From: Candidatus Altimarinota bacterium
GTDB taxonomy: Bacteria > Patescibacteriota > Gracilibacteria > UBA1369
Assembly (NCBI GenBank): GCA_041659405.1
Contig: JBAZYK010000004.1
Location: 60,001 to 92,000 of the forward strand
Length of the DNA: 32,000 nucleotides
Reading direction: 5' to 3'
A model generated the notes under the pieces. The model did no database searches. It saw only the letters and a program-made list of their open reading frames with translations, and was not told the origin of the DNA. The position numbers and the translations under genes were made by a program. The number at the start of each line of letters is the position of its first letter. Position 1 is the first letter of the stretch. Of this stretch, positions 1-32,000 are shown one piece after another.

Positions 1-149
1 ATGTGTCGACTTTTCCGCTGGGACTTCCCGCGAAAAGCCGATCAAAAAAATATTGTTAATGAATGCGAAGATTTCCGCATCCATGTTCACCAAAACTCTA
101 GCAAATGCAGATCAAAAAATCTAATTTTATGTCTTGAAATTCGCCGAAA

Positions 150-288
150 AGTGCAGTGTAATATTACAGTGATTTAGCGCTAGAACTAAGCCAAAAAACG
201 CCTATTGCGATTCAGACATTTCGTGATGTAATATTACATGATTTTGTTCCTCGTTTCGTGATGTAATATTACGCGATTTTATTGCTCA
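150..288. repeat. Three copies of a ~35-bp unit built around the palindrome TGTAATATTACA. Two adjacent near-identical units lie at 219-253 and 254-288, with a degenerate copy at about 150-180.
   Basis: An exact 19-nt direct repeat tttcgtgatgtaatattac occurs at 219-237 and 254-272. The two 35-bp units match at 30/35 positions by hand alignment. A third palindromic core lies at 157-168. The repeats sit in a 455-nt ORF-free stretch immediately 3' of the recombinase gene. Confidence 0.8.
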
Positions 289-455
289 CCCCACGACGAA
301 ACACCACGACATTGTTACTTATTTCATGACGAAACATTTCATGTAATTTTGCATCTACTAAAATTCGCATCGCCAACGTTCGCATCGCCCATCAATTCTC
401 GCCAACTTCCAATCCTCCCGCCGACCCCCAATAATATCATTTCCCCGCCGCCCAC

Positions 456-1460
456 CTACCGATGAAACTTATCATGCACTTCCTTCAAGCGCTTATTCGT
501 CACATGCGTGTAGATTTGCGTGGTTGTGATTGAAGAATGCCCCAGCATTTCCTGCACCGAACGGATATCTGCGCCATTAACCAGCATTTCCGTGGCAAAA
601 GAATGCCGCAAAACGTGTGGAGTAACTTTTTTTATGATTCCCGCCCTTCGCGCATATTGCCGCACCAAATACTCGATCATCACCGTACTTAAACGCCTTT
701 TTTCGCCCGAAGTAATATCTTCGGCTGACCATTCGGTATCGCTTCCATCGCGCCTTCCACTTCTCGCATGCCGATAATTCAAAAACAACGGCTCAAAATT
801 ATCATCGCGCATCTTTAAATAAGCTTCAATTGCCACCACCGCGTTCGCAGACAAAAACACAATCCTCGGTTTTTTGCCCTTTCCTCTAACCATAAATTCG
901 CGTCGCACCAGGTCCACCTGTGAACGATTCAAACTCGCCAATTCACTCACGCGCAAACCCGTAGAATACAAAGTTTCCATAATGGCCATGTCCCGCAAAG
1001 CCTGAACTTTGGCCGTTCCACTGACTTTTCTTGAACCATTTAACACCGCCCCAAGCCCTTTATTGACCTCTTCAAAAAGTCGCTCCAGTTCCTCGCGAGT
1101 CAAAAATTCTACAGTCCGTTCCGGAATTTTGCCGAGTTCAATTTTCTCTGGAGCAAGCGTTTCAATATCATTTTTGATGCAGTATTTCAAAAAAGCCCGC
1201 AACGCAATTACATGATAATTCTGAGTTTTGGTACTCAAAAGTTGCTGCCCTTTTTCGTCGACTAATCTGTTCAAATAAAGCCGATAAGCCTGAACTTTTT
1301 CCAGCGTGATGTCTTTAGGCGTGAAATCCTCTTTCCCCCCAGCCCAAGCCGCAAATCGCCCCAAATAATGACGGTAATTTTCAATCGTTTTCCTGGATTG
1401 ATTTTTGCCAATCTCGGCATGTTCCAAAAATCGTGTAATTATTTCCGCAAGTGTCATCAA
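456..1460 (-). CDS. Tyrosine site-specific recombinase/integrase (XerC/XerD family)
   Basis: 334-aa ORF. The C-terminal catalytic region has HVLRHSFATEML (H-x-x-R) and LGHSSITTTQIYTHV (catalytic Tyr), with the upstream Arg in YSTGLRVSEL. The N-terminal SAM-like core-binding domain (NYRHYLGRFAAW) is present. Confidence 0.9.
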   Translation of the reverse strand: MMTLAEIITRFLEHAEIGKNQSRKTIENYRHYLGRFAAWAGGKEDFTPKDITLEKVQAYRLYLNRLVDEKGQQLLSTKTQNYHVIALRAFLKYCIKNDIETLAPEKIELGKIPERTVEFLTREELERLFEEVNKGLGAVLNGSRKVSGTAKVQALRDMAIMETLYSTGLRVSELASLNRSQVDLVRREFMVRGKGKKPRIVFLSANAVVAIEAYLKMRDDNFEPLFLNYRHARSGRRDGSDTEWSAEDITSGEKRRLSTVMIEYLVRQYARRAGIIKKVTPHVLRHSFATEMLVNGADIRSVQEMLGHSSITTTQIYTHVTNKRLKEVHDKFHR

Positions 1461-1607
1461 GCAAAATTTTTAAGATCTTTTTTCTGTCACATCATATCTT
1501 AAATCTTCAAATTTTTCTGTATCTTGTACTTCTGCCCAGTCCGATCCGCTCTCTAATCATATACTCTAACTATATAAGATTATATAAGATTACCGGCAAA
1601 GATTCAT

Positions 1608-1644
1608 GCAAAAAAAGCCCGGAGGTTTTAATTCCGGGCTTTTC
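1608..1644 (-). terminator. Rho-independent terminator downstream of the 883-aa surface protein gene (bidirectional shape)
   Basis: An 8-bp GC-rich stem agcccgga (1616-1623) pairs with tccgggct (1633-1640) around a 9-nt loop. It is flanked by an A7 run on the plus strand (T7 on the minus strand) and by tttt on the other side. It lies about 75 nt past the stop at 1719. Confidence 0.75.
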
Positions 1645-1718
1645 AATCTTAGATTTACGCGCGCTTGTGTTTACGCGCGAAGTTCCCACTTTTCCCGCAC
1701 ACCATGCGTCTCCACCAT

Positions 1719-4370
1719 TTACGGTCTAATCGCGTTCATAATAATTTTCAACATTTCCGCATTGGTAATTGGATCTTCCGGAGCGAAAATATGAGGAGCC
1801 TTTCCCTGGAAAATTGTTGGGTTGTAATCCCATAATGAACGGAAGTACTGGCCTTCCCAATCAGCATTAATGTCTGTAGCAATGTTATTCGGTGCGCCGG
1901 TTCCACAACTCCAATGCCACTGTGCATGATAATAACATTCAGCAGGAGTTCTTAAGTGAAAAGTCGGATCCTTATATTTGATCATCTTGGCAAGAATTGA
2001 CGCCGCTTCCGCTCTTGTTAGCGTTGCGTAAGGTCTAAAATTTTGAGCGTTTACGATTATTCCCAAAGAATTTGCCTTGGCAATATAACCTGCCGTAACC
2101 AAATCTCCGACATTGTCATTAAATGTAGTTCCGCATTGGACATTAGTACAAGGCGTAGATGTCTGAGCCAACGCACGCATTGCCATTACCGCCACGTCTG
2201 CTCTGGTAATAGGTTGATTTGGATTAAAAAGTCCATTTGCATTTGTCACTATAACCCCCAGGTCAACAGCTTTTTTAATGATACTTTCAGCCCAATGGCC
2301 GGAAATATCAGTTGGCAAAGTTTTTGTTAATTGAGAAGTTTGTGGAGGAGTTTGCTGAGCGGCGGCATCCGCAGCGGCCTGTTTAGCAGCAGCATCTGCG
2401 GCCAATTGGGCAGCAGCGTCAGCAGCGGCCTTCTGAGCAGCTTGATCTGCGGCCTGTTGGGCAGCGACATCTGCGGCAGCCTGATCTGCGGCTTGTTTGG
2501 CAGCAGCCTGATCCGCAGCCAATTTAGCAGCGTCATCATTTGCAGCCTGTTGAGCAGCTAACTTAGCATCCGCCTCAGCTTTTAGAGCGGCTAATGCAGC
2601 AGCAGATTCAGCTTTTTGATCATCCAATGCTTTTTGGGCAGCAGCCTGTTGAGCAGCCAATTTAGCATCTGCCTCTGCTTTTTGTGCTGCCAAATCATCC
2701 GCCGCTTTTTTAATTTTAGCAGCAGCAAGATCTTTATCAGCCTGTTTTTTTGCCTCATTGCTTGCAAATTTTGCCTTACCTTCTGTTAGTGCTGATGCGT
2801 ATGCAGTAGAGGCAGCCACAGCAGCAGTCTTAACTTTAGCCGTGTTTAACTTGGCGGTATTCCAATTACCTAAAGCTGTTTTGTATATGGCTGCAACTAT
2901 TGGTGATTTATTATCAATTTTCAGGAAGTTACCATTAACAAGCCCATAAGCAAACGGCGTGTTCCAATTTGCTTCGCCAGCATCGGTACTCGCTTGTTTT
3001 GCAATATCTATTTGTTTTTGAATTTCAGCATCTGTTAATTGATTAATTGGTGGTGTTTGTACTCGTCCACCTGGTCCAGGTACTGCAGTCCTAGAAGCTC
3101 CTATAATAATAACAGGAGCATTTTTAATTACAGACAATGCCGCCTTTGCTTTTTTTGCAGCATCTTCAGCAATTTTTAGATATCCAGCTATTTCTGCTGT
3201 TTTTTGGGTAACTATAGTTGCAGCAGCTTGTGCAGCAGTCAAGGCCGCGGCGCTACCAGTGAGTGTGACCTCAATATAACTAGCAGTTACACTTAGTTTA
3301 TCTGGATTTTTTTGAAAATAATCTTTGAATGTTGTTCCTTCATAATTAAACACAATTTTTGGAGCGATATCTGCAGTTTTTGCGCCATCCGGATTTGATT
3401 GAGAATAAGTTTTAGTGTGATTTGTACTAATTTTCTTACCATCAGCATCAACCCAGACATATTCTTTTACACTAAAATTACCTGAAGTATCAGTAGTATT
3501 TTCCCAAAGAACTGTGTATCCATCCTTTTGTACTTTTCCTACAGCTGTTACTTTTGGTGGTGTAGGTGGCATTTCCAAATTAAGAGAACAATTGGTTTCA
3601 GTATAATAGGCATTGGCAGGAGTTGTTCCAGCGCCCGTTTTTATATCATAATTCCAGTCGGAATATATAATGGCTCCAGATAAAGTAGCTGTTACTTTTG
3701 TACTATCTTTAGGATAGGTAACCTTAATTGCTTTTCCACCAATCGATTGATCAACTATAGTACCATGACTGTTTGTGGCTGAAGCCCAGCCATTTGCCTG
3801 ATCCTGATGAGGACCACCTGGTTGGTTCAGGCTGCGCACCCAACCAACATCTACGATATGATCAGTTCCATCATTATTCTTTGAATATGCTCCAAGAGCT
3901 TCCCACCCAAAATACAGTACTTTAAAATGTTCTTGAATATCATTCATAGGTATTAGTGGAGTATTAGCTATAATTTGCGAAACACCATTGCCTGTCCAAA
4001 TAACATCTATTGATCCGTCTAGATTACGTTTATCAGCTGGTTTTCCTGAACATTGCATTACTAAACTACCACCACCCCAGGCGTTCGGCCAACCTCCATA
4101 ATAACCAGATTCCACACTGTTTCCTTTCAATGAGCCAATTTTCACCCCCAATGAGTTATCCAACTGCCCCTTAAACAAACTTCCTCTATTCAAATAAACT
4201 GCTGGAACTGTGATTCCAACAATCAAAGCGCCCAACACAATGTAGGCAATAATTTTTTGTTTTTTGGTTGGCTTTTTTACGGCCTTTTTTATTTGATCCA
4301 TGAGTTCTTTTATTTTTTGCATATATTTTTGTGTTAGAGGTTTTTTAAATAAATCATAACATTGTAACAC
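1719..4370 (-). CDS. Large cell-surface protein: N-terminal membrane anchor or signal, globular region, Ala/Gln/Lys-rich coiled-coil stalk, C-terminal SLH-like wall-anchor modules
   Basis: 883-aa ORF. There is a hydrophobic segment IIAYIVLGALIVGITVPAV near the N-terminus. A low-complexity AAQQAADQAA/KAEADAKLAAQQAA region is encoded at about 2330-2760. SLH-like motifs include ISGHWAESIIKKAVDLGVI...FNPNQPITRADVAVMAMRAL. An alternative start at 4322 (MQKIKEL) is possible. Confidence 0.85.
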   Translation of the reverse strand: MLQCYDLFKKPLTQKYMQKIKELMDQIKKAVKKPTKKQKIIAYIVLGALIVGITVPAVYLNRGSLFKGQLDNSLGVKIGSLKGNSVESGYYGGWPNAWGGGSLVMQCSGKPADKRNLDGSIDVIWTGNGVSQIIANTPLIPMNDIQEHFKVLYFGWEALGAYSKNNDGTDHIVDVGWVRSLNQPGGPHQDQANGWASATNSHGTIVDQSIGGKAIKVTYPKDSTKVTATLSGAIIYSDWNYDIKTGAGTTPANAYYTETNCSLNLEMPPTPPKVTAVGKVQKDGYTVLWENTTDTSGNFSVKEYVWVDADGKKISTNHTKTYSQSNPDGAKTADIAPKIVFNYEGTTFKDYFQKNPDKLSVTASYIEVTLTGSAAALTAAQAAATIVTQKTAEIAGYLKIAEDAAKKAKAALSVIKNAPVIIIGASRTAVPGPGGRVQTPPINQLTDAEIQKQIDIAKQASTDAGEANWNTPFAYGLVNGNFLKIDNKSPIVAAIYKTALGNWNTAKLNTAKVKTAAVAASTAYASALTEGKAKFASNEAKKQADKDLAAAKIKKAADDLAAQKAEADAKLAAQQAAAQKALDDQKAESAAALAALKAEADAKLAAQQAANDDAAKLAADQAAAKQAADQAAADVAAQQAADQAAQKAAADAAAQLAADAAAKQAAADAAAQQTPPQTSQLTKTLPTDISGHWAESIIKKAVDLGVIVTNANGLFNPNQPITRADVAVMAMRALAQTSTPCTNVQCGTTFNDNVGDLVTAGYIAKANSLGIIVNAQNFRPYATLTRAEAASILAKMIKYKDPTFHLRTPAECYYHAQWHWSCGTGAPNNIATDINADWEGQYFRSLWDYNPTIFQGKAPHIFAPEDPITNAEMLKIIMNAIRP

Positions 4371-4408
4371 GTTTGGGATTTTTGTTCAATCCAAATTTAG
4401 GATTTGCC

Positions 4409-5536
4409 TCAAATCAATTCCCAAATATTGGCTTTGTTGATGACTTTTATGTCTGTGCCCGGGTAGGCGGCAATAAATTCTTTTGGGATTTTATATTTTT
4501 TTTCGCCCCATTTGAATTCAAAAGCTTTTAGCTTTCCGCCTTCTTCTTCCAGATAATCGATTTCTTTTTGATCCTGTGTTCTCCAAAAATAAGTGTTGAC
4601 CAATTTGCGATTAAAAGTGTTGGCCTTGGCTCTTTCCGCAATACAAAAATTTTCCCACATGGCTCCAACATCTGTTCTTAAAGCTAGTTCGTTGAAATTT
4701 TTTATCAGACTATTGCGAATTCCAAGGTCATAAAAATAGATTTTACGCATTTTACTTATTTCTTTTCGCAGATTTCTACTAAACGGATTTAGGCGGAATA
4801 TGACAAAAGATTTTTCGAGAATTTGGATGTATTTTTCGACAGTTATTTTGTTTATCTTCAGTAAGTTGGCAAGTTCGGTATAGGAAACTTCCTGTCCTAG
4901 TTGCAGGGCAAGTGCCTGCAATAATTTTTGTAAAATCTCGGGATTTTTCAGTTTTTCAAACGCGAGTATATCTTTATAAAGATAATTTTGGGCAATTGCG
5001 GAAATGATTTCCGGAGCTTCCACAGGGCTTGAATTGATAACTTTTGGATAATTTCCAAATCTTAAAAATCTTTCAAACAGTCTCGAAAGTTCAATTTCGG
5101 AATATTGCTGTTTCAATTCCAGAAGTGAAATAGGGTAGAGCCTGAATTCAATTGATCTGCCTGTTAACGGCTCCGATATGTGATTACTCAGGTCAAAACT
5201 TGATGATCCCGTAGCTATTATCTGAATTTCAGGAAAGTTATCAACCAGAAGCTTCAAAGTAATTCCGATGTCTCTCACCCTTTGCGCTTCATCAATTACA
5301 ATCAATTTTTTATCTCCGATTATTTGTTTTAATTCGGTAGAGGTTTTATTTTCCAGGGATTGTTTTATGTCCGGCTCATCACAGTTAAGATAAAGTGATC
5401 CGCCAATTTGATGTTTTTTCAATAAATCTTTGCTAAGTGTGGTTTTTCCAACCTGTCGGGCTCCATAAATTATGATAATTTTGCCTTTAAAAAGTTGTTT
5501 TTCGATGAGTGGTTCAATTGCTCTATTAAAATTCAT
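4409..5536 (-). CDS. AAA-family ATPase with a DUF4143-type C-terminal domain
   Basis: Walker A in IIIIYGARQVGKTTL and Walker B-like LIVIDEAQ, with the overall layout typical of the AAA+DUF4143 family. I place the start at the internal Met (MNFNRAIEPL, ATG at 5536). The longer ORF to 5803 adds 89 unconserved-looking residues and overlaps the divergent gene starting at 5745. Confidence 0.8.
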   Translation of the reverse strand: MNFNRAIEPLIEKQLFKGKIIIIYGARQVGKTTLSKDLLKKHQIGGSLYLNCDEPDIKQSLENKTSTELKQIIGDKKLIVIDEAQRVRDIGITLKLLVDNFPEIQIIATGSSSFDLSNHISEPLTGRSIEFRLYPISLLELKQQYSEIELSRLFERFLRFGNYPKVINSSPVEAPEIISAIAQNYLYKDILAFEKLKNPEILQKLLQALALQLGQEVSYTELANLLKINKITVEKYIQILEKSFVIFRLNPFSRNLRKEISKMRKIYFYDLGIRNSLIKNFNELALRTDVGAMWENFCIAERAKANTFNRKLVNTYFWRTQDQKEIDYLEEEGGKLKAFEFKWGEKKYKIPKEFIAAYPGTDIKVINKANIWELI

Positions 5537-5744
5537 ATAAGTTGGGTTACTTAAGTGACTCAATTGTATACTATTTGCGTCACTGGCGCAAGTTTTTGTT
5601 CTAAATTTTTCTATTACGCACGAAGTGCCTACCTCTACCGCGAGTAAAGCGAGCTCCTTATTCCATGCCAAGCCAAAAATCGCCTGATTCTCTTTGCCAA
5701 AATCCCCAAAATTTGCTAAAATATAGGGATTTAAAACAAAAATC

Positions 5745-8700
5745 ATGCGCCTTTCCGGATTAAAAACAGATTTCAAAAAATTTTTCAGCCGAAAAGATAA
5801 CATTATCTACACGGTTGGAATGGTCTTATTGGTTGGTGTAGCTGCCGCTTCATTTTTGGTTTCAAGGGTGTCAAATATTGGCCCTAATCTAAAAGGTGAG
5901 CAGATCGATTTTAATGCAAGTTACCTTTCCTGTACAGGTACTCCAAATCCAAAGGATCCATCAATTACCTGGACCGCCGTATTGATATCGGGAAATGGAG
6001 ATGTGACTCCACTCCTTGCAGACCTTCCCGGCACGACCATCGCGTGGCAATTTGATGGCGAGGCCTATTCTAAGTACGGGGTCTCAACAACAGTTGATTA
6101 CGTCCTTGATGATCCGGGATACCAGCCTAAAACATGGACTGCTCAACCAACAATGAGTGGCCTTTTATCAATGACGGGCACCGCTTGTAAAACAGACTTG
6201 GCAAAAGTAAAACCAAATCTCAAATATACCTGCGAAGCAAAGCAAAAAGGAAAAACCGTAGACGATCAAAACCCTGCAACAACGGTAGACGGCGTTGTGT
6301 CTTTTGATGTTGCGCCAAGAGATGATGAAAACTTAAACTATCTCCCCATCGAATCACCGCTGATAGGCAACCAGGTAGGAATTATCAAATCAACGATTGA
6401 TGTTATAACAACCGATAAAGGCTGCGGAAATGACAAGGCTTGTCTCGCTAAAACCACTACCAGCACCAAAGTACCTTGCAGTTTTAAATTACTCGGCCCA
6501 CCACCGGCTCCGGGTGGAATATGTACAGTCAACGGAGGCACAAAAGCAATTACCGACGCAAAATATAACGATACGGTAACTTTTAATTTGGATAAACTTA
6601 CAGCAAACAGTCCCGGTGCCACTCAAACTATTAATTGGTCGGGATTTCCTGTTGCGGCAGACGCAAGTAAATACGCACTATTGCCAACTTTTAAATATAG
6701 TTTTACCAAATCGGGAGAGCACACCATCAAAGCAAAAATCACAAGAAAAGATTTGATTGCAAATCTTACTTCGGAAACAACCGTAATTTGTCCGACTGTC
6801 AAGGTCGCTATGCTCGCTAATAACAATAACAATCCTGGAAACGTTAATTTAGGCAATATTTCGGACCAGCCCGCTGGACAGGCGCAAATAAACGGCCCGG
6901 CAACCGCCATGACCTGCGCCGGAAAAGTTGATAATAAGTCTACACTGGTGCGCTGGACAGCAACTTTAAACGGAAAACAGCCTGCGAATTCCAAAGCCTC
7001 CTGGAAAGATGGTTCCGGGACTCCGGGTTTAAATTTTGGGACACTTCTAAATGCAGAAAAAATTGTTTACAAGGTCGCCGATTTGCAAAAAAACAAAGGG
7101 GCTTCCGTGAAAGTAGACTTATATTCAGTGGACCCGGTTACAAAGAAGCTTCTAAAACCTATCTCGGGGTTATCAGCCACCTGCTCTTTAACTTTGGGTG
7201 ATTTTGGAAGTGCTATTCCAATTCCGGCCGATGCCCCAAAAATTACTTCCTGTAAAGGTACTCAGACAAGCCAAAATGGAGATGATGTTCAAGTTGTCTG
7301 GTCAGCGGAAGCGGATGATAAACTTTTACCAACAGACGTATTTCTTTGGGGAGGAAAGGGTGTGCCAAAATCTACCATGGGCCAACAATCAGCACCAGTC
7401 ACATATAAATTGGCTGATGGTTCCGCGGATGCTATGGTATTCCTTACCCGTAATGGGCAATTTGTCGACATGACAAAGTCCCCCTGTCATGCCACTTTTC
7501 AAGCAGGCGATCAACCACCTGGAGGCGATCAACCACCGGGAGGTGATCAACCACCGGGGGGCGACCAACCACCGGGAGGCGACGAACCACCACCACCGGG
7601 CTCAACCCCAACGATTAACGCGCTAAACGCAGTTCAAAACAATAGCATAGTAACTTTTAGTTACAGTCTTTCAAATTCAAGCGGCAGTGCCACAATCAAC
7701 GCTCAACTTTTGGATCAATCAAAAACAGCCGTTAAAACTTGGGATCCATTAACAAATCAATCGGACGGATCAAATACTTTAATTTGGGATTCGGCCAAAG
7801 CGGGGCAATACACTTTTATAATTTCAGGGACGGATGGTGCGAACTTAATTCCCAATCAAACAAAAGATTTTATTTTTGATGACGCCGTAGCCGACCTGCC
7901 ACCCCCGGGCGACGAGCCGGTAGTTCCTCTAAGTCCAGCCAAGGACGTTGTAAATTGTACTCTTACGCAGGATACGGTGGCTCTGCAAAACAACACATCA
8001 GCAAGCCTGAATTGTACTGTTACGCCAAGCACTTATATTTCCGCATTGGTGGTGACCGGCGATGTTGATCCATCGCAATATACTTCTCCGGATCTTATTG
8101 CCGATCAAGACATCATAAAAAATGTCTACACGGATCAGCAATTTACCGACCCAAGTTTTGAAATCAGTTTTGACGGTAAGGATAAATTTGATAGCGTAGT
8201 TAGTACGGGTGATTACACTTTCTTGGTTTATGGTCGTCCCGATTCAACTTACAATTACGATATTTCCAAACAAAAATTCACGGTTGTAGAGTCTGCGCCT
8301 ATAGTAGAAAGCCAAGTCGAAAACCCGGCCCAAACTCCAGTCGAAACCTCACCGGTACAACCTGCGCAACCGACAAAAACCGTTTCAAACCTCAGCAAAT
8401 CCGGTGCGCCTTATCCAAAAGATGTTTACATTAATCATTGGGCTTATGCTTTGATCAGGGCTGCTTACGATGCCGGTTTTGTTTCCGGCTATCCTAATGG
8501 AACTTTTAGACCGGATAAGCCGGTAAAGCGTGATGAAGCGATTAAAATGGGTCTAGTCATGTTTGTTAAGCCGGCATTTTGTTACACCACCGATTGCGGA
8601 ACTCCATTCATGGACTTGAACAAATCTTTATCCCCATGGGTCCGCAAAGCCTGGGAAATGAAAATCGTAAAAGGTTATAACGATATAACTTTTGGTGCCA

Positions 8701-8996
8701 ATAATTTAATGACCAGGGGCGAAGCGGTGGCTTTTATTGCCAAACTTGCCTACGCCATGAAGATGATCCCTGAGCCATTTTATAAGGGCTGCTATACAGC
8801 CAATTGTGGCGCCGGCTACCCAAATATTTTTAAAGACATCACAAATATTGCAACCGGAGCCTATTTAAAAGAACTGCTCAACTTTAATCCAAATATTGTG
8901 CAGGGTGTATCTAAAGGAAAATTTAATCCAAACGCTCCAATCACCAGAGCCGAACTTCTAAAAATTCTTTTGAAATTAAAAGATTTCCAGCAATAA
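5745..8996 (+). CDS. Giant cell-surface protein: N-terminal TM anchor, multiple Ig-like beta-sandwich regions, Pro-rich linkers, C-terminal SLH-like wall-anchor modules
   Basis: 1083-aa ORF with hydrophobic IIYTVGMVLLVGVAAASFLV. It has a GGDQPP x4-5 linker and an Ig-like module with the motif TLIWDSAKAGQYTFIISG. SLH-like INHWAYALIRAAYDAGFVSGYPNGTFRPDKPVKRDEAIKM is present, and the C-terminal tail is similar to that of the 883-aa protein. Confidence 0.85.
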   Translation: MRLSGLKTDFKKFFSRKDNIIYTVGMVLLVGVAAASFLVSRVSNIGPNLKGEQIDFNASYLSCTGTPNPKDPSITWTAVLISGNGDVTPLLADLPGTTIAWQFDGEAYSKYGVSTTVDYVLDDPGYQPKTWTAQPTMSGLLSMTGTACKTDLAKVKPNLKYTCEAKQKGKTVDDQNPATTVDGVVSFDVAPRDDENLNYLPIESPLIGNQVGIIKSTIDVITTDKGCGNDKACLAKTTTSTKVPCSFKLLGPPPAPGGICTVNGGTKAITDAKYNDTVTFNLDKLTANSPGATQTINWSGFPVAADASKYALLPTFKYSFTKSGEHTIKAKITRKDLIANLTSETTVICPTVKVAMLANNNNNPGNVNLGNISDQPAGQAQINGPATAMTCAGKVDNKSTLVRWTATLNGKQPANSKASWKDGSGTPGLNFGTLLNAEKIVYKVADLQKNKGASVKVDLYSVDPVTKKLLKPISGLSATCSLTLGDFGSAIPIPADAPKITSCKGTQTSQNGDDVQVVWSAEADDKLLPTDVFLWGGKGVPKSTMGQQSAPVTYKLADGSADAMVFLTRNGQFVDMTKSPCHATFQAGDQPPGGDQPPGGDQPPGGDQPPGGDEPPPPGSTPTINALNAVQNNSIVTFSYSLSNSSGSATINAQLLDQSKTAVKTWDPLTNQSDGSNTLIWDSAKAGQYTFIISGTDGANLIPNQTKDFIFDDAVADLPPPGDEPVVPLSPAKDVVNCTLTQDTVALQNNTSASLNCTVTPSTYISALVVTGDVDPSQYTSPDLIADQDIIKNVYTDQQFTDPSFEISFDGKDKFDSVVSTGDYTFLVYGRPDSTYNYDISKQKFTVVESAPIVESQVENPAQTPVETSPVQPAQPTKTVSNLSKSGAPYPKDVYINHWAYALIRAAYDAGFVSGYPNGTFRPDKPVKRDEAIKMGLVMFVKPAFCYTTDCGTPFMDLNKSLSPWVRKAWEMKIVKGYNDITFGANNLMTRGEAVAFIAKLAYAMKMIPEPFYKGCYTANCGAGYPNIFKDITNIATGAYLKELLNFNPNIVQGVSKGKFNPNAPITRAELLKILLKLKDFQQ
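7506..7595 (+). repeat. Five tandem copies of an 18-bp unit (ggcgatcaaccaccggga) encoding GGDQPP
   Basis: Units at 7506-7523, 7524-7541, 7542-7559, 7560-7577 and 7578-7595 (the last is degenerate, GDEPPP). Read directly from the sequence, in frame inside the 1083-aa CDS. Confidence 0.9.
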
Positions 8997-9090
8997 ATCC
9001 ATCGCATCTGATTGCTTAAAATCGCGTTTTATTGTAATAATTTAGGGACTCCCACGTTTTAATAGCAGGAGAACTTTTTAACCCTATTTT

Positions 9091-10725
9091 ATGAAAACGT
9101 CTTCAAAAATCGTTAAATGGTTAAGCGCAGCCTTGATCATTTTTAACCTATCGTCTTTTGCTGTAGCGCAGGCAATTGTGCCACCAATTAAAATACAGCC
9201 ATACATCAGTACTGCCAAAACTCAGTGGCCCATATATTTTCCATACGCGAACACTAATACTTTTAGTTTTAATTATGGAGGTATCGGCAGCAGTGCGGTA
9301 ATCAATGCCAACGTTCTTGATTCCAACAATGCAGTTAAAAAAACTTGGCAATTTTTAGGAAAAAACATGGGAACATCCGGAACTCAAAGTTTTGTTTGGG
9401 ACGGTAAGGGGTCAAATAATGCGGTTATCCCCGAGGGTGATTACACATTAAAAGTAAGCGGATTTAATGACGCGGCAACCACACTTGGTCCAATTTCCGT
9501 TGCTTTCAGCACTTCTTGGGCTTCTGTAGCTACAGTGTCAGTTTCAAAAGATCCCTACAATCCGGATAAGGATGGATCTTTAAATCTTACATATACCGTT
9601 TTTGGACCTCAAAACGAAAAAATTAATATTTCAATAGTTCCGGATCCAAACCCAAATAATCTTCTTTACGCATCTTATCAAGATTATACTGCAGTAGCCA
9701 ATAAGCCAACAAACATTGTTTGGGCCCCGGCTGCTGGTATTCCGGACGGAACTTACAGAATATATTTTGCCATTGTTGGACAAATGGCAAGATCAACTAC
9801 CTTCCAAATTGCTCGAACACCGGGCTTGGGTGTGCCAACAATGAGCCCGGCAGGCGATTACAATCCAACATTTGGTAATGTGGAATTTACTTCAAACCTG
9901 GTCAATGTAACAACAGCTGCAACTGTAAATGCCGGAGTTTATATTAATAATGACCCTGTAAAAACCTGGACCCTTATAAATCAAACCAATGGCACGGAAA
10001 AATTCACCTGGGACGGAAAAAATGTTTCCAATTATGTTGCAAATGGCCAATACGTATTCAAGGTTTGGGGAACGGCAGATAACGGGAATATGGCTATTCA
10101 GCAATTAACTTTCGTTGTGAATATTCCTGCGGATCCAAATCCAATTCCAAATCCACCGGTTGCCAATCCTTGCGCCGGTTTTCCTGATGTAGACGCGGCA
10201 AGCGTAGATTGTCCGGCTATCACTTACGCAAAAAGTATTGGTGCAATCACCGGAACAGGTAATGGAAACTTTGATCCAAGTGGTAATCTCCAACGTGATC
10301 AGATCGCCAAAATCGCTCTTACAACTTTTAAATTATTTAACGCAAACGTAACTTACTGTCTAAGTAATCCATTCTCGGATGTGACAAACAAAGAATGGTC
10401 ATATCAATATATTTGTTTGGGTAAATCTTTGGGAGTTATTACGGGTTATCTTTCCGGCGCGGATGCGGGTAAATACGTTCCTGCACGTTCGGTAAACCGT
10501 GTTGAGTTTTTGGCACTCTTGTTAAGAAATTTAAAGGAACAAATGCCTGCAAATGATGTTTCGTCATATGCGGATGTTCCAGTAGGTCAGTGGTACACAG
10601 GCTATGCAAAATACTCTTTCGATCACAGTTTATTCTCCGGAAATTCTTTATATCCAAACAACATAGTTACCAGAGTTGAAGTTGCAAAAGTTCTTTATCA
10701 ATTACACAATTTGGGCAAGATTTAA
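9091..10725 (+). CDS. Secreted surface protein with repeated Ig-like (FlgD-Ig-like) modules and a C-terminal SLH-type anchor
   Basis: 544-aa ORF. The signal peptide ends in FAVAQA. The motif W(D)GK..N..(V/A)..G.Y.(L/F)KV(S/W)G recurs (FVWDGKGSNNAVIPEGDYTLKVSG; FTWDGKNVSNYVANGQYVFKVWG). SLH-like FPDVDAASVDCPAITYAKSIGAITGTGNGNFDPSGNLQRDQIAKIAL is present. Confidence 0.85.
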   Translation: MKTSSKIVKWLSAALIIFNLSSFAVAQAIVPPIKIQPYISTAKTQWPIYFPYANTNTFSFNYGGIGSSAVINANVLDSNNAVKKTWQFLGKNMGTSGTQSFVWDGKGSNNAVIPEGDYTLKVSGFNDAATTLGPISVAFSTSWASVATVSVSKDPYNPDKDGSLNLTYTVFGPQNEKINISIVPDPNPNNLLYASYQDYTAVANKPTNIVWAPAAGIPDGTYRIYFAIVGQMARSTTFQIARTPGLGVPTMSPAGDYNPTFGNVEFTSNLVNVTTAATVNAGVYINNDPVKTWTLINQTNGTEKFTWDGKNVSNYVANGQYVFKVWGTADNGNMAIQQLTFVVNIPADPNPIPNPPVANPCAGFPDVDAASVDCPAITYAKSIGAITGTGNGNFDPSGNLQRDQIAKIALTTFKLFNANVTYCLSNPFSDVTNKEWSYQYICLGKSLGVITGYLSGADAGKYVPARSVNRVEFLALLLRNLKEQMPANDVSSYADVPVGQWYTGYAKYSFDHSLFSGNSLYPNNIVTRVEVAKVLYQLHNLGKI

Positions 10726-10799
10726 GCAAAAATCAGGTAAGACCAAATGGCGAACACGCCTTGCGCACATGCAAAACAATTAAAATTTAACCACTCTTT

Positions 10800-11825
10800 A
10801 TGATGAATCAACTGGCCCAAAAAATTTACAATTCAATCTTACAGGCAGGTTATAAATTCCTAGCGATCCTTGGAATACTGGCTATCCTAGCGCCGGCAAC
10901 CGCGCAGGCTGTAATTCCGGTAATCATTATTCCCGCACAAATTCCGGGTTACAATCCTATAGTTCAAAATTTAGTGGCAACCCCCGACCCCTTTGTTTTG
11001 GGAGTGGGACAAGTTAAATTTGAATACAAAATCAGCATAGCCGCCGCCGTCAACGTTACTACGACAATTTATGCCAAAGCTGCGCCAAATATCGCTGTTA
11101 TGACATGGAAGGGCGTAAATAATTCAGGTGTAAACAGCGTTGTTTGGGATGGTTTGGACGATACATTTCATAAGTTTGTAGCTGCAGGCGATTACCAATT
11201 CAAAATTGCAGTGGCTGCTCCGGCAGAAACTCAAACTCTGGATTTTAAAGTTCAGATCAATAACTGCGTGGGATTCAGCGACATTAAAACTACCGATAAA
11301 GATTGCAAAGCGGTGGAATATGTAAAAAATCTTGGTGTAATGACCGGTAATCCGGATGGAACTTTCACTCCGGATTCAAACCTTCAACGTGATCAAATAG
11401 CCAAAATCGTACTCAATACTTTCAAACTTTTTGATCCAAAGCAGGACTATTGTTTAAGCAATAATCCATTCCCGGATGTAACTTCAAATGACTGGGCATA
11501 CCAATACATTTGTCGTGGAAAAGCCCTAAAAATCATCACCGGCTATCTTTCCGGAGTTGAAGCGGGTCTTTACCTTCCGGCAAAATCCGTAAATCGCGTT
11601 GAATTCTTGGCTTTGGTTTTAAGAAATCTGCCAAACAATGCAATTCCGCCAATCACAAGTTCTTCGTATACAGACGTGCAGCCGGGCCTTTGGTACAGCG
11701 GCTACGCCAAATATGCGCAAAACCACAATCTGTTCACAGACTCAAAAATGTACCCCGATAACGCCATGTTAAGGCGCGAAGTAGCCCGCGCACTTTACAC
11801 ATTGCATAACGAAGGGGAGCTGTAA
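10800..11825 (+). CDS. Secreted surface protein, shorter paralog of the 9091-10725 product (one Ig-like module plus the same SLH-type anchor)
   Basis: 341-aa ORF. The signal peptide ends in ATAQA. It has VVWDGLDDTFHKFVAAGDYQFKIA. The C-terminal ~190 aa are colinear with the 544-aa protein (NLQRDQIAKI..TFKLF...YCLSN.PF.DVT...W.YQYIC.GK.L..ITGYLSG..AG.Y.PA.SVNRVEFLAL.LRNL). Confidence 0.85.
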   Translation: MMNQLAQKIYNSILQAGYKFLAILGILAILAPATAQAVIPVIIIPAQIPGYNPIVQNLVATPDPFVLGVGQVKFEYKISIAAAVNVTTTIYAKAAPNIAVMTWKGVNNSGVNSVVWDGLDDTFHKFVAAGDYQFKIAVAAPAETQTLDFKVQINNCVGFSDIKTTDKDCKAVEYVKNLGVMTGNPDGTFTPDSNLQRDQIAKIVLNTFKLFDPKQDYCLSNNPFPDVTSNDWAYQYICRGKALKIITGYLSGVEAGLYLPAKSVNRVEFLALVLRNLPNNAIPPITSSSYTDVQPGLWYSGYAKYAQNHNLFTDSKMYPDNAMLRREVARALYTLHNEGEL

Positions 11826-11836
11826 TTATTTGCACT

Positions 11837-11974
11837 ATGGAATATAACAAAATCGTTCTGCCGCCTCTTCAAACCAAAGAAGAATTTTCAGATGAACTGG
11901 AAGCTGCAGAACGTGATTGGCAAAAAAACGGAGGCCTTACTCTAAAGAAAATATCGCAAAAATATAAACTTTAA
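11837..11974 (+). CDS. Small hypothetical ORF (45 aa, MEYNKIVLPPLQTKEEFSDELEAAERDWQKNGGLTLKKISQKYKL)
   Basis: ATG at 11837 and TAA at 11972-11974, found by hand translation (below the ORF-track cutoff). It fills the gap between the SLH gene and the convergent paralog, overlapping that paralog's stop by 4 nt. No recognisable family. Confidence 0.25.
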   Translation: MEYNKIVLPPLQTKEEFSDELEAAERDWQKNGGLTLKKISQKYKL

Positions 11975-13659
11975 TAAATCAGTTTTAAATAGCAACTGTT
12001 GCAATAAACAGGCCTTTCATCGGCATAAGTTGTCTGTATTTTTGTTTTGCATTGATGACAATTCCGTTCCAAAAGTCTGCGGGGATTCAATTGCCCTTCC
12101 CTGGTTTTATGCCTGCAATCAGAGCATTTTCGTGGGATAGGAAGCTGCAATTTACGATAGAATTTTAATTCTTGAGGGATGATTTTATAGTTTTTACCGC
12201 AATCTTCGCACGCCAAAATTTCCTGAGTAATCGAGTCCGGAACTGTCTGAATTTGATCGGGGATTGCGATTTTAGAAGGTTGATATTCCTTTAAATCCGG
12301 CTCAACCCAATGCAATCCTTTTGCTAAAGTGGCGTTTTTATCGAGTGGAAAATAATCCTGTGCGATGGTTTCGTTATAGGCAAAAGGGCTTATTTGAGAG
12401 GGGAAAAAGTCGCCCCATTCCTCCGCGCTCACACCATCCGCCGTGTGCTGGCTTTTCCGCATCTGCTCAATGATTTTTGGCACAAGCTTATTGTATTCCT
12501 CCTCGGAATATTGCTTGTTCAAAATGCAAAATTTCTTATGTTTAAGGCCAACACAACCAAAACAATGGTCGGAATAAAAAGTTTCAAAACTATAATAAAC
12601 ATCATGGATATTCCAACTGTGAATTACATTAAAACAATTGAATGCATCTACGGCGCTCATGCAATTATAAAGAAGTTCCCCTTTTGAATAATTGATATCT
12701 TGGCAGTCCTTAGCGCCAGCCGGAATATTCCAGCAATAAGCACAATCTTCAATTCCATCCGCATGGTAGCAATGGTCGGAATTTTTAGAGTTTCTTAAAT
12801 AATCTCCGCTGCAATTTTCACAATTAACCATTTGGCTGGCCACATGAGGAAACGGGGCAAAGAAATCTTTAGTTTTTAGTTCCATTTTTTGCAATTCCCC
12901 GCGTCCGGATTGCAGGTTTTTTAAAAAGTCTTCATATTCACTTTTCGAAACCGGCTGATTAAAAATGTGATATTGCTTGTTCCTTAAGCCAAAACAACCA
13001 ATACAATTTTGGCAACCCCTGCAATCGTTACAAAAATAAAGATCAGAACTGTTCCCGGAATCTTTACAGAAAATCGATCCATACAAATTGTCACATTCAA
13101 CGCATTCATAGCAAAGTTCGCAGCGTGAACAGCCGTAACAATCAACGCAATCACGCGAAAAATTTGTCCAAAAACAATAATGGCAACTTTCACTATAGCC
13201 ACCCGAAACGCACATGTAAGAATTCTTAAAAGCGATGGAATAAGGGCAAAAATCACTATTTTCACTCTTGTCCGAAACCATCATCGCAAAATGCGGAACC
13301 GCTTTTAAAAGCTCATCAAATTGCGCAAAAAATGGCTTGCTCAAGTCGTAATCTTGCCCGTATTGCATGGGGTCCCAGTCGTCACTCCACCACGCTTTTG
13401 ATTCATAAACTTTATAAGGCGAATTAGCCGGATAAAAAGAGATAATATCTTTATTGGTTAAGTCACATTTTCTTTTATAAAAAGTCCGTTCATTGCGAAA
13501 ACTTAAGCGCCTCTGTTGCCTGCAATCAGGGCACATCTTTAATAGCAGCGGATATTTTTTGCCATTAAAAATTGGCGCAATTCTTTCAAAAAAATCCAAA
13601 TCTTTTTGTGAAAGCTCAAAATTTTTGTGACACTCTTTGCACTCAGCAATCACAGGCAA
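11971..13659 (-). CDS. Cys-rich double-zinc-ribbon repeat protein, paralog 1 of 7 (uncharacterised family)
   Basis: 562 aa with no signal peptide. N-terminal CKECHKNF...FFERI...CPDCRQQRRLSFRNERTFYKRKCD. Duplicated motif GCFGLRNKQYHIFNQPVSKSEYE and GCVGLKHKKFCILNKQYSEEEYNKLVPKIIEQM. C-terminal CEDCGKNYKIIPQELKFYRKLQLPIPRKCSDCRH...RNCHQC...VYCNSCY. The start lies 13 nt after the ATPase stop. Confidence 0.9.
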   Translation of the reverse strand: MPVIAECKECHKNFELSQKDLDFFERIAPIFNGKKYPLLLKMCPDCRQQRRLSFRNERTFYKRKCDLTNKDIISFYPANSPYKVYESKAWWSDDWDPMQYGQDYDLSKPFFAQFDELLKAVPHFAMMVSDKSENSDFCPYSIAFKNSYMCVSGGYSESCHYCFWTNFSRDCVDCYGCSRCELCYECVECDNLYGSIFCKDSGNSSDLYFCNDCRGCQNCIGCFGLRNKQYHIFNQPVSKSEYEDFLKNLQSGRGELQKMELKTKDFFAPFPHVASQMVNCENCSGDYLRNSKNSDHCYHADGIEDCAYCWNIPAGAKDCQDINYSKGELLYNCMSAVDAFNCFNVIHSWNIHDVYYSFETFYSDHCFGCVGLKHKKFCILNKQYSEEEYNKLVPKIIEQMRKSQHTADGVSAEEWGDFFPSQISPFAYNETIAQDYFPLDKNATLAKGLHWVEPDLKEYQPSKIAIPDQIQTVPDSITQEILACEDCGKNYKIIPQELKFYRKLQLPIPRKCSDCRHKTREGQLNPRRLLERNCHQCKTKIQTTYADERPVYCNSCYLKLIY

Positions 13660-13672
13660 GATAATAAATAAA

Positions 13673-15910
13673 TTAAATCAGCGGCACCTCAAAATCTTCC
13701 GCCTGTTGAATCACGTTGTTGGTCTGCGGCAAAGGTTCATCCAGCTTTCCTTCATCCCAACGTTTCAAATTTTCTTCAACCTTTTCACGAGGGTTGCAAT
13801 ACTTTTTGCGTGAAGCTTCAATAATTTGTCTGGTGTAATCAACTTCCGGAAATTTCATATCCAGAGTTCGCCCGGAAAAGGCTTCTGTAAGCTCTCCATT
13901 GATTGACATTTTTAAATAAAATTCACGAACGCCAAGGTTAATAATATCGCGAATATTGAAAATTGGCGTGTATTCACCTTCCAGAATCACCGCATCTTCC
14001 GCTCCAACTCTAAAACTAATCATGGAACCGACGTTACCAAAAACCGTTTTACGAATCATCTCACTCAGCTGCCCAATATATTGATGCGCAATGGTCATGC
14101 ACAAGCGATATTTACGGGCTTCGGACATGATTTCGGAAAAGGTATCTGTGGCAAAGTTTTGGAATTCATCCACATAGAAATAAAAATCTTTGCGATCTTC
14201 TTCGCGCATATCCGCGCGGGACATCGCCGCCTGATAAATTTTTGTGATAATCATCGAACCGATCAACTGCGCGTTTTCCTCACCCAGCAGACCTTTAGAG
14301 ACCTTCATCAAAAGGATTTTTTGACCGTCCATAATATCGCGAATATTAAAACTGTTCTTCGGCTGGCCGATAATATTACGAATCATATTTGTGGAAACCA
14401 GCTGTCCAACTTTATTGAGCAGTGGAGTAATGGCTTCAGAATCGAACTTTTCACTCCATCCGGCAAATTCATTTACCCAGAAATTTTTCACCACCGAATC
14501 CTCGATCCTGGACACAATCGACTGACGATAATTCTTATCCGAAAGCATTTTTAAAATCGAAAGCACAGTCGTGTTTGGCGAGTCCAGAAGCGCCAAAGTC
14601 ACATAACGCAAAACGTGTTCCAGACGGTCTGACCAGTTATTTCCAAACAGTTTTTTAAAGATTTGAATAAAACCAATTGTAATCTGCATTTTGTATTTTT
14701 CGTCGACTTTTTCCAATGGATTAAAAGCGATGGGGAACTCCGTATCGGCAGGATCAAAATAAATTACATCATTGATGCGATTTTCCGGAATCATGCGTAA
14801 AATGTTGTCTACAAGGTCTCCGTGCGGATCAAGCACGCAAATTCCCTTACCGGAATGAATATCCGAATGGATCAAAAGTTCCAAAGCTTTCGATTTGCCA
14901 ACACCGCTTTTCCCCACAACGTACAAATGTCTGCGGCGATCTTCACGCTTCAAGCCAAATTTTTGAAAATTGTTATGATAATTCGTAATTCCAAACATGG
15001 AAATGTCATCACCATGGGTCGGTAAATCTTTTGGAGGTTCGTGTTTTTTGGCTAACACATGCACAACATGAGGCACGTGATCGGCATTCGGCAAATGGAA
15101 AAAAGTTGCCAATTCATGAGTGCTTACCATTCCCGGATTGGTCATATGTCGCTTCTTGTACTCATTCAAAAACGACTGTCCGCTTTTTACGCGCTCCATT
15201 TCAAAACCATTCGCGTCGGTTTTGTTGAATTGATAAAAGGCTTTTGCAAGCGCCTGGAGTGTTCTGTCAGCCTCGGATTCTTCTGTCGAAACAGCACCAA
15301 TTCGAATTTGAATTTCAAAAGGTTCGTGCTCTGTTTTATGCACAAAAGACTCATTTTCTTCTTTGAAATAGGTTTTTTTATCCTTCAAACGAACGTAATT
15401 CTTAAGTCTGAAGTTCCGTCTAAAATTGTTAAATTTCATCTTCCATCTGCGCACAAAATGATATTTCCAGTTGTCGTCTTTTGGTGAAACCAAAATCTGG
15501 ATCCAGGAATAATCCTGGCGTTTCATCTTGGAAATAACCGCAAAAACACCGGAAAGAGAGTCATTTTCAAAATGACTGTAATCCACAAAAGGATAAATAT
15601 CGCTCATTCTAAAGCTCAAACTCGTTCCTTTTAGAACGTGCTTGGTTGGATCATAAAATTCGGTGTAATCTTTATAAGGACGGATTTCACAGTCCGGAAA
15701 AGTCGCATAGAGTAGACCTTCAATCAATTTTACATTGCCGGATTCGCAGCCAATAAAAAAGTAGGTGTATTCATTATACCCCAGCATTTCAAACGAAAAA
15801 TGGCCATGGTGAGCCGATTTATGCAGGTTATCCAAAAAATTCAGGAAGAGACCTTCTTTTTTTGGATTATCCGGTGTTCCCTGCGGTATGACAACATGTA
15901 AATATTCCAT
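13673..15910 (-). CDS. VirD4/TraD/TraG-like (type IV coupling-protein-like) P-loop ATPase, soluble form
   Basis: 745 aa. Walker A LYVVGKSGVGKSKALE, Walker B-like DFYFYVDEFQNF, and a TraG/TraD C-terminal-type motif ARKYRLCMTIAHQYIGQL. There is no hydrophobic N-terminal segment. No other T4SS genes are present in the window. Confidence 0.75.
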   Translation of the reverse strand: MEYLHVVIPQGTPDNPKKEGLFLNFLDNLHKSAHHGHFSFEMLGYNEYTYFFIGCESGNVKLIEGLLYATFPDCEIRPYKDYTEFYDPTKHVLKGTSLSFRMSDIYPFVDYSHFENDSLSGVFAVISKMKRQDYSWIQILVSPKDDNWKYHFVRRWKMKFNNFRRNFRLKNYVRLKDKKTYFKEENESFVHKTEHEPFEIQIRIGAVSTEESEADRTLQALAKAFYQFNKTDANGFEMERVKSGQSFLNEYKKRHMTNPGMVSTHELATFFHLPNADHVPHVVHVLAKKHEPPKDLPTHGDDISMFGITNYHNNFQKFGLKREDRRRHLYVVGKSGVGKSKALELLIHSDIHSGKGICVLDPHGDLVDNILRMIPENRINDVIYFDPADTEFPIAFNPLEKVDEKYKMQITIGFIQIFKKLFGNNWSDRLEHVLRYVTLALLDSPNTTVLSILKMLSDKNYRQSIVSRIEDSVVKNFWVNEFAGWSEKFDSEAITPLLNKVGQLVSTNMIRNIIGQPKNSFNIRDIMDGQKILLMKVSKGLLGEENAQLIGSMIITKIYQAAMSRADMREEDRKDFYFYVDEFQNFATDTFSEIMSEARKYRLCMTIAHQYIGQLSEMIRKTVFGNVGSMISFRVGAEDAVILEGEYTPIFNIRDIINLGVREFYLKMSINGELTEAFSGRTLDMKFPEVDYTRQIIEASRKKYCNPREKVEENLKRWDEGKLDEPLPQTNNVIQQAEDFEVPLI

Positions 15911-16062
15911 TGCTATAGCTGCTATTCAGAGTTTAATTATAGCAGGAAAACGCCTAAAATGCAACCGTCAAGTGGCCTGCCCTGAGGCAAAAACGGATCT
16001 AAATCATCTGATCAACAAAAATTTAGCAAAAATTTATGATTTGTTAATGTGCTTAGTGTATT

Positions 16063-16131
16063 TTGATATTGTTTCAATAAAACAACATATATGATAAGAT
16101 ATACGGTGGAATATATAATCTATCATATATG
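16063..16131 (+). promoter_or_regulatory. Putative promoter and inverted-repeat operator of the Phd/RelE operon
   Basis: TTGATA at 16063-16068 is followed about 17-18 nt later by an AT-rich -10-like catatat. An inverted repeat catatatgataagat (16086-16100) / atctatcatatatg (16118-16131) gives 14 bp with one bulged A and overlaps the -10 region and the start codon. Confidence 0.45.
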
Positions 16132-16377
16132 AAATCAATAATTACCACTACCCAGGTGCAACAAAAAATTGGCAAAATATCGGAAGAAATAGTGGAAAAC
16201 AGCTATGTCGTCACCAACAGGGGAATGGCAAAAATTGTCATGCTCCCATATTTTGATGGTTGTGATGATTTTATCGATGATTACATGGAAGAATTCGAGA
16301 TACTTAAAAACAGAACAAAATTGCAAAAAGAACTTAAGGAATCACTTAAGTCCGGTAAAAGCTCTCTCCAAATATGA
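16129..16377 (+). CDS. Type II antitoxin, Phd/YefM-like
   Basis: 82 aa. The N-terminal pattern MKSIITTTQVQQKIGKISEEIVENSYVVTNRGMAKIVMLPY fits the Phd/YefM fold signature. The stop overlaps the downstream toxin start (ATGA at 16374-16377). Confidence 0.7.
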   Translation: MKSIITTTQVQQKIGKISEEIVENSYVVTNRGMAKIVMLPYFDGCDDFIDDYMEEFEILKNRTKLQKELKESLKSGKSSLQI

Positions 16378-16643
16378 ACACTTTTGTTTTTACAAAAAGC
16401 GCCCAGAAGCAGTTTTTAAGCATTTCATCTTTGGCTCAAACCCAAATAAAAGCAAAACTTGGACTGCTTAAAAATTATCCGGACATTATAAAAATAATGA
16501 AGCCCCTTCATAATTTGGAACCGGCCACACATCGCTTAAGAATCGGCGCTTATCGATTATTGCTTTGCCTAAAATCAAGCCATCAAAATGACCAAGAGTT
16601 TTGGATCCTCAAAATCGGACATCGAAAAGATGTTTATAAATAG
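16374..16643 (+). CDS. Type II toxin, RelE/ParE superfamily
   Basis: 89 aa with a C-terminal HRLRIGAYRLLLCL...FWILKIGHRKDVYK typical of RelE/ParE. It is translationally coupled to the upstream antitoxin. Confidence 0.75.
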   Translation: MNTFVFTKSAQKQFLSISSLAQTQIKAKLGLLKNYPDIIKIMKPLHNLEPATHRLRIGAYRLLLCLKSSHQNDQEFWILKIGHRKDVYK

Positions 16644-16664
16644 TTACTTTTAACTCGAAGAAAT

Positions 16665-18356
16665 TTAATAAACCGCTTCCAAATAACACTTTTCGCAATA
16701 AATAATTTCGGGCCTTTCCGGCGCATAAGTTGTTTTCAAATCCACGCCACATTTTGCGCAATTTCTATTCCAAAGTTTGCGAGGATTTATTAAAGCTTTT
16801 CGGGAATAATGCCTGCAGTCAGGGCAAAGTTTTGGCACAGGAACGCCCAATTTTCTATATAATTCCAATTCCTGGGAAATAACTTTGTAAGGATTGCCAT
16901 CTTTTTCGCAGATAAGCGCCGAGTTTAAAATATCATCATTAATTTCTTTGATTGTGCCCTTATCATTTAGTGCAAAAGTTTTTTGAGCAGCGATTTTTGG
17001 CTTAAGATAGTCATTCCAGTTAAACCCCTTGGCAATTGCCTCTTCCCGACTTAGTGGAAAATATTCCTGAGCCAACGTGTCATTATAGCCATAAGGCGAC
17101 ATTTGTTGCGGGTAAAATTCTCCCCACTCACCATTTTTTTTCATGTGTTCAATAATTTTTGGTAACAGTTCCTCGTATTGTTCTTTGGAATATTGCCTGT
17201 TCAAAATGCAATACTGCTTATGTCTAAGCCCAATACAGCCAAATAAATTCTGGGAACTAAAACAATAATCGCTATAAAATAAATCACTACATCCCAGGGA
17301 ACATTTAATACAAAATTTGGAATTATTTGTTAGGTATACGCCAACACATCCATACAAAAAAGTGGAATCCATGCCTGAGTTAAAGCAATCTTGGCTGTTT
17401 TGCATCATGCCGTCCCAAACATACTTAAGCCCTTCCGACATCATGACATCAAAACAAAATTTGCAGTTTTTTGATTGCATAATGTAGTCCCCAACGCAAT
17501 CTTCAGAAGCCAAAAGATGTGAATATAGCCGCGGTATTTTTTTTGAAATTTCCGAAACTTTTTCTTTAGTTTTTTTAATGTTTTCGTTTGAAAAAACAAA
17601 AGTTTTCATAAACTCCTGATACTCTTCTTTTGTTTTCTGCTCATTGAAAATGCAATATTGTTTATGCCTAAGGCCTACGCATCCAAAACAATCCGTACAA
17701 CTCTGACAATCATCACAGAAAAAACATTCATTTAGATTTTGGCTGTTCATAGACCAAAAACTGCGATAAGAGTTGGAAACTTTTACACATTCATAAGATA
17801 ATTCACATTCAAAACACCAAAACATATCCATGCAGTCCCGACTGGTTAGGCCAAACGTGTTGCAGTAATGACAATTTTCGGCTTGTTCGCTGTTAAAACA
17901 AAGATAACAATTTTTAAGATCATTAGTGTCATTGCAGTATTCGCTGGTTTCATTATTGCGATTTTGCAGGTTGATCGAAGGGACTTTTTTGAGTAGCTCC
18001 TCGAATTGGTCAAAAAATGGCCTGTTAAAGTCAAAATCTTTTCCATAAGTTAAAGGATCCCACTTGTCCGACCACCAGACAGCCTGATCATAAACCGGAT
18101 TTTTAAAAGTTGGAGGATAAACCGAAATAATATCCTTACCCGAAAAATCACATTTGCGCTTATATAAAACCCTTTCATTCCTAAAAGCCGTCAGGCGCTG
18201 CATTCTGCATTTGGGACAAATAACCGGCGCTGGCAATATATATTTTACGCCTTTAATAACAGGAGAAATCTTATCGTAAAATTCCAAATCTTCATTAGCG
18301 ATTTCAAAACTTTTCTGACAAATTTTGCAGTTTTTTATTTCTGACATATAGCCCAT
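16665..18356 (-). CDS. Cys-rich double-zinc-ribbon repeat protein, paralog 2 of 7
   Basis: 563 aa. CKICQKSFEI...FYDKISP...CPKCRMQRLTAFRNERVLYKRKCD; GCVGLRHKQYCIFNEQKTKEEYQ and GCIGLRHKQYCILNRQYSKEQYEELLPKIIEHM; C-terminal ...LCPDCRHY...RNCAKCG...IIYCEKCYLEAVY. The first C-terminal knuckle is CEKD instead of CxxC. Confidence 0.9.
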   Translation of the reverse strand: MGYMSEIKNCKICQKSFEIANEDLEFYDKISPVIKGVKYILPAPVICPKCRMQRLTAFRNERVLYKRKCDFSGKDIISVYPPTFKNPVYDQAVWWSDKWDPLTYGKDFDFNRPFFDQFEELLKKVPSINLQNRNNETSEYCNDTNDLKNCYLCFNSEQAENCHYCNTFGLTSRDCMDMFWCFECELSYECVKVSNSYRSFWSMNSQNLNECFFCDDCQSCTDCFGCVGLRHKQYCIFNEQKTKEEYQEFMKTFVFSNENIKKTKEKVSEISKKIPRLYSHLLASEDCVGDYIMQSKNCKFCFDVMMSEGLKYVWDGMMQNSQDCFNSGMDSTFLYGCVGVYLTNNSKFCIKCSLGCSDLFYSDYCFSSQNLFGCIGLRHKQYCILNRQYSKEQYEELLPKIIEHMKKNGEWGEFYPQQMSPYGYNDTLAQEYFPLSREEAIAKGFNWNDYLKPKIAAQKTFALNDKGTIKEINDDILNSALICEKDGNPYKVISQELELYRKLGVPVPKLCPDCRHYSRKALINPRKLWNRNCAKCGVDLKTTYAPERPEIIYCEKCYLEAVY

Positions 18357-18404
18357 AAAATACGGTCGAATTCTGAAACTTTATCGCCACATTTGCAAGG
18401 GGTT

Positions 18405-20054
18405 TCAATAAACCGCATCCAGATAACACTTTTCGCAATAGACAATTTCTGCATGTTTAGGCGGATAAGTCGTCTTCATCACTGCTCCGCATTTATTACA
18501 ATGATCTGAATAGATTTTATAACTGTTTCTCATATTCATTCTGGTGCGATGCCTGCATTCATAGCAGCTTCGTGGAATTGGTAAATTTGTTTTTTTGTAA
18601 AACGCCAATTCAAGCTTGATTATGCGATAATTTTTATGACACTCCGCACAGGTTAATATTTCTTTAGTTATACTTTCATCAATCGCTCCGGAAGAATCGG
18701 GTAATGCAGCCATAGTTGCAGGTACGTAATTCTTTTTATCTTCATCAAGCCAGCTATAACCGAGTTTCAAAGCTTCCGCTTTTGTAAGCGGATAAAAATC
18801 CTGAGCGGCGGTTTCGTTGTAGTCAAAAGGTGAAACGGTTTTTGGGAAAAACTGCCCCCATTCCCCATTTTTCTTCATCTGTTCAATAATTTGTGGCACC
18901 AGCTTTTCATATTCTTCTTTTGAGTATTGCTTGTTTAAAATGCAATATTTTTTGTGTCGCAAACCTACGCACCCAAAACAGTCGGCCGAAGAAACACAAC
19001 TATCGCAATAGCGTAAACCATTGGAAAACCAGGTGTAGTTGCAGAAAGCAATATCGGTGGATCCTCTTGAAACAAGTGATGAATAGACAACTTCACACTT
19101 TGGCCAACCTGCGGAATAGCAGCCGTAAACATCTTTTGAATCACTCAACGAAATGGAATTGCAACAATCTTCACCGTTATGACCATCAAAACAATCAATG
19201 CAATTTTTTGAGTCATACAGGTATTCTCCGCTGCAATTTTCGCTGTTAATCAGTTTAAGATTTCTGCGAATTGTCTTTTTGCGAATGTCCAAAAACAGCT
19301 GATAGGCTTCCTGATAACTTTTCCATGATCCATTCAGATATTTTTTCTTAAAGGTCTCGAATTCCTCTTTGCTGCAAGGTTTATTGAAGATGTGATAACT
19401 TTTATTAATTAAATTTGAACAAAGAAAGCAATTGTTGCAGCCACGGAGTTGATAAGAAAAATAACATTCATTGCTGTTCGCGGATTCCTGCAACATGACG
19501 CAGCTATAACAATTTTCACTATCGCTGCAGTTATAACAAAGCGTGCTGTTGTGAGTGTACATTGAGTCCAAAACGTCTTTATCGTTAACCATCCAATAAG
19601 AATACATCATGTCTTCACACCCGGCTACAAGCGAGTTTAAATAGCAATTTTTAGAAGTGCGGATGTGGCCGTTATAATCACAATTTTCACTGTTAAAAAC
19701 GGAAGTTCCTTCGCGAGGAACAACTTTTTGCAGTTCGGCAAATTGTTCAAAGAATGGACGATTAAAATCGAAATCCCGACCATAATCCAGGGCTTCCCAA
19801 GTGTCTCCCCACCAGATTGAGTTGGCGTAAATTTTGAACGGACTATCCGGTCTGTAAGCACTTAAAATTTCTTTTCCAGTGGAGTCACATTTCCTTTTAT
19901 AGAGCTTCCATTCATTGCGGAAAGCCATCAATATTTGCAATCTTTCATCCGGTGTCGTAGTTGGTTCCGGTACGCCAAGGCGTTTGCAAAACTCGATTTC
20001 CTGATCCTGAAGCTCAAAATTCTTACCTGATAAGTGTGATTTTCTAATAGACAT
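18405..20054 (-). CDS. Cys-rich double-zinc-ribbon repeat protein, paralog 3 of 7 (N-terminal ribbon ligands lost)
   Basis: 549 aa, colinear with the other copies. The N-terminal ribbon positions read KSHLSGKNFEL...TPDERLQILMAFRNE (Cys replaced by S, S, T, E). It has CFGCVGLRHKKYCILNKQYSKEEYEKLVPQIIEQM, and the C-terminal CAECHKNYRIIKLELAFYKKTNLPIPRSCYECRH...HCNKCG...VYCEKCYLDAVY is intact. Confidence 0.9.
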   Translation of the reverse strand: MSIRKSHLSGKNFELQDQEIEFCKRLGVPEPTTTPDERLQILMAFRNEWKLYKRKCDSTGKEILSAYRPDSPFKIYANSIWWGDTWEALDYGRDFDFNRPFFEQFAELQKVVPREGTSVFNSENCDYNGHIRTSKNCYLNSLVAGCEDMMYSYWMVNDKDVLDSMYTHNSTLCYNCSDSENCYSCVMLQESANSNECYFSYQLRGCNNCFLCSNLINKSYHIFNKPCSKEEFETFKKKYLNGSWKSYQEAYQLFLDIRKKTIRRNLKLINSENCSGEYLYDSKNCIDCFDGHNGEDCCNSISLSDSKDVYGCYSAGWPKCEVVYSSLVSRGSTDIAFCNYTWFSNGLRYCDSCVSSADCFGCVGLRHKKYCILNKQYSKEEYEKLVPQIIEQMKKNGEWGQFFPKTVSPFDYNETAAQDFYPLTKAEALKLGYSWLDEDKKNYVPATMAALPDSSGAIDESITKEILTCAECHKNYRIIKLELAFYKKTNLPIPRSCYECRHRTRMNMRNSYKIYSDHCNKCGAVMKTTYPPKHAEIVYCEKCYLDAVY

Positions 20055-20085
20055 AAGTGATAATAAAGATTTTCAAAATGATAAC

Positions 20086-20150
20086 CCAATAAACCCGTTT
20101 TGGATAGCACTTTTCACAAAAAATTTAGAAGATTTTAATTCTGGAATATT
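20086..20150 (-). pseudogene. Relic of the 3' end of an eighth paralog (decayed ...CEKCY..VY tail)
   Basis: The minus-strand reading of 20086-20125 gives F C E K C Y P K R V Y W, against the canonical Y C E K C Y L (D/E) A V Y stop. About 27 of 38 nt are identical to the 3' end of paralog 3 (18405-18442) by hand alignment. A PE...-like continuation runs to about 20150. There is no ORF, and the former stop now reads TGG. Confidence 0.5.
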
Positions 20151-20233
20151 AAGCTTGGTTAAAAGCCATGTTCTTGATATTTTATTTCATAACATTCATC
20201 ATATATATGAATTTAATTAATTTAACTAATTTT

Positions 20234-20479
20234 ATGTCAGTATTTACTTTGAAACTTTTCAACACAGGGCAAATAACCCTGCCTAAAGCATGGCGCGAAA
20301 AATTCACGACAAAGTTGTTTCTGGCAAAAGAAACCCCTGAAGGTTTATTGATCCAGCCAATCGAAAAGAATGAACTGGTCTATTTTGAAAATAAAGAAAG
20401 TTTTGGCCTGTATTGCGAAAAAGGCCTGCCAGTCGACGATATTATTTCAACCATCAAAAAAATCCATGGAGCAGATTGA
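20234..20479 (+). CDS. AbrB/MazE (SpoVT-AbrB) family DNA-binding protein or antitoxin-like protein, with no adjacent toxin
   Basis: 81 aa from the internal ATG at 20234 (MSVFTLKLFNTGQITLPKAWREKF...), which fits a swapped-hairpin AbrB-type motif. The longer ORF from 20168 adds an implausible Phe/Ile-rich leader. Confidence 0.6.
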   Translation: MSVFTLKLFNTGQITLPKAWREKFTTKLFLAKETPEGLLIQPIEKNELVYFENKESFGLYCEKGLPVDDIISTIKKIHGAD

Positions 20480-20503
20480 GAAATGAAAGGCCTACAAAAA
20501 ATT

Positions 20504-22240
20504 CTAATAAACCGCTTCCAGATAACATTTTTCACAATAGACGATTTTCCCCCGCTTAGCGGGGGACCCCGCTGCGGCGGTGGCTGGCCTTTCCGGCGCA
20601 TAAGAAGTCTGAATTTCTGCTCCACATTTTGCACATGCACGTTTCCAAAGATGCAGGGGGTTGCGTTTGCTCATCCTTTGTTTATGCCTGCAATCAGGGC
20701 AAAGATGAGGCAAAGGGATATTCCCTTTTTTATAAAATGCCAATTCCTGTTTGATAATTCGATAATTTTTATCACAGCCATCACAGCTCAGAATTGCCTG
20801 CAGTAAGTCATCCCGAACTTCAGCGACGTTATCAGGGATCTGAATTTTTGGTCCGGCATATTTGTTTGATAAATCCTCTTCTTGAAAACCAAGTCCAAGC
20901 TTCAAAATTTGCTCTTTTGTGAGAGGAAATTGCTCGTTTGCGACCGTTTCATTATAACTAAATTCAGAAATATTCATCGGGAAAAATTCACCGAAGTCGC
21001 CACTATTCGATCCGGAAACACTTATTTTCTTCATTTGTTCGATAATGCGCGGCACAATTTTTTCATATTCTTCTTTGGAATATTGTTTGTTCAAGATGCA
21101 ATACTGCTTATGCCTAAGCCCTACGCAGCCAAAGCAGTTTTGACTGCTAAAGCATCCAACGCAATAAATCAAATCACTTGTTCCAGACCAGCATTGAATG
21201 CAAAAAAGATCATGTTTTGCGCCTAATGCCGTATTGATTGATTCATAGACAAGCTCTGCATCGCGCCCAACCGTGCTCACATCCATATTGTCTTTGGAAT
21301 TACGCCAAACGTGTTCGCTGTATTTACAGTCCTCCGCATCATGGGCATGAAAACATTCTTCGCAATTTTTGCTTTGCTGAATGTAGTCACCGGAACAATT
21401 TTCGGCCTTCAAAAATTGGGCATAGCGATGCGGAAATTTCAATAATAACTTTTCAAATTCAAGTTTATTTTTAGATAAATTGGAATAAGAACCATCCAAG
21501 TATTTTCCCTTGAGAATTTCATACTCTTCTTTTGTATATTGTTTGTTAAAAATGCAGTATTCTTTTTGGCGAAGATTCACGCAAAAAAGACAATTTTTGC
21601 ATCCGATACAATCATTCAAAAAAGCGCTATCGGAACAACCGTTACAATTTTGTGACCACTTCAAATTATAACAGTTATAGCAATTATCAACTTCATAACA
21701 TTGCTGTGACTCATGTGAAAAAGATGAGTCAACGCAGTCGGTACATTTCTGCAGCCAATAGCCATAAAGACAGTCTTCATTGTTGCTGCTTTCAAAAACC
21801 AGATAGCAGTTTTTGCAATTGGCGATCAAATTACAATAATCCGAATTTTCATTATTTTCACTTTTGATATTCATTTGTGGAACCTCGTGCCAAAGCTCAG
21901 CGAATTGCTCAAAAAACGGCCTATTAAAATCAAAATCCTTACCAAATTCAGTGGCATCCCAAGTATCTTTCCACCATTCTTTATGATCATAGACTTTATA
22001 TTTTTTGTCGGGACTATACATCGAAATCAGCTGCTTTCCCGTTAAATCACATTTACGATTATAAAGTTTTCGTTCGTTTCTAAAGGCTAACCTCCGCTGT
22101 CTTCTGCAGTCAGGGCAAAGAGTCGGCGAGGGGATTTGATATTTTTTGCCACCAAAAACAGGCGAGATTTTTTCATAAAAATTCAAGTCATTATCCGTAA
22201 TTTCGAACTGAGTTTTACACTGACGACAGTTTTTTAACAT
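20504..22240 (-). CDS. Cys-rich double-zinc-ribbon repeat protein, paralog 4 of 7 (carries a 13-codon GC-rich insertion near the C-terminus)
   Basis: 578 aa. CRQCKTQFEI...FYEKISP...CPDCRRQRRLAFRNERKLYNRKCD; CLFCVNLRQKEYCIFNKQYTKEEYE and GCVGLRHKQYCILNKQYSKEEYEKIVPRIIEQM. The C-terminal ...SYAPERPATAAAGSPAKRGKIVYCEKCYLEAVY corresponds to ...YAPERPEIIYCEKCYLEAVY in paralog 2. Confidence 0.9.
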   Translation of the reverse strand: MLKNCRQCKTQFEITDNDLNFYEKISPVFGGKKYQIPSPTLCPDCRRQRRLAFRNERKLYNRKCDLTGKQLISMYSPDKKYKVYDHKEWWKDTWDATEFGKDFDFNRPFFEQFAELWHEVPQMNIKSENNENSDYCNLIANCKNCYLVFESSNNEDCLYGYWLQKCTDCVDSSFSHESQQCYEVDNCYNCYNLKWSQNCNGCSDSAFLNDCIGCKNCLFCVNLRQKEYCIFNKQYTKEEYEILKGKYLDGSYSNLSKNKLEFEKLLLKFPHRYAQFLKAENCSGDYIQQSKNCEECFHAHDAEDCKYSEHVWRNSKDNMDVSTVGRDAELVYESINTALGAKHDLFCIQCWSGTSDLIYCVGCFSSQNCFGCVGLRHKQYCILNKQYSKEEYEKIVPRIIEQMKKISVSGSNSGDFGEFFPMNISEFSYNETVANEQFPLTKEQILKLGLGFQEEDLSNKYAGPKIQIPDNVAEVRDDLLQAILSCDGCDKNYRIIKQELAFYKKGNIPLPHLCPDCRHKQRMSKRNPLHLWKRACAKCGAEIQTSYAPERPATAAAGSPAKRGKIVYCEKCYLEAVY

Positions 22241-22252
22241 AATTCAGAGCTT

Positions 22253-23905
22253 TTAATATACTTCCTTTTCATAACATTTTTCGCAGTATACAACTTCCGG
22301 GCGATCGGGCGAATATGTGGTTTTAATTTCCGCACCACATTTTGCGCAATTTCTGGTCCAAAGTTTGCGTGGATTTCGTAAGTCAAAACGCGCCTTATAT
22401 CTGCAATTAAAGCACTTTAAAGGCACCGGGATATTCATTTTTTTATAAAGTTTTAATTCCTGACTAACCAATTTGTAATTTTTCCCGCAGCATTCACAGG
22501 TTAAAATTTTATTGGCAAAACTTTCATCAACATTGGAAATTTTTTCCGGAATTACAATTTTTGCACCCTGATATTTTGTGATGCTTTCCTCATCTTTCCA
22601 CTTAAACCCTTTTTGCAGGATTTGCTCTTTGCTAAGCGGATAATACTCATTTGCAACGGTCTCATTATAAGCAAAAGGCGAAAGTTGTGCCGGGAAAAAT
22701 TGTCCCCATTCTCCTGTTTCTTTCATATGTTCAATAATACGCGCACTCAATTTTTCATATTCTTCTTTGGAGTATTGTTTATTGAAAATACAATACTGTT
22801 TTCGGCGCAGACCAATGCAGCCAAACAGGTCTCCCGATCCGGCAAAACAGTAATAACAATGGGTTAAATTTTTAATATTATTACCGCAATAAGCGCTGAA
22901 TTTTACGTTATAAAAGCCGTTTCCGCAGAGCTGGTTTTCGTAACCAAGTTCAGCCGGCAAGCCCCAGGCATAACAATCGTAACAATCCTTGGCGCGATGA
23001 AACCAGACGCACCATTTGCAATCTTCCAGATAGGTGGAGTCATAACATTCTTCTGAATTTTTTGAAAAGAAAACGTGATCACCAGTCACATTTTCATTGC
23101 TGATTCCGGCATAATATTTATGCGGAATTGATTTTTTTAACGCATAAAATTTCTCACGGGCAGCCTCAAAAGAAGCTCTATCTTTAAGTAATTCCTGAAC
23201 TTTTTTGAAATATTCTTCTTTGGAGTATGGCTTATTAAAAATATAATATTCCTTGTTTTTTAGCGACACACAGCCAAAACAGTTCGAGCATCCTTTGCAG
23301 TCATACAGAAAATATGAATCTCGGCAATTCTGACAAATCTGACTGTGCTGCAGATTGTAGCAGTTATAACTATCAATACATTCATAGCAAAGCTCCGAAT
23401 CAAAAATAAAAAAACAGTCAGAAACATCCTTGCAGCGCTGAATATAGGTTGTATAAAAACAATCTTCACTGTCGCTCGCCGCAAAAATCAAATAACAATT
23501 TTTATTTCCGGAACTTAAATGTGTATAGTCGCAATTCACATTATCATCGTGCATGTTGATGGAAATAACCGGAACCTCCAACATCATCTCTTTGAATTGT
23601 TCAAAAAACGGCCTGTTAAAGTCAAAATCACGGCCATATTTCATTGGATCCCATTTGTCACTCCACCAACACTTATGACAATAAACTTTCACCGATTTAT
23701 CCGGCGAATAAATCGAAATTATCTGTGAGCCGCAAAGATCACATTTACGGTTATAAAGTTTGCGCTCATTACGCCAGGTTAAGCGCCTTTGCATGCGACA
23801 ATCAGGGCAAAAATTTGGCTGCGGAACCTGCATTTTTGTATAAAAAGCCTGATCCTTATCTGTGATTTCAAATGATCCGCCACATTGTTTGCAGGATTTA
23901 TTCAT
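22253..23905 (-). CDS. Cys-rich double-zinc-ribbon repeat protein, paralog 5 of 7 (both N-terminal ribbons fully liganded)
   Basis: 550 aa with 42 Cys by hand count. N-terminal CKQCGGSFEI...FYTKMQVPQPNFCPDCRMQRRLTWRNERKLYNRKCDLCG...VYCHKCWW. C-terminal CECCGKNYKLVSQELKLYKKMNIPVPLKCFNCRY...RNCAKCG...VYCEKCY. Confidence 0.9.
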   Translation of the reverse strand: MNKSCKQCGGSFEITDKDQAFYTKMQVPQPNFCPDCRMQRRLTWRNERKLYNRKCDLCGSQIISIYSPDKSVKVYCHKCWWSDKWDPMKYGRDFDFNRPFFEQFKEMMLEVPVISINMHDDNVNCDYTHLSSGNKNCYLIFAASDSEDCFYTTYIQRCKDVSDCFFIFDSELCYECIDSYNCYNLQHSQICQNCRDSYFLYDCKGCSNCFGCVSLKNKEYYIFNKPYSKEEYFKKVQELLKDRASFEAAREKFYALKKSIPHKYYAGISNENVTGDHVFFSKNSEECYDSTYLEDCKWCVWFHRAKDCYDCYAWGLPAELGYENQLCGNGFYNVKFSAYCGNNIKNLTHCYYCFAGSGDLFGCIGLRRKQYCIFNKQYSKEEYEKLSARIIEHMKETGEWGQFFPAQLSPFAYNETVANEYYPLSKEQILQKGFKWKDEESITKYQGAKIVIPEKISNVDESFANKILTCECCGKNYKLVSQELKLYKKMNIPVPLKCFNCRYKARFDLRNPRKLWTRNCAKCGAEIKTTYSPDRPEVVYCEKCYEKEVY

Positions 23906-23931
23906 GATTCAAAATCTTTTTAGAGTAAAAA

Positions 23932-25587
23932 TTAATAAACTTCTTTTAAATAACAGCTTTCGCAATAGACGATTTCTGGCCTATTTGGGGCGTAACTCGT
24001 CGTTATTGCTACGCCGCACTTTGCACAATTGCGTTCCCAAAGCTTGCGTGGATTTCTAGCCTCCATGCGTTCCAAGTGTCTGCATTCATGACAAATATTT
24101 GGCACGGGAACGTTAATTTTGCGATAAAGCTGTAATTCCTGAGGAATTATTTTGTAATTTTTTGAACATTTATCGCAGACCAGAATTTGTTTTGTTATTT
24201 CATTTGGAGTTTCCTGAATATTTTTTGAAATAATGACTTTTGATCCCTGATATTTACCTGAAAGATCTTCATTTTTCCAGTTTGCTCCTATCTTTTTTGC
24301 CTGTTCAGGTACTAATGGAAAATAATCCTGAGCCAAAGTCTCGTTATAACTAAAAACAGAAATGCTCATCGGGAAAAATTGCCCCCATTCGTCCGTTTTT
24401 CGCATGTGTTCAATGATTCGCGGCACTAATTTTTCGTAATCTTCTTTGGAGTATTGTTTATTCAAAATACAATATTCATTCTTTTTTAGGCCTACGCAGC
24501 CAAAAATATTTTTTGAATTAAAGCAAAGACTATTGTAATAATCAAAACTATCAAACCAGCAAATATCGTTAAAGGCATGCATATAATTACTTTCGCTACC
24601 CACGGCTTCATAAACAAGTTCGGAATTGTCATCATTGATAACGTCATAAGAATCCTTCATATTGGTTGCATTGCAAACAAATTTGCAATCCTGGAGATTT
24701 TTGCCTTCGTAACAATTCAGGGAATTTTTTGAATTAAAAAGCGCGTCACCTGTACAGTTTTCTAAGTTTACGCCGTTTATATATTTCCTTATTGCCTGCT
24801 TTTTTAGCTCATTAAATAGAGCTTTACTCGCTTCGAAGTTTTTAAGCAATTCGGGAAGTTTTTTGCGATATTCTTCTTCACTATACTTTTTATTCTCGAT
24901 ATAAAATTCAGCATTATTAAGATTGCAGCAGGCAAAACAGTTTTTACAGCCCTTTAAATTAAAGCCTAAAATACAGTCACTGCAGTTATTTGAATTTTGT
25001 AGATATTGTGAGTTGTAGCAATTTTCGCAGTCCACTAGTTCATAACAAAGTTCACCTGTATTAAGGTTTGAGCATTCAGCACAATCCTTCATTTTAAAAC
25101 TGCGATTGGAATAGTACGAATTTTCACAATATCCACATGTAAATAAAAGATAAGAATTTTTATTACGAAATCCAAAGTTACAATATTCACTGTTTTCGAT
25201 TTCTTTATTGATGAGTGCAATTCGCGGTACGACTTTTAAAAGTTCGGCAAATTGCTCAAAAAATGGCCTATTAAAATCAAAATCACGGCCATAATCCAAG
25301 GGATTCCATTGGTCTCCCCACCAGGCTTCGCGGCCATAAACTTGTACAGGTTTGTCGGGACTATACATTGAAATGATTTCTTTCCCTGTTAAATCGCATT
25401 TTCGATGATAGAGTTTTCTTTCATTGCGAAATGCTAAACGCCTCTGCATGCGGCAATCAGGACAAAATACCGGTGCGGGTATTTGGTATTTTTTACCAGC
25501 AAAAATTGGAGAGATTTTTTCGTAAAATTTCGAATCCTCATCAGTGATTTCAAACGCGTTTCCGCATTGTCTACAGTTTTTAGTCAT
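23932..25587 (-). CDS. Cys-rich double-zinc-ribbon repeat protein, paralog 6 of 7
   Basis: 551 aa. CRQCGNAFEI...FYEKISP...CPDCRMQRRLAFRNERKLYHRKCD; CFACCNLNNAEFYIENKKYSEEEYRKK and GCVGLKKNEYCILNKQYSKEDYEKLVPRIIEHM; C-terminal CDKCSKNYKIIPQELQLYRKINVPVPNICHECRH...RNCAKCG...VYCESCYLKEVY. Confidence 0.9.
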   Translation of the reverse strand: MTKNCRQCGNAFEITDEDSKFYEKISPIFAGKKYQIPAPVFCPDCRMQRRLAFRNERKLYHRKCDLTGKEIISMYSPDKPVQVYGREAWWGDQWNPLDYGRDFDFNRPFFEQFAELLKVVPRIALINKEIENSEYCNFGFRNKNSYLLFTCGYCENSYYSNRSFKMKDCAECSNLNTGELCYELVDCENCYNSQYLQNSNNCSDCILGFNLKGCKNCFACCNLNNAEFYIENKKYSEEEYRKKLPELLKNFEASKALFNELKKQAIRKYINGVNLENCTGDALFNSKNSLNCYEGKNLQDCKFVCNATNMKDSYDVINDDNSELVYEAVGSESNYMHAFNDICWFDSFDYYNSLCFNSKNIFGCVGLKKNEYCILNKQYSKEDYEKLVPRIIEHMRKTDEWGQFFPMSISVFSYNETLAQDYFPLVPEQAKKIGANWKNEDLSGKYQGSKVIISKNIQETPNEITKQILVCDKCSKNYKIIPQELQLYRKINVPVPNICHECRHLERMEARNPRKLWERNCAKCGVAITTSYAPNRPEIVYCESCYLKEVY

Positions 25588-25870
25588 ACGTAGGCGAGTT
25601 GCAATTTATTAAAATTATTTTAAACTCACAGCTTACATTTATACCACACTGTATTACTTTGTAAACTTAATGGAAAAAGAAAGACAAAGCAATGTACCAT
25701 AATAGCCCTTACATAAGCCTTTACAGCTGGATCTAATTGATGTATATTATCTGTAGAAACACTTTTACAACAAGACCGCCAAAGGCGATCCGCGCCTGCC
25801 CTAAGCAGGCATAGCAGTTAACTCCTGCAAAGCAGGAACAAAATTATTAATTCATATAATTCCAAGTTGA

Positions 25871-26650
25871 ATGTTCTACCCCGATTTTGATCTTTTAGGC
25901 CTAACTGAAACCGAAGGCAAAGTTTATATGGCAACGCTGGAGCTTGGAGGAGGCTACGTTAGCGCGTTAGCCCGCCGAGCCAAACTTCCACGCGTAAACT
26001 GTTACCACACGCTTGAAAACCTGGTTAAAAAGGGCCTGGTGAGCTTTATTACGAAAGATAAGGTTAGGTATTACTCTGCTGAACCGCCGCAAACCATTGT
26101 TCATGCTCTTGAAGAAAAAAGTAAATACGCCCGAAAAATTCTTCCTGAGCTCCTTTCCATCACCAATACGCTCGCCTTTAAGCCAAAAATTAAATATTTT
26201 GAAGGAATGGAAGGAATTAAAAACATTTTGGAAGATGTCTTAACGATGAAAGAAGACCCTTCAACAGCCAAAAAAGAAATGCTCGGTTATTCCAACTTGA
26301 AAGCCTTTGGCGAGATTTTGGATGATTTTATTCCCAATTACGCCGCCGAAAAAATGAAGCGCAACATTAAAACCCGCATTATTTGCCCCAGTAGTTCGGA
26401 AGCATTTTCTTACGTGAAAAATCATTATCCCAAAAATTTCCCACCGGAACTTGTTGAGATTTTATTCGTAAATCCAAAAGAATTCTGGTTCGAACATCAG
26501 ATCATGATTTACAACAACAAAGTGGCAGTTATCTCTTTAAATAAAGAAGAACTGGTTGGGATGATTTTTGAAAGTCCGGTCTATGCGCGCTCGCAAACGG
26601 CAATTTTTAATCTGGCCTGGTTGGGCGCCAGCAGCTTTATTGCGCTGTGA
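25871..26650 (+). CDS. TrmB-family winged-helix transcriptional regulator
   Basis: 259 aa. N-terminal LGLTETEGKVYMATLELGGGYVSALARRAKLPRVNCYHTLENLVKKGLVSFI matches the TrmB-type wHTH pattern. A C-terminal effector-like domain is present. Confidence 0.75.
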   Translation: MFYPDFDLLGLTETEGKVYMATLELGGGYVSALARRAKLPRVNCYHTLENLVKKGLVSFITKDKVRYYSAEPPQTIVHALEEKSKYARKILPELLSITNTLAFKPKIKYFEGMEGIKNILEDVLTMKEDPSTAKKEMLGYSNLKAFGEILDDFIPNYAAEKMKRNIKTRIICPSSSEAFSYVKNHYPKNFPPELVEILFVNPKEFWFEHQIMIYNNKVAVISLNKEELVGMIFESPVYARSQTAIFNLAWLGASSFIAL

Positions 26651-26683
26651 TATAGCCGAATTTCACAAAGTGCGGCGAGCGGC

Positions 26684-28333
26684 TTAATAAATTTCCTTCA
26701 AATAACATTCTTCACAAAGCACTGTTTCCGGCCTTTTCGGAGCGTAAGTTGACTGAAGTTTTTTTGAACAGTTGCTGCAAATTCTTTCAAAAAGTTGTCG
26801 TGGATTACGAATCTGCATCCTTTGTTTATGCCTGCACTCTGAGCAAATTCTTGGCACAGGAATATCCATTTTACGATAAAACTGCAATTCTTGATTAACA
26901 ATTTTGAAATTCTTATGACAATCCAAACAGAGCAAAATTTCGTTAACCATTGCATCTGTAAAATCTTTAATTTGATCCGGAATTTTCAACCTTTGAGGTT
27001 GTGCAGTTTTTTCATCTTCATCCTTCCACTGGAATTTTTCTTTTAGTGCCTGCTCTTTTGTCAGAGGATAATAAGCAGAAGAAGTGGACTCATTATACCC
27101 AAAACAGGCTAAATCCTTTGGCAAAAACTTTCCCCATTCCCCATTTTTTTTCATGTGCTCAACAATTTTCGCATACAATTTTTCATAATCTTCTTTTGAA
27201 TATTTTTTATTTAAAATACAGTATTGCTGATTCTTAAGCCCTGTACAGCCCAAAAGATTTTGGGAATTTTGGATAAAATCGCAATATTGAATATTAGATG
27301 AATCCGCAATGAAAAATGAAAATTGAATATTATAACATTTCATAACAGACACACACTGATACAAAAGCTCAGCATCATCACCCAAAAGGCAGGACTGAAA
27401 ACAATCTTTTTCCTTGCTGGCGAAGATAATATTACGCAAATCCTGGCTTTCACTTACATCAAAACAGTTCTTACAATTTTTACTGTTTTTAATGTAATCA
27501 CCGCTGCAATCCTGGCAGGAAACAGTATGAATATATTTAACTTTTCGCTTCTTTAGTAAATCCAAAAAATCCCCAAAATTCTTTTGCTGCTGCACATAAG
27601 ACCCATTTATCAGCTCCTGCTTTTTTTGCAGATATTCTTCTTTTGAATATTTTTGATTATTGATGCAATAGGATTGATTAGCCAAATTTGTGCACAAAAT
27701 ACATTCGCTGCAACCAATACAGTCACTAATAAAATAACAATTATTACAGTTTTTTGAATCAAAAGTAACCCGGCAACCATATGAATTTAGAGTGTCTCCC
27801 ATCACATAACAAAGCTCGTTAAAATTGCTGTAATCAAGGTCAAGTGAGCCCACGTTGCTCATGCAAAGCGTGCCAAACAAACAGTTTTGATTAAAATCAC
27901 CACCAAAAATTAAATAACTGTCTTTATTTCCATAAGCACTATTGCAGTAATCGCTATTAACAGCATTTATATTTGTTAATGCCAGTCTTGGTACTTGCAA
28001 TTGTAATTCTTTAAACTGTTCAAAAAACGGCCTGTTAAAGTCAAAATCGCGACCATAAGAAAGCGCGTCCCATTTGTCACCGTACCAATAATCGCTTTTA
28101 TAAACCTTATATGGCTTGTCAGACGAATAGATAGAAATAATTGTCTCACCGGTTGCATCACATTTTCTTGTATACAGTGCCCGTTCATTTCTAAAACAAA
28201 GTCTTTGCTTTTGATCACATTCGAAGCATAATTCTTGTGGTTCAAATCCGAATTTTTTAAAACAATCCCAATCTTCCTGCTCGTAAGAAGAAGGCTTCTG
28301 GCACTCTTTGCAATTAAAAGTTACAATCGACAT
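26684..28333 (-). CDS. Cys-rich double-zinc-ribbon repeat protein, paralog 7 of 7 (most divergent)
   Basis: 549 aa from the internal ATG at 28333 (MSIVTFNCKECQKP...); the longer ORF adds 17 unconserved residues. CFECDQKQRLCFRNERALYTRKCD; CILCTNLANQSYCINNQKYSKEEY and GCTGLKNQQYCILNKKYSKEDYEKLYAKIVEHM; C-terminal CLDCHKNFKIVNQELQFYRKMDIPVPRICSECRH...RICSNCS...VLCEECYLKEIY. Confidence 0.9.
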   Translation of the reverse strand: MSIVTFNCKECQKPSSYEQEDWDCFKKFGFEPQELCFECDQKQRLCFRNERALYTRKCDATGETIISIYSSDKPYKVYKSDYWYGDKWDALSYGRDFDFNRPFFEQFKELQLQVPRLALTNINAVNSDYCNSAYGNKDSYLIFGGDFNQNCLFGTLCMSNVGSLDLDYSNFNELCYVMGDTLNSYGCRVTFDSKNCNNCYFISDCIGCSECILCTNLANQSYCINNQKYSKEEYLQKKQELINGSYVQQQKNFGDFLDLLKKRKVKYIHTVSCQDCSGDYIKNSKNCKNCFDVSESQDLRNIIFASKEKDCFQSCLLGDDAELLYQCVSVMKCYNIQFSFFIADSSNIQYCDFIQNSQNLLGCTGLKNQQYCILNKKYSKEDYEKLYAKIVEHMKKNGEWGKFLPKDLACFGYNESTSSAYYPLTKEQALKEKFQWKDEDEKTAQPQRLKIPDQIKDFTDAMVNEILLCLDCHKNFKIVNQELQFYRKMDIPVPRICSECRHKQRMQIRNPRQLFERICSNCSKKLQSTYAPKRPETVLCEECYLKEIY

Positions 28334-28465
28334 GTGAAATAAAAAATCTAAACGGATTATAATAATAGTAGTCCGTAAACGCAATTAACAACCTCCACAA
28401 CCTTCGAGGTCGGCCCAACCTCAAAGGTCGGTTGTAAGAAATAGTCCAATAACCCGTCATAAGAT

Positions 28466-28981
28466 ATGCAAAACATGAATCCCGAAGAAATTGAAAAGGA
28501 GTTTGTAAAAACCTACGATCTGTATGCTGATGCCATTTTTAGGCACTGTTACTTCCGCATTAACGACCGTGAAAGGGCCAAAGATTTAATGCAGGAGGTC
28601 ATGATTAAAGGCTGGCTTTACCTTAAAGAAGGCCAAAAAATTGATAACATCCGGGCGCTCCTTTATAAAATTGCCCACAACATTATCATTGATGAAATCA
28701 GAAAAAAGAAAGCGGTTTCGTTGGATACTTTAAAAGAACAGGGATTTGAACCAGCGGACGAAAAAGATGAATCGGCCGAACTTGAAAAAATAATGGAGGT
28801 GGGAAAAGTTAAAGATTGCCTCCCCAAAATGAATCCAAAATATCGCGAAGTCATTGTAATGAGATACATAGATGAACTCTCAATCAAAGAAATGGCTGAA
28901 ACTCTGGCAGAATCGGAAAACGTCATCTCGGTCAGACTCAATCGCGCAACCAATCAACTTCGACAATTATTAAAAAATTAA
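28466..28981 (+). CDS. ECF-type sigma-70 family RNA polymerase sigma factor
   Basis: 171 aa. Region 2-like YDLYADAIFRHCYFRINDRERAKDLMQEVMIKGW...LYKIAHNIIIDEIRKKK, and region 4 HTH YREVIVMRYIDELSIKEMAETLAESENVISVRLNRATNQLRQLL. Confidence 0.85.
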   Translation: MQNMNPEEIEKEFVKTYDLYADAIFRHCYFRINDRERAKDLMQEVMIKGWLYLKEGQKIDNIRALLYKIAHNIIIDEIRKKKAVSLDTLKEQGFEPADEKDESAELEKIMEVGKVKDCLPKMNPKYREVIVMRYIDELSIKEMAETLAESENVISVRLNRATNQLRQLLKN

Positions 28982-28999
28982 GGCCTAACTTTAAAGAAT

Positions 29000-29908
29000 A
29001 TGAATAACAATTTTAAAAAATCAGTTGCGGATATCAGGCTTACACAAGAGGAAAAAGCCCTTGGCAAACAAAAACTTTTAAAGTTCATGCAGGCCAATCC
29101 CGTAAGAATTTCAAATTCAATACGTCATCAGAGTTGGTCGACATTAGTTCGATCAAATTTTAATTTCTTAACCAAAAATTTCATGAAAGCATTTCTCGTA
29201 AAACCTATCGGCGCAGTTCTGGGACTTCTGATAGTTGGTGGAATTGGCACAAGTTTTGCCGCTCAAGGTAGTATGCCTGGTGATGTCTTATATCCGGTAA
29301 AGATTCATTTCAACGAAAAAGTTGCCGAAATGGTTCAGTTTTCAACAAAAGCAAAGGCCGAAATTGCTTCAGCTCAGGCTCAAACTCGTTTAGAGGAAGC
29401 CGAGAAGTTGGCTGAACAGGGGAAATTGAATAGCGACATTCAGACTGAATTAACCGCTAATTTTAATGAAAAGGTAGCCAAAACAAAGGGTTTGTTTAAA
29501 AAGCAAAAAGCGGAAAATGATCAAGCTGGCGCTAAAGAAGTTCGTGGTAAATTTAATTCTTCTTTAAAAGCTCATCAAAAAGTTTTGGAAAATCTTGCCG
29601 CAAATGGCAGAGGCGACAGTCAGGCATCAGAAGTAATTAACGGGCTTATTACTAATGTGAAATCTTCCATTGATAATGAGAATGAACAGGATGACTTAGG
29701 CGCTAACAAGCAGGAAGATGCGCAAGAAGGAACTCAGGAATCCAATGATGAAGCTCAGGAAACTAATCAAACAACTCAGCCAAAAGTTAGTGTCCCATCG
29801 ACTTCAACTTCCGCCGAAATTAAAACCGAAGATCAGGCCGGACTTGAAACCAAAGATGGCACAGAGCTTAATGTAGAAACTGAAGATGACGTTAGGGTTG
29901 GGTTATAA
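29000..29908 (+). CDS. Single-pass membrane protein with an extracytoplasmic coiled-coil/acidic domain; probable cognate anti-sigma factor (DUF5667-like)
   Basis: 302 aa, starting 18 nt after the sigma gene stop. It has a short cytoplasmic N-terminus, a TM segment GAVLGLLIVGGIGTSFAA, then VLYPVKIHFNEKVAEMV...AQTRLEEAEKLAEQGKL. The anti-sigma role is inferred from position and topology only. Confidence 0.55.
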   Translation: MNNNFKKSVADIRLTQEEKALGKQKLLKFMQANPVRISNSIRHQSWSTLVRSNFNFLTKNFMKAFLVKPIGAVLGLLIVGGIGTSFAAQGSMPGDVLYPVKIHFNEKVAEMVQFSTKAKAEIASAQAQTRLEEAEKLAEQGKLNSDIQTELTANFNEKVAKTKGLFKKQKAENDQAGAKEVRGKFNSSLKAHQKVLENLAANGRGDSQASEVINGLITNVKSSIDNENEQDDLGANKQEDAQEGTQESNDEAQETNQTTQPKVSVPSTSTSAEIKTEDQAGLETKDGTELNVETEDDVRVGL

Positions 29909-29940
29909 TCTCAACAGAAATTTCCATCGTAAATAGACTA

Positions 29941-29974
29941 AAAAAGAGCTTCTTATTGAAAAGAGGCTCTTTTT
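29941..29974 (+). terminator. Rho-independent terminator after the sigma/anti-sigma operon
   Basis: A 9-bp stem aaaaagagc (29941-29949) pairs with gctcttttt (29966-29974), ending in a T run. It lies 33 nt after the stop at 29908. Confidence 0.7.
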
Positions 29975-30028
29975 GGATAATCATAGAGCCGACCAAAACA
30001 CACCACGACGTACAACTTAAATTTCCCC

Positions 30029-31189
30029 ATGCTCAAAACTCAACAGCAACTTTTGGAGGACGAAGCTAAAATATTGGCTTCTTATGCCATGAAAAATGCG
30101 GAAAGTGCCGGACGAGTTTATAAAGAGCCGGAAGATCCTTACAGATTACCTTTTCAACGTGATCGCGCCAGAATTATTCATTCCAAGTCTTTTAGAAGGC
30201 TGCAAGCCAAAACTCAGGTTTTTGTTTCTTATTTTGGCGATCATTATCGTGATCGCATGACACATTCAATTGAAGTCTCGCAAATTGCGCGCGACATTAG
30301 CCGAACTTTGGGTTTAAACGAGGATTTAAGCGAATGTTTGGCACTTGCCCATGATTTGGGTCACCCACCGTTTGGACATGGTGGAGAGGCCGCTTTGGAT
30401 GAAGTTTTGCAACCTTTTGGATTACATTTTGAGCACAATGAACAAAGTCGTCGCATCATTGAGAAACTTGAAAAAATTCATCCGGAATATGATGGACTTA
30501 ATGTCACTAAAGAGGTTTTGGATGGCTTACTTAAGCACCATCCGGAGCTATATAAAAAATATCTGGAGTTTGAAACTTCGCCACATTTGGAAGCCCAGGT
30601 TGTGGATCTTTCGGATGAAATTGCCTATACCAATCACGATATTGATGACGGTCTGCGCTCCGGATTGATTACGATTGAGCAATTACAGCAATTTACACTT
30701 TGGCAAAATGCGGAAAAAATGGTTAGTAACGAAATCGGAACAGGCATTTCATTAGAAGATAATGACAAAAAAGACCGATTTTATTTGCGGGTAATCAGCA
30801 CTTTAATTAAGTTGATGATTCATGATCTTTATTCTACGACCCATGAAAATCTTGAGCGGAATCAGATAAAAACGGTTCATGATGTTAGGGCGCATAAAGG
30901 AATGCTGGTTGGATTTAGCACGGAAATGAAACAACAATTGGCTGATCTGCGCGCATTTTTGATGAAAAATTATTATTTGAATCCCAAGGTTTCTGATGTA
31001 ATTGATAAAGGTAAGCAAATTTTGAAGGATCTTTTCCGGCATTACCTTGACCATCCGGAAAAATTGCCTCATCCTTCAGACGAAAACGTAAAAGCTTCCG
31101 AAAGGCTGGAGGTTGTGATAAAAGATTACTTGGCAGGCATGACCGATCATTATGCCGAAGAGATGCATTCAAAAATTACCAATTCCTAA
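30029..31189 (+). CDS. dgt: dGTPase-like HD-domain deoxynucleoside triphosphate triphosphohydrolase
   Basis: 386 aa. FQRDRARIIHSKSFRRLQAKTQVF, DHYRDRMTHSIEVSQIARDISR and LALAHDLGHPPFGHGGE are hallmark dGTPase/HD motifs. Confidence 0.85.
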   Translation: MLKTQQQLLEDEAKILASYAMKNAESAGRVYKEPEDPYRLPFQRDRARIIHSKSFRRLQAKTQVFVSYFGDHYRDRMTHSIEVSQIARDISRTLGLNEDLSECLALAHDLGHPPFGHGGEAALDEVLQPFGLHFEHNEQSRRIIEKLEKIHPEYDGLNVTKEVLDGLLKHHPELYKKYLEFETSPHLEAQVVDLSDEIAYTNHDIDDGLRSGLITIEQLQQFTLWQNAEKMVSNEIGTGISLEDNDKKDRFYLRVISTLIKLMIHDLYSTTHENLERNQIKTVHDVRAHKGMLVGFSTEMKQQLADLRAFLMKNYYLNPKVSDVIDKGKQILKDLFRHYLDHPEKLPHPSDENVKASERLEVVIKDYLAGMTDHYAEEMHSKITNS

Positions 31190-31198
31190 TCAACAAAA

Positions 31199-31645
31199 AT
31201 GGTCTGTCCAAAGTGCAAACAGGATGACACCAGAGTGCTGGATTCACGCGACACGCACGAGAAAAAAGAGATTCGTCGTCGTCGTGAATGTATTAAATGT
31301 CAGCACCGTTTTACCACTTTTGAAAGAGTGGAAACGGCCAATTTTATTGTTATTAAAAGAGACAATTCCCGTGAAAGTTATGACCGTGAAAAGCTGGCGC
31401 GCGGCGTTTGGAAAGCCTGCGAGAAAAGGCCGGTTACCCAGGAACGTGTCGAAAAACTATTAAATGAAATCGAAGAAGAATTGGGGAATTTTGGTAAAGA
31501 AATTCCCAGTAAAATGTTGGGCGAAGCACTCATGGAAAAGCTTAAGAAACTGGACGAAGTGGCTTACATCCGCTTTGCATCCGTGTATCGCCAATTTAAA
31601 GATTTGGAGAGTTTCAAAAAGGAACTCCAAAAATTGATTGACTAG
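31199..31645 (+). CDS. nrdR: Transcriptional repressor NrdR (zinc ribbon plus ATP-cone)
   Basis: 148 aa. MVCPKCKQDDTRVLDSRD...IRRRRECIKCQHRFTTFERVE is the NrdR zinc-ribbon signature, followed by an ATP-cone-like region. Confidence 0.9.
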   Translation: MVCPKCKQDDTRVLDSRDTHEKKEIRRRRECIKCQHRFTTFERVETANFIVIKRDNSRESYDREKLARGVWKACEKRPVTQERVEKLLNEIEEELGNFGKEIPSKMLGEALMEKLKKLDEVAYIRFASVYRQFKDLESFKKELQKLID

Positions 31646-31746
31646 AAAAACCGTCCCATCCGCATTTTTCAGCCATTTTTTTGTAATACAAAACTCGACG
31701 AAGAGTTGTATTTAGTGTAAGAAGAAACCTAATCATCACTTTATAT

Positions 31747-31774
31747 TTGACATATATTCTGTATGTGTTATAAT
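31747..31774 (+). promoter_or_regulatory. Near-consensus sigma-70 promoter (TTGACA, 16-nt spacer, TGtTATAAT)
   Basis: TTGACA at 31747-31752 and TATAAT at 31769-31774, preceded by a TG at 31766-31767 (extended -10). It lies 30 nt upstream of the GTG at 31804. Confidence 0.6.
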
Positions 31775-31803
31775 TTGATGATTCATTTATTTACATAAAA
31801 ACC

Positions 31804-32000
31804 GTGAAAAATCTTGATAAAAAAATTCTACTCTTCATTGTCTTCGGTCTTGTTTTTGCAACACCGGGACTTATGGCAAAACTTGCCAACTGGCAGGATC
31901 TTCAAAACAAAACAAACGAATTAAAAGCAAGTCCGGTTGTTTTGCAGGCTAATGTAAATAATCCAGTCGTGACTATAGTAAGCCAACAGCCGGTAACTCA
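31804..32000 (+). CDS. 5' part of a membrane/secreted protein ORF running off the window (putative GTG start)
   Basis: Hand translation gives VKNLDKKILLFIVFGLVFATPGLMAKLANWQDLQNKTNELKASPVVLQANVNNPVVTIVSQQPVT..., with no stop before the window end. It has a hydrophobic N-terminal segment and an in-frame stop upstream at 31771. Confidence 0.4.
   Translation, partial: MKNLDKKILLFIVFGLVFATPGLMAKLANWQDLQNKTNELKASPVVLQANVNNPVVTIVSQQPVT

Follow-up and report, generated by a model that had tools for sequence, protein, structure and literature searches.

Tandem cysteine-rich paralogs of Patescibacteria lie in a conserved cassette with a TrmB-like regulator and a DUF8128 ATPase

Introduction

The closest described systems to the locus studied here are the type IV coupling proteins (T4CPs: TrwB, TraD-TraM, VirD4, DotL/IcmO) and the HerA-NurA, SIR2-HerA and DUF4297-HerA machines, in which the gene for a soluble hexameric ATPase of the FtsK/HerA clade adjoins that of a non-ATPase protein, its presumed working partner. 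F-plasmid TraD binds TraM through its C-terminal tail. The zinc-ribbon domains zf_Tbcl and zf_Tbcl_2 (PF13451, PF23477) and TIGR04272 occur in small stand-alone proteins of unknown function; small M. mazei proteins with TIGR04272-type CxxC-x17-CxxC domains were found by ICP-MS to bind Zn (PMC12704099). Patescibacteria encode 5,713 VirD4-like T4CPs, just 148 of them near virB4, and exaptation is possible; the same phylum carries tandem arrays of 2-11 strongly diverged VirB2 pilin paralogs with type IV secretion-related linkage (PMC12102498).

Here we analysed a 32,000-nucleotide stretch (the window) of contig JBAZYK010000004.1 from Candidatus Altimarinota bacterium, in which a preliminary description had reported seven tandem copies of a cysteine-rich protein gene and had suspected a connection with an embedded ATPase.

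Results

All seven minus-strand ORFs announced were found (Table 1). They are colinear end to end, with pairwise identities of 38.7-50.0%, and the family HMM matched each one over its full length (E=1e-202 to 1e-278). For paralog 7, the ORF list gives 26684-28384 from a TTG, but the start that best fits the alignment with the remaining copies is the ATG at 28333. Each paralog has 35-42 Cys (6.4-7.6%), close to the 7-8% first estimated, and the count of 42 in 550 residues is correct for paralog 5. Since the highest 19-residue Kyte-Doolittle mean over the seven copies was only 0.77-1.32, we concluded that they have no TM helix; inspection of hydropathy and sequence revealed no signal-like hydrophobic h-region at their N-termini, again as first described. 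A CxxC knuckle lies within ~12 residues of the N-terminus in six of the seven, paralog 3 having lost it.

Table 1. Positions of the paralogs, their partners and the modules of paralog 5 within the window
Feature	Coordinates	Strand	Remarks
Paralog 1	11971..13659	-	562 aa; TTG start; directly downstream of ATPase
ATPase	13673..15910	-	745 aa; soluble DUF8128 + VirB4/VirD4(T4CP)/HerA-type P-loop ATPase
Paralog 2	16665..18356	-	563 aa; one ligand swapped in first C-terminal ribbon (CDCC)
Paralog 3	18405..20054	-	549 aa; first N-terminal zinc site lost (SSTE for CCCC)
Possible eighth-copy remnant	20089..20121	-	peptide FCEKCYPKRVY, just upstream of paralog 3
Paralog 4	20504..22240	-	578 aa; Ala/Gly-rich insertion ahead of last ribbon strand
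Paralog 5	22253..23905	-	550 aa; structure-model copy, AF2 pLDDT 83.9, pTM 0.84
Paralog 5 C-terminal basic double zinc-ribbon (residues 467-550)	22256..22507	-	PF23477, TIGR04272
Paralog 5 solenoid half 2 (residues 263-376)	22778..23119	-	diverged duplicate of half 1; pLDDT 56-73
Paralog 5 solenoid half 1 (residues 119-226)	23228..23551	-	Cys/Ser ladder; DSSP pattern
Paralog 5 N-terminal basic double zinc-ribbon (residues 1-85)	23651..23905	-	PF13451; net charge +8
Paralog 6	23932..25587	-	551 aa; family HMM
TrmB-like winged-helix regulator	25871..26650	+	259 aa; PF01978 46.5 bits (cut-off 25.6)
Paralog 7 (F family)	26684..28333	-	549 aa from ATG; family HMM E=1.7e-202

The window copies share 39-50% identity with one another as against 51-69% with their counterparts in other genomes, and paralog 7 has orthologue-like matches (58-59% identity) in two other loci, L060 and L021. 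These comparisons suggest that the paralogs diverged anciently and evolve slowly rather than turning over fast. A relic of a further copy had also been claimed. The 11-residue peptide is indeed present and resembles the family C-terminus YCEKCYLxxVY (HMM positions 548-559), but since its HMM E-value is 0.45 it suggests an eighth copy only by its position, which is weaker than had been implied.

Each paralog is pseudo-symmetric, in the order Z-B-B'-Z'. At the two ends, Z and Z' are basic zinc-ribbon modules homologous to each other (hhalign E=2.7e-30), which bears out the suggestion of a ribbon at each end, and B and B' are homologous acidic beta-solenoid halves (hhalign E=1.7e-36); net charges are +3 and +7 for the end modules, -5 and -3 for the solenoids. 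In the solenoid, a Cys frequency map and autocorrelation placed Cys or Ser at every third residue, with a 12-residue superperiod, and half 1 of paralog 5 bears a CxxCxxCxxC cap (C203-C212). The two internal GCxGL..K.Y.I.N..YSKEEY motifs previously pointed out are real and reflect the internal duplication seen in the solenoid alignment. At the DNA level, an 82-nt repeat occurs 12 times, twice in each of five genes (spaced ~430-455 nt apart within a gene) and once in each of the remaining two. Conservation is strongest at residues 51-125 and 376-425 and not at the extreme termini, so that the opposition of conserved termini and diverging cores was imprecise. Invariant positions other than Cys include F101, Q103, N224, N375, Y383, N414, E483, R502 and R506.

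Among 239 family members, complete Cys4 sites were found in 81% (N1), 92% (C2) and 61% (cap1), and less often for N2 (28%) and C1 (48%); Cys 520/523/541/544 of the C-terminal module are 92-97% conserved. All six predicted sites are complete in paralog 5 only among the seven copies, and paralog 3 is without N1. Many members lack zinc ligands, and therefore at least some sites are dispensable. We infer up to six structural Cys4 metal sites per chain, with zinc as the most likely metal.

Pfam and NCBIfam models (PF13451, PF23477, TIGR04272) matched the terminal ribbons only, and just one copy, paralog 5, passed a curated cut-off (PF23477, 31.6 bits; cut-off 27). No model in Pfam, NCBIfam or PADLOC covered the core, and the family is uncharacterised, as first described. 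The end modules have in common with zf_Tbcl and TIGR04272 the paired CxxC knuckles, and carry the zf_Tbcl-type signature F-x-(I/F)-x4-(E/D)-x2-FY-x-K ... P-x-C-x2-CR. Here, however, two modules flank ~380 residues of solenoid and helices outside all models, a second, often degenerate ribbon follows each end module, and six of the seven paralogs fall under the curated cut-offs.

The AlphaFold model of paralog 5, a check proposed at the outset, was compact and confident (Table 1), though the solenoid geometry derives from this single AF2 model, in which the second half has the lower scores. No match to it was found among PDB and viral structures; Foldseek matches were all weak and all left-handed beta-helices (best E=0.07, TM <=0.19). 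The Tenebrio molitor antifreeze protein (TmAFP, PDB 1ezg) is likewise a narrow short-repeat solenoid with in-register small Cys/Ser residues and a 12-residue superperiod, but the paralogs have neither its TCT ice-binding face nor a signal peptide, and a profile match to 1ezg (E=0.42 with 7 sequences) was gone with 72. The solenoid also resembles left-handed hexapeptide beta-helices (gamma-carbonic anhydrase, LpxD), yet the paralogs have no Hexapep Pfam match. The likeness to Cys-ladder beta-helices is thus a resemblance only, with no significant match in sequence or structure.

The ATPase lies upstream of paralog 1 on the array strand, its stop 13 nt away. It carries N-terminal DUF8128 (PF26449, precomputed annotation) and matches the T4CP models PF02534 (44 bits) and PF10412 (34 bits), as well as PF12696. 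In Foldseek it superposed on TrwB (1e-8, TM 0.55 on TrwB) and DotL, and also matched HerA (2e-8 to 3.5e-4). Like that of F-plasmid TraD, its C-terminus is a tail, here disordered and acidic, with a short motif, F-E-x-P-L, in which F740 and P743 are invariant and E741 and L744 nearly so. Unlike canonical T4CPs, it has no membrane anchor or TM segment (maximum 19-residue hydropathy mean 1.02), its full-length fold is nearer VirB4/TrwK (5e-12), its locus lacks nearby relaxase or T4SS channel genes, and it is partnered by the paralog array instead of a relaxosome or effectors already known. It differs from the HerA machines in being nearer the VirB4/VirD4 branch and in having several paralogous partners (2-11), which lie outside PADLOC and have no recognisable catalytic domain.

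The regulator gene forms a divergent pair with paralog 6 and a convergent pair with paralog 7; its profile matched TrmB (PDB 3qph, 2.5e-17) and, over the full length, TrmBL2 (~1e-8).

The seven genes belong to a very large, uncharacterised family: a survey of distribution and copy number, suggested beforehand, returned more than 6,100 clusters at 50% identity, nearly confined to Patescibacteria and usually in tandem arrays, the largest with 11 copies. Unbiased clustering of neighbour genes over 77 family loci gave only two recurrent partners, the TrmB-like gene, present in 32 loci, and the ATPase, present in 21, the next cluster occurring in 6; conserved synteny thus supports the suspected functional connection with the ATPase. 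ATPase genes adjoin a same-strand family gene in 17 of 26 cases, 25 of 45 regulators are divergent from a neighbouring family gene, and one or both partners accompany 34 of the 43 loci with at least three copies. The linkage is frequent but not universal, as many single or paired copies have neither partner within 10 kb. Four megabase contigs with the ATPase were examined, one found by way of a paralog and three by way of ATPase homologues, and in each the cassette sits amid housekeeping genes with gaps down to 1 nt. Its general order is a divergent TrmB-like regulator, 1-11 paralogs and the soluble DUF8128 ATPase at the 3' end of the array. The seven genes are thus part of a conserved chromosomal cassette, no description of which turned up in the literature that could be searched. 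The view that seven copies are a heavy commitment for a small genome was likewise supported. Toxin-antitoxin genes and IS elements are scattered through the arrays, and at a distance of 6 kb there is a candidate defence ATPase, PDC-S01.

Discussion

The reading we favour, which we hold as possible rather than probable, is that the paralogs are cytoplasmic multi-zinc clients or adaptors of the DUF8128 ATPase. Each would carry several structural Cys4 sites, probably zinc, and the anciently diverged set would serve a hexameric ATPase. Docking may use the stretches common to every paralog (residues 51-125 and 376-425) and/or basic end modules binding the acidic ATPase tail with its F-E-x-P-L motif, while specificity would differ from paralog to paralog through the more variable surfaces of the solenoids. 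In favour of this reading are the paralogy and both internal duplications, the conserved Cys4 sites together with the Zn bound by the M. mazei domains, the opposite charges of end modules and solenoids, the compact model, the synteny, the soluble ATPase with its tail motif, the age of the paralogs, and the many patescibacterial T4CPs encoded away from virB4; the incomplete linkage and the loss of zinc ligands in many members count against it. More speculatively, the end ribbons might grip nucleic acid, with the ATPase acting on the complex, and the cassette could be a CPR-specific, TrmB-regulated nucleic-acid-handling device.

The charge of the basic end modules is equally compatible with protein docking and with a secretion signal. 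A rather unlikely alternative is that the ATPase, acting as a coupling protein, hands the paralogs, as a diversified set of secreted or injected effectors or adhesins, to the patescibacterial type IV secretion system, the Cys ladder oxidising to disulfides outside the cell as in extracellular Cys-ladder beta-helices. Linkage to a T4CP-like ATPase, the basic C-terminal modules (+7), a period-3 ladder and 12-residue coil recalling the secreted Tenebrio protein, and diverged tandem arrays of the kind typical of host-interaction proteins would all suit it, as would the precedent of the VirB2 arrays. However, VirB2 proteins are unrelated small secreted pilins encoded near virB4, whereas the paralogs are 65-kDa, cytoplasmic-looking zinc proteins without signal peptide, and neither VirB4, VirB6 nor any other T4SS gene recurred near the arrays in the 77 loci. 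The ATPase lacks the canonical N-terminal anchor, multi-zinc proteins folded this tightly would suit a T4SS poorly as substrates, and slow, ancient divergence is not rapid turnover. Moreover, epibiotic growth of Ca. Southlakia needs T4SS genes but not the T4CP homologue (PMC12102498).

We regard as improbable an immune or conflict system, in which a HerA/VirB4-like motor would work with a panel of paralogs that sense invading DNA or phage proteins or serve as decoys for them. The ATPase model does match HerA of the SIR2-HerA and DUF4297-HerA defence complexes (E=1e-5 to 1e-4), PADLOC gives it weak HerA and mad8 matches, phrog_5156 matches it at 2e-71, and the toxin-antitoxin genes, IS elements and nearby PDC-S01 gene would fit. 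Yet the paralogs have no PADLOC match, no effector domain such as a nuclease or NADase was found, and the conservation of the ATPase (60-84% identity over 120 clusters) is unusual for a defence gene. The housekeeping surroundings on the megabase contigs argue against it too, as does the near-complete lack of family members in 2.9 million viral contigs.

Still less probable is a reservoir buffering Zn, Fe or Cu, storing cysteine or buffering redox, with copy number scaling capacity. The Cys content, with as many as six Cys4 sites and the ladder, and several copies under a ligand-type regulator would fit it, and CPR oxidative-stress defences are poorly known (PMC8672522). Unlike in metallothioneins, however, a structural register of period 3 dictates where the Cys lie in a folded protein of 65 kDa, which has many invariant non-Cys positions, and neither long retention of 40-50%-diverged paralogs nor linkage to a translocase-type ATPase is expected for a simple store. 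An assembly or annotation artefact (a collapsed or duplicated contig, or non-coding copies), a concern of the preliminary description, was rejected as having next to no likelihood, as the copies are distinct, intact ORFs with DNA identity of 60-82% in short blocks only, and dozens of independent assemblies contain equivalent arrays, including the chromosome-scale CP064962.1 (1.34 Mb) and OZ246396.1 ('chromosome: 1').

The same three-part cassette is found across the Patescibacteria (CPR), and it therefore probably marks an undescribed cellular machine of these tiny-celled bacteria.

An array of seven cysteine-rich paralogs

As the preliminary description had claimed, seven full-length and colinear ORFs of the cysteine-rich F family lie on the minus strand, and the ORF listing returned the same coordinates, with 38.7-50.0% pairwise identity between the products. 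All seven copies matched the family HMM end to end (E=1e-202 to 1e-278). Counting every copy bore out the high cysteine content announced earlier (35-42 Cys per copy, 6.4-7.6%), and the proposed lack of transmembrane segments and signal peptides held as well, neither a TM-capable hydrophobic stretch nor a signal-like h-region being found in any of the seven. A CxxC knuckle opens the N-terminus of six copies; paralog 3 has lost it. The gene order on the minus strand is F7, the regulator (on the plus strand), F6, F5, F4, F3, F2, the ATPase and F1, with gaps of 12-48 nt except at toxin-antitoxin insertions.

Features of the window, in window coordinates
Feature	Position	Strand	Basis or remark
Flanking genes, including a XerC/D-type tyrosine recombinase, an ECF-type sigma factor followed by a DUF5667 protein, a dGTPase-like HD phosphohydrolase and NrdR	456-1460; 28466-29908; 30029-31645	-; +; +	
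Four large surface-type proteins	1719-4370; 5745-8996; 9091-10725; 10800-11825	-; +; +; +	similar C-terminal regions
AAA_14 + DUF4143 ATPase	4409-5803	-	PADLOC candidate defence family PDC-S01, E=8.6e-156
Paralog 1 (F1)	11971-13659	-	ORF listing
ATPase	13673-15910	-	
ATPase tail (residues 718-745)	13673-13756	-	acidic, disordered
Phd/YefM-like antitoxin	16129-16377	+	PF02604, E=8e-5, below Pfam cut-off
ParE/RelE-like toxin	16374-16643	+	PF05016, E=2e-4, below Pfam cut-off
Paralog 2 (F2)	16665-18356	-	ORF listing
Paralog 3 (F3)	18405-20054	-	ORF listing
11-residue remnant	20121-20089	-	directly upstream of paralog 3
MazE/AbrB-like small ORF	20168-20479	+	PF04014, 23.2 bits (cut-off 24.7)
Paralog 4 (F4)	20504-22240	-	ORF listing
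Paralog 5 (F5)	22253-23905	-	ORF listing
Paralog 6 (F6)	23932-25587	-	ORF listing
TrmB-like regulator	25871-26650	+	PF01978, 46.5 bits (cut-off 25.6)
Paralog 7 (F7)	26684-28333	-	ORF listing gives an upstream TTG start at 28384

A relic of an eighth copy had also been proposed. The peptide FCEKCYPKRVY is indeed encoded there, but its resemblance to the F C-terminus was not significant when taken alone (E=0.45), and tblastn and HMM searches of the six-frame window found nothing of an eighth copy beyond this 11-residue remnant. The MazE/AbrB-like ORF adjoins the remnant and occupies the 449 nt that separate paralogs 4 and 3; its insertion may have destroyed a possible eighth F copy. Another gap, of 754 nt, separates paralog 2 from the ATPase and is taken up by the antitoxin and toxin genes, which overlap by 4 nt on the strand opposite to the array. 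Each of the two large gaps of the array is thus named for small opposite-strand genes of toxin-antitoxin type that lie in it.

Scans of the array for promoters (58 vs 50.6+/-8.2 in shuffled sequence) and for terminators (18 vs 14.4+/-3.7) gave counts not above expectation. The GC content of the array (12001-28000) was 0.35-0.405, lower than in the upstream 12 kb (1-12000; 0.36-0.46). In that upstream region, the AAA_14 + DUF4143 ORF is extended by ~90 residues at its N-terminus and overlaps the start of the divergent 3.2-kb surface-type ORF by 59 nt; therefore, the start of one or the other was probably miscalled. SLH domains were detected by Pfam only in the last of the four surface-type proteins; one of the four carries a long Ala/Gln/Lys-rich low-complexity stretch and another has GDQPPG four times in tandem. 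Elsewhere, the flanking recombinase, sigma factor, DUF5667, phosphohydrolase and NrdR genes stood next to F arrays in at most 1-5 loci. Candidatus Gracilibacteria, the label of the source record, is a group known for reading UGA as glycine. TGA is the stop of 3 of the 18 window genes and translation table 11 leaves the long ORFs uninterrupted; therefore, the organism uses the standard code.

Predicted architecture of the F proteins

Profile-profile comparison (hhalign) revealed two nested internal duplications, residues 4-81 being homologous to 469-546 (E=2.7e-30) and residues 115-240 to 264-391 (E=1.7e-36). This gives a Z-B-B'-Z' architecture, with two zinc-ribbon end modules flanking two solenoid halves. 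The same alignment of the halves documents the two internal GC.GL(R/K).K.Y.I.N..YSKEEY motifs that had been pointed out from the sequence. In contrast, the termini, previously described as strongly conserved, are not the best-conserved parts: among the paralogs, these are residues 51-125 and 376-425.

Across 239 members, the cysteines of solenoid B keep strictly to a register of three residues: their autocorrelation is 0.68 at lag 3, and lag 12 gives a second maximum (0.61). The non-Cys register positions are often Ser, seven of them in paralog 5, and the family-wide autocorrelation of Cys and Ser together reaches 0.71 at lag 3. Half 1 ends in C203-x2-C206-x2-C209-x2-C212, which is almost invariant (78-96% Cys); a (Y/F)xIxNxxYSKEEY cap and a helix come next. 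The cap is kept in half 2 (C363 and C372 at 94-96%), where the ladder is weaker. Both halves are acidic, with charges of -5 and -3.

As for the end modules, 81% of the 239 members have a complete site N1 (C5/C8/C33/C36) and 92% a complete site C2 (C520/C523/C541/C544); of the window copies, 6/7 have the former and 7/7 the latter. All six putative Cys4 sites are present in paralog 5; paralog 3 has lost the first one (SSTE), and the fifth site of paralog 2 reads CDCC. Paralog 5 scored above the cut-off of PF23477 (31.6 bits, cut-off 27) and just below that of PF13451 (23.6 bits, cut-off 24), the other six paralogs fell below both (18-22 bits), and TIGR04272 gave at most 26.3 bits for a cut-off of 36. 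The zf_Tbcl/TIGR04272 class is defined by two CxxC pairs that together make a Cys4 site; these are present, and, judging from sequence, the end modules are members of this ribbon class or very close to it. Zinc binding has been demonstrated for archaeal TIGR04272 small proteins (PMC12704099); by analogy, conserved Cys4 ribbons of the F type would bind zinc.

The AlphaFold2 model, built from a 72-sequence alignment, was compact and confident (mean pLDDT 83.9, pTM 0.84), with solenoid half 2 at only 56-73. DSSP assigned short strands every ~9-12 residues, then single-residue bridges at each third residue through 186-222, as expected for the narrow solenoid that the model predicts. Foldseek found no match to the model at E<=1e-3 in PDB or BFVD. 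The weak top PDB matches were all left-handed beta-helices, namely gamma-carbonic anhydrase, LpxD and LpxA (E>=0.07, TM<=0.19). F nevertheless differs from the hexapeptide-repeat left-handed beta-helices, having no Hexapep match at E<=1 and a best Foldseek E of 0.07 with TM 0.08-0.19. Another likeness is with the Tenebrio-type antifreeze beta-helix, a secreted, disulfide-bonded Cys ladder built on a 12-residue TCTxSxxCxxAx repeat: F shares the 12-residue superperiod and the period-3 Cys/Ser ladder, but has neither the TCT motif nor a signal peptide. Kinship was rejected, as a PDB sequence match at E=0.42 obtained with 7 sequences was lost with the 72-sequence profile, which leaves an analogy only. 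Profile searches of PDB sequences otherwise returned only LIM/CRP zinc fingers (E=0.004-0.07), at the last ribbon; these reflect generic Cys spacing, and F was not retained as a LIM/CRP protein. Metallothioneins are small, with 15-30% Cys and little regular secondary structure, whereas F proteins are 64-67 kDa, much poorer in cysteine and confidently folded. If the model is right, a Cys/Ser-ladder solenoid flanked by zinc ribbons, without counterpart among solved structures, may be a new structural solution.

Distribution of the family and its arrays

A word-indexed search with F gave at least 7,895 matches, the best 120 of which were all 527-605 aa long with a query coverage of 94-100%. When 1.84 billion 50%-identity representatives were searched exhaustively with an HMM, 6,129 F clusters reached E<=1e-3 and 2,474 reached E<=1e-30; the names given in databases are 'hypothetical protein' and 'zinc-ribbon domain containing protein'. 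F relatives are encoded in at least 585 stretches of one-genome-per-species contigs, spread over Peribacteria, Peregrini-, Gracili-, Abawaca-, Nomura-, Staskawicz-, Pacei-, Giovannoni-, Jorgensen-, Sungi- and Saccharibacteria; we suspect that the few non-CPR labels are binning errors. F was virtually absent from 2.9 million viral contigs (IMG/VR), with one partial match, at a contig end, and a phage origin was rejected on this ground.

We collected 271 F genes in 77 loci (+/-10 kb). Loci held 1-11 full-length copies, at least two in 54 and at least five in 19 of the 77, nearly all on one strand within a locus. The largest array had 11 copies in one 22-kb locus, and at least 15 copies were distributed over two contigs of a single Peribacteria MAG (L021 and L051). 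Paralog 5 is 65-69% identical to four database homologues (P0002-P0005), and the best identity in other genomes was 56-59% for paralogs 7, 3 and 6 and 51% for paralog 1, compared with 39-50% within the window. Since several window paralogs have counterparts elsewhere that are closer than their neighbors in the window, the paralog lineages are old and retained rather than the product of a recent burst.

Some members depart from the common architecture: P0217 has an extra N-terminal region resembling a GNAT acetyltransferase by eye, and P0235 is extended by ~250 residues at the C-terminus, where one segment may be a winged helix, also by eye. Many of the ribbon cysteines have been lost from both proteins, and their extra domains may be real fusions or gene-calling artefacts. 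Arrays elsewhere are interrupted or flanked by HicAB genes, PIN-domain genes and IS transposases (DDE_Tnp_1, rve), for instance, at 1226-4862 of CP064962.1 (L078) and 17942-18310 of locus L080. Toxin-antitoxin and IS elements seem to have landed repeatedly at F arrays.

A regulator and an ATPase recur with F arrays

Clustering of every non-overlapping ORF of 100 aa or more in the 77 F loci (1,110 ORFs) singled out two partners, a TrmB-like protein of ~263 aa (45 genes in 32 loci) and an ATPase of ~750 aa (26 genes in 21 loci); the next most frequent neighbor occurred six times, in 6 loci. The typical order is a divergent regulator, the run of F genes, and the ATPase at the 3' end on the F strand. 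Indeed, 25 of the 45 regulators are divergent from the adjoining F gene, and 17 of the 26 ATPase genes adjoin an F gene on the same strand. At least one partner was present in 34 of the 43 loci with three or more F copies, vs 3 of the 18 single-copy loci. The same cassette was found in 4/4 megabase contigs, three fetched via ATPase homologues and one (CP064962.1) via an F homologue, with F-to-ATPase gaps down to 1 nt and housekeeping genes around it (e.g. enolase, purine synthesis genes, BacA). Conserved genes that are tightly spaced on the same strand usually function together. The closest relatives of the cassette are those of Abawaca-, Peregrini- and Peribacteria.

The regulator is, by its sequence, a TrmB-family winged-helix protein: besides its Pfam score, its profile matched TrmB in the PDB at 2.5e-17 and aligned with TrmBL2 over residues 5-245, its whole length. 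The intergenic region between regulator and paralog contains no convincing palindrome.

The ATPase scored above the Pfam cut-offs of PF02534 (44.0 bits, cut-off 20.1), PF10412 (34.2, 20.5) and PF12696 (26.6, 22). It has a P-loop NTPase domain with an all-alpha domain as in VirD4/TraG proteins (TrwB profile match 2e-5), and its Walker motifs G-K-S-G-x-G-K-S and D-E-F-Q are invariant. Its N-terminal part (residues 1-300) is a soluble alpha/beta DUF8128 domain (PF26449, precomputed), and no N-terminal transmembrane anchor was found (maximal 19-residue KD mean 1.02). Identity is 60-84% over the best 120 clusters. The AF2 model (pLDDT 72.8) matched TrwK/VirB4 over its full length (Foldseek E=5e-12), and the ATPase half matched TrwB (1e-8, TM 0.55 on TrwB), DotL, Cag-beta and HerA. 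Sequence and model together place the protein in the VirB4/VirD4/HerA clade. Compared with type IV coupling proteins (VirD4/TraD/TrwB), it shares the P-loop domain but not the membrane anchor or the T4SS context. It also matches, at E=2e-71, the phage family phrog_5156 (824-position profile, no assigned function), though F itself is nearly missing from viral contigs.

The acidic tail of the ATPase has pLDDT <50 from residue 718. It ends in F-E-x-P-L-I, with F740 and P743 invariant and E741 and L744 near-invariant among 43 homologues. This end has the look of a short docking motif and recalls the tail by which TraD binds TraM.

Proposed function and alternatives

ATPases of the FtsK/HerA/VirB4/VirD4 clade are hexameric translocases acting on DNA or protein, often with a docking partner (TraD-TraM, HerA-NurA, SIR2-HerA). 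Tentatively, we propose that the F paralogs could be cytoplasmic multi-zinc proteins serving as clients or adaptors of the ATPase. They would dock on it via regions common to all paralogs, and paralog-specific solenoid surfaces would give each copy its specificity. More speculatively, nucleic acid would be the likeliest ligand because of the basic ribbon modules at both ends.

That F is instead secreted cargo, effector or adhesin, seems unlikely. Its C-terminal module is basic (median +7), as a translocation signal might be, yet it is predicted by the model to be a folded zinc ribbon and not a disordered tail. Unlike T4SS substrates and T4CP-dependent effectors, F is associated with neither a membrane-anchored coupling protein nor T4SS genes: no channel gene (VirB4, VirB6, VirB8) or relaxase recurs near F, no cluster other than the two partners exceeds 6/77 loci, and the Pfam-annotated contexts show no T4SS channel or relaxase gene. 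The missing signal peptide and the slow divergence of the paralogs also speak against cargo. A defence system is a rather improbable reading. PADLOC-DB v2 gave weak mad8 and HerA matches for the ATPase, but no family at E<=0.1 for two F paralogs; moreover, there is no effector domain, the ATPase is very conserved and the gene context is housekeeping. For all its cysteines, F is very improbably a store of metal, sulfur or redox equivalents, given that the Cys register is structural, that many non-Cys residues are invariant and that the genes are linked to the ATPase. Lastly, the chance that the array is an artefact is negligible, as DNA identity between copies is 60-82% and in short blocks only, which indicates old paralogs and not assembly duplications.

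Relation to known systems and significance

The ~380-residue core of F, its full-length architecture and the cassette had no match in Pfam, NCBIfam, PADLOC, PHROG (functional), PDB or BFVD; PHROGs gave the paralogs only E ~1e-3, to a family without assigned function. No description of the family or cassette was found in the searchable literature (PF13451, PF23477, TIGR04272, DUF8128, Patescibacteria zinc ribbon/tandem paralogs). Both therefore fall outside known kinds. The Peribacteria 'cysteine-rich proteins' of PMC4736985 were considered and set aside, being exported, ~1,650 aa long and equipped with signal peptides, and a preprint on CPR protein families (10.1101/335083) mentions only CAP-domain proteins, not F. 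What is new is the recognition of the architecture, the array habit and the conserved partners; the sequences are already public by the thousands.

A 2025 survey of 2,918 Patescibacteria genomes counted 5,713 VirD4-like T4CP homologues, of which just 148 lie near virB4, and left the role of these proteins open (PMC12102498). Such a survey would pick up the present ATPase, so the cassette would be a concrete context for part of this orphan population. It is conceivable, if doubtful, that the cassette is an unrecognised Patescibacteria-wide machine, a soluble DUF8128-VirB4/VirD4 hexamer acting on or through an ancient panel of F proteins, which would explain the orphan ATPases; F would then be a new beta-solenoid with an inward-facing Cys stack, possibly a metal-ion column capped by Cys4 sites, in place of a hydrophobic core.

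A large part of bacterial diversity belongs to the Patescibacteria (CPR), which are mostly uncultured and have ~1-Mb genomes. With up to ~20 kb of such a genome given over to it, the F family must matter to the cells, and the cassette gives at least one subfamily of orphan VirD4-like ATPases a concrete, testable set of partners.

Follow-up and report, generated by a model that had tools for sequence, protein, structure and literature searches.

Toxin–antitoxin (TA) cassettes are embedded in the chromosomal superintegrons of Vibrio, and a stabilizing role has been proposed for them. Conserved, divergently transcribed pairs of a regulator and its target gene reportedly represent a general principle (Korbel et al. 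in 2004). Type II TA modules, including those of the Phd/YefM–ParE/RelE type and those with an AbrB/MazE-fold antitoxin and a RelE/ParE-fold toxin, consist of two small overlapping genes, antitoxin first; they are patchily distributed, and an AT-rich repeated upstream motif moves with the cassette. According to the titles of its PDB entries, TrmBL2 of the archaeal Thermococcales binds DNA in a chromatin-like and largely non-specific manner. In Patescibacteria, 2,918 genomes encode 5,713 VirD4-family homologs, but virB4 is located close to no more than 148 of these (PMC12102498); TrmB is not mentioned in that work, and our literature searches found no paper on the paralog arrays described below.

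The locus analyzed here is an accessory system of Peribacteria (CPR) in an ultra-small bacterium. An earlier note proposed that each of the four blocks of its paralog array is controlled by its own divergently transcribed DNA-binding protein. We consider it likely, with a probability of about 0.7, that only one of these four supposed regulators is dedicated to the array, the others being a pair of selfish cassettes and a neighboring gene, that is, an ancestral TrmB/array pair with later insertions. The ancestral unit would have consisted of a TrmBL2-type winged-helix regulator divergent from an array of Cys-rich zinc-ribbon paralogs in a single orientation, with a VirD4-like ATPase after them, most often with a promoter of its own.

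Organization of the paralog array

The open reading frame (ORF) map and family scans of the window (the whole stretch of 32,000 nucleotides analyzed) reveal a minus-strand array of seven Cys-rich zinc-ribbon paralogs of about 550 aa and one VirD4-like ATPase. The paralogs, delineated by ORFs and paralog alignment, are par7 (26684–28333; 549 aa with the ATG at 28333 as the start), par6 (23932–25587), par5 (22253–23905), par4 (20504–22240), par3 (18405–20054), par2 (16665–18356), and par1 (11971–13659; 562 aa), the last gene of the ATPase–par1 unit; protein identity of par2–par7 to par1 is 41–46%. The par4, par5, and par6 genes are closely packed, with gaps of 12 and 26 nt. The paralogs themselves are Cys-rich zinc-ribbon proteins, not ATPases. 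A listed TTG start of par7 at 28384 was rejected, being associated with an N-terminal extension common to no other paralog.

Four plus-strand units, all with gene coordinates and spacers exactly as reported in the earlier note, interrupt or bound the array. The divergent spacers are 218 nt (Phd), 179 nt (AbrB-like), 283 nt (TrmB), and 132 nt (extracytoplasmic function (ECF) sigma factor), and the convergent spacers of the first three units are 21, 24, and 33 nt. Folding of the three convergent junctions on both strands yielded z-scores between −1.0 and +0.8, and thus, as previously surmised, there is no terminator-like hairpin.

The 745-aa soluble VirD4/TraD/HerA-like ATPase (13673–15910, minus strand) matches Pfam T4SS-DNA_transf (44 bits), TrwB_AAD_bind, DUF87, and TraG-D_C. 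In relatives, its orthologs (54–80% identity), which carry DUF8128, come after paralog arrays. Neither virB4 nor channel genes were found near the array's ATPase, which in this respect resembles the orphan VirD4-like coupling-protein homologs of PMC12102498; unlike in that work, the link between the ATPase and the array is drawn here from synteny.

A TrmB-like gene as the apparent partner of the array

The TrmB-like gene (25871–26650, plus strand) encodes a 259-aa TrmBL2-type transcription regulator (Pfam TrmB, 46.5 bits, cut-off 25.6). The best Foldseek matches of its AlphaFold2 model (pLDDT 90) are 5BPD (TrmBL2; a full-length match, E 9e-13) and 3QPH (TrmB; 5e-9). As in the Thermococcales proteins (PDB 5BPD, 5BQT, and 3QPH), an N-terminal winged helix (PF01978, 46.5 bits) is followed by a long helix (model residues 74–102) and a C-terminal alpha/beta domain, and the protein length, about 255 aa, is also similar to that of TrmBL2. 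However, sequence identity is only 14–16%, the global TM-score is only about 0.36, no sugar-binding subdomain is detectable, and the host is bacterial (CPR) rather than archaeal.

TrmB orthologs with 48–80% identity are divergent from the first paralog in 14 of the 14 assessable contexts in relatives, although, these relatives being kin, this and all other counts across them are non-independent. Within the genome itself, four of the eight TrmB-like genes are head-to-head with a paralog. Furthermore, in the phylogenetic tree, the members of the par6 clade with a visible upstream gene adjoin a TrmB ortholog.

The spacer between TrmB and par6 contains back-to-back promoter-like elements, with about 55 bp between the −35 boxes. 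The putative array promoter (TTTACA-N17-TATAAA; 25636–25665, minus strand), about 45 nt upstream of par6, occupies the same place, with conserved sequence, in seven of the eight orthologous spacers. The putative TrmB-directed promoter (TTTACA-17-TATATT; 25720–25748, plus strand) scores 10/12 in the consensus scan, and its −35 block (GTAAAGGCTTAT, array orientation) is kept in the orthologous spacers. Directly downstream of the TrmB −10 box, and about 90 bp from the array promoter, lies an operator-like palindrome, TGTAGAAA-CAC-TTTTACAAC (25752–25771), which can also be written TGTAGAAA-N3-TTTTACA and reads GTTGTAAA-N5-TTCTACA on the minus strand. The palindrome comprises 15 invariant columns in the spacers of eight genomes that are otherwise 45% identical, and is the single match in the 1.5-Mb genome; a relaxed pattern finds one other match only, in another TrmB-like/paralog spacer, on contig C1. 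A GC-rich hairpin element (25774–25837) lies between the operator-like site and the TrmB start within an inserted segment of about 95 nt that is missing from six of the seven orthologous spacers; the central 30 nt of this element are present in at least seven copies in the genome, at 91–97% identity.

Taken together, these observations identify the TrmB-like gene as the apparent conserved cognate partner of the array, the only one among the four plus-strand units. The arrangement resembles conserved divergent regulator–target pairs in that a DNA-binding gene is head-to-head with an operon across distant relatives, with back-to-back promoters, and here with an operator-like site on TrmB's own promoter; it differs from the general case in that the target is an uncharacterized CPR paralog array and control of the target promoter is conjectural. 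The specific, conserved palindrome, unlike the binding mode of TrmBL2, suggests site-specific autoregulation: the TrmB-like protein would bind the palindrome downstream of its own promoter and repress itself and, going by conserved synteny rather than by the position of the palindrome, might also control the array promoter.

Could all four plus-strand genes, TrmB included, be chance neighbors in a compact genome, with the array transcribed whole? CPR genomes are indeed gene-dense, the junctions lack terminator hairpins, and the generic promoter scan, with 62 matches found against 53 expected, is not above chance overall, the promoter calls made here being consensus and conservation matches only. 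Nevertheless, the perfect TrmB synteny down to 48% identity, the pairing of half of the genome's TrmB-like genes with paralogs, and the invariant, genome-unique palindrome already contradict this scenario for TrmB, and we regard it as highly implausible.

Two putative toxin–antitoxin cassettes, probably inserted in the array

The first plus-strand unit encodes a Phd/YefM-like antitoxin (16129–16377; Pfam PhdYeFM_antitox, 22.8 bits) and a ParE/RelE-like toxin (16374–16643; Pfam ParE_toxin, 22.2 bits), the two genes overlapping by 4 nt. The second is an 81-aa protein of the AbrB/MazE antitoxin fold (20234–20479; Pfam MazE_antitoxin, 23.2 bits; TIGR01439 AbrB), with a start codon in agreement with its homologs. 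All these scores are below the gathering cut-offs, unlike in the described type II modules, so the assignments rely mainly on gene-pair architecture and homologs. On this evidence, Phd/ParE is a complete, putatively autonomous type II TA cassette. The AbrB-like gene is apparently the orphan antitoxin of a cassette with a RelE/ParE-like toxin: in the loci of six relatives, its homologs (51–74% identity) are each followed by a RelE/ParE-like gene of 77–85 aa. In contrast to the described modules, the toxin is gone in the window, leaving a six-codon stub, MEQIEK* (20466–20486, plus strand), that overlaps the 3′ end of the intact antitoxin gene and corresponds to MDQIEKF, with which the toxins of genomes G030 and G024 begin; no toxin similarity was detected beyond these six codons.

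On the other side of the AbrB-like gene, upstream of par3 and about 30 nt from its start, a lost paralog has left a decayed remnant of its C-terminal end (IFCEKCYPKRVY; 20089–20124, minus strand; blastx E 0.001). This 12-codon relic aligns with positions 535–557 of the 557 in the paralog HMM (E 0.0014) and contains two in-frame stops. The suggestion that regulator genes were inserted into a once-continuous array is supported by the relic and the stub that flank AbrB and by the arrays of relatives. In L001, TrmB is divergent from five paralogs followed by the ATPase and one more paralog, the same count and order as in the window, and the arrays of L002 and the JGI contig are likewise uninterrupted, without AbrB and Phd/ParE units. 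We propose that a complete Phd/ParE cassette entered the gap between the par2 end and the ATPase promoter, whereas an AbrB-fold antitoxin with a RelE/ParE-like toxin would have replaced a paralog between par4 and par3, subsequently losing the toxin down to the stub and leaving the paralog tail.

The sequences upstream of both cassettes follow the cassettes rather than the paralogs. The AT-rich Phd-proximal promoter/operator region (ATATATGATA...ATATATAAT...ATATATG; 16085–16128, plus strand) is kept upstream of Phd homologs in arrays and at paralog-free loci alike. Phd/ParE homologs are patchy (7 of 41 genomes; paired homologs in six other genomes) and occur beside paralogs in G007 and twice in G030, but of the eight homologous loci examined in other genomes, four lack a paralog in the vicinity and still retain the motif. 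AbrB homologs neighbor paralogs in G024 and G030, as well as in G039, where the orientation is co-directional. Among the three closest AbrB loci, only the AbrB-proximal 45 nt (TTAGTTAAATTAATTAAATTCATATATATGAT; 20189–20233, plus strand) are conserved, in contrast to the paralog-proximal part of the spacer. By analogy with other type II systems, both upstream regions are probably self-regulatory.

The ATPase block appears to have its own, Phd/ParE-independent conserved promoter. The candidate element, TTGCAT-17 nt-TATAAT (15936–15964, minus strand), precedes the ATPase ATG by about 25 nt, and the block GGTTGC..TTTAGG..TGCTATAAT recurs in L047, in which the ATPase comes after a paralog without any TA cassette.

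These findings bear directly on the proposal of the earlier note, under which subsets of the paralogs would differ in their expression, possibly in a mutually exclusive or antisense-modulated manner; the Phd and orphan AbrB-fold antitoxins would then have been co-opted as block regulators. The layout is exact; in G024 and G030, the closest AbrB homologs (72–74% identity) likewise diverge from a paralog; Phd/ParE lies within arrays in G007 and G030; and the orphan AbrB gene has remained intact despite the loss of the toxin. Moreover, TrmB-like genes split the L047 array at two points, again in a divergent-plus-convergent layout, and, in G001, a member of the same genus, the 6.6 kb between par3 and par7 is replaced by a different TrmB-like gene that heads the par3 ortholog (92% protein identity), so a DNA-binding gene at block heads does recur. 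Phd/ParE and AbrB homologs are also found beside paralogs more often than chance suggests, which leaves room for some functional tie. Nonetheless, L001, L002, and the JGI contig carry nothing at the orthologous junctions; half of the loci with Phd and AbrB homologs have no paralog nearby; the conserved upstream sequences go with the cassettes; and the ATPase promoter is conserved without a cassette. Given these observations and the lack of linkage between the sigma factor and paralogs outside the genus (see below), dedicated regulation of all four blocks is improbable: the idea is supported for TrmB, with its synteny, palindrome, and back-to-back promoters, and not supported for Phd/ParE, AbrB, and sigma.

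Variable content of the arrays

Searches for the paralog family in 15 related genomes detected no member in 6 of them, and in the tree, orthologs of individual paralogs switch between arrays and solo sites. An integrase gene is located 10 kb away from the array. Judging from the ORF sequences, a MazF-type toxin and CopG-type antitoxin adjoin a paralog in G024, and a nucleotidyltransferase/HEPN pair lies between TrmB and its array in G030.

The TA cassettes might be kept as stabilizers that, as proposed for superintegrons, counter deletions between tandem paralogs by post-segregational killing, or else the array could be a variable region that gathers mobile or defense-type cassettes. Phd/ParE in or beside arrays in the window, G007, and G030, AbrB with a RelE-like toxin in G024, G030, and G039, the additional pairs in G024 and G030, and the fluid content (array/solo switching, the 6.6-kb swap, failure to find the family in some genomes, and proximity of the integrase) all speak for this possibility, and the scattering of small TA units through a long tandem array of related or accessory genes is reminiscent of the Vibrio superintegrons. 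Unlike in the latter, the array has neither attC sites nor an integron integrase, and the cassettes are oriented opposite to it. Furthermore, one of the two cassettes, now devoid of its toxin, cannot stabilize anything, and the paralogs, at the identity level given above, offer little substrate for homologous deletion. We consider this scenario unlikely as a full account, if somewhat less so than the four-regulator proposal; it is compatible with, rather than exclusive of, the TrmB/array pair with later insertions.

The ECF sigma factor and the transcription units

The ECF sigma factor (28466–28981, plus strand; TIGR02937, 82 bits, cut-off 42.9; Pfam Sigma70_r2 and r4_2) and a putative anti-sigma protein (29000–29908, plus strand; Pfam DUF5667) are the first genes of a flanking sigma–DUF5667–HD–NrdR cluster. 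The pair is kept in G001, G005, and G033 and adjoins a paralog only in G001. By gene order, the conserved partner of the sigma factor is DUF5667 and not a paralog, and sigma belongs to the neighboring cluster. A promoter-like element of par7 (28356–28391, minus strand; −10 box TATAAT at 28361–28356) was found by the consensus scan, and its −10 block, TTATAATCC..TAGATTTTT, is conserved in G001.

The blocks of the array are probably separate or semi-separate transcription units, with one conserved promoter-like element each for par7, par6-5-4, and ATPase–par1. The par3–par2 block, for which no conserved promoter was found, may depend on a new promoter or on transcription that reads through the 246-nt antisense AbrB gene. 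Orthologs of par7 are present in G001, where the gene is frameshifted, and in G024.

Layout of the array and the paralog family

The minus strand of the window carries a run of eight genes, located with a six-frame ORF list: par7 (26684-28333), par6 (23932-25587), par5 (22253-23905), par4 (20504-22240), par3 (18405-20054), par2 (16665-18356), a VirD4/TraD/HerA-like ATPase of 745 aa (13673-15910) and par1 (11971-13659). The ORF list and the Pfam/NCBIfam scans agree with the earlier note that this run is broken exactly three times and bounded once by plus-strand genes, namely, a Phd-like/ParE-like pair (16129-16377 and 16374-16643), an AbrB/MazE-fold gene (20234-20479), a TrmB-family gene (25871-26650) and an ECF sigma factor gene (28466-28981). 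The divergent spacers (218, 179, 283 and 132 nt) and the convergent ones (21, 24 and 33 nt) were reproduced as well, and the fold z-scores of the three convergent junctions, from -1.0 to +0.8 on both strands, indicate that there is no terminator-like structure there, as had been noticed previously.

The paralogs themselves are not ATPases: they are Cys-rich proteins of about 550 aa, each end of which carries treble-clef zinc ribbons, and the other paralogs share 41-46% identity with par1. The family is very large in Patescibacteria (7,895 of the 8,000 scored candidates matched), and none of its matches, mostly 'hypothetical', bears a functional name; the contigs related to the window are labelled Candidatus Peribacteria. 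Literature searches, including those for TrmB together with Patescibacteria and for the Pfam families of the paralogs and the ATPase, found no papers on zinc-ribbon arrays. Orphan VirD4-like ATPases are on record (PMC12102498). Of the uncharacterised gene families of Patescibacteria, the Cys-rich arrays with their orphan VirD4-like ATPase belong to the most multiplied.

A TrmB-like gene as the conserved partner of the array

The earlier note took each of the four plus-strand units for a dedicated regulator of the block that it heads and suggested looking for the same pairing in relatives. The pairing is conserved for the TrmB-like gene, whose orthologs (48-80% identity) are divergent from a paralog in all 14 contexts, and less so for the rest: the Phd/ParE pair and the AbrB-fold gene appear to be toxin-antitoxin (TA) cassettes, complete and toxin-less, respectively, each paired with an array at roughly half of the homologous loci, and the sigma factor gene is apparently a flanking gene, with no such pairing beyond the genus. 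The TrmB contexts include only orthologs whose contig extends beyond their start (the window, L001, G006, G016, G007, G038, G026, G030, G036, L046, L047, a 928-kb JGI contig, L049 and L051), and come from broad genome and contig searches; a narrower related-locus search gave only 4 close loci.

In two of the 14 contexts, G026 and G030, the pair is separated by one inserted unit. Inserts between the TrmB ortholog and the array occupy positions 10240-11082 of L029 (contig C33 of G030), 8845-10057 of L028 and 6792-7841 of L048. The insert in G026 and L048 is a PALP-domain (cysteine-synthase-like) gene placed first on the array side, and that in G030 consists of two ORFs between the palindrome described below and the TrmB ortholog, which we read as a putative nucleotidyltransferase/HEPN TA pair. 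In the paralog tree, all members of the par6 clade with a visible upstream gene (the window, G006 and G038) adjoin a TrmB ortholog. Within the window's own 1.5-Mb genome, four of the eight TrmB-like genes are head-to-head with a paralog (on contigs C1, C6 and C9 and in the window), which, given our estimate of about ten paralog blocks among roughly 1,500 genes, is far beyond chance.

The protein contains a TrmB-type winged helix-turn-helix (wHTH) domain (PF01978, residues 9-71; 46.5 bits, cut-off 25.6). No match to the PDB was found by sequence, but the predicted model (pLDDT 90.2) shows the TrmBL2/TrmB arrangement of a wHTH followed by a long helix and a C-terminal alpha/beta domain, and its best full-length matches in a Foldseek search were TrmBL2 (5BPD/5BQT; 261-276 columns, E from 9e-13 to 2e-11) and TrmB (3QPH; E 5e-9). 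The global TM-score, at only 0.33-0.38, is presumably lowered by the domain orientation. Beyond the wHTH, Pfam and NCBIfam gave no match to the sugar-binding C-terminal subdomain of TrmB and TrmBL1 proper, and at 259 aa, against 335 aa in TrmB, the protein is without TrmB's extra sugar-binding part; it thus resembles TrmBL2 rather than the sugar-sensing TrmB. In our reading, the TrmB-like gene is a genuine conserved partner of the array and its predicted regulator, and is probably autoregulated.

A candidate operator in the TrmB/par6 spacer

When eight orthologous TrmB spacers are aligned, the mean column identity is 45%, yet the block GTTGTAAA-N5-TTCTACA is invariant. This imperfect palindrome has a single genomic copy (25752-25771); a relaxed pattern yields one further match only, in the TrmB-like/paralog spacer of contig C1, and the genome pattern search found no copies in front of the remaining three blocks. 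A TrmB-directed promoter-like element, TTTACA-17-TATATT (25720-25748), a good consensus match with a conserved -35 block, ends 3 nt before the palindrome on the plus strand. Facing par6 on the minus strand is another conserved block, the array promoter-like element TTTACA-N17-TATAAA (25665-25636).

The palindrome is a candidate TrmB operator. Under the simplest reading, the TrmB promoter would be self-repressed and would stand back-to-back with the array promoter; from the synteny, we infer that the array promoter may be under TrmB control also. No second palindrome was found at the array promoter. With one conserved regulator singled out, together with a 20-bp candidate operator and a back-to-back pair of promoter-like elements, the system becomes open to experiment.

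A GC-rich hairpin cluster (25774-25837, core 25786-25818) lies between the candidate operator and the TrmB start. It is an insertion: of the seven orthologous spacers, six lack it. Its central 30 nt, ATCCGCGCCTGCCCTAAGCAGGCATAGCAG, have at least 7 further copies in the genome (five on contig C3, the others on C10 and C1) with 91-97% identity, and thus represent a small dispersed hairpin repeat. The second TrmB-like/paralog pair of this genome, on contig C1 (76125-78546), has a perfect spacer palindrome, TGTAGAA-N5-TTCTACA; its paralog is degenerate, with a 340-aa ORF that is devoid of the N-terminal ribbons and a separate 121-aa C-terminal piece.

Predicted TA cassettes in an apparently once-continuous array

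The alternative raised in the earlier note, that the plus-strand genes were inserted into a once-continuous array, is supported for the two predicted TA cassettes. In the related locus L001, a TrmB ortholog is divergent from five paralogs followed by the ATPase and one more paralog, which in count and order corresponds to par6, 5, 4, 3 and 2, the ATPase and par1 of the window, without either cassette. Five paralogs also follow one another uninterrupted in L002 and in the JGI contig, and in all three of these loci the junctions orthologous to the AbrB and Phd/ParE sites are empty. The array was apparently once continuous, and the AbrB junction in the window still carries a paralog relic and a toxin stub.

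The AbrB-fold protein falls below the family cut-offs (MazE_antitoxin, 23.2 bits against 24.7; TIGR01439, 18.5 against 28.3). In the loci of six relatives, its homologues (51-74% identity) have an overlapping gene of 77-85 aa directly downstream, which the motif MDxIEKFL...YRIRVGKIRI and one weak Pfam match assign to the RelE/ParE toxin group. Downstream of the window gene, this cognate toxin is absent, with only the first six codons left (MEQIEK*, 20466-20486); the best toxin match in the rest of the genome has 34-39% identity. The opposite flank of the gene retains, on the minus strand and 30 nt upstream of par3, a decayed paralog C-terminus, IFCEKCYPKRVY (20089-20124), which matches positions 535-557 of the 557-position paralog HMM (E 0.0014) and contains two stops. 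The paralog-tail relic and the toxin stub together suggest that a paralog was replaced by an AbrB cassette that lost its toxin later. Among the three closest loci, upstream conservation is confined to the 45 nt adjoining the AbrB start. What had been described as an AbrB-like regulator is thus predicted to be an orphan, toxin-less antitoxin. The plus-strand ORF 20483-20806, considered as the lost toxin, was rejected as an antisense frame within par4 with no toxin similarity. In G024 (L037, 4515-5088), we read two convergent ORFs directly downstream of a paralog headed by an AbrB cassette as a putative toxin of the MazF/PemK type with a CopG/RHH-like antitoxin, which would add one more TA family to arrays of this kind.

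The Phd/ParE pair is a two-gene unit, antitoxin first, with a 4-nt overlap; the profile scores are below the cut-offs (PhdYeFM_antitox, 22.8 bits against 29.8; ParE_toxin, 22.2 against 23), and neither protein has an NCBIfam match. The pair is kept at all 8 homologous loci examined. Phd homologues are patchy, being present in 7 of 41 related genomes. Of the eight homologous loci in other genomes, G007:C129 and G030:C33 are embedded in paralog arrays, G030:C30 is 1.6 kb away from a solo paralog, and four (G035, G033, G017 and G028:C15) have no paralog in view; the weaker G028:C9 is outside this tally. An AT-rich motif directly upstream of Phd is common to array and non-array loci and so belongs to the cassette. 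The pair is accordingly predicted to be an autonomous TA cassette rather than an array regulator.

Close to the ATPase start, on the minus strand, is a promoter-like element, TTGCAT-17-TATAAT (15964-15936). The block around it is also found in L047, whose ATPase comes after a paralog with no TA cassette, and in other relatives, a promoter-like match is likewise located in the short gap preceding the ATPase; hence the cassette appears to occupy the gap that separates the par2 end from a pre-existing ATPase promoter. A possible paralog N-terminus relic in the ATPase/Phd spacer was dropped as not significant (blastx E 0.028, HMM E 0.077); the plus-strand translation of 15930-16079 weakly resembles the paralog N-terminal ribbons, without significance, and could be a very decayed inverted relic. 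In G030, the C30 paralog, headed by AbrB-toxin and Phd/ParE, and the C33 paralog, headed by Phd/ParE, are recent duplicates (100/100 support, short branches), suggesting that a TA cassette and a paralog were copied together as a segment.

Telling the two TA cassettes apart from the regulator is important because they would otherwise mislead the annotation of the array system. These observations also show an operon of a streamlined genome being reshaped by TA cassettes and small hairpin repeats.

The ECF sigma factor and par7

The sigma factor has no sigma-70 regions other than 2 and 4; it scores 82.3 bits with TIGR02937 (cut-off 42.9), and its Pfam r2 and r4_2 matches exceed their cut-offs. 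In G001, G005 and G033, its ortholog is followed by a DUF5667 gene, the product of which is a putative anti-sigma partner. Among these three genomes, the sigma-DUF5667 unit is next to a paralog, a frameshifted par7 ortholog, only in G001, which belongs to the same genus. The HD-NrdR genes, which in the window come after sigma-DUF5667, directly follow the ATPase in L002. By its genomic neighbourhoods, the ECF sigma factor appears to be a flanking neighbour and not an array regulator.

The -10 block of par7 is conserved with G001. The par7/sigma spacer of the window contains an extra GC-rich inverted-repeat segment (~28370-28435), CAACCGACCTTTGAGGTTGGGCCGACCTCGAAGGTTG, that is missing from the same spacer of G001. 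The G001 par7 ortholog itself (L043, 2594-4427) is split into overlapping ORFs of 176 and 452 aa, probably by a frameshift or an assembly error.

Regulatory architecture and fluidity of the array

Conserved promoter-like elements precede three of the four blocks, which makes separate transcription units plausible; no such conserved element was found for the par3-par2 block. A generic scan is uninformative alone, with 62 promoter-like sites (53 +/- 8 expected) and 18 terminator-like ones (14 +/- 4 expected), hence our reliance on cross-genome conservation. The regulatory architecture that emerges would be an ordinary one, with a divergent autoregulated repressor and selfish inserts.

The content of the array is fluid. 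Of the 15 related genomes searched for the paralog family, 6 gave no match (G012, G020, G002, G019, G023 and G032); these are mostly complete, come from the same family or order and keep TrmB-like genes. Other relatives have 5-17 family matches, so that the system is accessory and patchy. Paralogs that belong to arrays in G006 and L002 have solo orthologs here, with their own TrmB-like partner. In comparison with G001, nucleotide homology extends to the par3 start (20055) and resumes from the par7 stop (26684), and the 6.6 kb between them (20055-26683) are replaced in G001 by 1.7 kb (L043, 896-2593) containing a TrmB-like gene that has no ortholog in the window's genome and a 181-aa ORF without a match there.

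A different reading of the block heads, which we consider unlikely, is that they are interchangeable regulatory modules, with TrmB-like genes from distinct subfamilies and domesticated antitoxins (the toxin-less AbrB-fold protein, for instance) swapped before paralog subsets by recombination at gene boundaries. If this were so, the G001 replacement, the borders of which coincide with the par3 start and the par7 stop, would be an example, and close strains would express different subsets of zinc-ribbon paralogs under different signals. We favour the ordinary architecture of a divergent repressor with selfish inserts.

A DNA-binding gene at the head of a block does seem to recur, the recurrent gene being TrmB-like and the TA cassettes being the other common interrupters. 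On the 1.3-Mb contig of L047 (1202-15889), the array is cut twice by TrmB-like genes in the same divergent-plus-convergent arrangement as in the window. Both of these TrmB-like genes are divergent from the paralog that follows and share 4-7 nt with the 3' end of the one before, and the first four-paralog block has a divergent NYN-domain gene at its head.

What the first reader, a model, noticed from the sequence alone, without database searches (positions are those of the whole stretch)
22253..23905. Family architecture: homologous two-ribbon modules at both termini, and an internally duplicated core with Cys spacings almost always a multiple of three
**Terminal modules.** In this copy the N-terminal ~78 aa align position by position with the C-terminal ~78 aa.
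- N-terminal: CKQCGGSFEI..FYTKMQVPQPNFCPDCRMQRRLTWRNERKLYNRKCDLCG..YSPDKSVKVYCHKCWW.
- C-terminal: CECCGKNYKL..LYKKMNIPVPLKCFNCRYKARFDLRNPRKLWTRNCAKCG..YSPDRPEVVYCEKCY.
- So the protein is capped by two copies of a CxxC..CxxC + CxxC..CxxC double ribbon.

**Core duplication.** Between the caps the core occurs twice. Each half is a Cys-repeat block ending in GC.GL(R/K).K.Y.I.N..YSKEEY.

**Cys spacing.** In block 1 of this copy the consecutive Cys-to-Cys spacings are 12, 12, 9, 6, 9, 3, 6, 9, 3, 9, 3, 3, 3. In paralog 4 they are 6, 3, 12, 9, 3, 12, 6, 3, 9, 3, 9, 3, 3, 3, 9. All are multiples of three. Paralog 2 has a single exception, a spacing of 10.

Recurrent CxxC units spaced 9-12 residues apart suggest a stacked zinc-knuckle ladder or a solenoid-like repeat rather than random Cys enrichment.
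Basis: seen in the sequence. Interest (0 to 1): 0.75.

Follow-up and report, generated by a model that had tools for sequence, protein, structure and literature searches.

The report
Zinc-finger-capped cysteine-lined beta-helix protein family
This gene is one of seven neighbouring copies of an unstudied protein family of tiny "candidate phyla radiation" bacteria, and its every-third-residue cysteine pattern is best explained by a very narrow 12-residue-per-turn beta-helix whose inward-facing positions are mostly cysteine, capped at both ends by real zinc fingers.

Summary
The ORF 22253-23905 (- strand, 550 aa, 42 Cys) is one of seven paralogues.

- **Duplications.** The N- and C-terminal ~80 aa are homologous (38% identity, no gaps; profile E 3e-30). 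The core is duplicated (E 4.5e-30).
- **Cys spacing.** 80-92% of core Cys spacings are multiples of 3, against 31% in shuffles.
- **Cause.** Block 1 (residues 122-217) is 8 x 12 residues. Profile autocorrelation peaks at 3n, with maxima at 12 and 24. 97.9% of its Cys sit in one phase, and two AlphaFold models show 12-periodic strands. I read this as a 4x3 beta-helix, closest in geometry to beetle antifreeze protein TmAFP.
- **Metal sites.** Core Cys are swapped one at a time for Ser, Leu or Val and do not behave as metal tetrads. The terminal CxxC sets are gained or lost as units, so they look like true Zn sites (treble-clef type). Only this copy has all four.
- **Family.** At least 4,400 clusters, in Patescibacteria. 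Members form arrays of up to about 11, often with an opposite-strand TrmB regulator and a soluble TraD/VirD4-like ATPase downstream.
- **Open points.** The core has no Pfam domain and no significant structural match. Function is unknown; I infer an ATPase-linked binding or adaptor role.

The parts
22253..23905 (-). Whole gene of the finding: 550-aa cytoplasmic Cys-rich protein (42 Cys), built as finger module / beta-helix / beta-helix / finger module
   Evidence: ORF and translation. The identical protein is in public databases as 'zinc-ribbon domain containing protein [Candidatus Gracilibacteria bacterium]'. No TM segment or signal peptide: maximum Kyte-Doolittle score 0.77. AlphaFold pLDDT 84.4, pTM 0.87.
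23651..23905 (-). N-terminal module (aa 1-85): two Cys4 fingers, N1 = C5/C8/C33/C36 and N2 = C55/C58/C76/C79; basic (16 K/R against 8 D/E)
   Evidence: Homologous to the C-terminal module. Pfam zf_Tbcl scores 23.6 bits, just under its cut-off of 24. The model shows a hairpin followed by a helix starting at the second CxxC. N2 Cys co-vary with phi 0.97-1.0 and are present in 28% of the family.
23543..23650 (-). Conserved linker (aa 86-121) with the motif WDP..YGRDFDF.RPFFEQF..L...VP
   Evidence: D95, F100, F101, Q103, L107 and P112 are 93-100% conserved in 259 members. It is not homologous to the segment after half 2.
23255..23542 (-). Block 1 (aa 122-217): eight 12-residue coils of a narrow beta-helix, with repeat [C/N/S]-x-[N/D]-[C/S]-[Y/F]-[Y/F]-[C/S/L]-x-[N/D]-[C/L/S]-x-[N/G/D]
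   Evidence: Three-phase residue table. Autocorrelation maxima at lags 12 and 24, also with Cys removed. 12-mer consensus. 97.9% of Cys in one phase and a fixed 96-aa length in 239 of 259 members. DSSP strand period 12.
23105..23254 (-). End-of-helix motif K.Y.IFN..YSKEEY plus a variable helical hairpin (aa 218-267)
   Evidence: N224 is 99% conserved. Helices 229-239 and 243-259 in the model. This is the least conserved part of the protein.
22790..23104 (-). Block 2 (aa 268-372): degenerate second copy of the beta-helix block, ending in FGC.GL..K.YC
   Evidence: Homology to block 1. Weaker periodicity, with lags 3, 6 and 13. Length varies from 99 to 108 aa. Lower pLDDT, 57-70.
22511..22789 (-). 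Most conserved segment (aa 373-465): ILNKQYSKEEYE..IIEHM..GEWGEFFP..SPFGYNET.AQ.YFPL, then a variable linker
   Evidence: N375 is 100% conserved; Y378, Y383, G401, P405, Y413, N414, P423 and W436 are >=95%. No Pfam domain matches it.
22256..22510 (-). C-terminal module (aa 466-550): two Cys4 fingers, C1 = C470/C473/C498/C501 and C2 = C520/C523/C541/C544; basic (19 K/R against 9 D/E)
   Evidence: Pfam zf_Tbcl_2 (PF23477) scores 31.6 bits against a cut-off of 27 at aa 513-548. TIGR04272 matches below its cut-off. The C2 Cys are 97-99% conserved. C473/C501 co-vary with phi 0.95. There is weak similarity to the second finger of LIM proteins, E 0.006.
11971..13659 (-). Paralogue (562 aa), downstream of the ATPase
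   Evidence: 43% identity to the query.
16665..18356 (-). Paralogue (563 aa)
   Evidence: 45% identity. The C1 site reads CDCC.
18405..20054 (-). Paralogue (549 aa) that has lost all four Cys of finger N1
   Evidence: 43% identity. N1 reads SSTE.
20504..22240 (-). Paralogue (578 aa) with a 12-aa insertion in the loop of finger C2
   Evidence: 51% identity. The Cys spacing there is 30 instead of 18.
23932..25587 (-). Paralogue (551 aa)
   Evidence: 51% identity.
26684..28384 (-). Paralogue (566 aa as listed). The TTG start is probably too far upstream, and the likely start is the Met 17 codons later.
   Evidence: 43% identity. The N-terminal extension aligns with nothing in the other copies.
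13673..15910 (-). Co-directional 745-aa soluble TraD/VirD4/TrwB-like P-loop ATPase, a conserved partner of the arrays
   Evidence: Pfam T4SS-DNA_transf, TrwB_AAD_bind and TraG-D_C match. Orthologues in other loci also carry DUF8128. No TM segment. It lies directly downstream of the last family gene in 21 of 49 evaluable loci.
25871..26650 (+). Opposite-strand TrmB-family regulator embedded in the array
   Evidence: Pfam TrmB, E 3.2e-12. An opposite-strand TrmB lies in or next to 34 of 60 arrays elsewhere.

Best explanation
**What the gene encodes.** It is a cytoplasmic protein of an uncharacterised, Patescibacteria-wide family. The architecture is A-B-B'-A'.
- A and A' are homologous ~80-residue basic modules. 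Each is made of two Cys4 zinc fingers of treble-clef type.
- B and B' are homologous beta-solenoid blocks.

**Why Cys spacings are multiples of three.**
- B is a very narrow beta-helix with 12 residues per turn, built as four sides of three residues.
- In such a coil every third side chain points into the lumen (in-out-out). This is the same geometry as in the beetle antifreeze protein TmAFP.
- In this family the inward position is filled mostly by Cys (43%), then Ser, Leu, Asn and Val. The preceding position is usually a turn-forming Asn, Asp or Gly.
- The core cysteines are therefore packing or ladder residues of the solenoid lumen. They are not cooperative zinc sites and not TmAFP-like disulfide pairs.
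- Metal binding is confined to the four terminal Cys4 sites. Only the last one (C520/C523/C541/C544) is obligatory across the family.

**Function (inferred, not shown).** The paralogues are maintained as long-diverged arrays of up to about 11 copies. They often lie immediately upstream of a soluble TraD/VirD4-like ATPase, frequently with an embedded TrmB regulator. I infer that they act as a repertoire of rigid binding or adaptor proteins working with, or handled by, that ATPase. The basic finger modules would serve as nucleic-acid- or partner-binding ends.
For: **Shown**
- The duplications are confirmed.
- The period-3 enrichment is confirmed.
- Block 1 has a strict three-phase residue pattern.
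- Autocorrelation peaks at every multiple of 3, with maxima at 12 and 24. This persists when Cys is removed from the profiles.
- 97.9% of block-1 Cys sit in one phase. The block is exactly 96 aa (8 x 12) in 239 of 259 members.
- DSSP of two independent AlphaFold runs shows 12-periodic strands.
- All Foldseek neighbours are beta-helices: LpxD, gamma-carbonic anhydrase, MfpA and Qnr.
- The published TmAFP geometry is a 12-residue coil, out-in-out pattern, with C2/S5/C8/A11 pointing inward (PMC8038014).
- Core Cys tetrads occur at about the frequency expected from independent loss. Single substitutions such as LCCC, CCCS and CCCG are tolerated. Terminal sites in the same alignment are all-or-none.
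- The partner position at i+6 is mostly Leu, Ser or Ala, and Cys presence anticorrelates at lag 6.
- There is no signal peptide or TM segment.

**Context**
- The order 'array, TrmB, ATPase' is conserved in many independent genomes.
- Some paralogues are closer to copies in other genomes than to their neighbours in the window.
Against: - I could not read model coordinates. Handedness, lumen geometry and S-S distances are therefore not measured.
- The two AlphaFold runs differ in detail for residues 150-180. Half 2 has low confidence (pLDDT 57-70).
- No Foldseek hit is significant (best E 0.014), and TmAFP itself was not among the top 50 hits.
- Two coils carry four Cys each: 173/176/179/182 and 203/206/209/212, the latter 88-96% conserved. 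These could still hold a metal.
- One tetrad in block 2 (296/299/308/311) shows moderate cooperativity (0.25 vs 0.10).
- The functional link to the ATPase rests on gene neighbourhood only. The ATPase is absent next to many dispersed single copies: 26 of 49 evaluable loci lack it.
Confidence: 0.62

Rival explanations
1. The core is a metal-binding ladder. The thiol-lined lumen or stacked CxxC units coordinate Zn, Cu(I) or Fe-S clusters, so the protein is a metal store, metal wire or redox protein.
For: - Each protein has 15-37 core Cys, about 7% Cys overall.
- Two coils have four inward Cys each. C203/C206/C209/C212 are 88-96% conserved and all four are present in 72% of members.
- The block-2 tetrad 296/299/308/311 is moderately cooperative, 0.25 vs 0.10.
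- The protein is cytoplasmic, so free thiols are expected.
Against: - Most core Cys are replaced one at a time by Ser, Leu, Val or Ile at rates of 10-60%.
- Tetrad joint frequencies are about equal to the independent expectation. The true terminal sites are all-or-none in the same alignment.
- Typical coils hold 2-3 Cys plus a Leu/Ile/Val and a Ser/Ala/Asn.
- There is no His enrichment and no ferredoxin-type motif.
- The periodicity persists with Cys removed.
Confidence: 0.17
2. The core is a disulfide-braced TmAFP-type helix. Each coil would be stapled by an i/i+6 disulfide, and the protein would work outside the cytoplasm or under oxidising conditions.
For: - It has the same 12-residue, in-out-out repeat logic as TmAFP.
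- An Asn or Asp precedes the inward Cys, as in TmAFP's N7-C8.
Against: - There is no signal peptide or TM segment.
- The i+6 partners of the best-conserved Cys are Leu, Ser or Ala: 137/143, 149/155, 194/200, 203/197 and 209/215.
- Cys presence is negatively correlated at lag 6, phi -0.43 to -0.52.
- There is no TCT or TxT face.
- Pfam reports no insect-AFP match at E <= 1.
Confidence: 0.04
3. The core is an ordinary left-handed hexapeptide beta-helix (18 residues per turn, acyltransferase-like) or a pentapeptide-repeat helix (20 per turn, Qnr/MfpA-like DNA mimic).
For: The best Foldseek PDB hits are LpxD, GlmU and gamma-carbonic anhydrase for the full model (E 0.05-1). For half 1 they are MfpA and QnrB1 (E 0.014-0.14, probability up to 0.75).
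Against: - No hit is significant. TM-scores are <=0.30 and rmsd values are 7-20 A.
- Autocorrelation is maximal at 12 and 24, not 18. It sits at background for 5, 10 and 20.
- Pfam reports no Hexapep or Pentapeptide match.
- The core is only mildly acidic, unlike DNA mimics.
Confidence: 0.05
4. Functional rival: the arrays are a conflict system. The diversified beta-helix paralogues would be anti-phage sensors or exported effectors, and the TraD/HerA-like ATPase would be the motor or effector.
For: - Toxin-antitoxin modules are inserted inside arrays here and elsewhere.
- A PADLOC candidate-defence ATPase, PDC-S01, lies 6 kb away.
- The ATPase weakly matches the PADLOC models mad8 and HerA.
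- Copy number is variable.
Against: - The family has no PADLOC hit.
- Paralogues are old, at 40-59% identity, and some pair with counterparts in other genomes. They are not fast-evolving.
- No membrane secretion components are adjacent.
- The family is not found in phage genomes.
Confidence: 0.12

Closest known systems
Beetle hyperactive antifreeze protein TmAFP (PDB 1EZG; repeat TCTxSxNCxxAx)
   Same: - The coil has 12 residues, made of four 3-residue sides.
- Every third residue points inward and is small (Cys, Ser or Ala).
- An Asn precedes an inward Cys.
- The repeat is very regular and does not tolerate indels.
   Different: - There is no detectable sequence homology.
- This family is cytoplasmic and bacterial, not secreted and from an insect.
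- There are no i/i+6 disulfide pairs; the partners are Leu, Ser or Ala.
- There is no TxT ice-binding face.
- One face carries a Tyr/Phe ladder.
- The helix is embedded in a 550-aa multidomain protein.
- Handedness was not determined.
Pfam zf_Tbcl_2 (PF23477), zf_Tbcl (PF13451) and TIGR04272 CxxC-x17-CxxC domain ('probable treble clef' fingers)
   Same: - The terminal fingers match these models. C2 passes the PF23477 cut-off.
- The topology is a CxxC knuckle on a hairpin plus a CxxC at a helix N-terminus.
- Small phage 'zinc-ribbon' proteins superpose at 0.4-1.7 A over 38-45 aa.
   Different: - These Pfam and TIGR families are themselves uncharacterised, so they give no function.
- Here two fingers form an ~80-aa module that is present at both ends of the protein.
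- Three of the four sites are dispensable in parts of the family.
Leucine-rich-repeat and other solenoids with Asn/Cys ladders (comparison from general knowledge, not tested here)
   Same: A ladder position along the solenoid is filled interchangeably by Asn, Ser or Cys. An example is the corner 134 N, 146 N, 158 S/C, 170 S/C, 182 C, 194 C, 206 C.
   Different: The repeat length is 12, against 20-29 in those solenoids. This is an all-beta closed helix rather than a horseshoe.
Type IV coupling proteins TraD/VirD4/TrwB (for the neighbouring ATPase)
   Same: The P-loop domain matches T4SS-DNA_transf, TrwB_AAD_bind and TraG-D_C above the Pfam cut-offs.
   Different: - It has no transmembrane anchor.
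- Orthologues elsewhere carry an N-terminal DUF8128 instead.
- Scores are far below the NCBIfam equivalog cut-offs.
- No other T4SS genes are nearby.

Membership tests
Pfam PF23477 zf_Tbcl_2 (terminal finger) | Score at or above the curated gathering threshold (27 bits) | tested here: met
   31.6 bits at aa 513-548 of the query. The other six paralogues score 18-22 bits or give no hit, which is below the threshold.
Pfam PF13451 zf_Tbcl / TIGR04272 | Score at or above the curated cut-off (24 bits / 36 bits) | tested here: not met
   23.6 bits (N-terminal finger) and 26.3 bits. These are near misses: similar, but not formal members.
Cys4 structural zinc site (terminal fingers) | Four ligands conserved or lost together | tested here: met
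   phi is 0.92-1.0 between ligand columns. Joint frequency against independent expectation is 0.28 vs 0.02, 0.51 vs 0.21 and 0.81 vs 0.61. Site C2 is 97% intact. Metal content itself was not measured.
Cys4 zinc-knuckle ladder (core) | Core Cys grouped in tetrads that are conserved or lost together | tested here: not met
   Joint against independent frequency is 0.72 vs 0.69, 0.42 vs 0.36, 0.53 vs 0.45, 0.32 vs 0.28 and 0.50 vs 0.45. Single substitutions are common.
TmAFP-type 12-residue beta-helix (insect AFP) | 12-residue repeat with an in-out-out pattern of small inward residues | tested here: met
   Autocorrelation maxima at 12 and 24. Phase a is C43/S18/L11/N6. DSSP strand period is 12.
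TmAFP-type 12-residue beta-helix (insect AFP) | One i/i+6 disulfide per coil | tested here: not met
   The i+6 partners are mostly Leu, Ser or Ala. Covariation at lag 6 is negative. The protein is cytoplasmic.
TmAFP-type 12-residue beta-helix (insect AFP) | TCT/TxT ice-binding face and sequence homology (Pfam AFP) | tested here: not met
   There is no Thr ladder in the 12-mer consensus. Pfam gives no AFP hit at E <= 1.
Left-handed hexapeptide beta-helix (Hexapep) | Hexapeptide [LIV]-G-x4 repeat with 18 residues per turn | tested here: not met
   Lag 18 is no higher than other multiples of 3 (-1.43, against -0.69 at lag 12). Pfam gives no Hexapep hit. Foldseek matches are non-significant.
Pentapeptide repeat proteins (Qnr/MfpA) | Period-5 repeat with 20 residues per turn | tested here: not met
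   Lags 5, 10 and 20 are at background. The Foldseek match to MfpA has E 0.014 and TM 0.28.
Type IV coupling protein (neighbouring ATPase 13673-15910) | TraD/VirD4 P-loop domain, plus an N-terminal membrane anchor, plus a T4SS gene context | tested here: inconclusive
   The P-loop domain is met (PF02534, 44 bits against a cut-off of 20.1). A membrane anchor is not met (maximum Kyte-Doolittle score 1.02). A T4SS context was not seen. NCBIfam equivalogs score far below their cut-offs.

The most novel reading that the evidence does not exclude
The family defines a new intracellular system specific to candidate-phyla-radiation bacteria. Arrays of paralogous proteins, each a thiol-lined 12-residue beta-helix with zinc-finger ends, would serve as clients, sensors or cargo adaptors of a dedicated soluble TraD-like translocase. 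The Cys-lined lumen might in addition bind a column of metal ions, a beta-helical counterpart of the Cys-lined helical-bundle copper storage proteins. Either would be a protein architecture and a system with no described precedent.
Probability: 0.2. Interest if true: 0.85.

Novelty: new variant of a known kind. Interest (0 to 1): 0.6.

Why it matters
- **Unusual investment.** Patescibacteria have genomes of about 1 Mb with little redundancy. Even so, many of them keep up to about 11 copies of this 550-aa protein, roughly 1% of the genome. The family has at least 4,400 clusters at 50% identity. Its core has no Pfam domain, no solved relative and no literature.
- **Structural interest.** A 12-residue-per-turn beta-helix has so far been described mainly in beetle antifreeze proteins, where disulfides hold it together. 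An intracellular version filled with reduced Cys, Ser and Leu would widen the known design space of beta-solenoids.
- **Route to function.** The conserved link to a soluble TraD/VirD4-like ATPase and a TrmB regulator gives a concrete, testable handle on an unknown cellular system in these episymbiotic bacteria.

Tried and rejected
- **hhalign self-comparison mode** gave no output. I replaced it with sub-alignment comparisons.
- **Model coordinates** cannot be read, so Cys geometry was not measured.
- **The look-up of encoding contigs** has no record for the query's own protein.
The 7-paralogue alignment worked.
- **Literature searches** for the Pfam names, DUF8128, and Patescibacteria with VirD4 and zinc found nothing relevant.
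- **Cys-rich proteins of Peribacter** (PMC4736985) are a different thing. They are large, secreted and pappalysin/Myxococcus-repeat-like.
- **CPR protein-family preprint** does not mention this family.
- **PADLOC and PHROGs** give nothing meaningful for the family.
- **Phage genomes** do not carry the family; only a finger-sized match was found.
- **PDB sequence search** matches only the last finger, to LIM fingers.
- **Linker homology.** The linker after the N-module is not homologous to the segment before the C-module. Fingers 1 and 2 within a module are not detectably homologous beyond the CxxC knuckle.
- **Longer family members.** One has an N-terminal GNAT domain, probably a gene-fusion call, which is uninformative.
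- **Promoter and terminator scans** were not above chance.
- **DNA tandem repeats.** None found.
Full report
**What is at the coordinates**

The finding lies on the - strand. ORF 22253..23905 encodes a 550-aa protein with 42 Cys, and the + strand frame is full of stops. Six further ORFs on the same strand are paralogues at 43-51% identity:
- 11971-13659
- 16665-18356
- 18405-20054
- 20504-22240
- 23932-25587
- 26684-28384

The identical protein is in public databases, named only 'zinc-ribbon domain containing protein [Candidatus Gracilibacteria bacterium]'. The window uses TGA as a stop codon in 3 of 18 genes, so table 11 translation is appropriate.

**Checking the observation**

- **Cys spacings.** They are exactly as listed for this copy and for the two other paralogues cited.
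- **Terminal modules.** Residues 4-85 align with 470-550 without a gap at 38% identity, E 6e-23.
- **Core duplication.** The two core halves align at 32% identity over 161 aa, E 2e-17.
- **Profile level.** With 85-sequence family profiles both duplications reach hhalign probability 99.8%, with E 3e-30 and 4.5e-30.
- **Period 3.** It is far beyond chance. 80-92% of core spacings are multiples of 3 in each paralogue, against 31% +/- 10% in shuffles, with 0 of 5000 shuffles as high. Over 259 family members the figure is 84.5%, or 5096 of 6045, with modal spacings 3, 9, 6 and 12.
- **No DNA repeat.** There is no DNA tandem repeat behind the pattern.

There are two qualifications.
- The rule is strict only in block 1.
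- Only this copy of the seven has all four terminal Cys4 sets.

**Why multiples of three: a 12-residue coil**

In block 1 (residues 122-217) the family alignment shows a strict three-phase pattern.
- Phase a is Cys 43%, Ser 18%, Leu 11%, Asn 6% and Val 5%.
- Phase b is mixed, with Tyr, Glu, Phe and Lys.
- Phase c is Asn 22%, Asp 18% and Gly 8%, or an aromatic residue.

Of 3649 Cys in this block across 259 proteins, 97.9% are in phase a.

Column-profile autocorrelation peaks at every multiple of 3. It is clearly highest at lags 12 and 24 (-0.69 and -0.91). Other multiples of 3 give about -1.4, and all other lags give about -3.5. The same result is obtained after deleting Cys from the profiles.

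The block is exactly 96 residues (8 x 12) in 239 of 259 members. Block 2 varies from 99 to 108 residues.

The averaged 12-mer is [C/N/S]-x-[N/D]-[C/S]-[Y/F]-[Y/F]-[C/S/L]-x-[N/D]-[C/L/S]-x-[N/G/D].

Two AlphaFold2 runs both give beta-rich cores with a DSSP pattern of the type EEEE--E--E--, repeating every 12 residues.
- The full-length run has pLDDT 84.4 and pTM 0.87.
- The run on half 1 alone has pLDDT 80.4.

Foldseek finds no significant neighbour in the PDB. Every weak hit is a beta-helix: LpxD, GlmU and gamma-carbonic anhydrase for the full model, and MfpA and QnrB1 for half 1, with best E 0.014.

The closest described geometry is the beetle antifreeze protein TmAFP.
- Its repeat is the 12-residue TCTxSxNCxxAx.
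- C2, S5, C8 and A11 point inward (PMC8038014).

A 4x3 coil of this kind makes every third residue face the lumen.

**Are the cysteines metal ligands?**

The alignment supplies its own control.

The terminal CxxC sets behave as units.
- C58/C76/C79 co-occur with phi 0.97-1.0 (73 sequences with all, 183-186 with none).
- C473/C501 have phi 0.95.
- C8/C36 have phi 0.92.
- C520/C523/C541/C544 are 97-99% conserved.
- Joint four-Cys frequencies greatly exceed independent expectation: 0.28 vs 0.02, 0.51 vs 0.21 and 0.81 vs 0.61.

Core tetrads do not behave this way.
- Joint frequencies are close to independent expectation: 0.72 vs 0.69, 0.42 vs 0.36, 0.53 vs 0.45, 0.32 vs 0.28 and 0.50 vs 0.45.
- Single replacements such as LCCC, CCCS and CCCG are common.
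- Replacements are mainly Ser, and also Leu, Val, Ile, Ala and Asn.

Positions six residues apart, which lie across the coil and form the disulfide in TmAFP, are mostly Cys opposite Leu, Ser or Ala. Cys presence there is negatively correlated, with phi -0.43 to -0.52. This looks like packing complementarity, not pairing.

The proteins have no signal peptide or membrane segment.

I conclude that the core Cys are lumen and ladder residues of the solenoid, and that zinc binding is confined to the termini. This is inference from sequence statistics. I could not read model coordinates, and metal content is untested.

Two coils with four Cys each (173-182 and 203-212) and a moderately cooperative tetrad in block 2 (0.25 vs 0.10) leave some room for a core metal site.

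**The terminal modules**

- Pfam matches the last finger to zf_Tbcl_2 above threshold. The first finger matches zf_Tbcl just below threshold, and TIGR04272 is also below its cut-off.
- In the model each finger is a hairpin carrying the first CxxC, followed by a helix that begins at the second CxxC, with pLDDT about 90. That is treble-clef topology.
- The last finger weakly resembles the second finger of LIM domains.
- The fingers superpose on small phage 'zinc-ribbon' proteins.
- Both modules are basic, at +8 and +10 net charge.
- The order of parts is A-linker-B-helices-B'-conserved segment-A'. The two linkers are not homologous.

**Family and genomic context**

- A search with the full protein returns more than 7,800 clusters at 90% identity.
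- A core-only profile finds 4,444 representatives at 50% identity. Of these, 1,899 have E <= 1e-30, and nearly all are about 550 aa with the same layout.
- In species-representative genomes the hits carry many Patescibacteria labels:
  - Peribacteria/Peregrinibacteria
  - Gracilibacteria
  - Abawacabacteria
  - Paceibacteria
  - Nomurabacteria
  - Staskawiczbacteria
  - Giovannonibacteria
  - Jorgensenbacteria
  - Saccharibacteria
- Of 82 loci, 62 hold at least 2 members and 38 hold at least 4 within +/-10 kb.
- Gene order recurs. Co-directional paralogues carry an opposite-strand TrmB regulator near the end in 34 of 60 arrays. A roughly 750-aa ATPase lies directly downstream in 21 of 49 loci where the end is visible.
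- In the window the ATPase is 13673-15910. It matches T4SS-DNA_transf, TrwB_AAD_bind and TraG-D_C and has no membrane segment. It scores far below every NCBIfam equivalog cut-off.
- Orthologues of the ATPase elsewhere also carry DUF8128.
- Some window paralogues are closer to copies in other genomes (55-59%) than to any neighbour (43-50%). At least some of the paralogue lineages are therefore old.
- No paper in the searchable library mentions the family.
- The Cys-rich proteins reported for Peribacter are a different, secreted kind.

**Mechanism and verdict**

Shown:
- the duplications;
- the period-3 and period-12 sequence organisation;
- the contrast between cooperative terminal Cys4 sites and non-cooperative core Cys;
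- the family size and the conserved neighbourhood.

Inferred:
- the core is a 12-residue-per-turn beta-helix with Cys facing the lumen;
- the four terminal sites bind zinc;
- the paralogues work with the downstream TraD-like ATPase, probably as a set of rigid binding or adaptor proteins whose basic fingers contact nucleic acid or a partner.

Toxin-antitoxin modules and a candidate defence ATPase sit in and near the arrays. This keeps a conflict-system reading open.

Its 'solenoid' alternative is supported, and the 'zinc-knuckle ladder' reading is not supported for the core.

The family is uncharacterised. I rate it a new variant of known kinds (beta-solenoid plus treble-clef fingers), with moderate to high interest.

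Noticed in passing
window 16081-16640 (+) and 20168-20479 (+): Small toxin-antitoxin genes are inserted between the paralogues on the opposite strand. One is a Phd/YefM-like antitoxin overlapping a ParE-like toxin, and the other is a MazE/AbrB-like antitoxin. The Pfam matches are just below gathering scores. Other genomes have HicA/HicB and PIN genes inside their arrays (L001, L004).
   Followed up: partly
window 4409-5803 (-): An AAA_14 + DUF4143 ATPase matches the PADLOC candidate defence family PDC-S01 very strongly (E 8.6e-156). A tyrosine recombinase lies at 456-1460 (-).
   Followed up: no
window 1719-4370 (-), 5745-8996 (+), 9091-10725 (+), 10800-11825 (+): A cluster of four large proteins with C-terminal SLH domains, two of them with FlgD_ig domains. 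One has a GDQPPG repeat run. These are probably cell-surface or S-layer proteins.
   Followed up: no
window 26684-28384 (-): The listed TTG start gives a hydrophobic 17-aa extension (MRLRTTIIIIRLDFLFH) that aligns with nothing in the other copies. The real start is probably the Met at about 28331-28333.
   Followed up: partly
window 18405-20054 (-) and 20504-22240 (-): Paralogue 18405 has lost all four Cys of the first N-terminal finger (SSTE). Paralogue 20504 has a 12-aa Ala/Gly-rich insertion (ATAAAGSPAKRG) in the loop of the otherwise invariant last finger.
   Followed up: partly
whole window: The source record is labelled Candidatus Gracilibacteria, a group often reported to read TGA as Gly. 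Here TGA ends 3 of 18 long ORFs, and all genes read through cleanly with table 11. GC content is 39%.
   Followed up: partly
L049, L054, L072, L078 (Nomurabacteria/Paceibacteria-labelled loci): In these lineages the arrays are flanked by two ATPase-like ORFs, one of about 500 aa upstream and one of about 800 aa downstream, instead of a single ATPase. No TrmB was detected.
   Followed up: no
L043 (DUGF01000091.1) and P0059: One family member sits on a contig labelled Micrarchaeota archaeon, and one protein is labelled Oligoflexia. These may be binning errors or rare transfers outside Patescibacteria.
   Followed up: no
window 28466-29908 (+) and 30029-31645 (+): An ECF-type sigma factor is followed by a DUF5667 protein, which may be an anti-sigma partner. 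After that come an HD-domain dGTPase-like protein and NrdR.
   Followed up: no
phage records H2-H16: The array-linked ATPase has distant, uncharacterised homologues in large Bacillus phages: phage G gp156 (91% coverage, E 1e-41) and SPO1 gp27.4. It also matches PHROG 5156 (E 2e-71).
   Followed up: no
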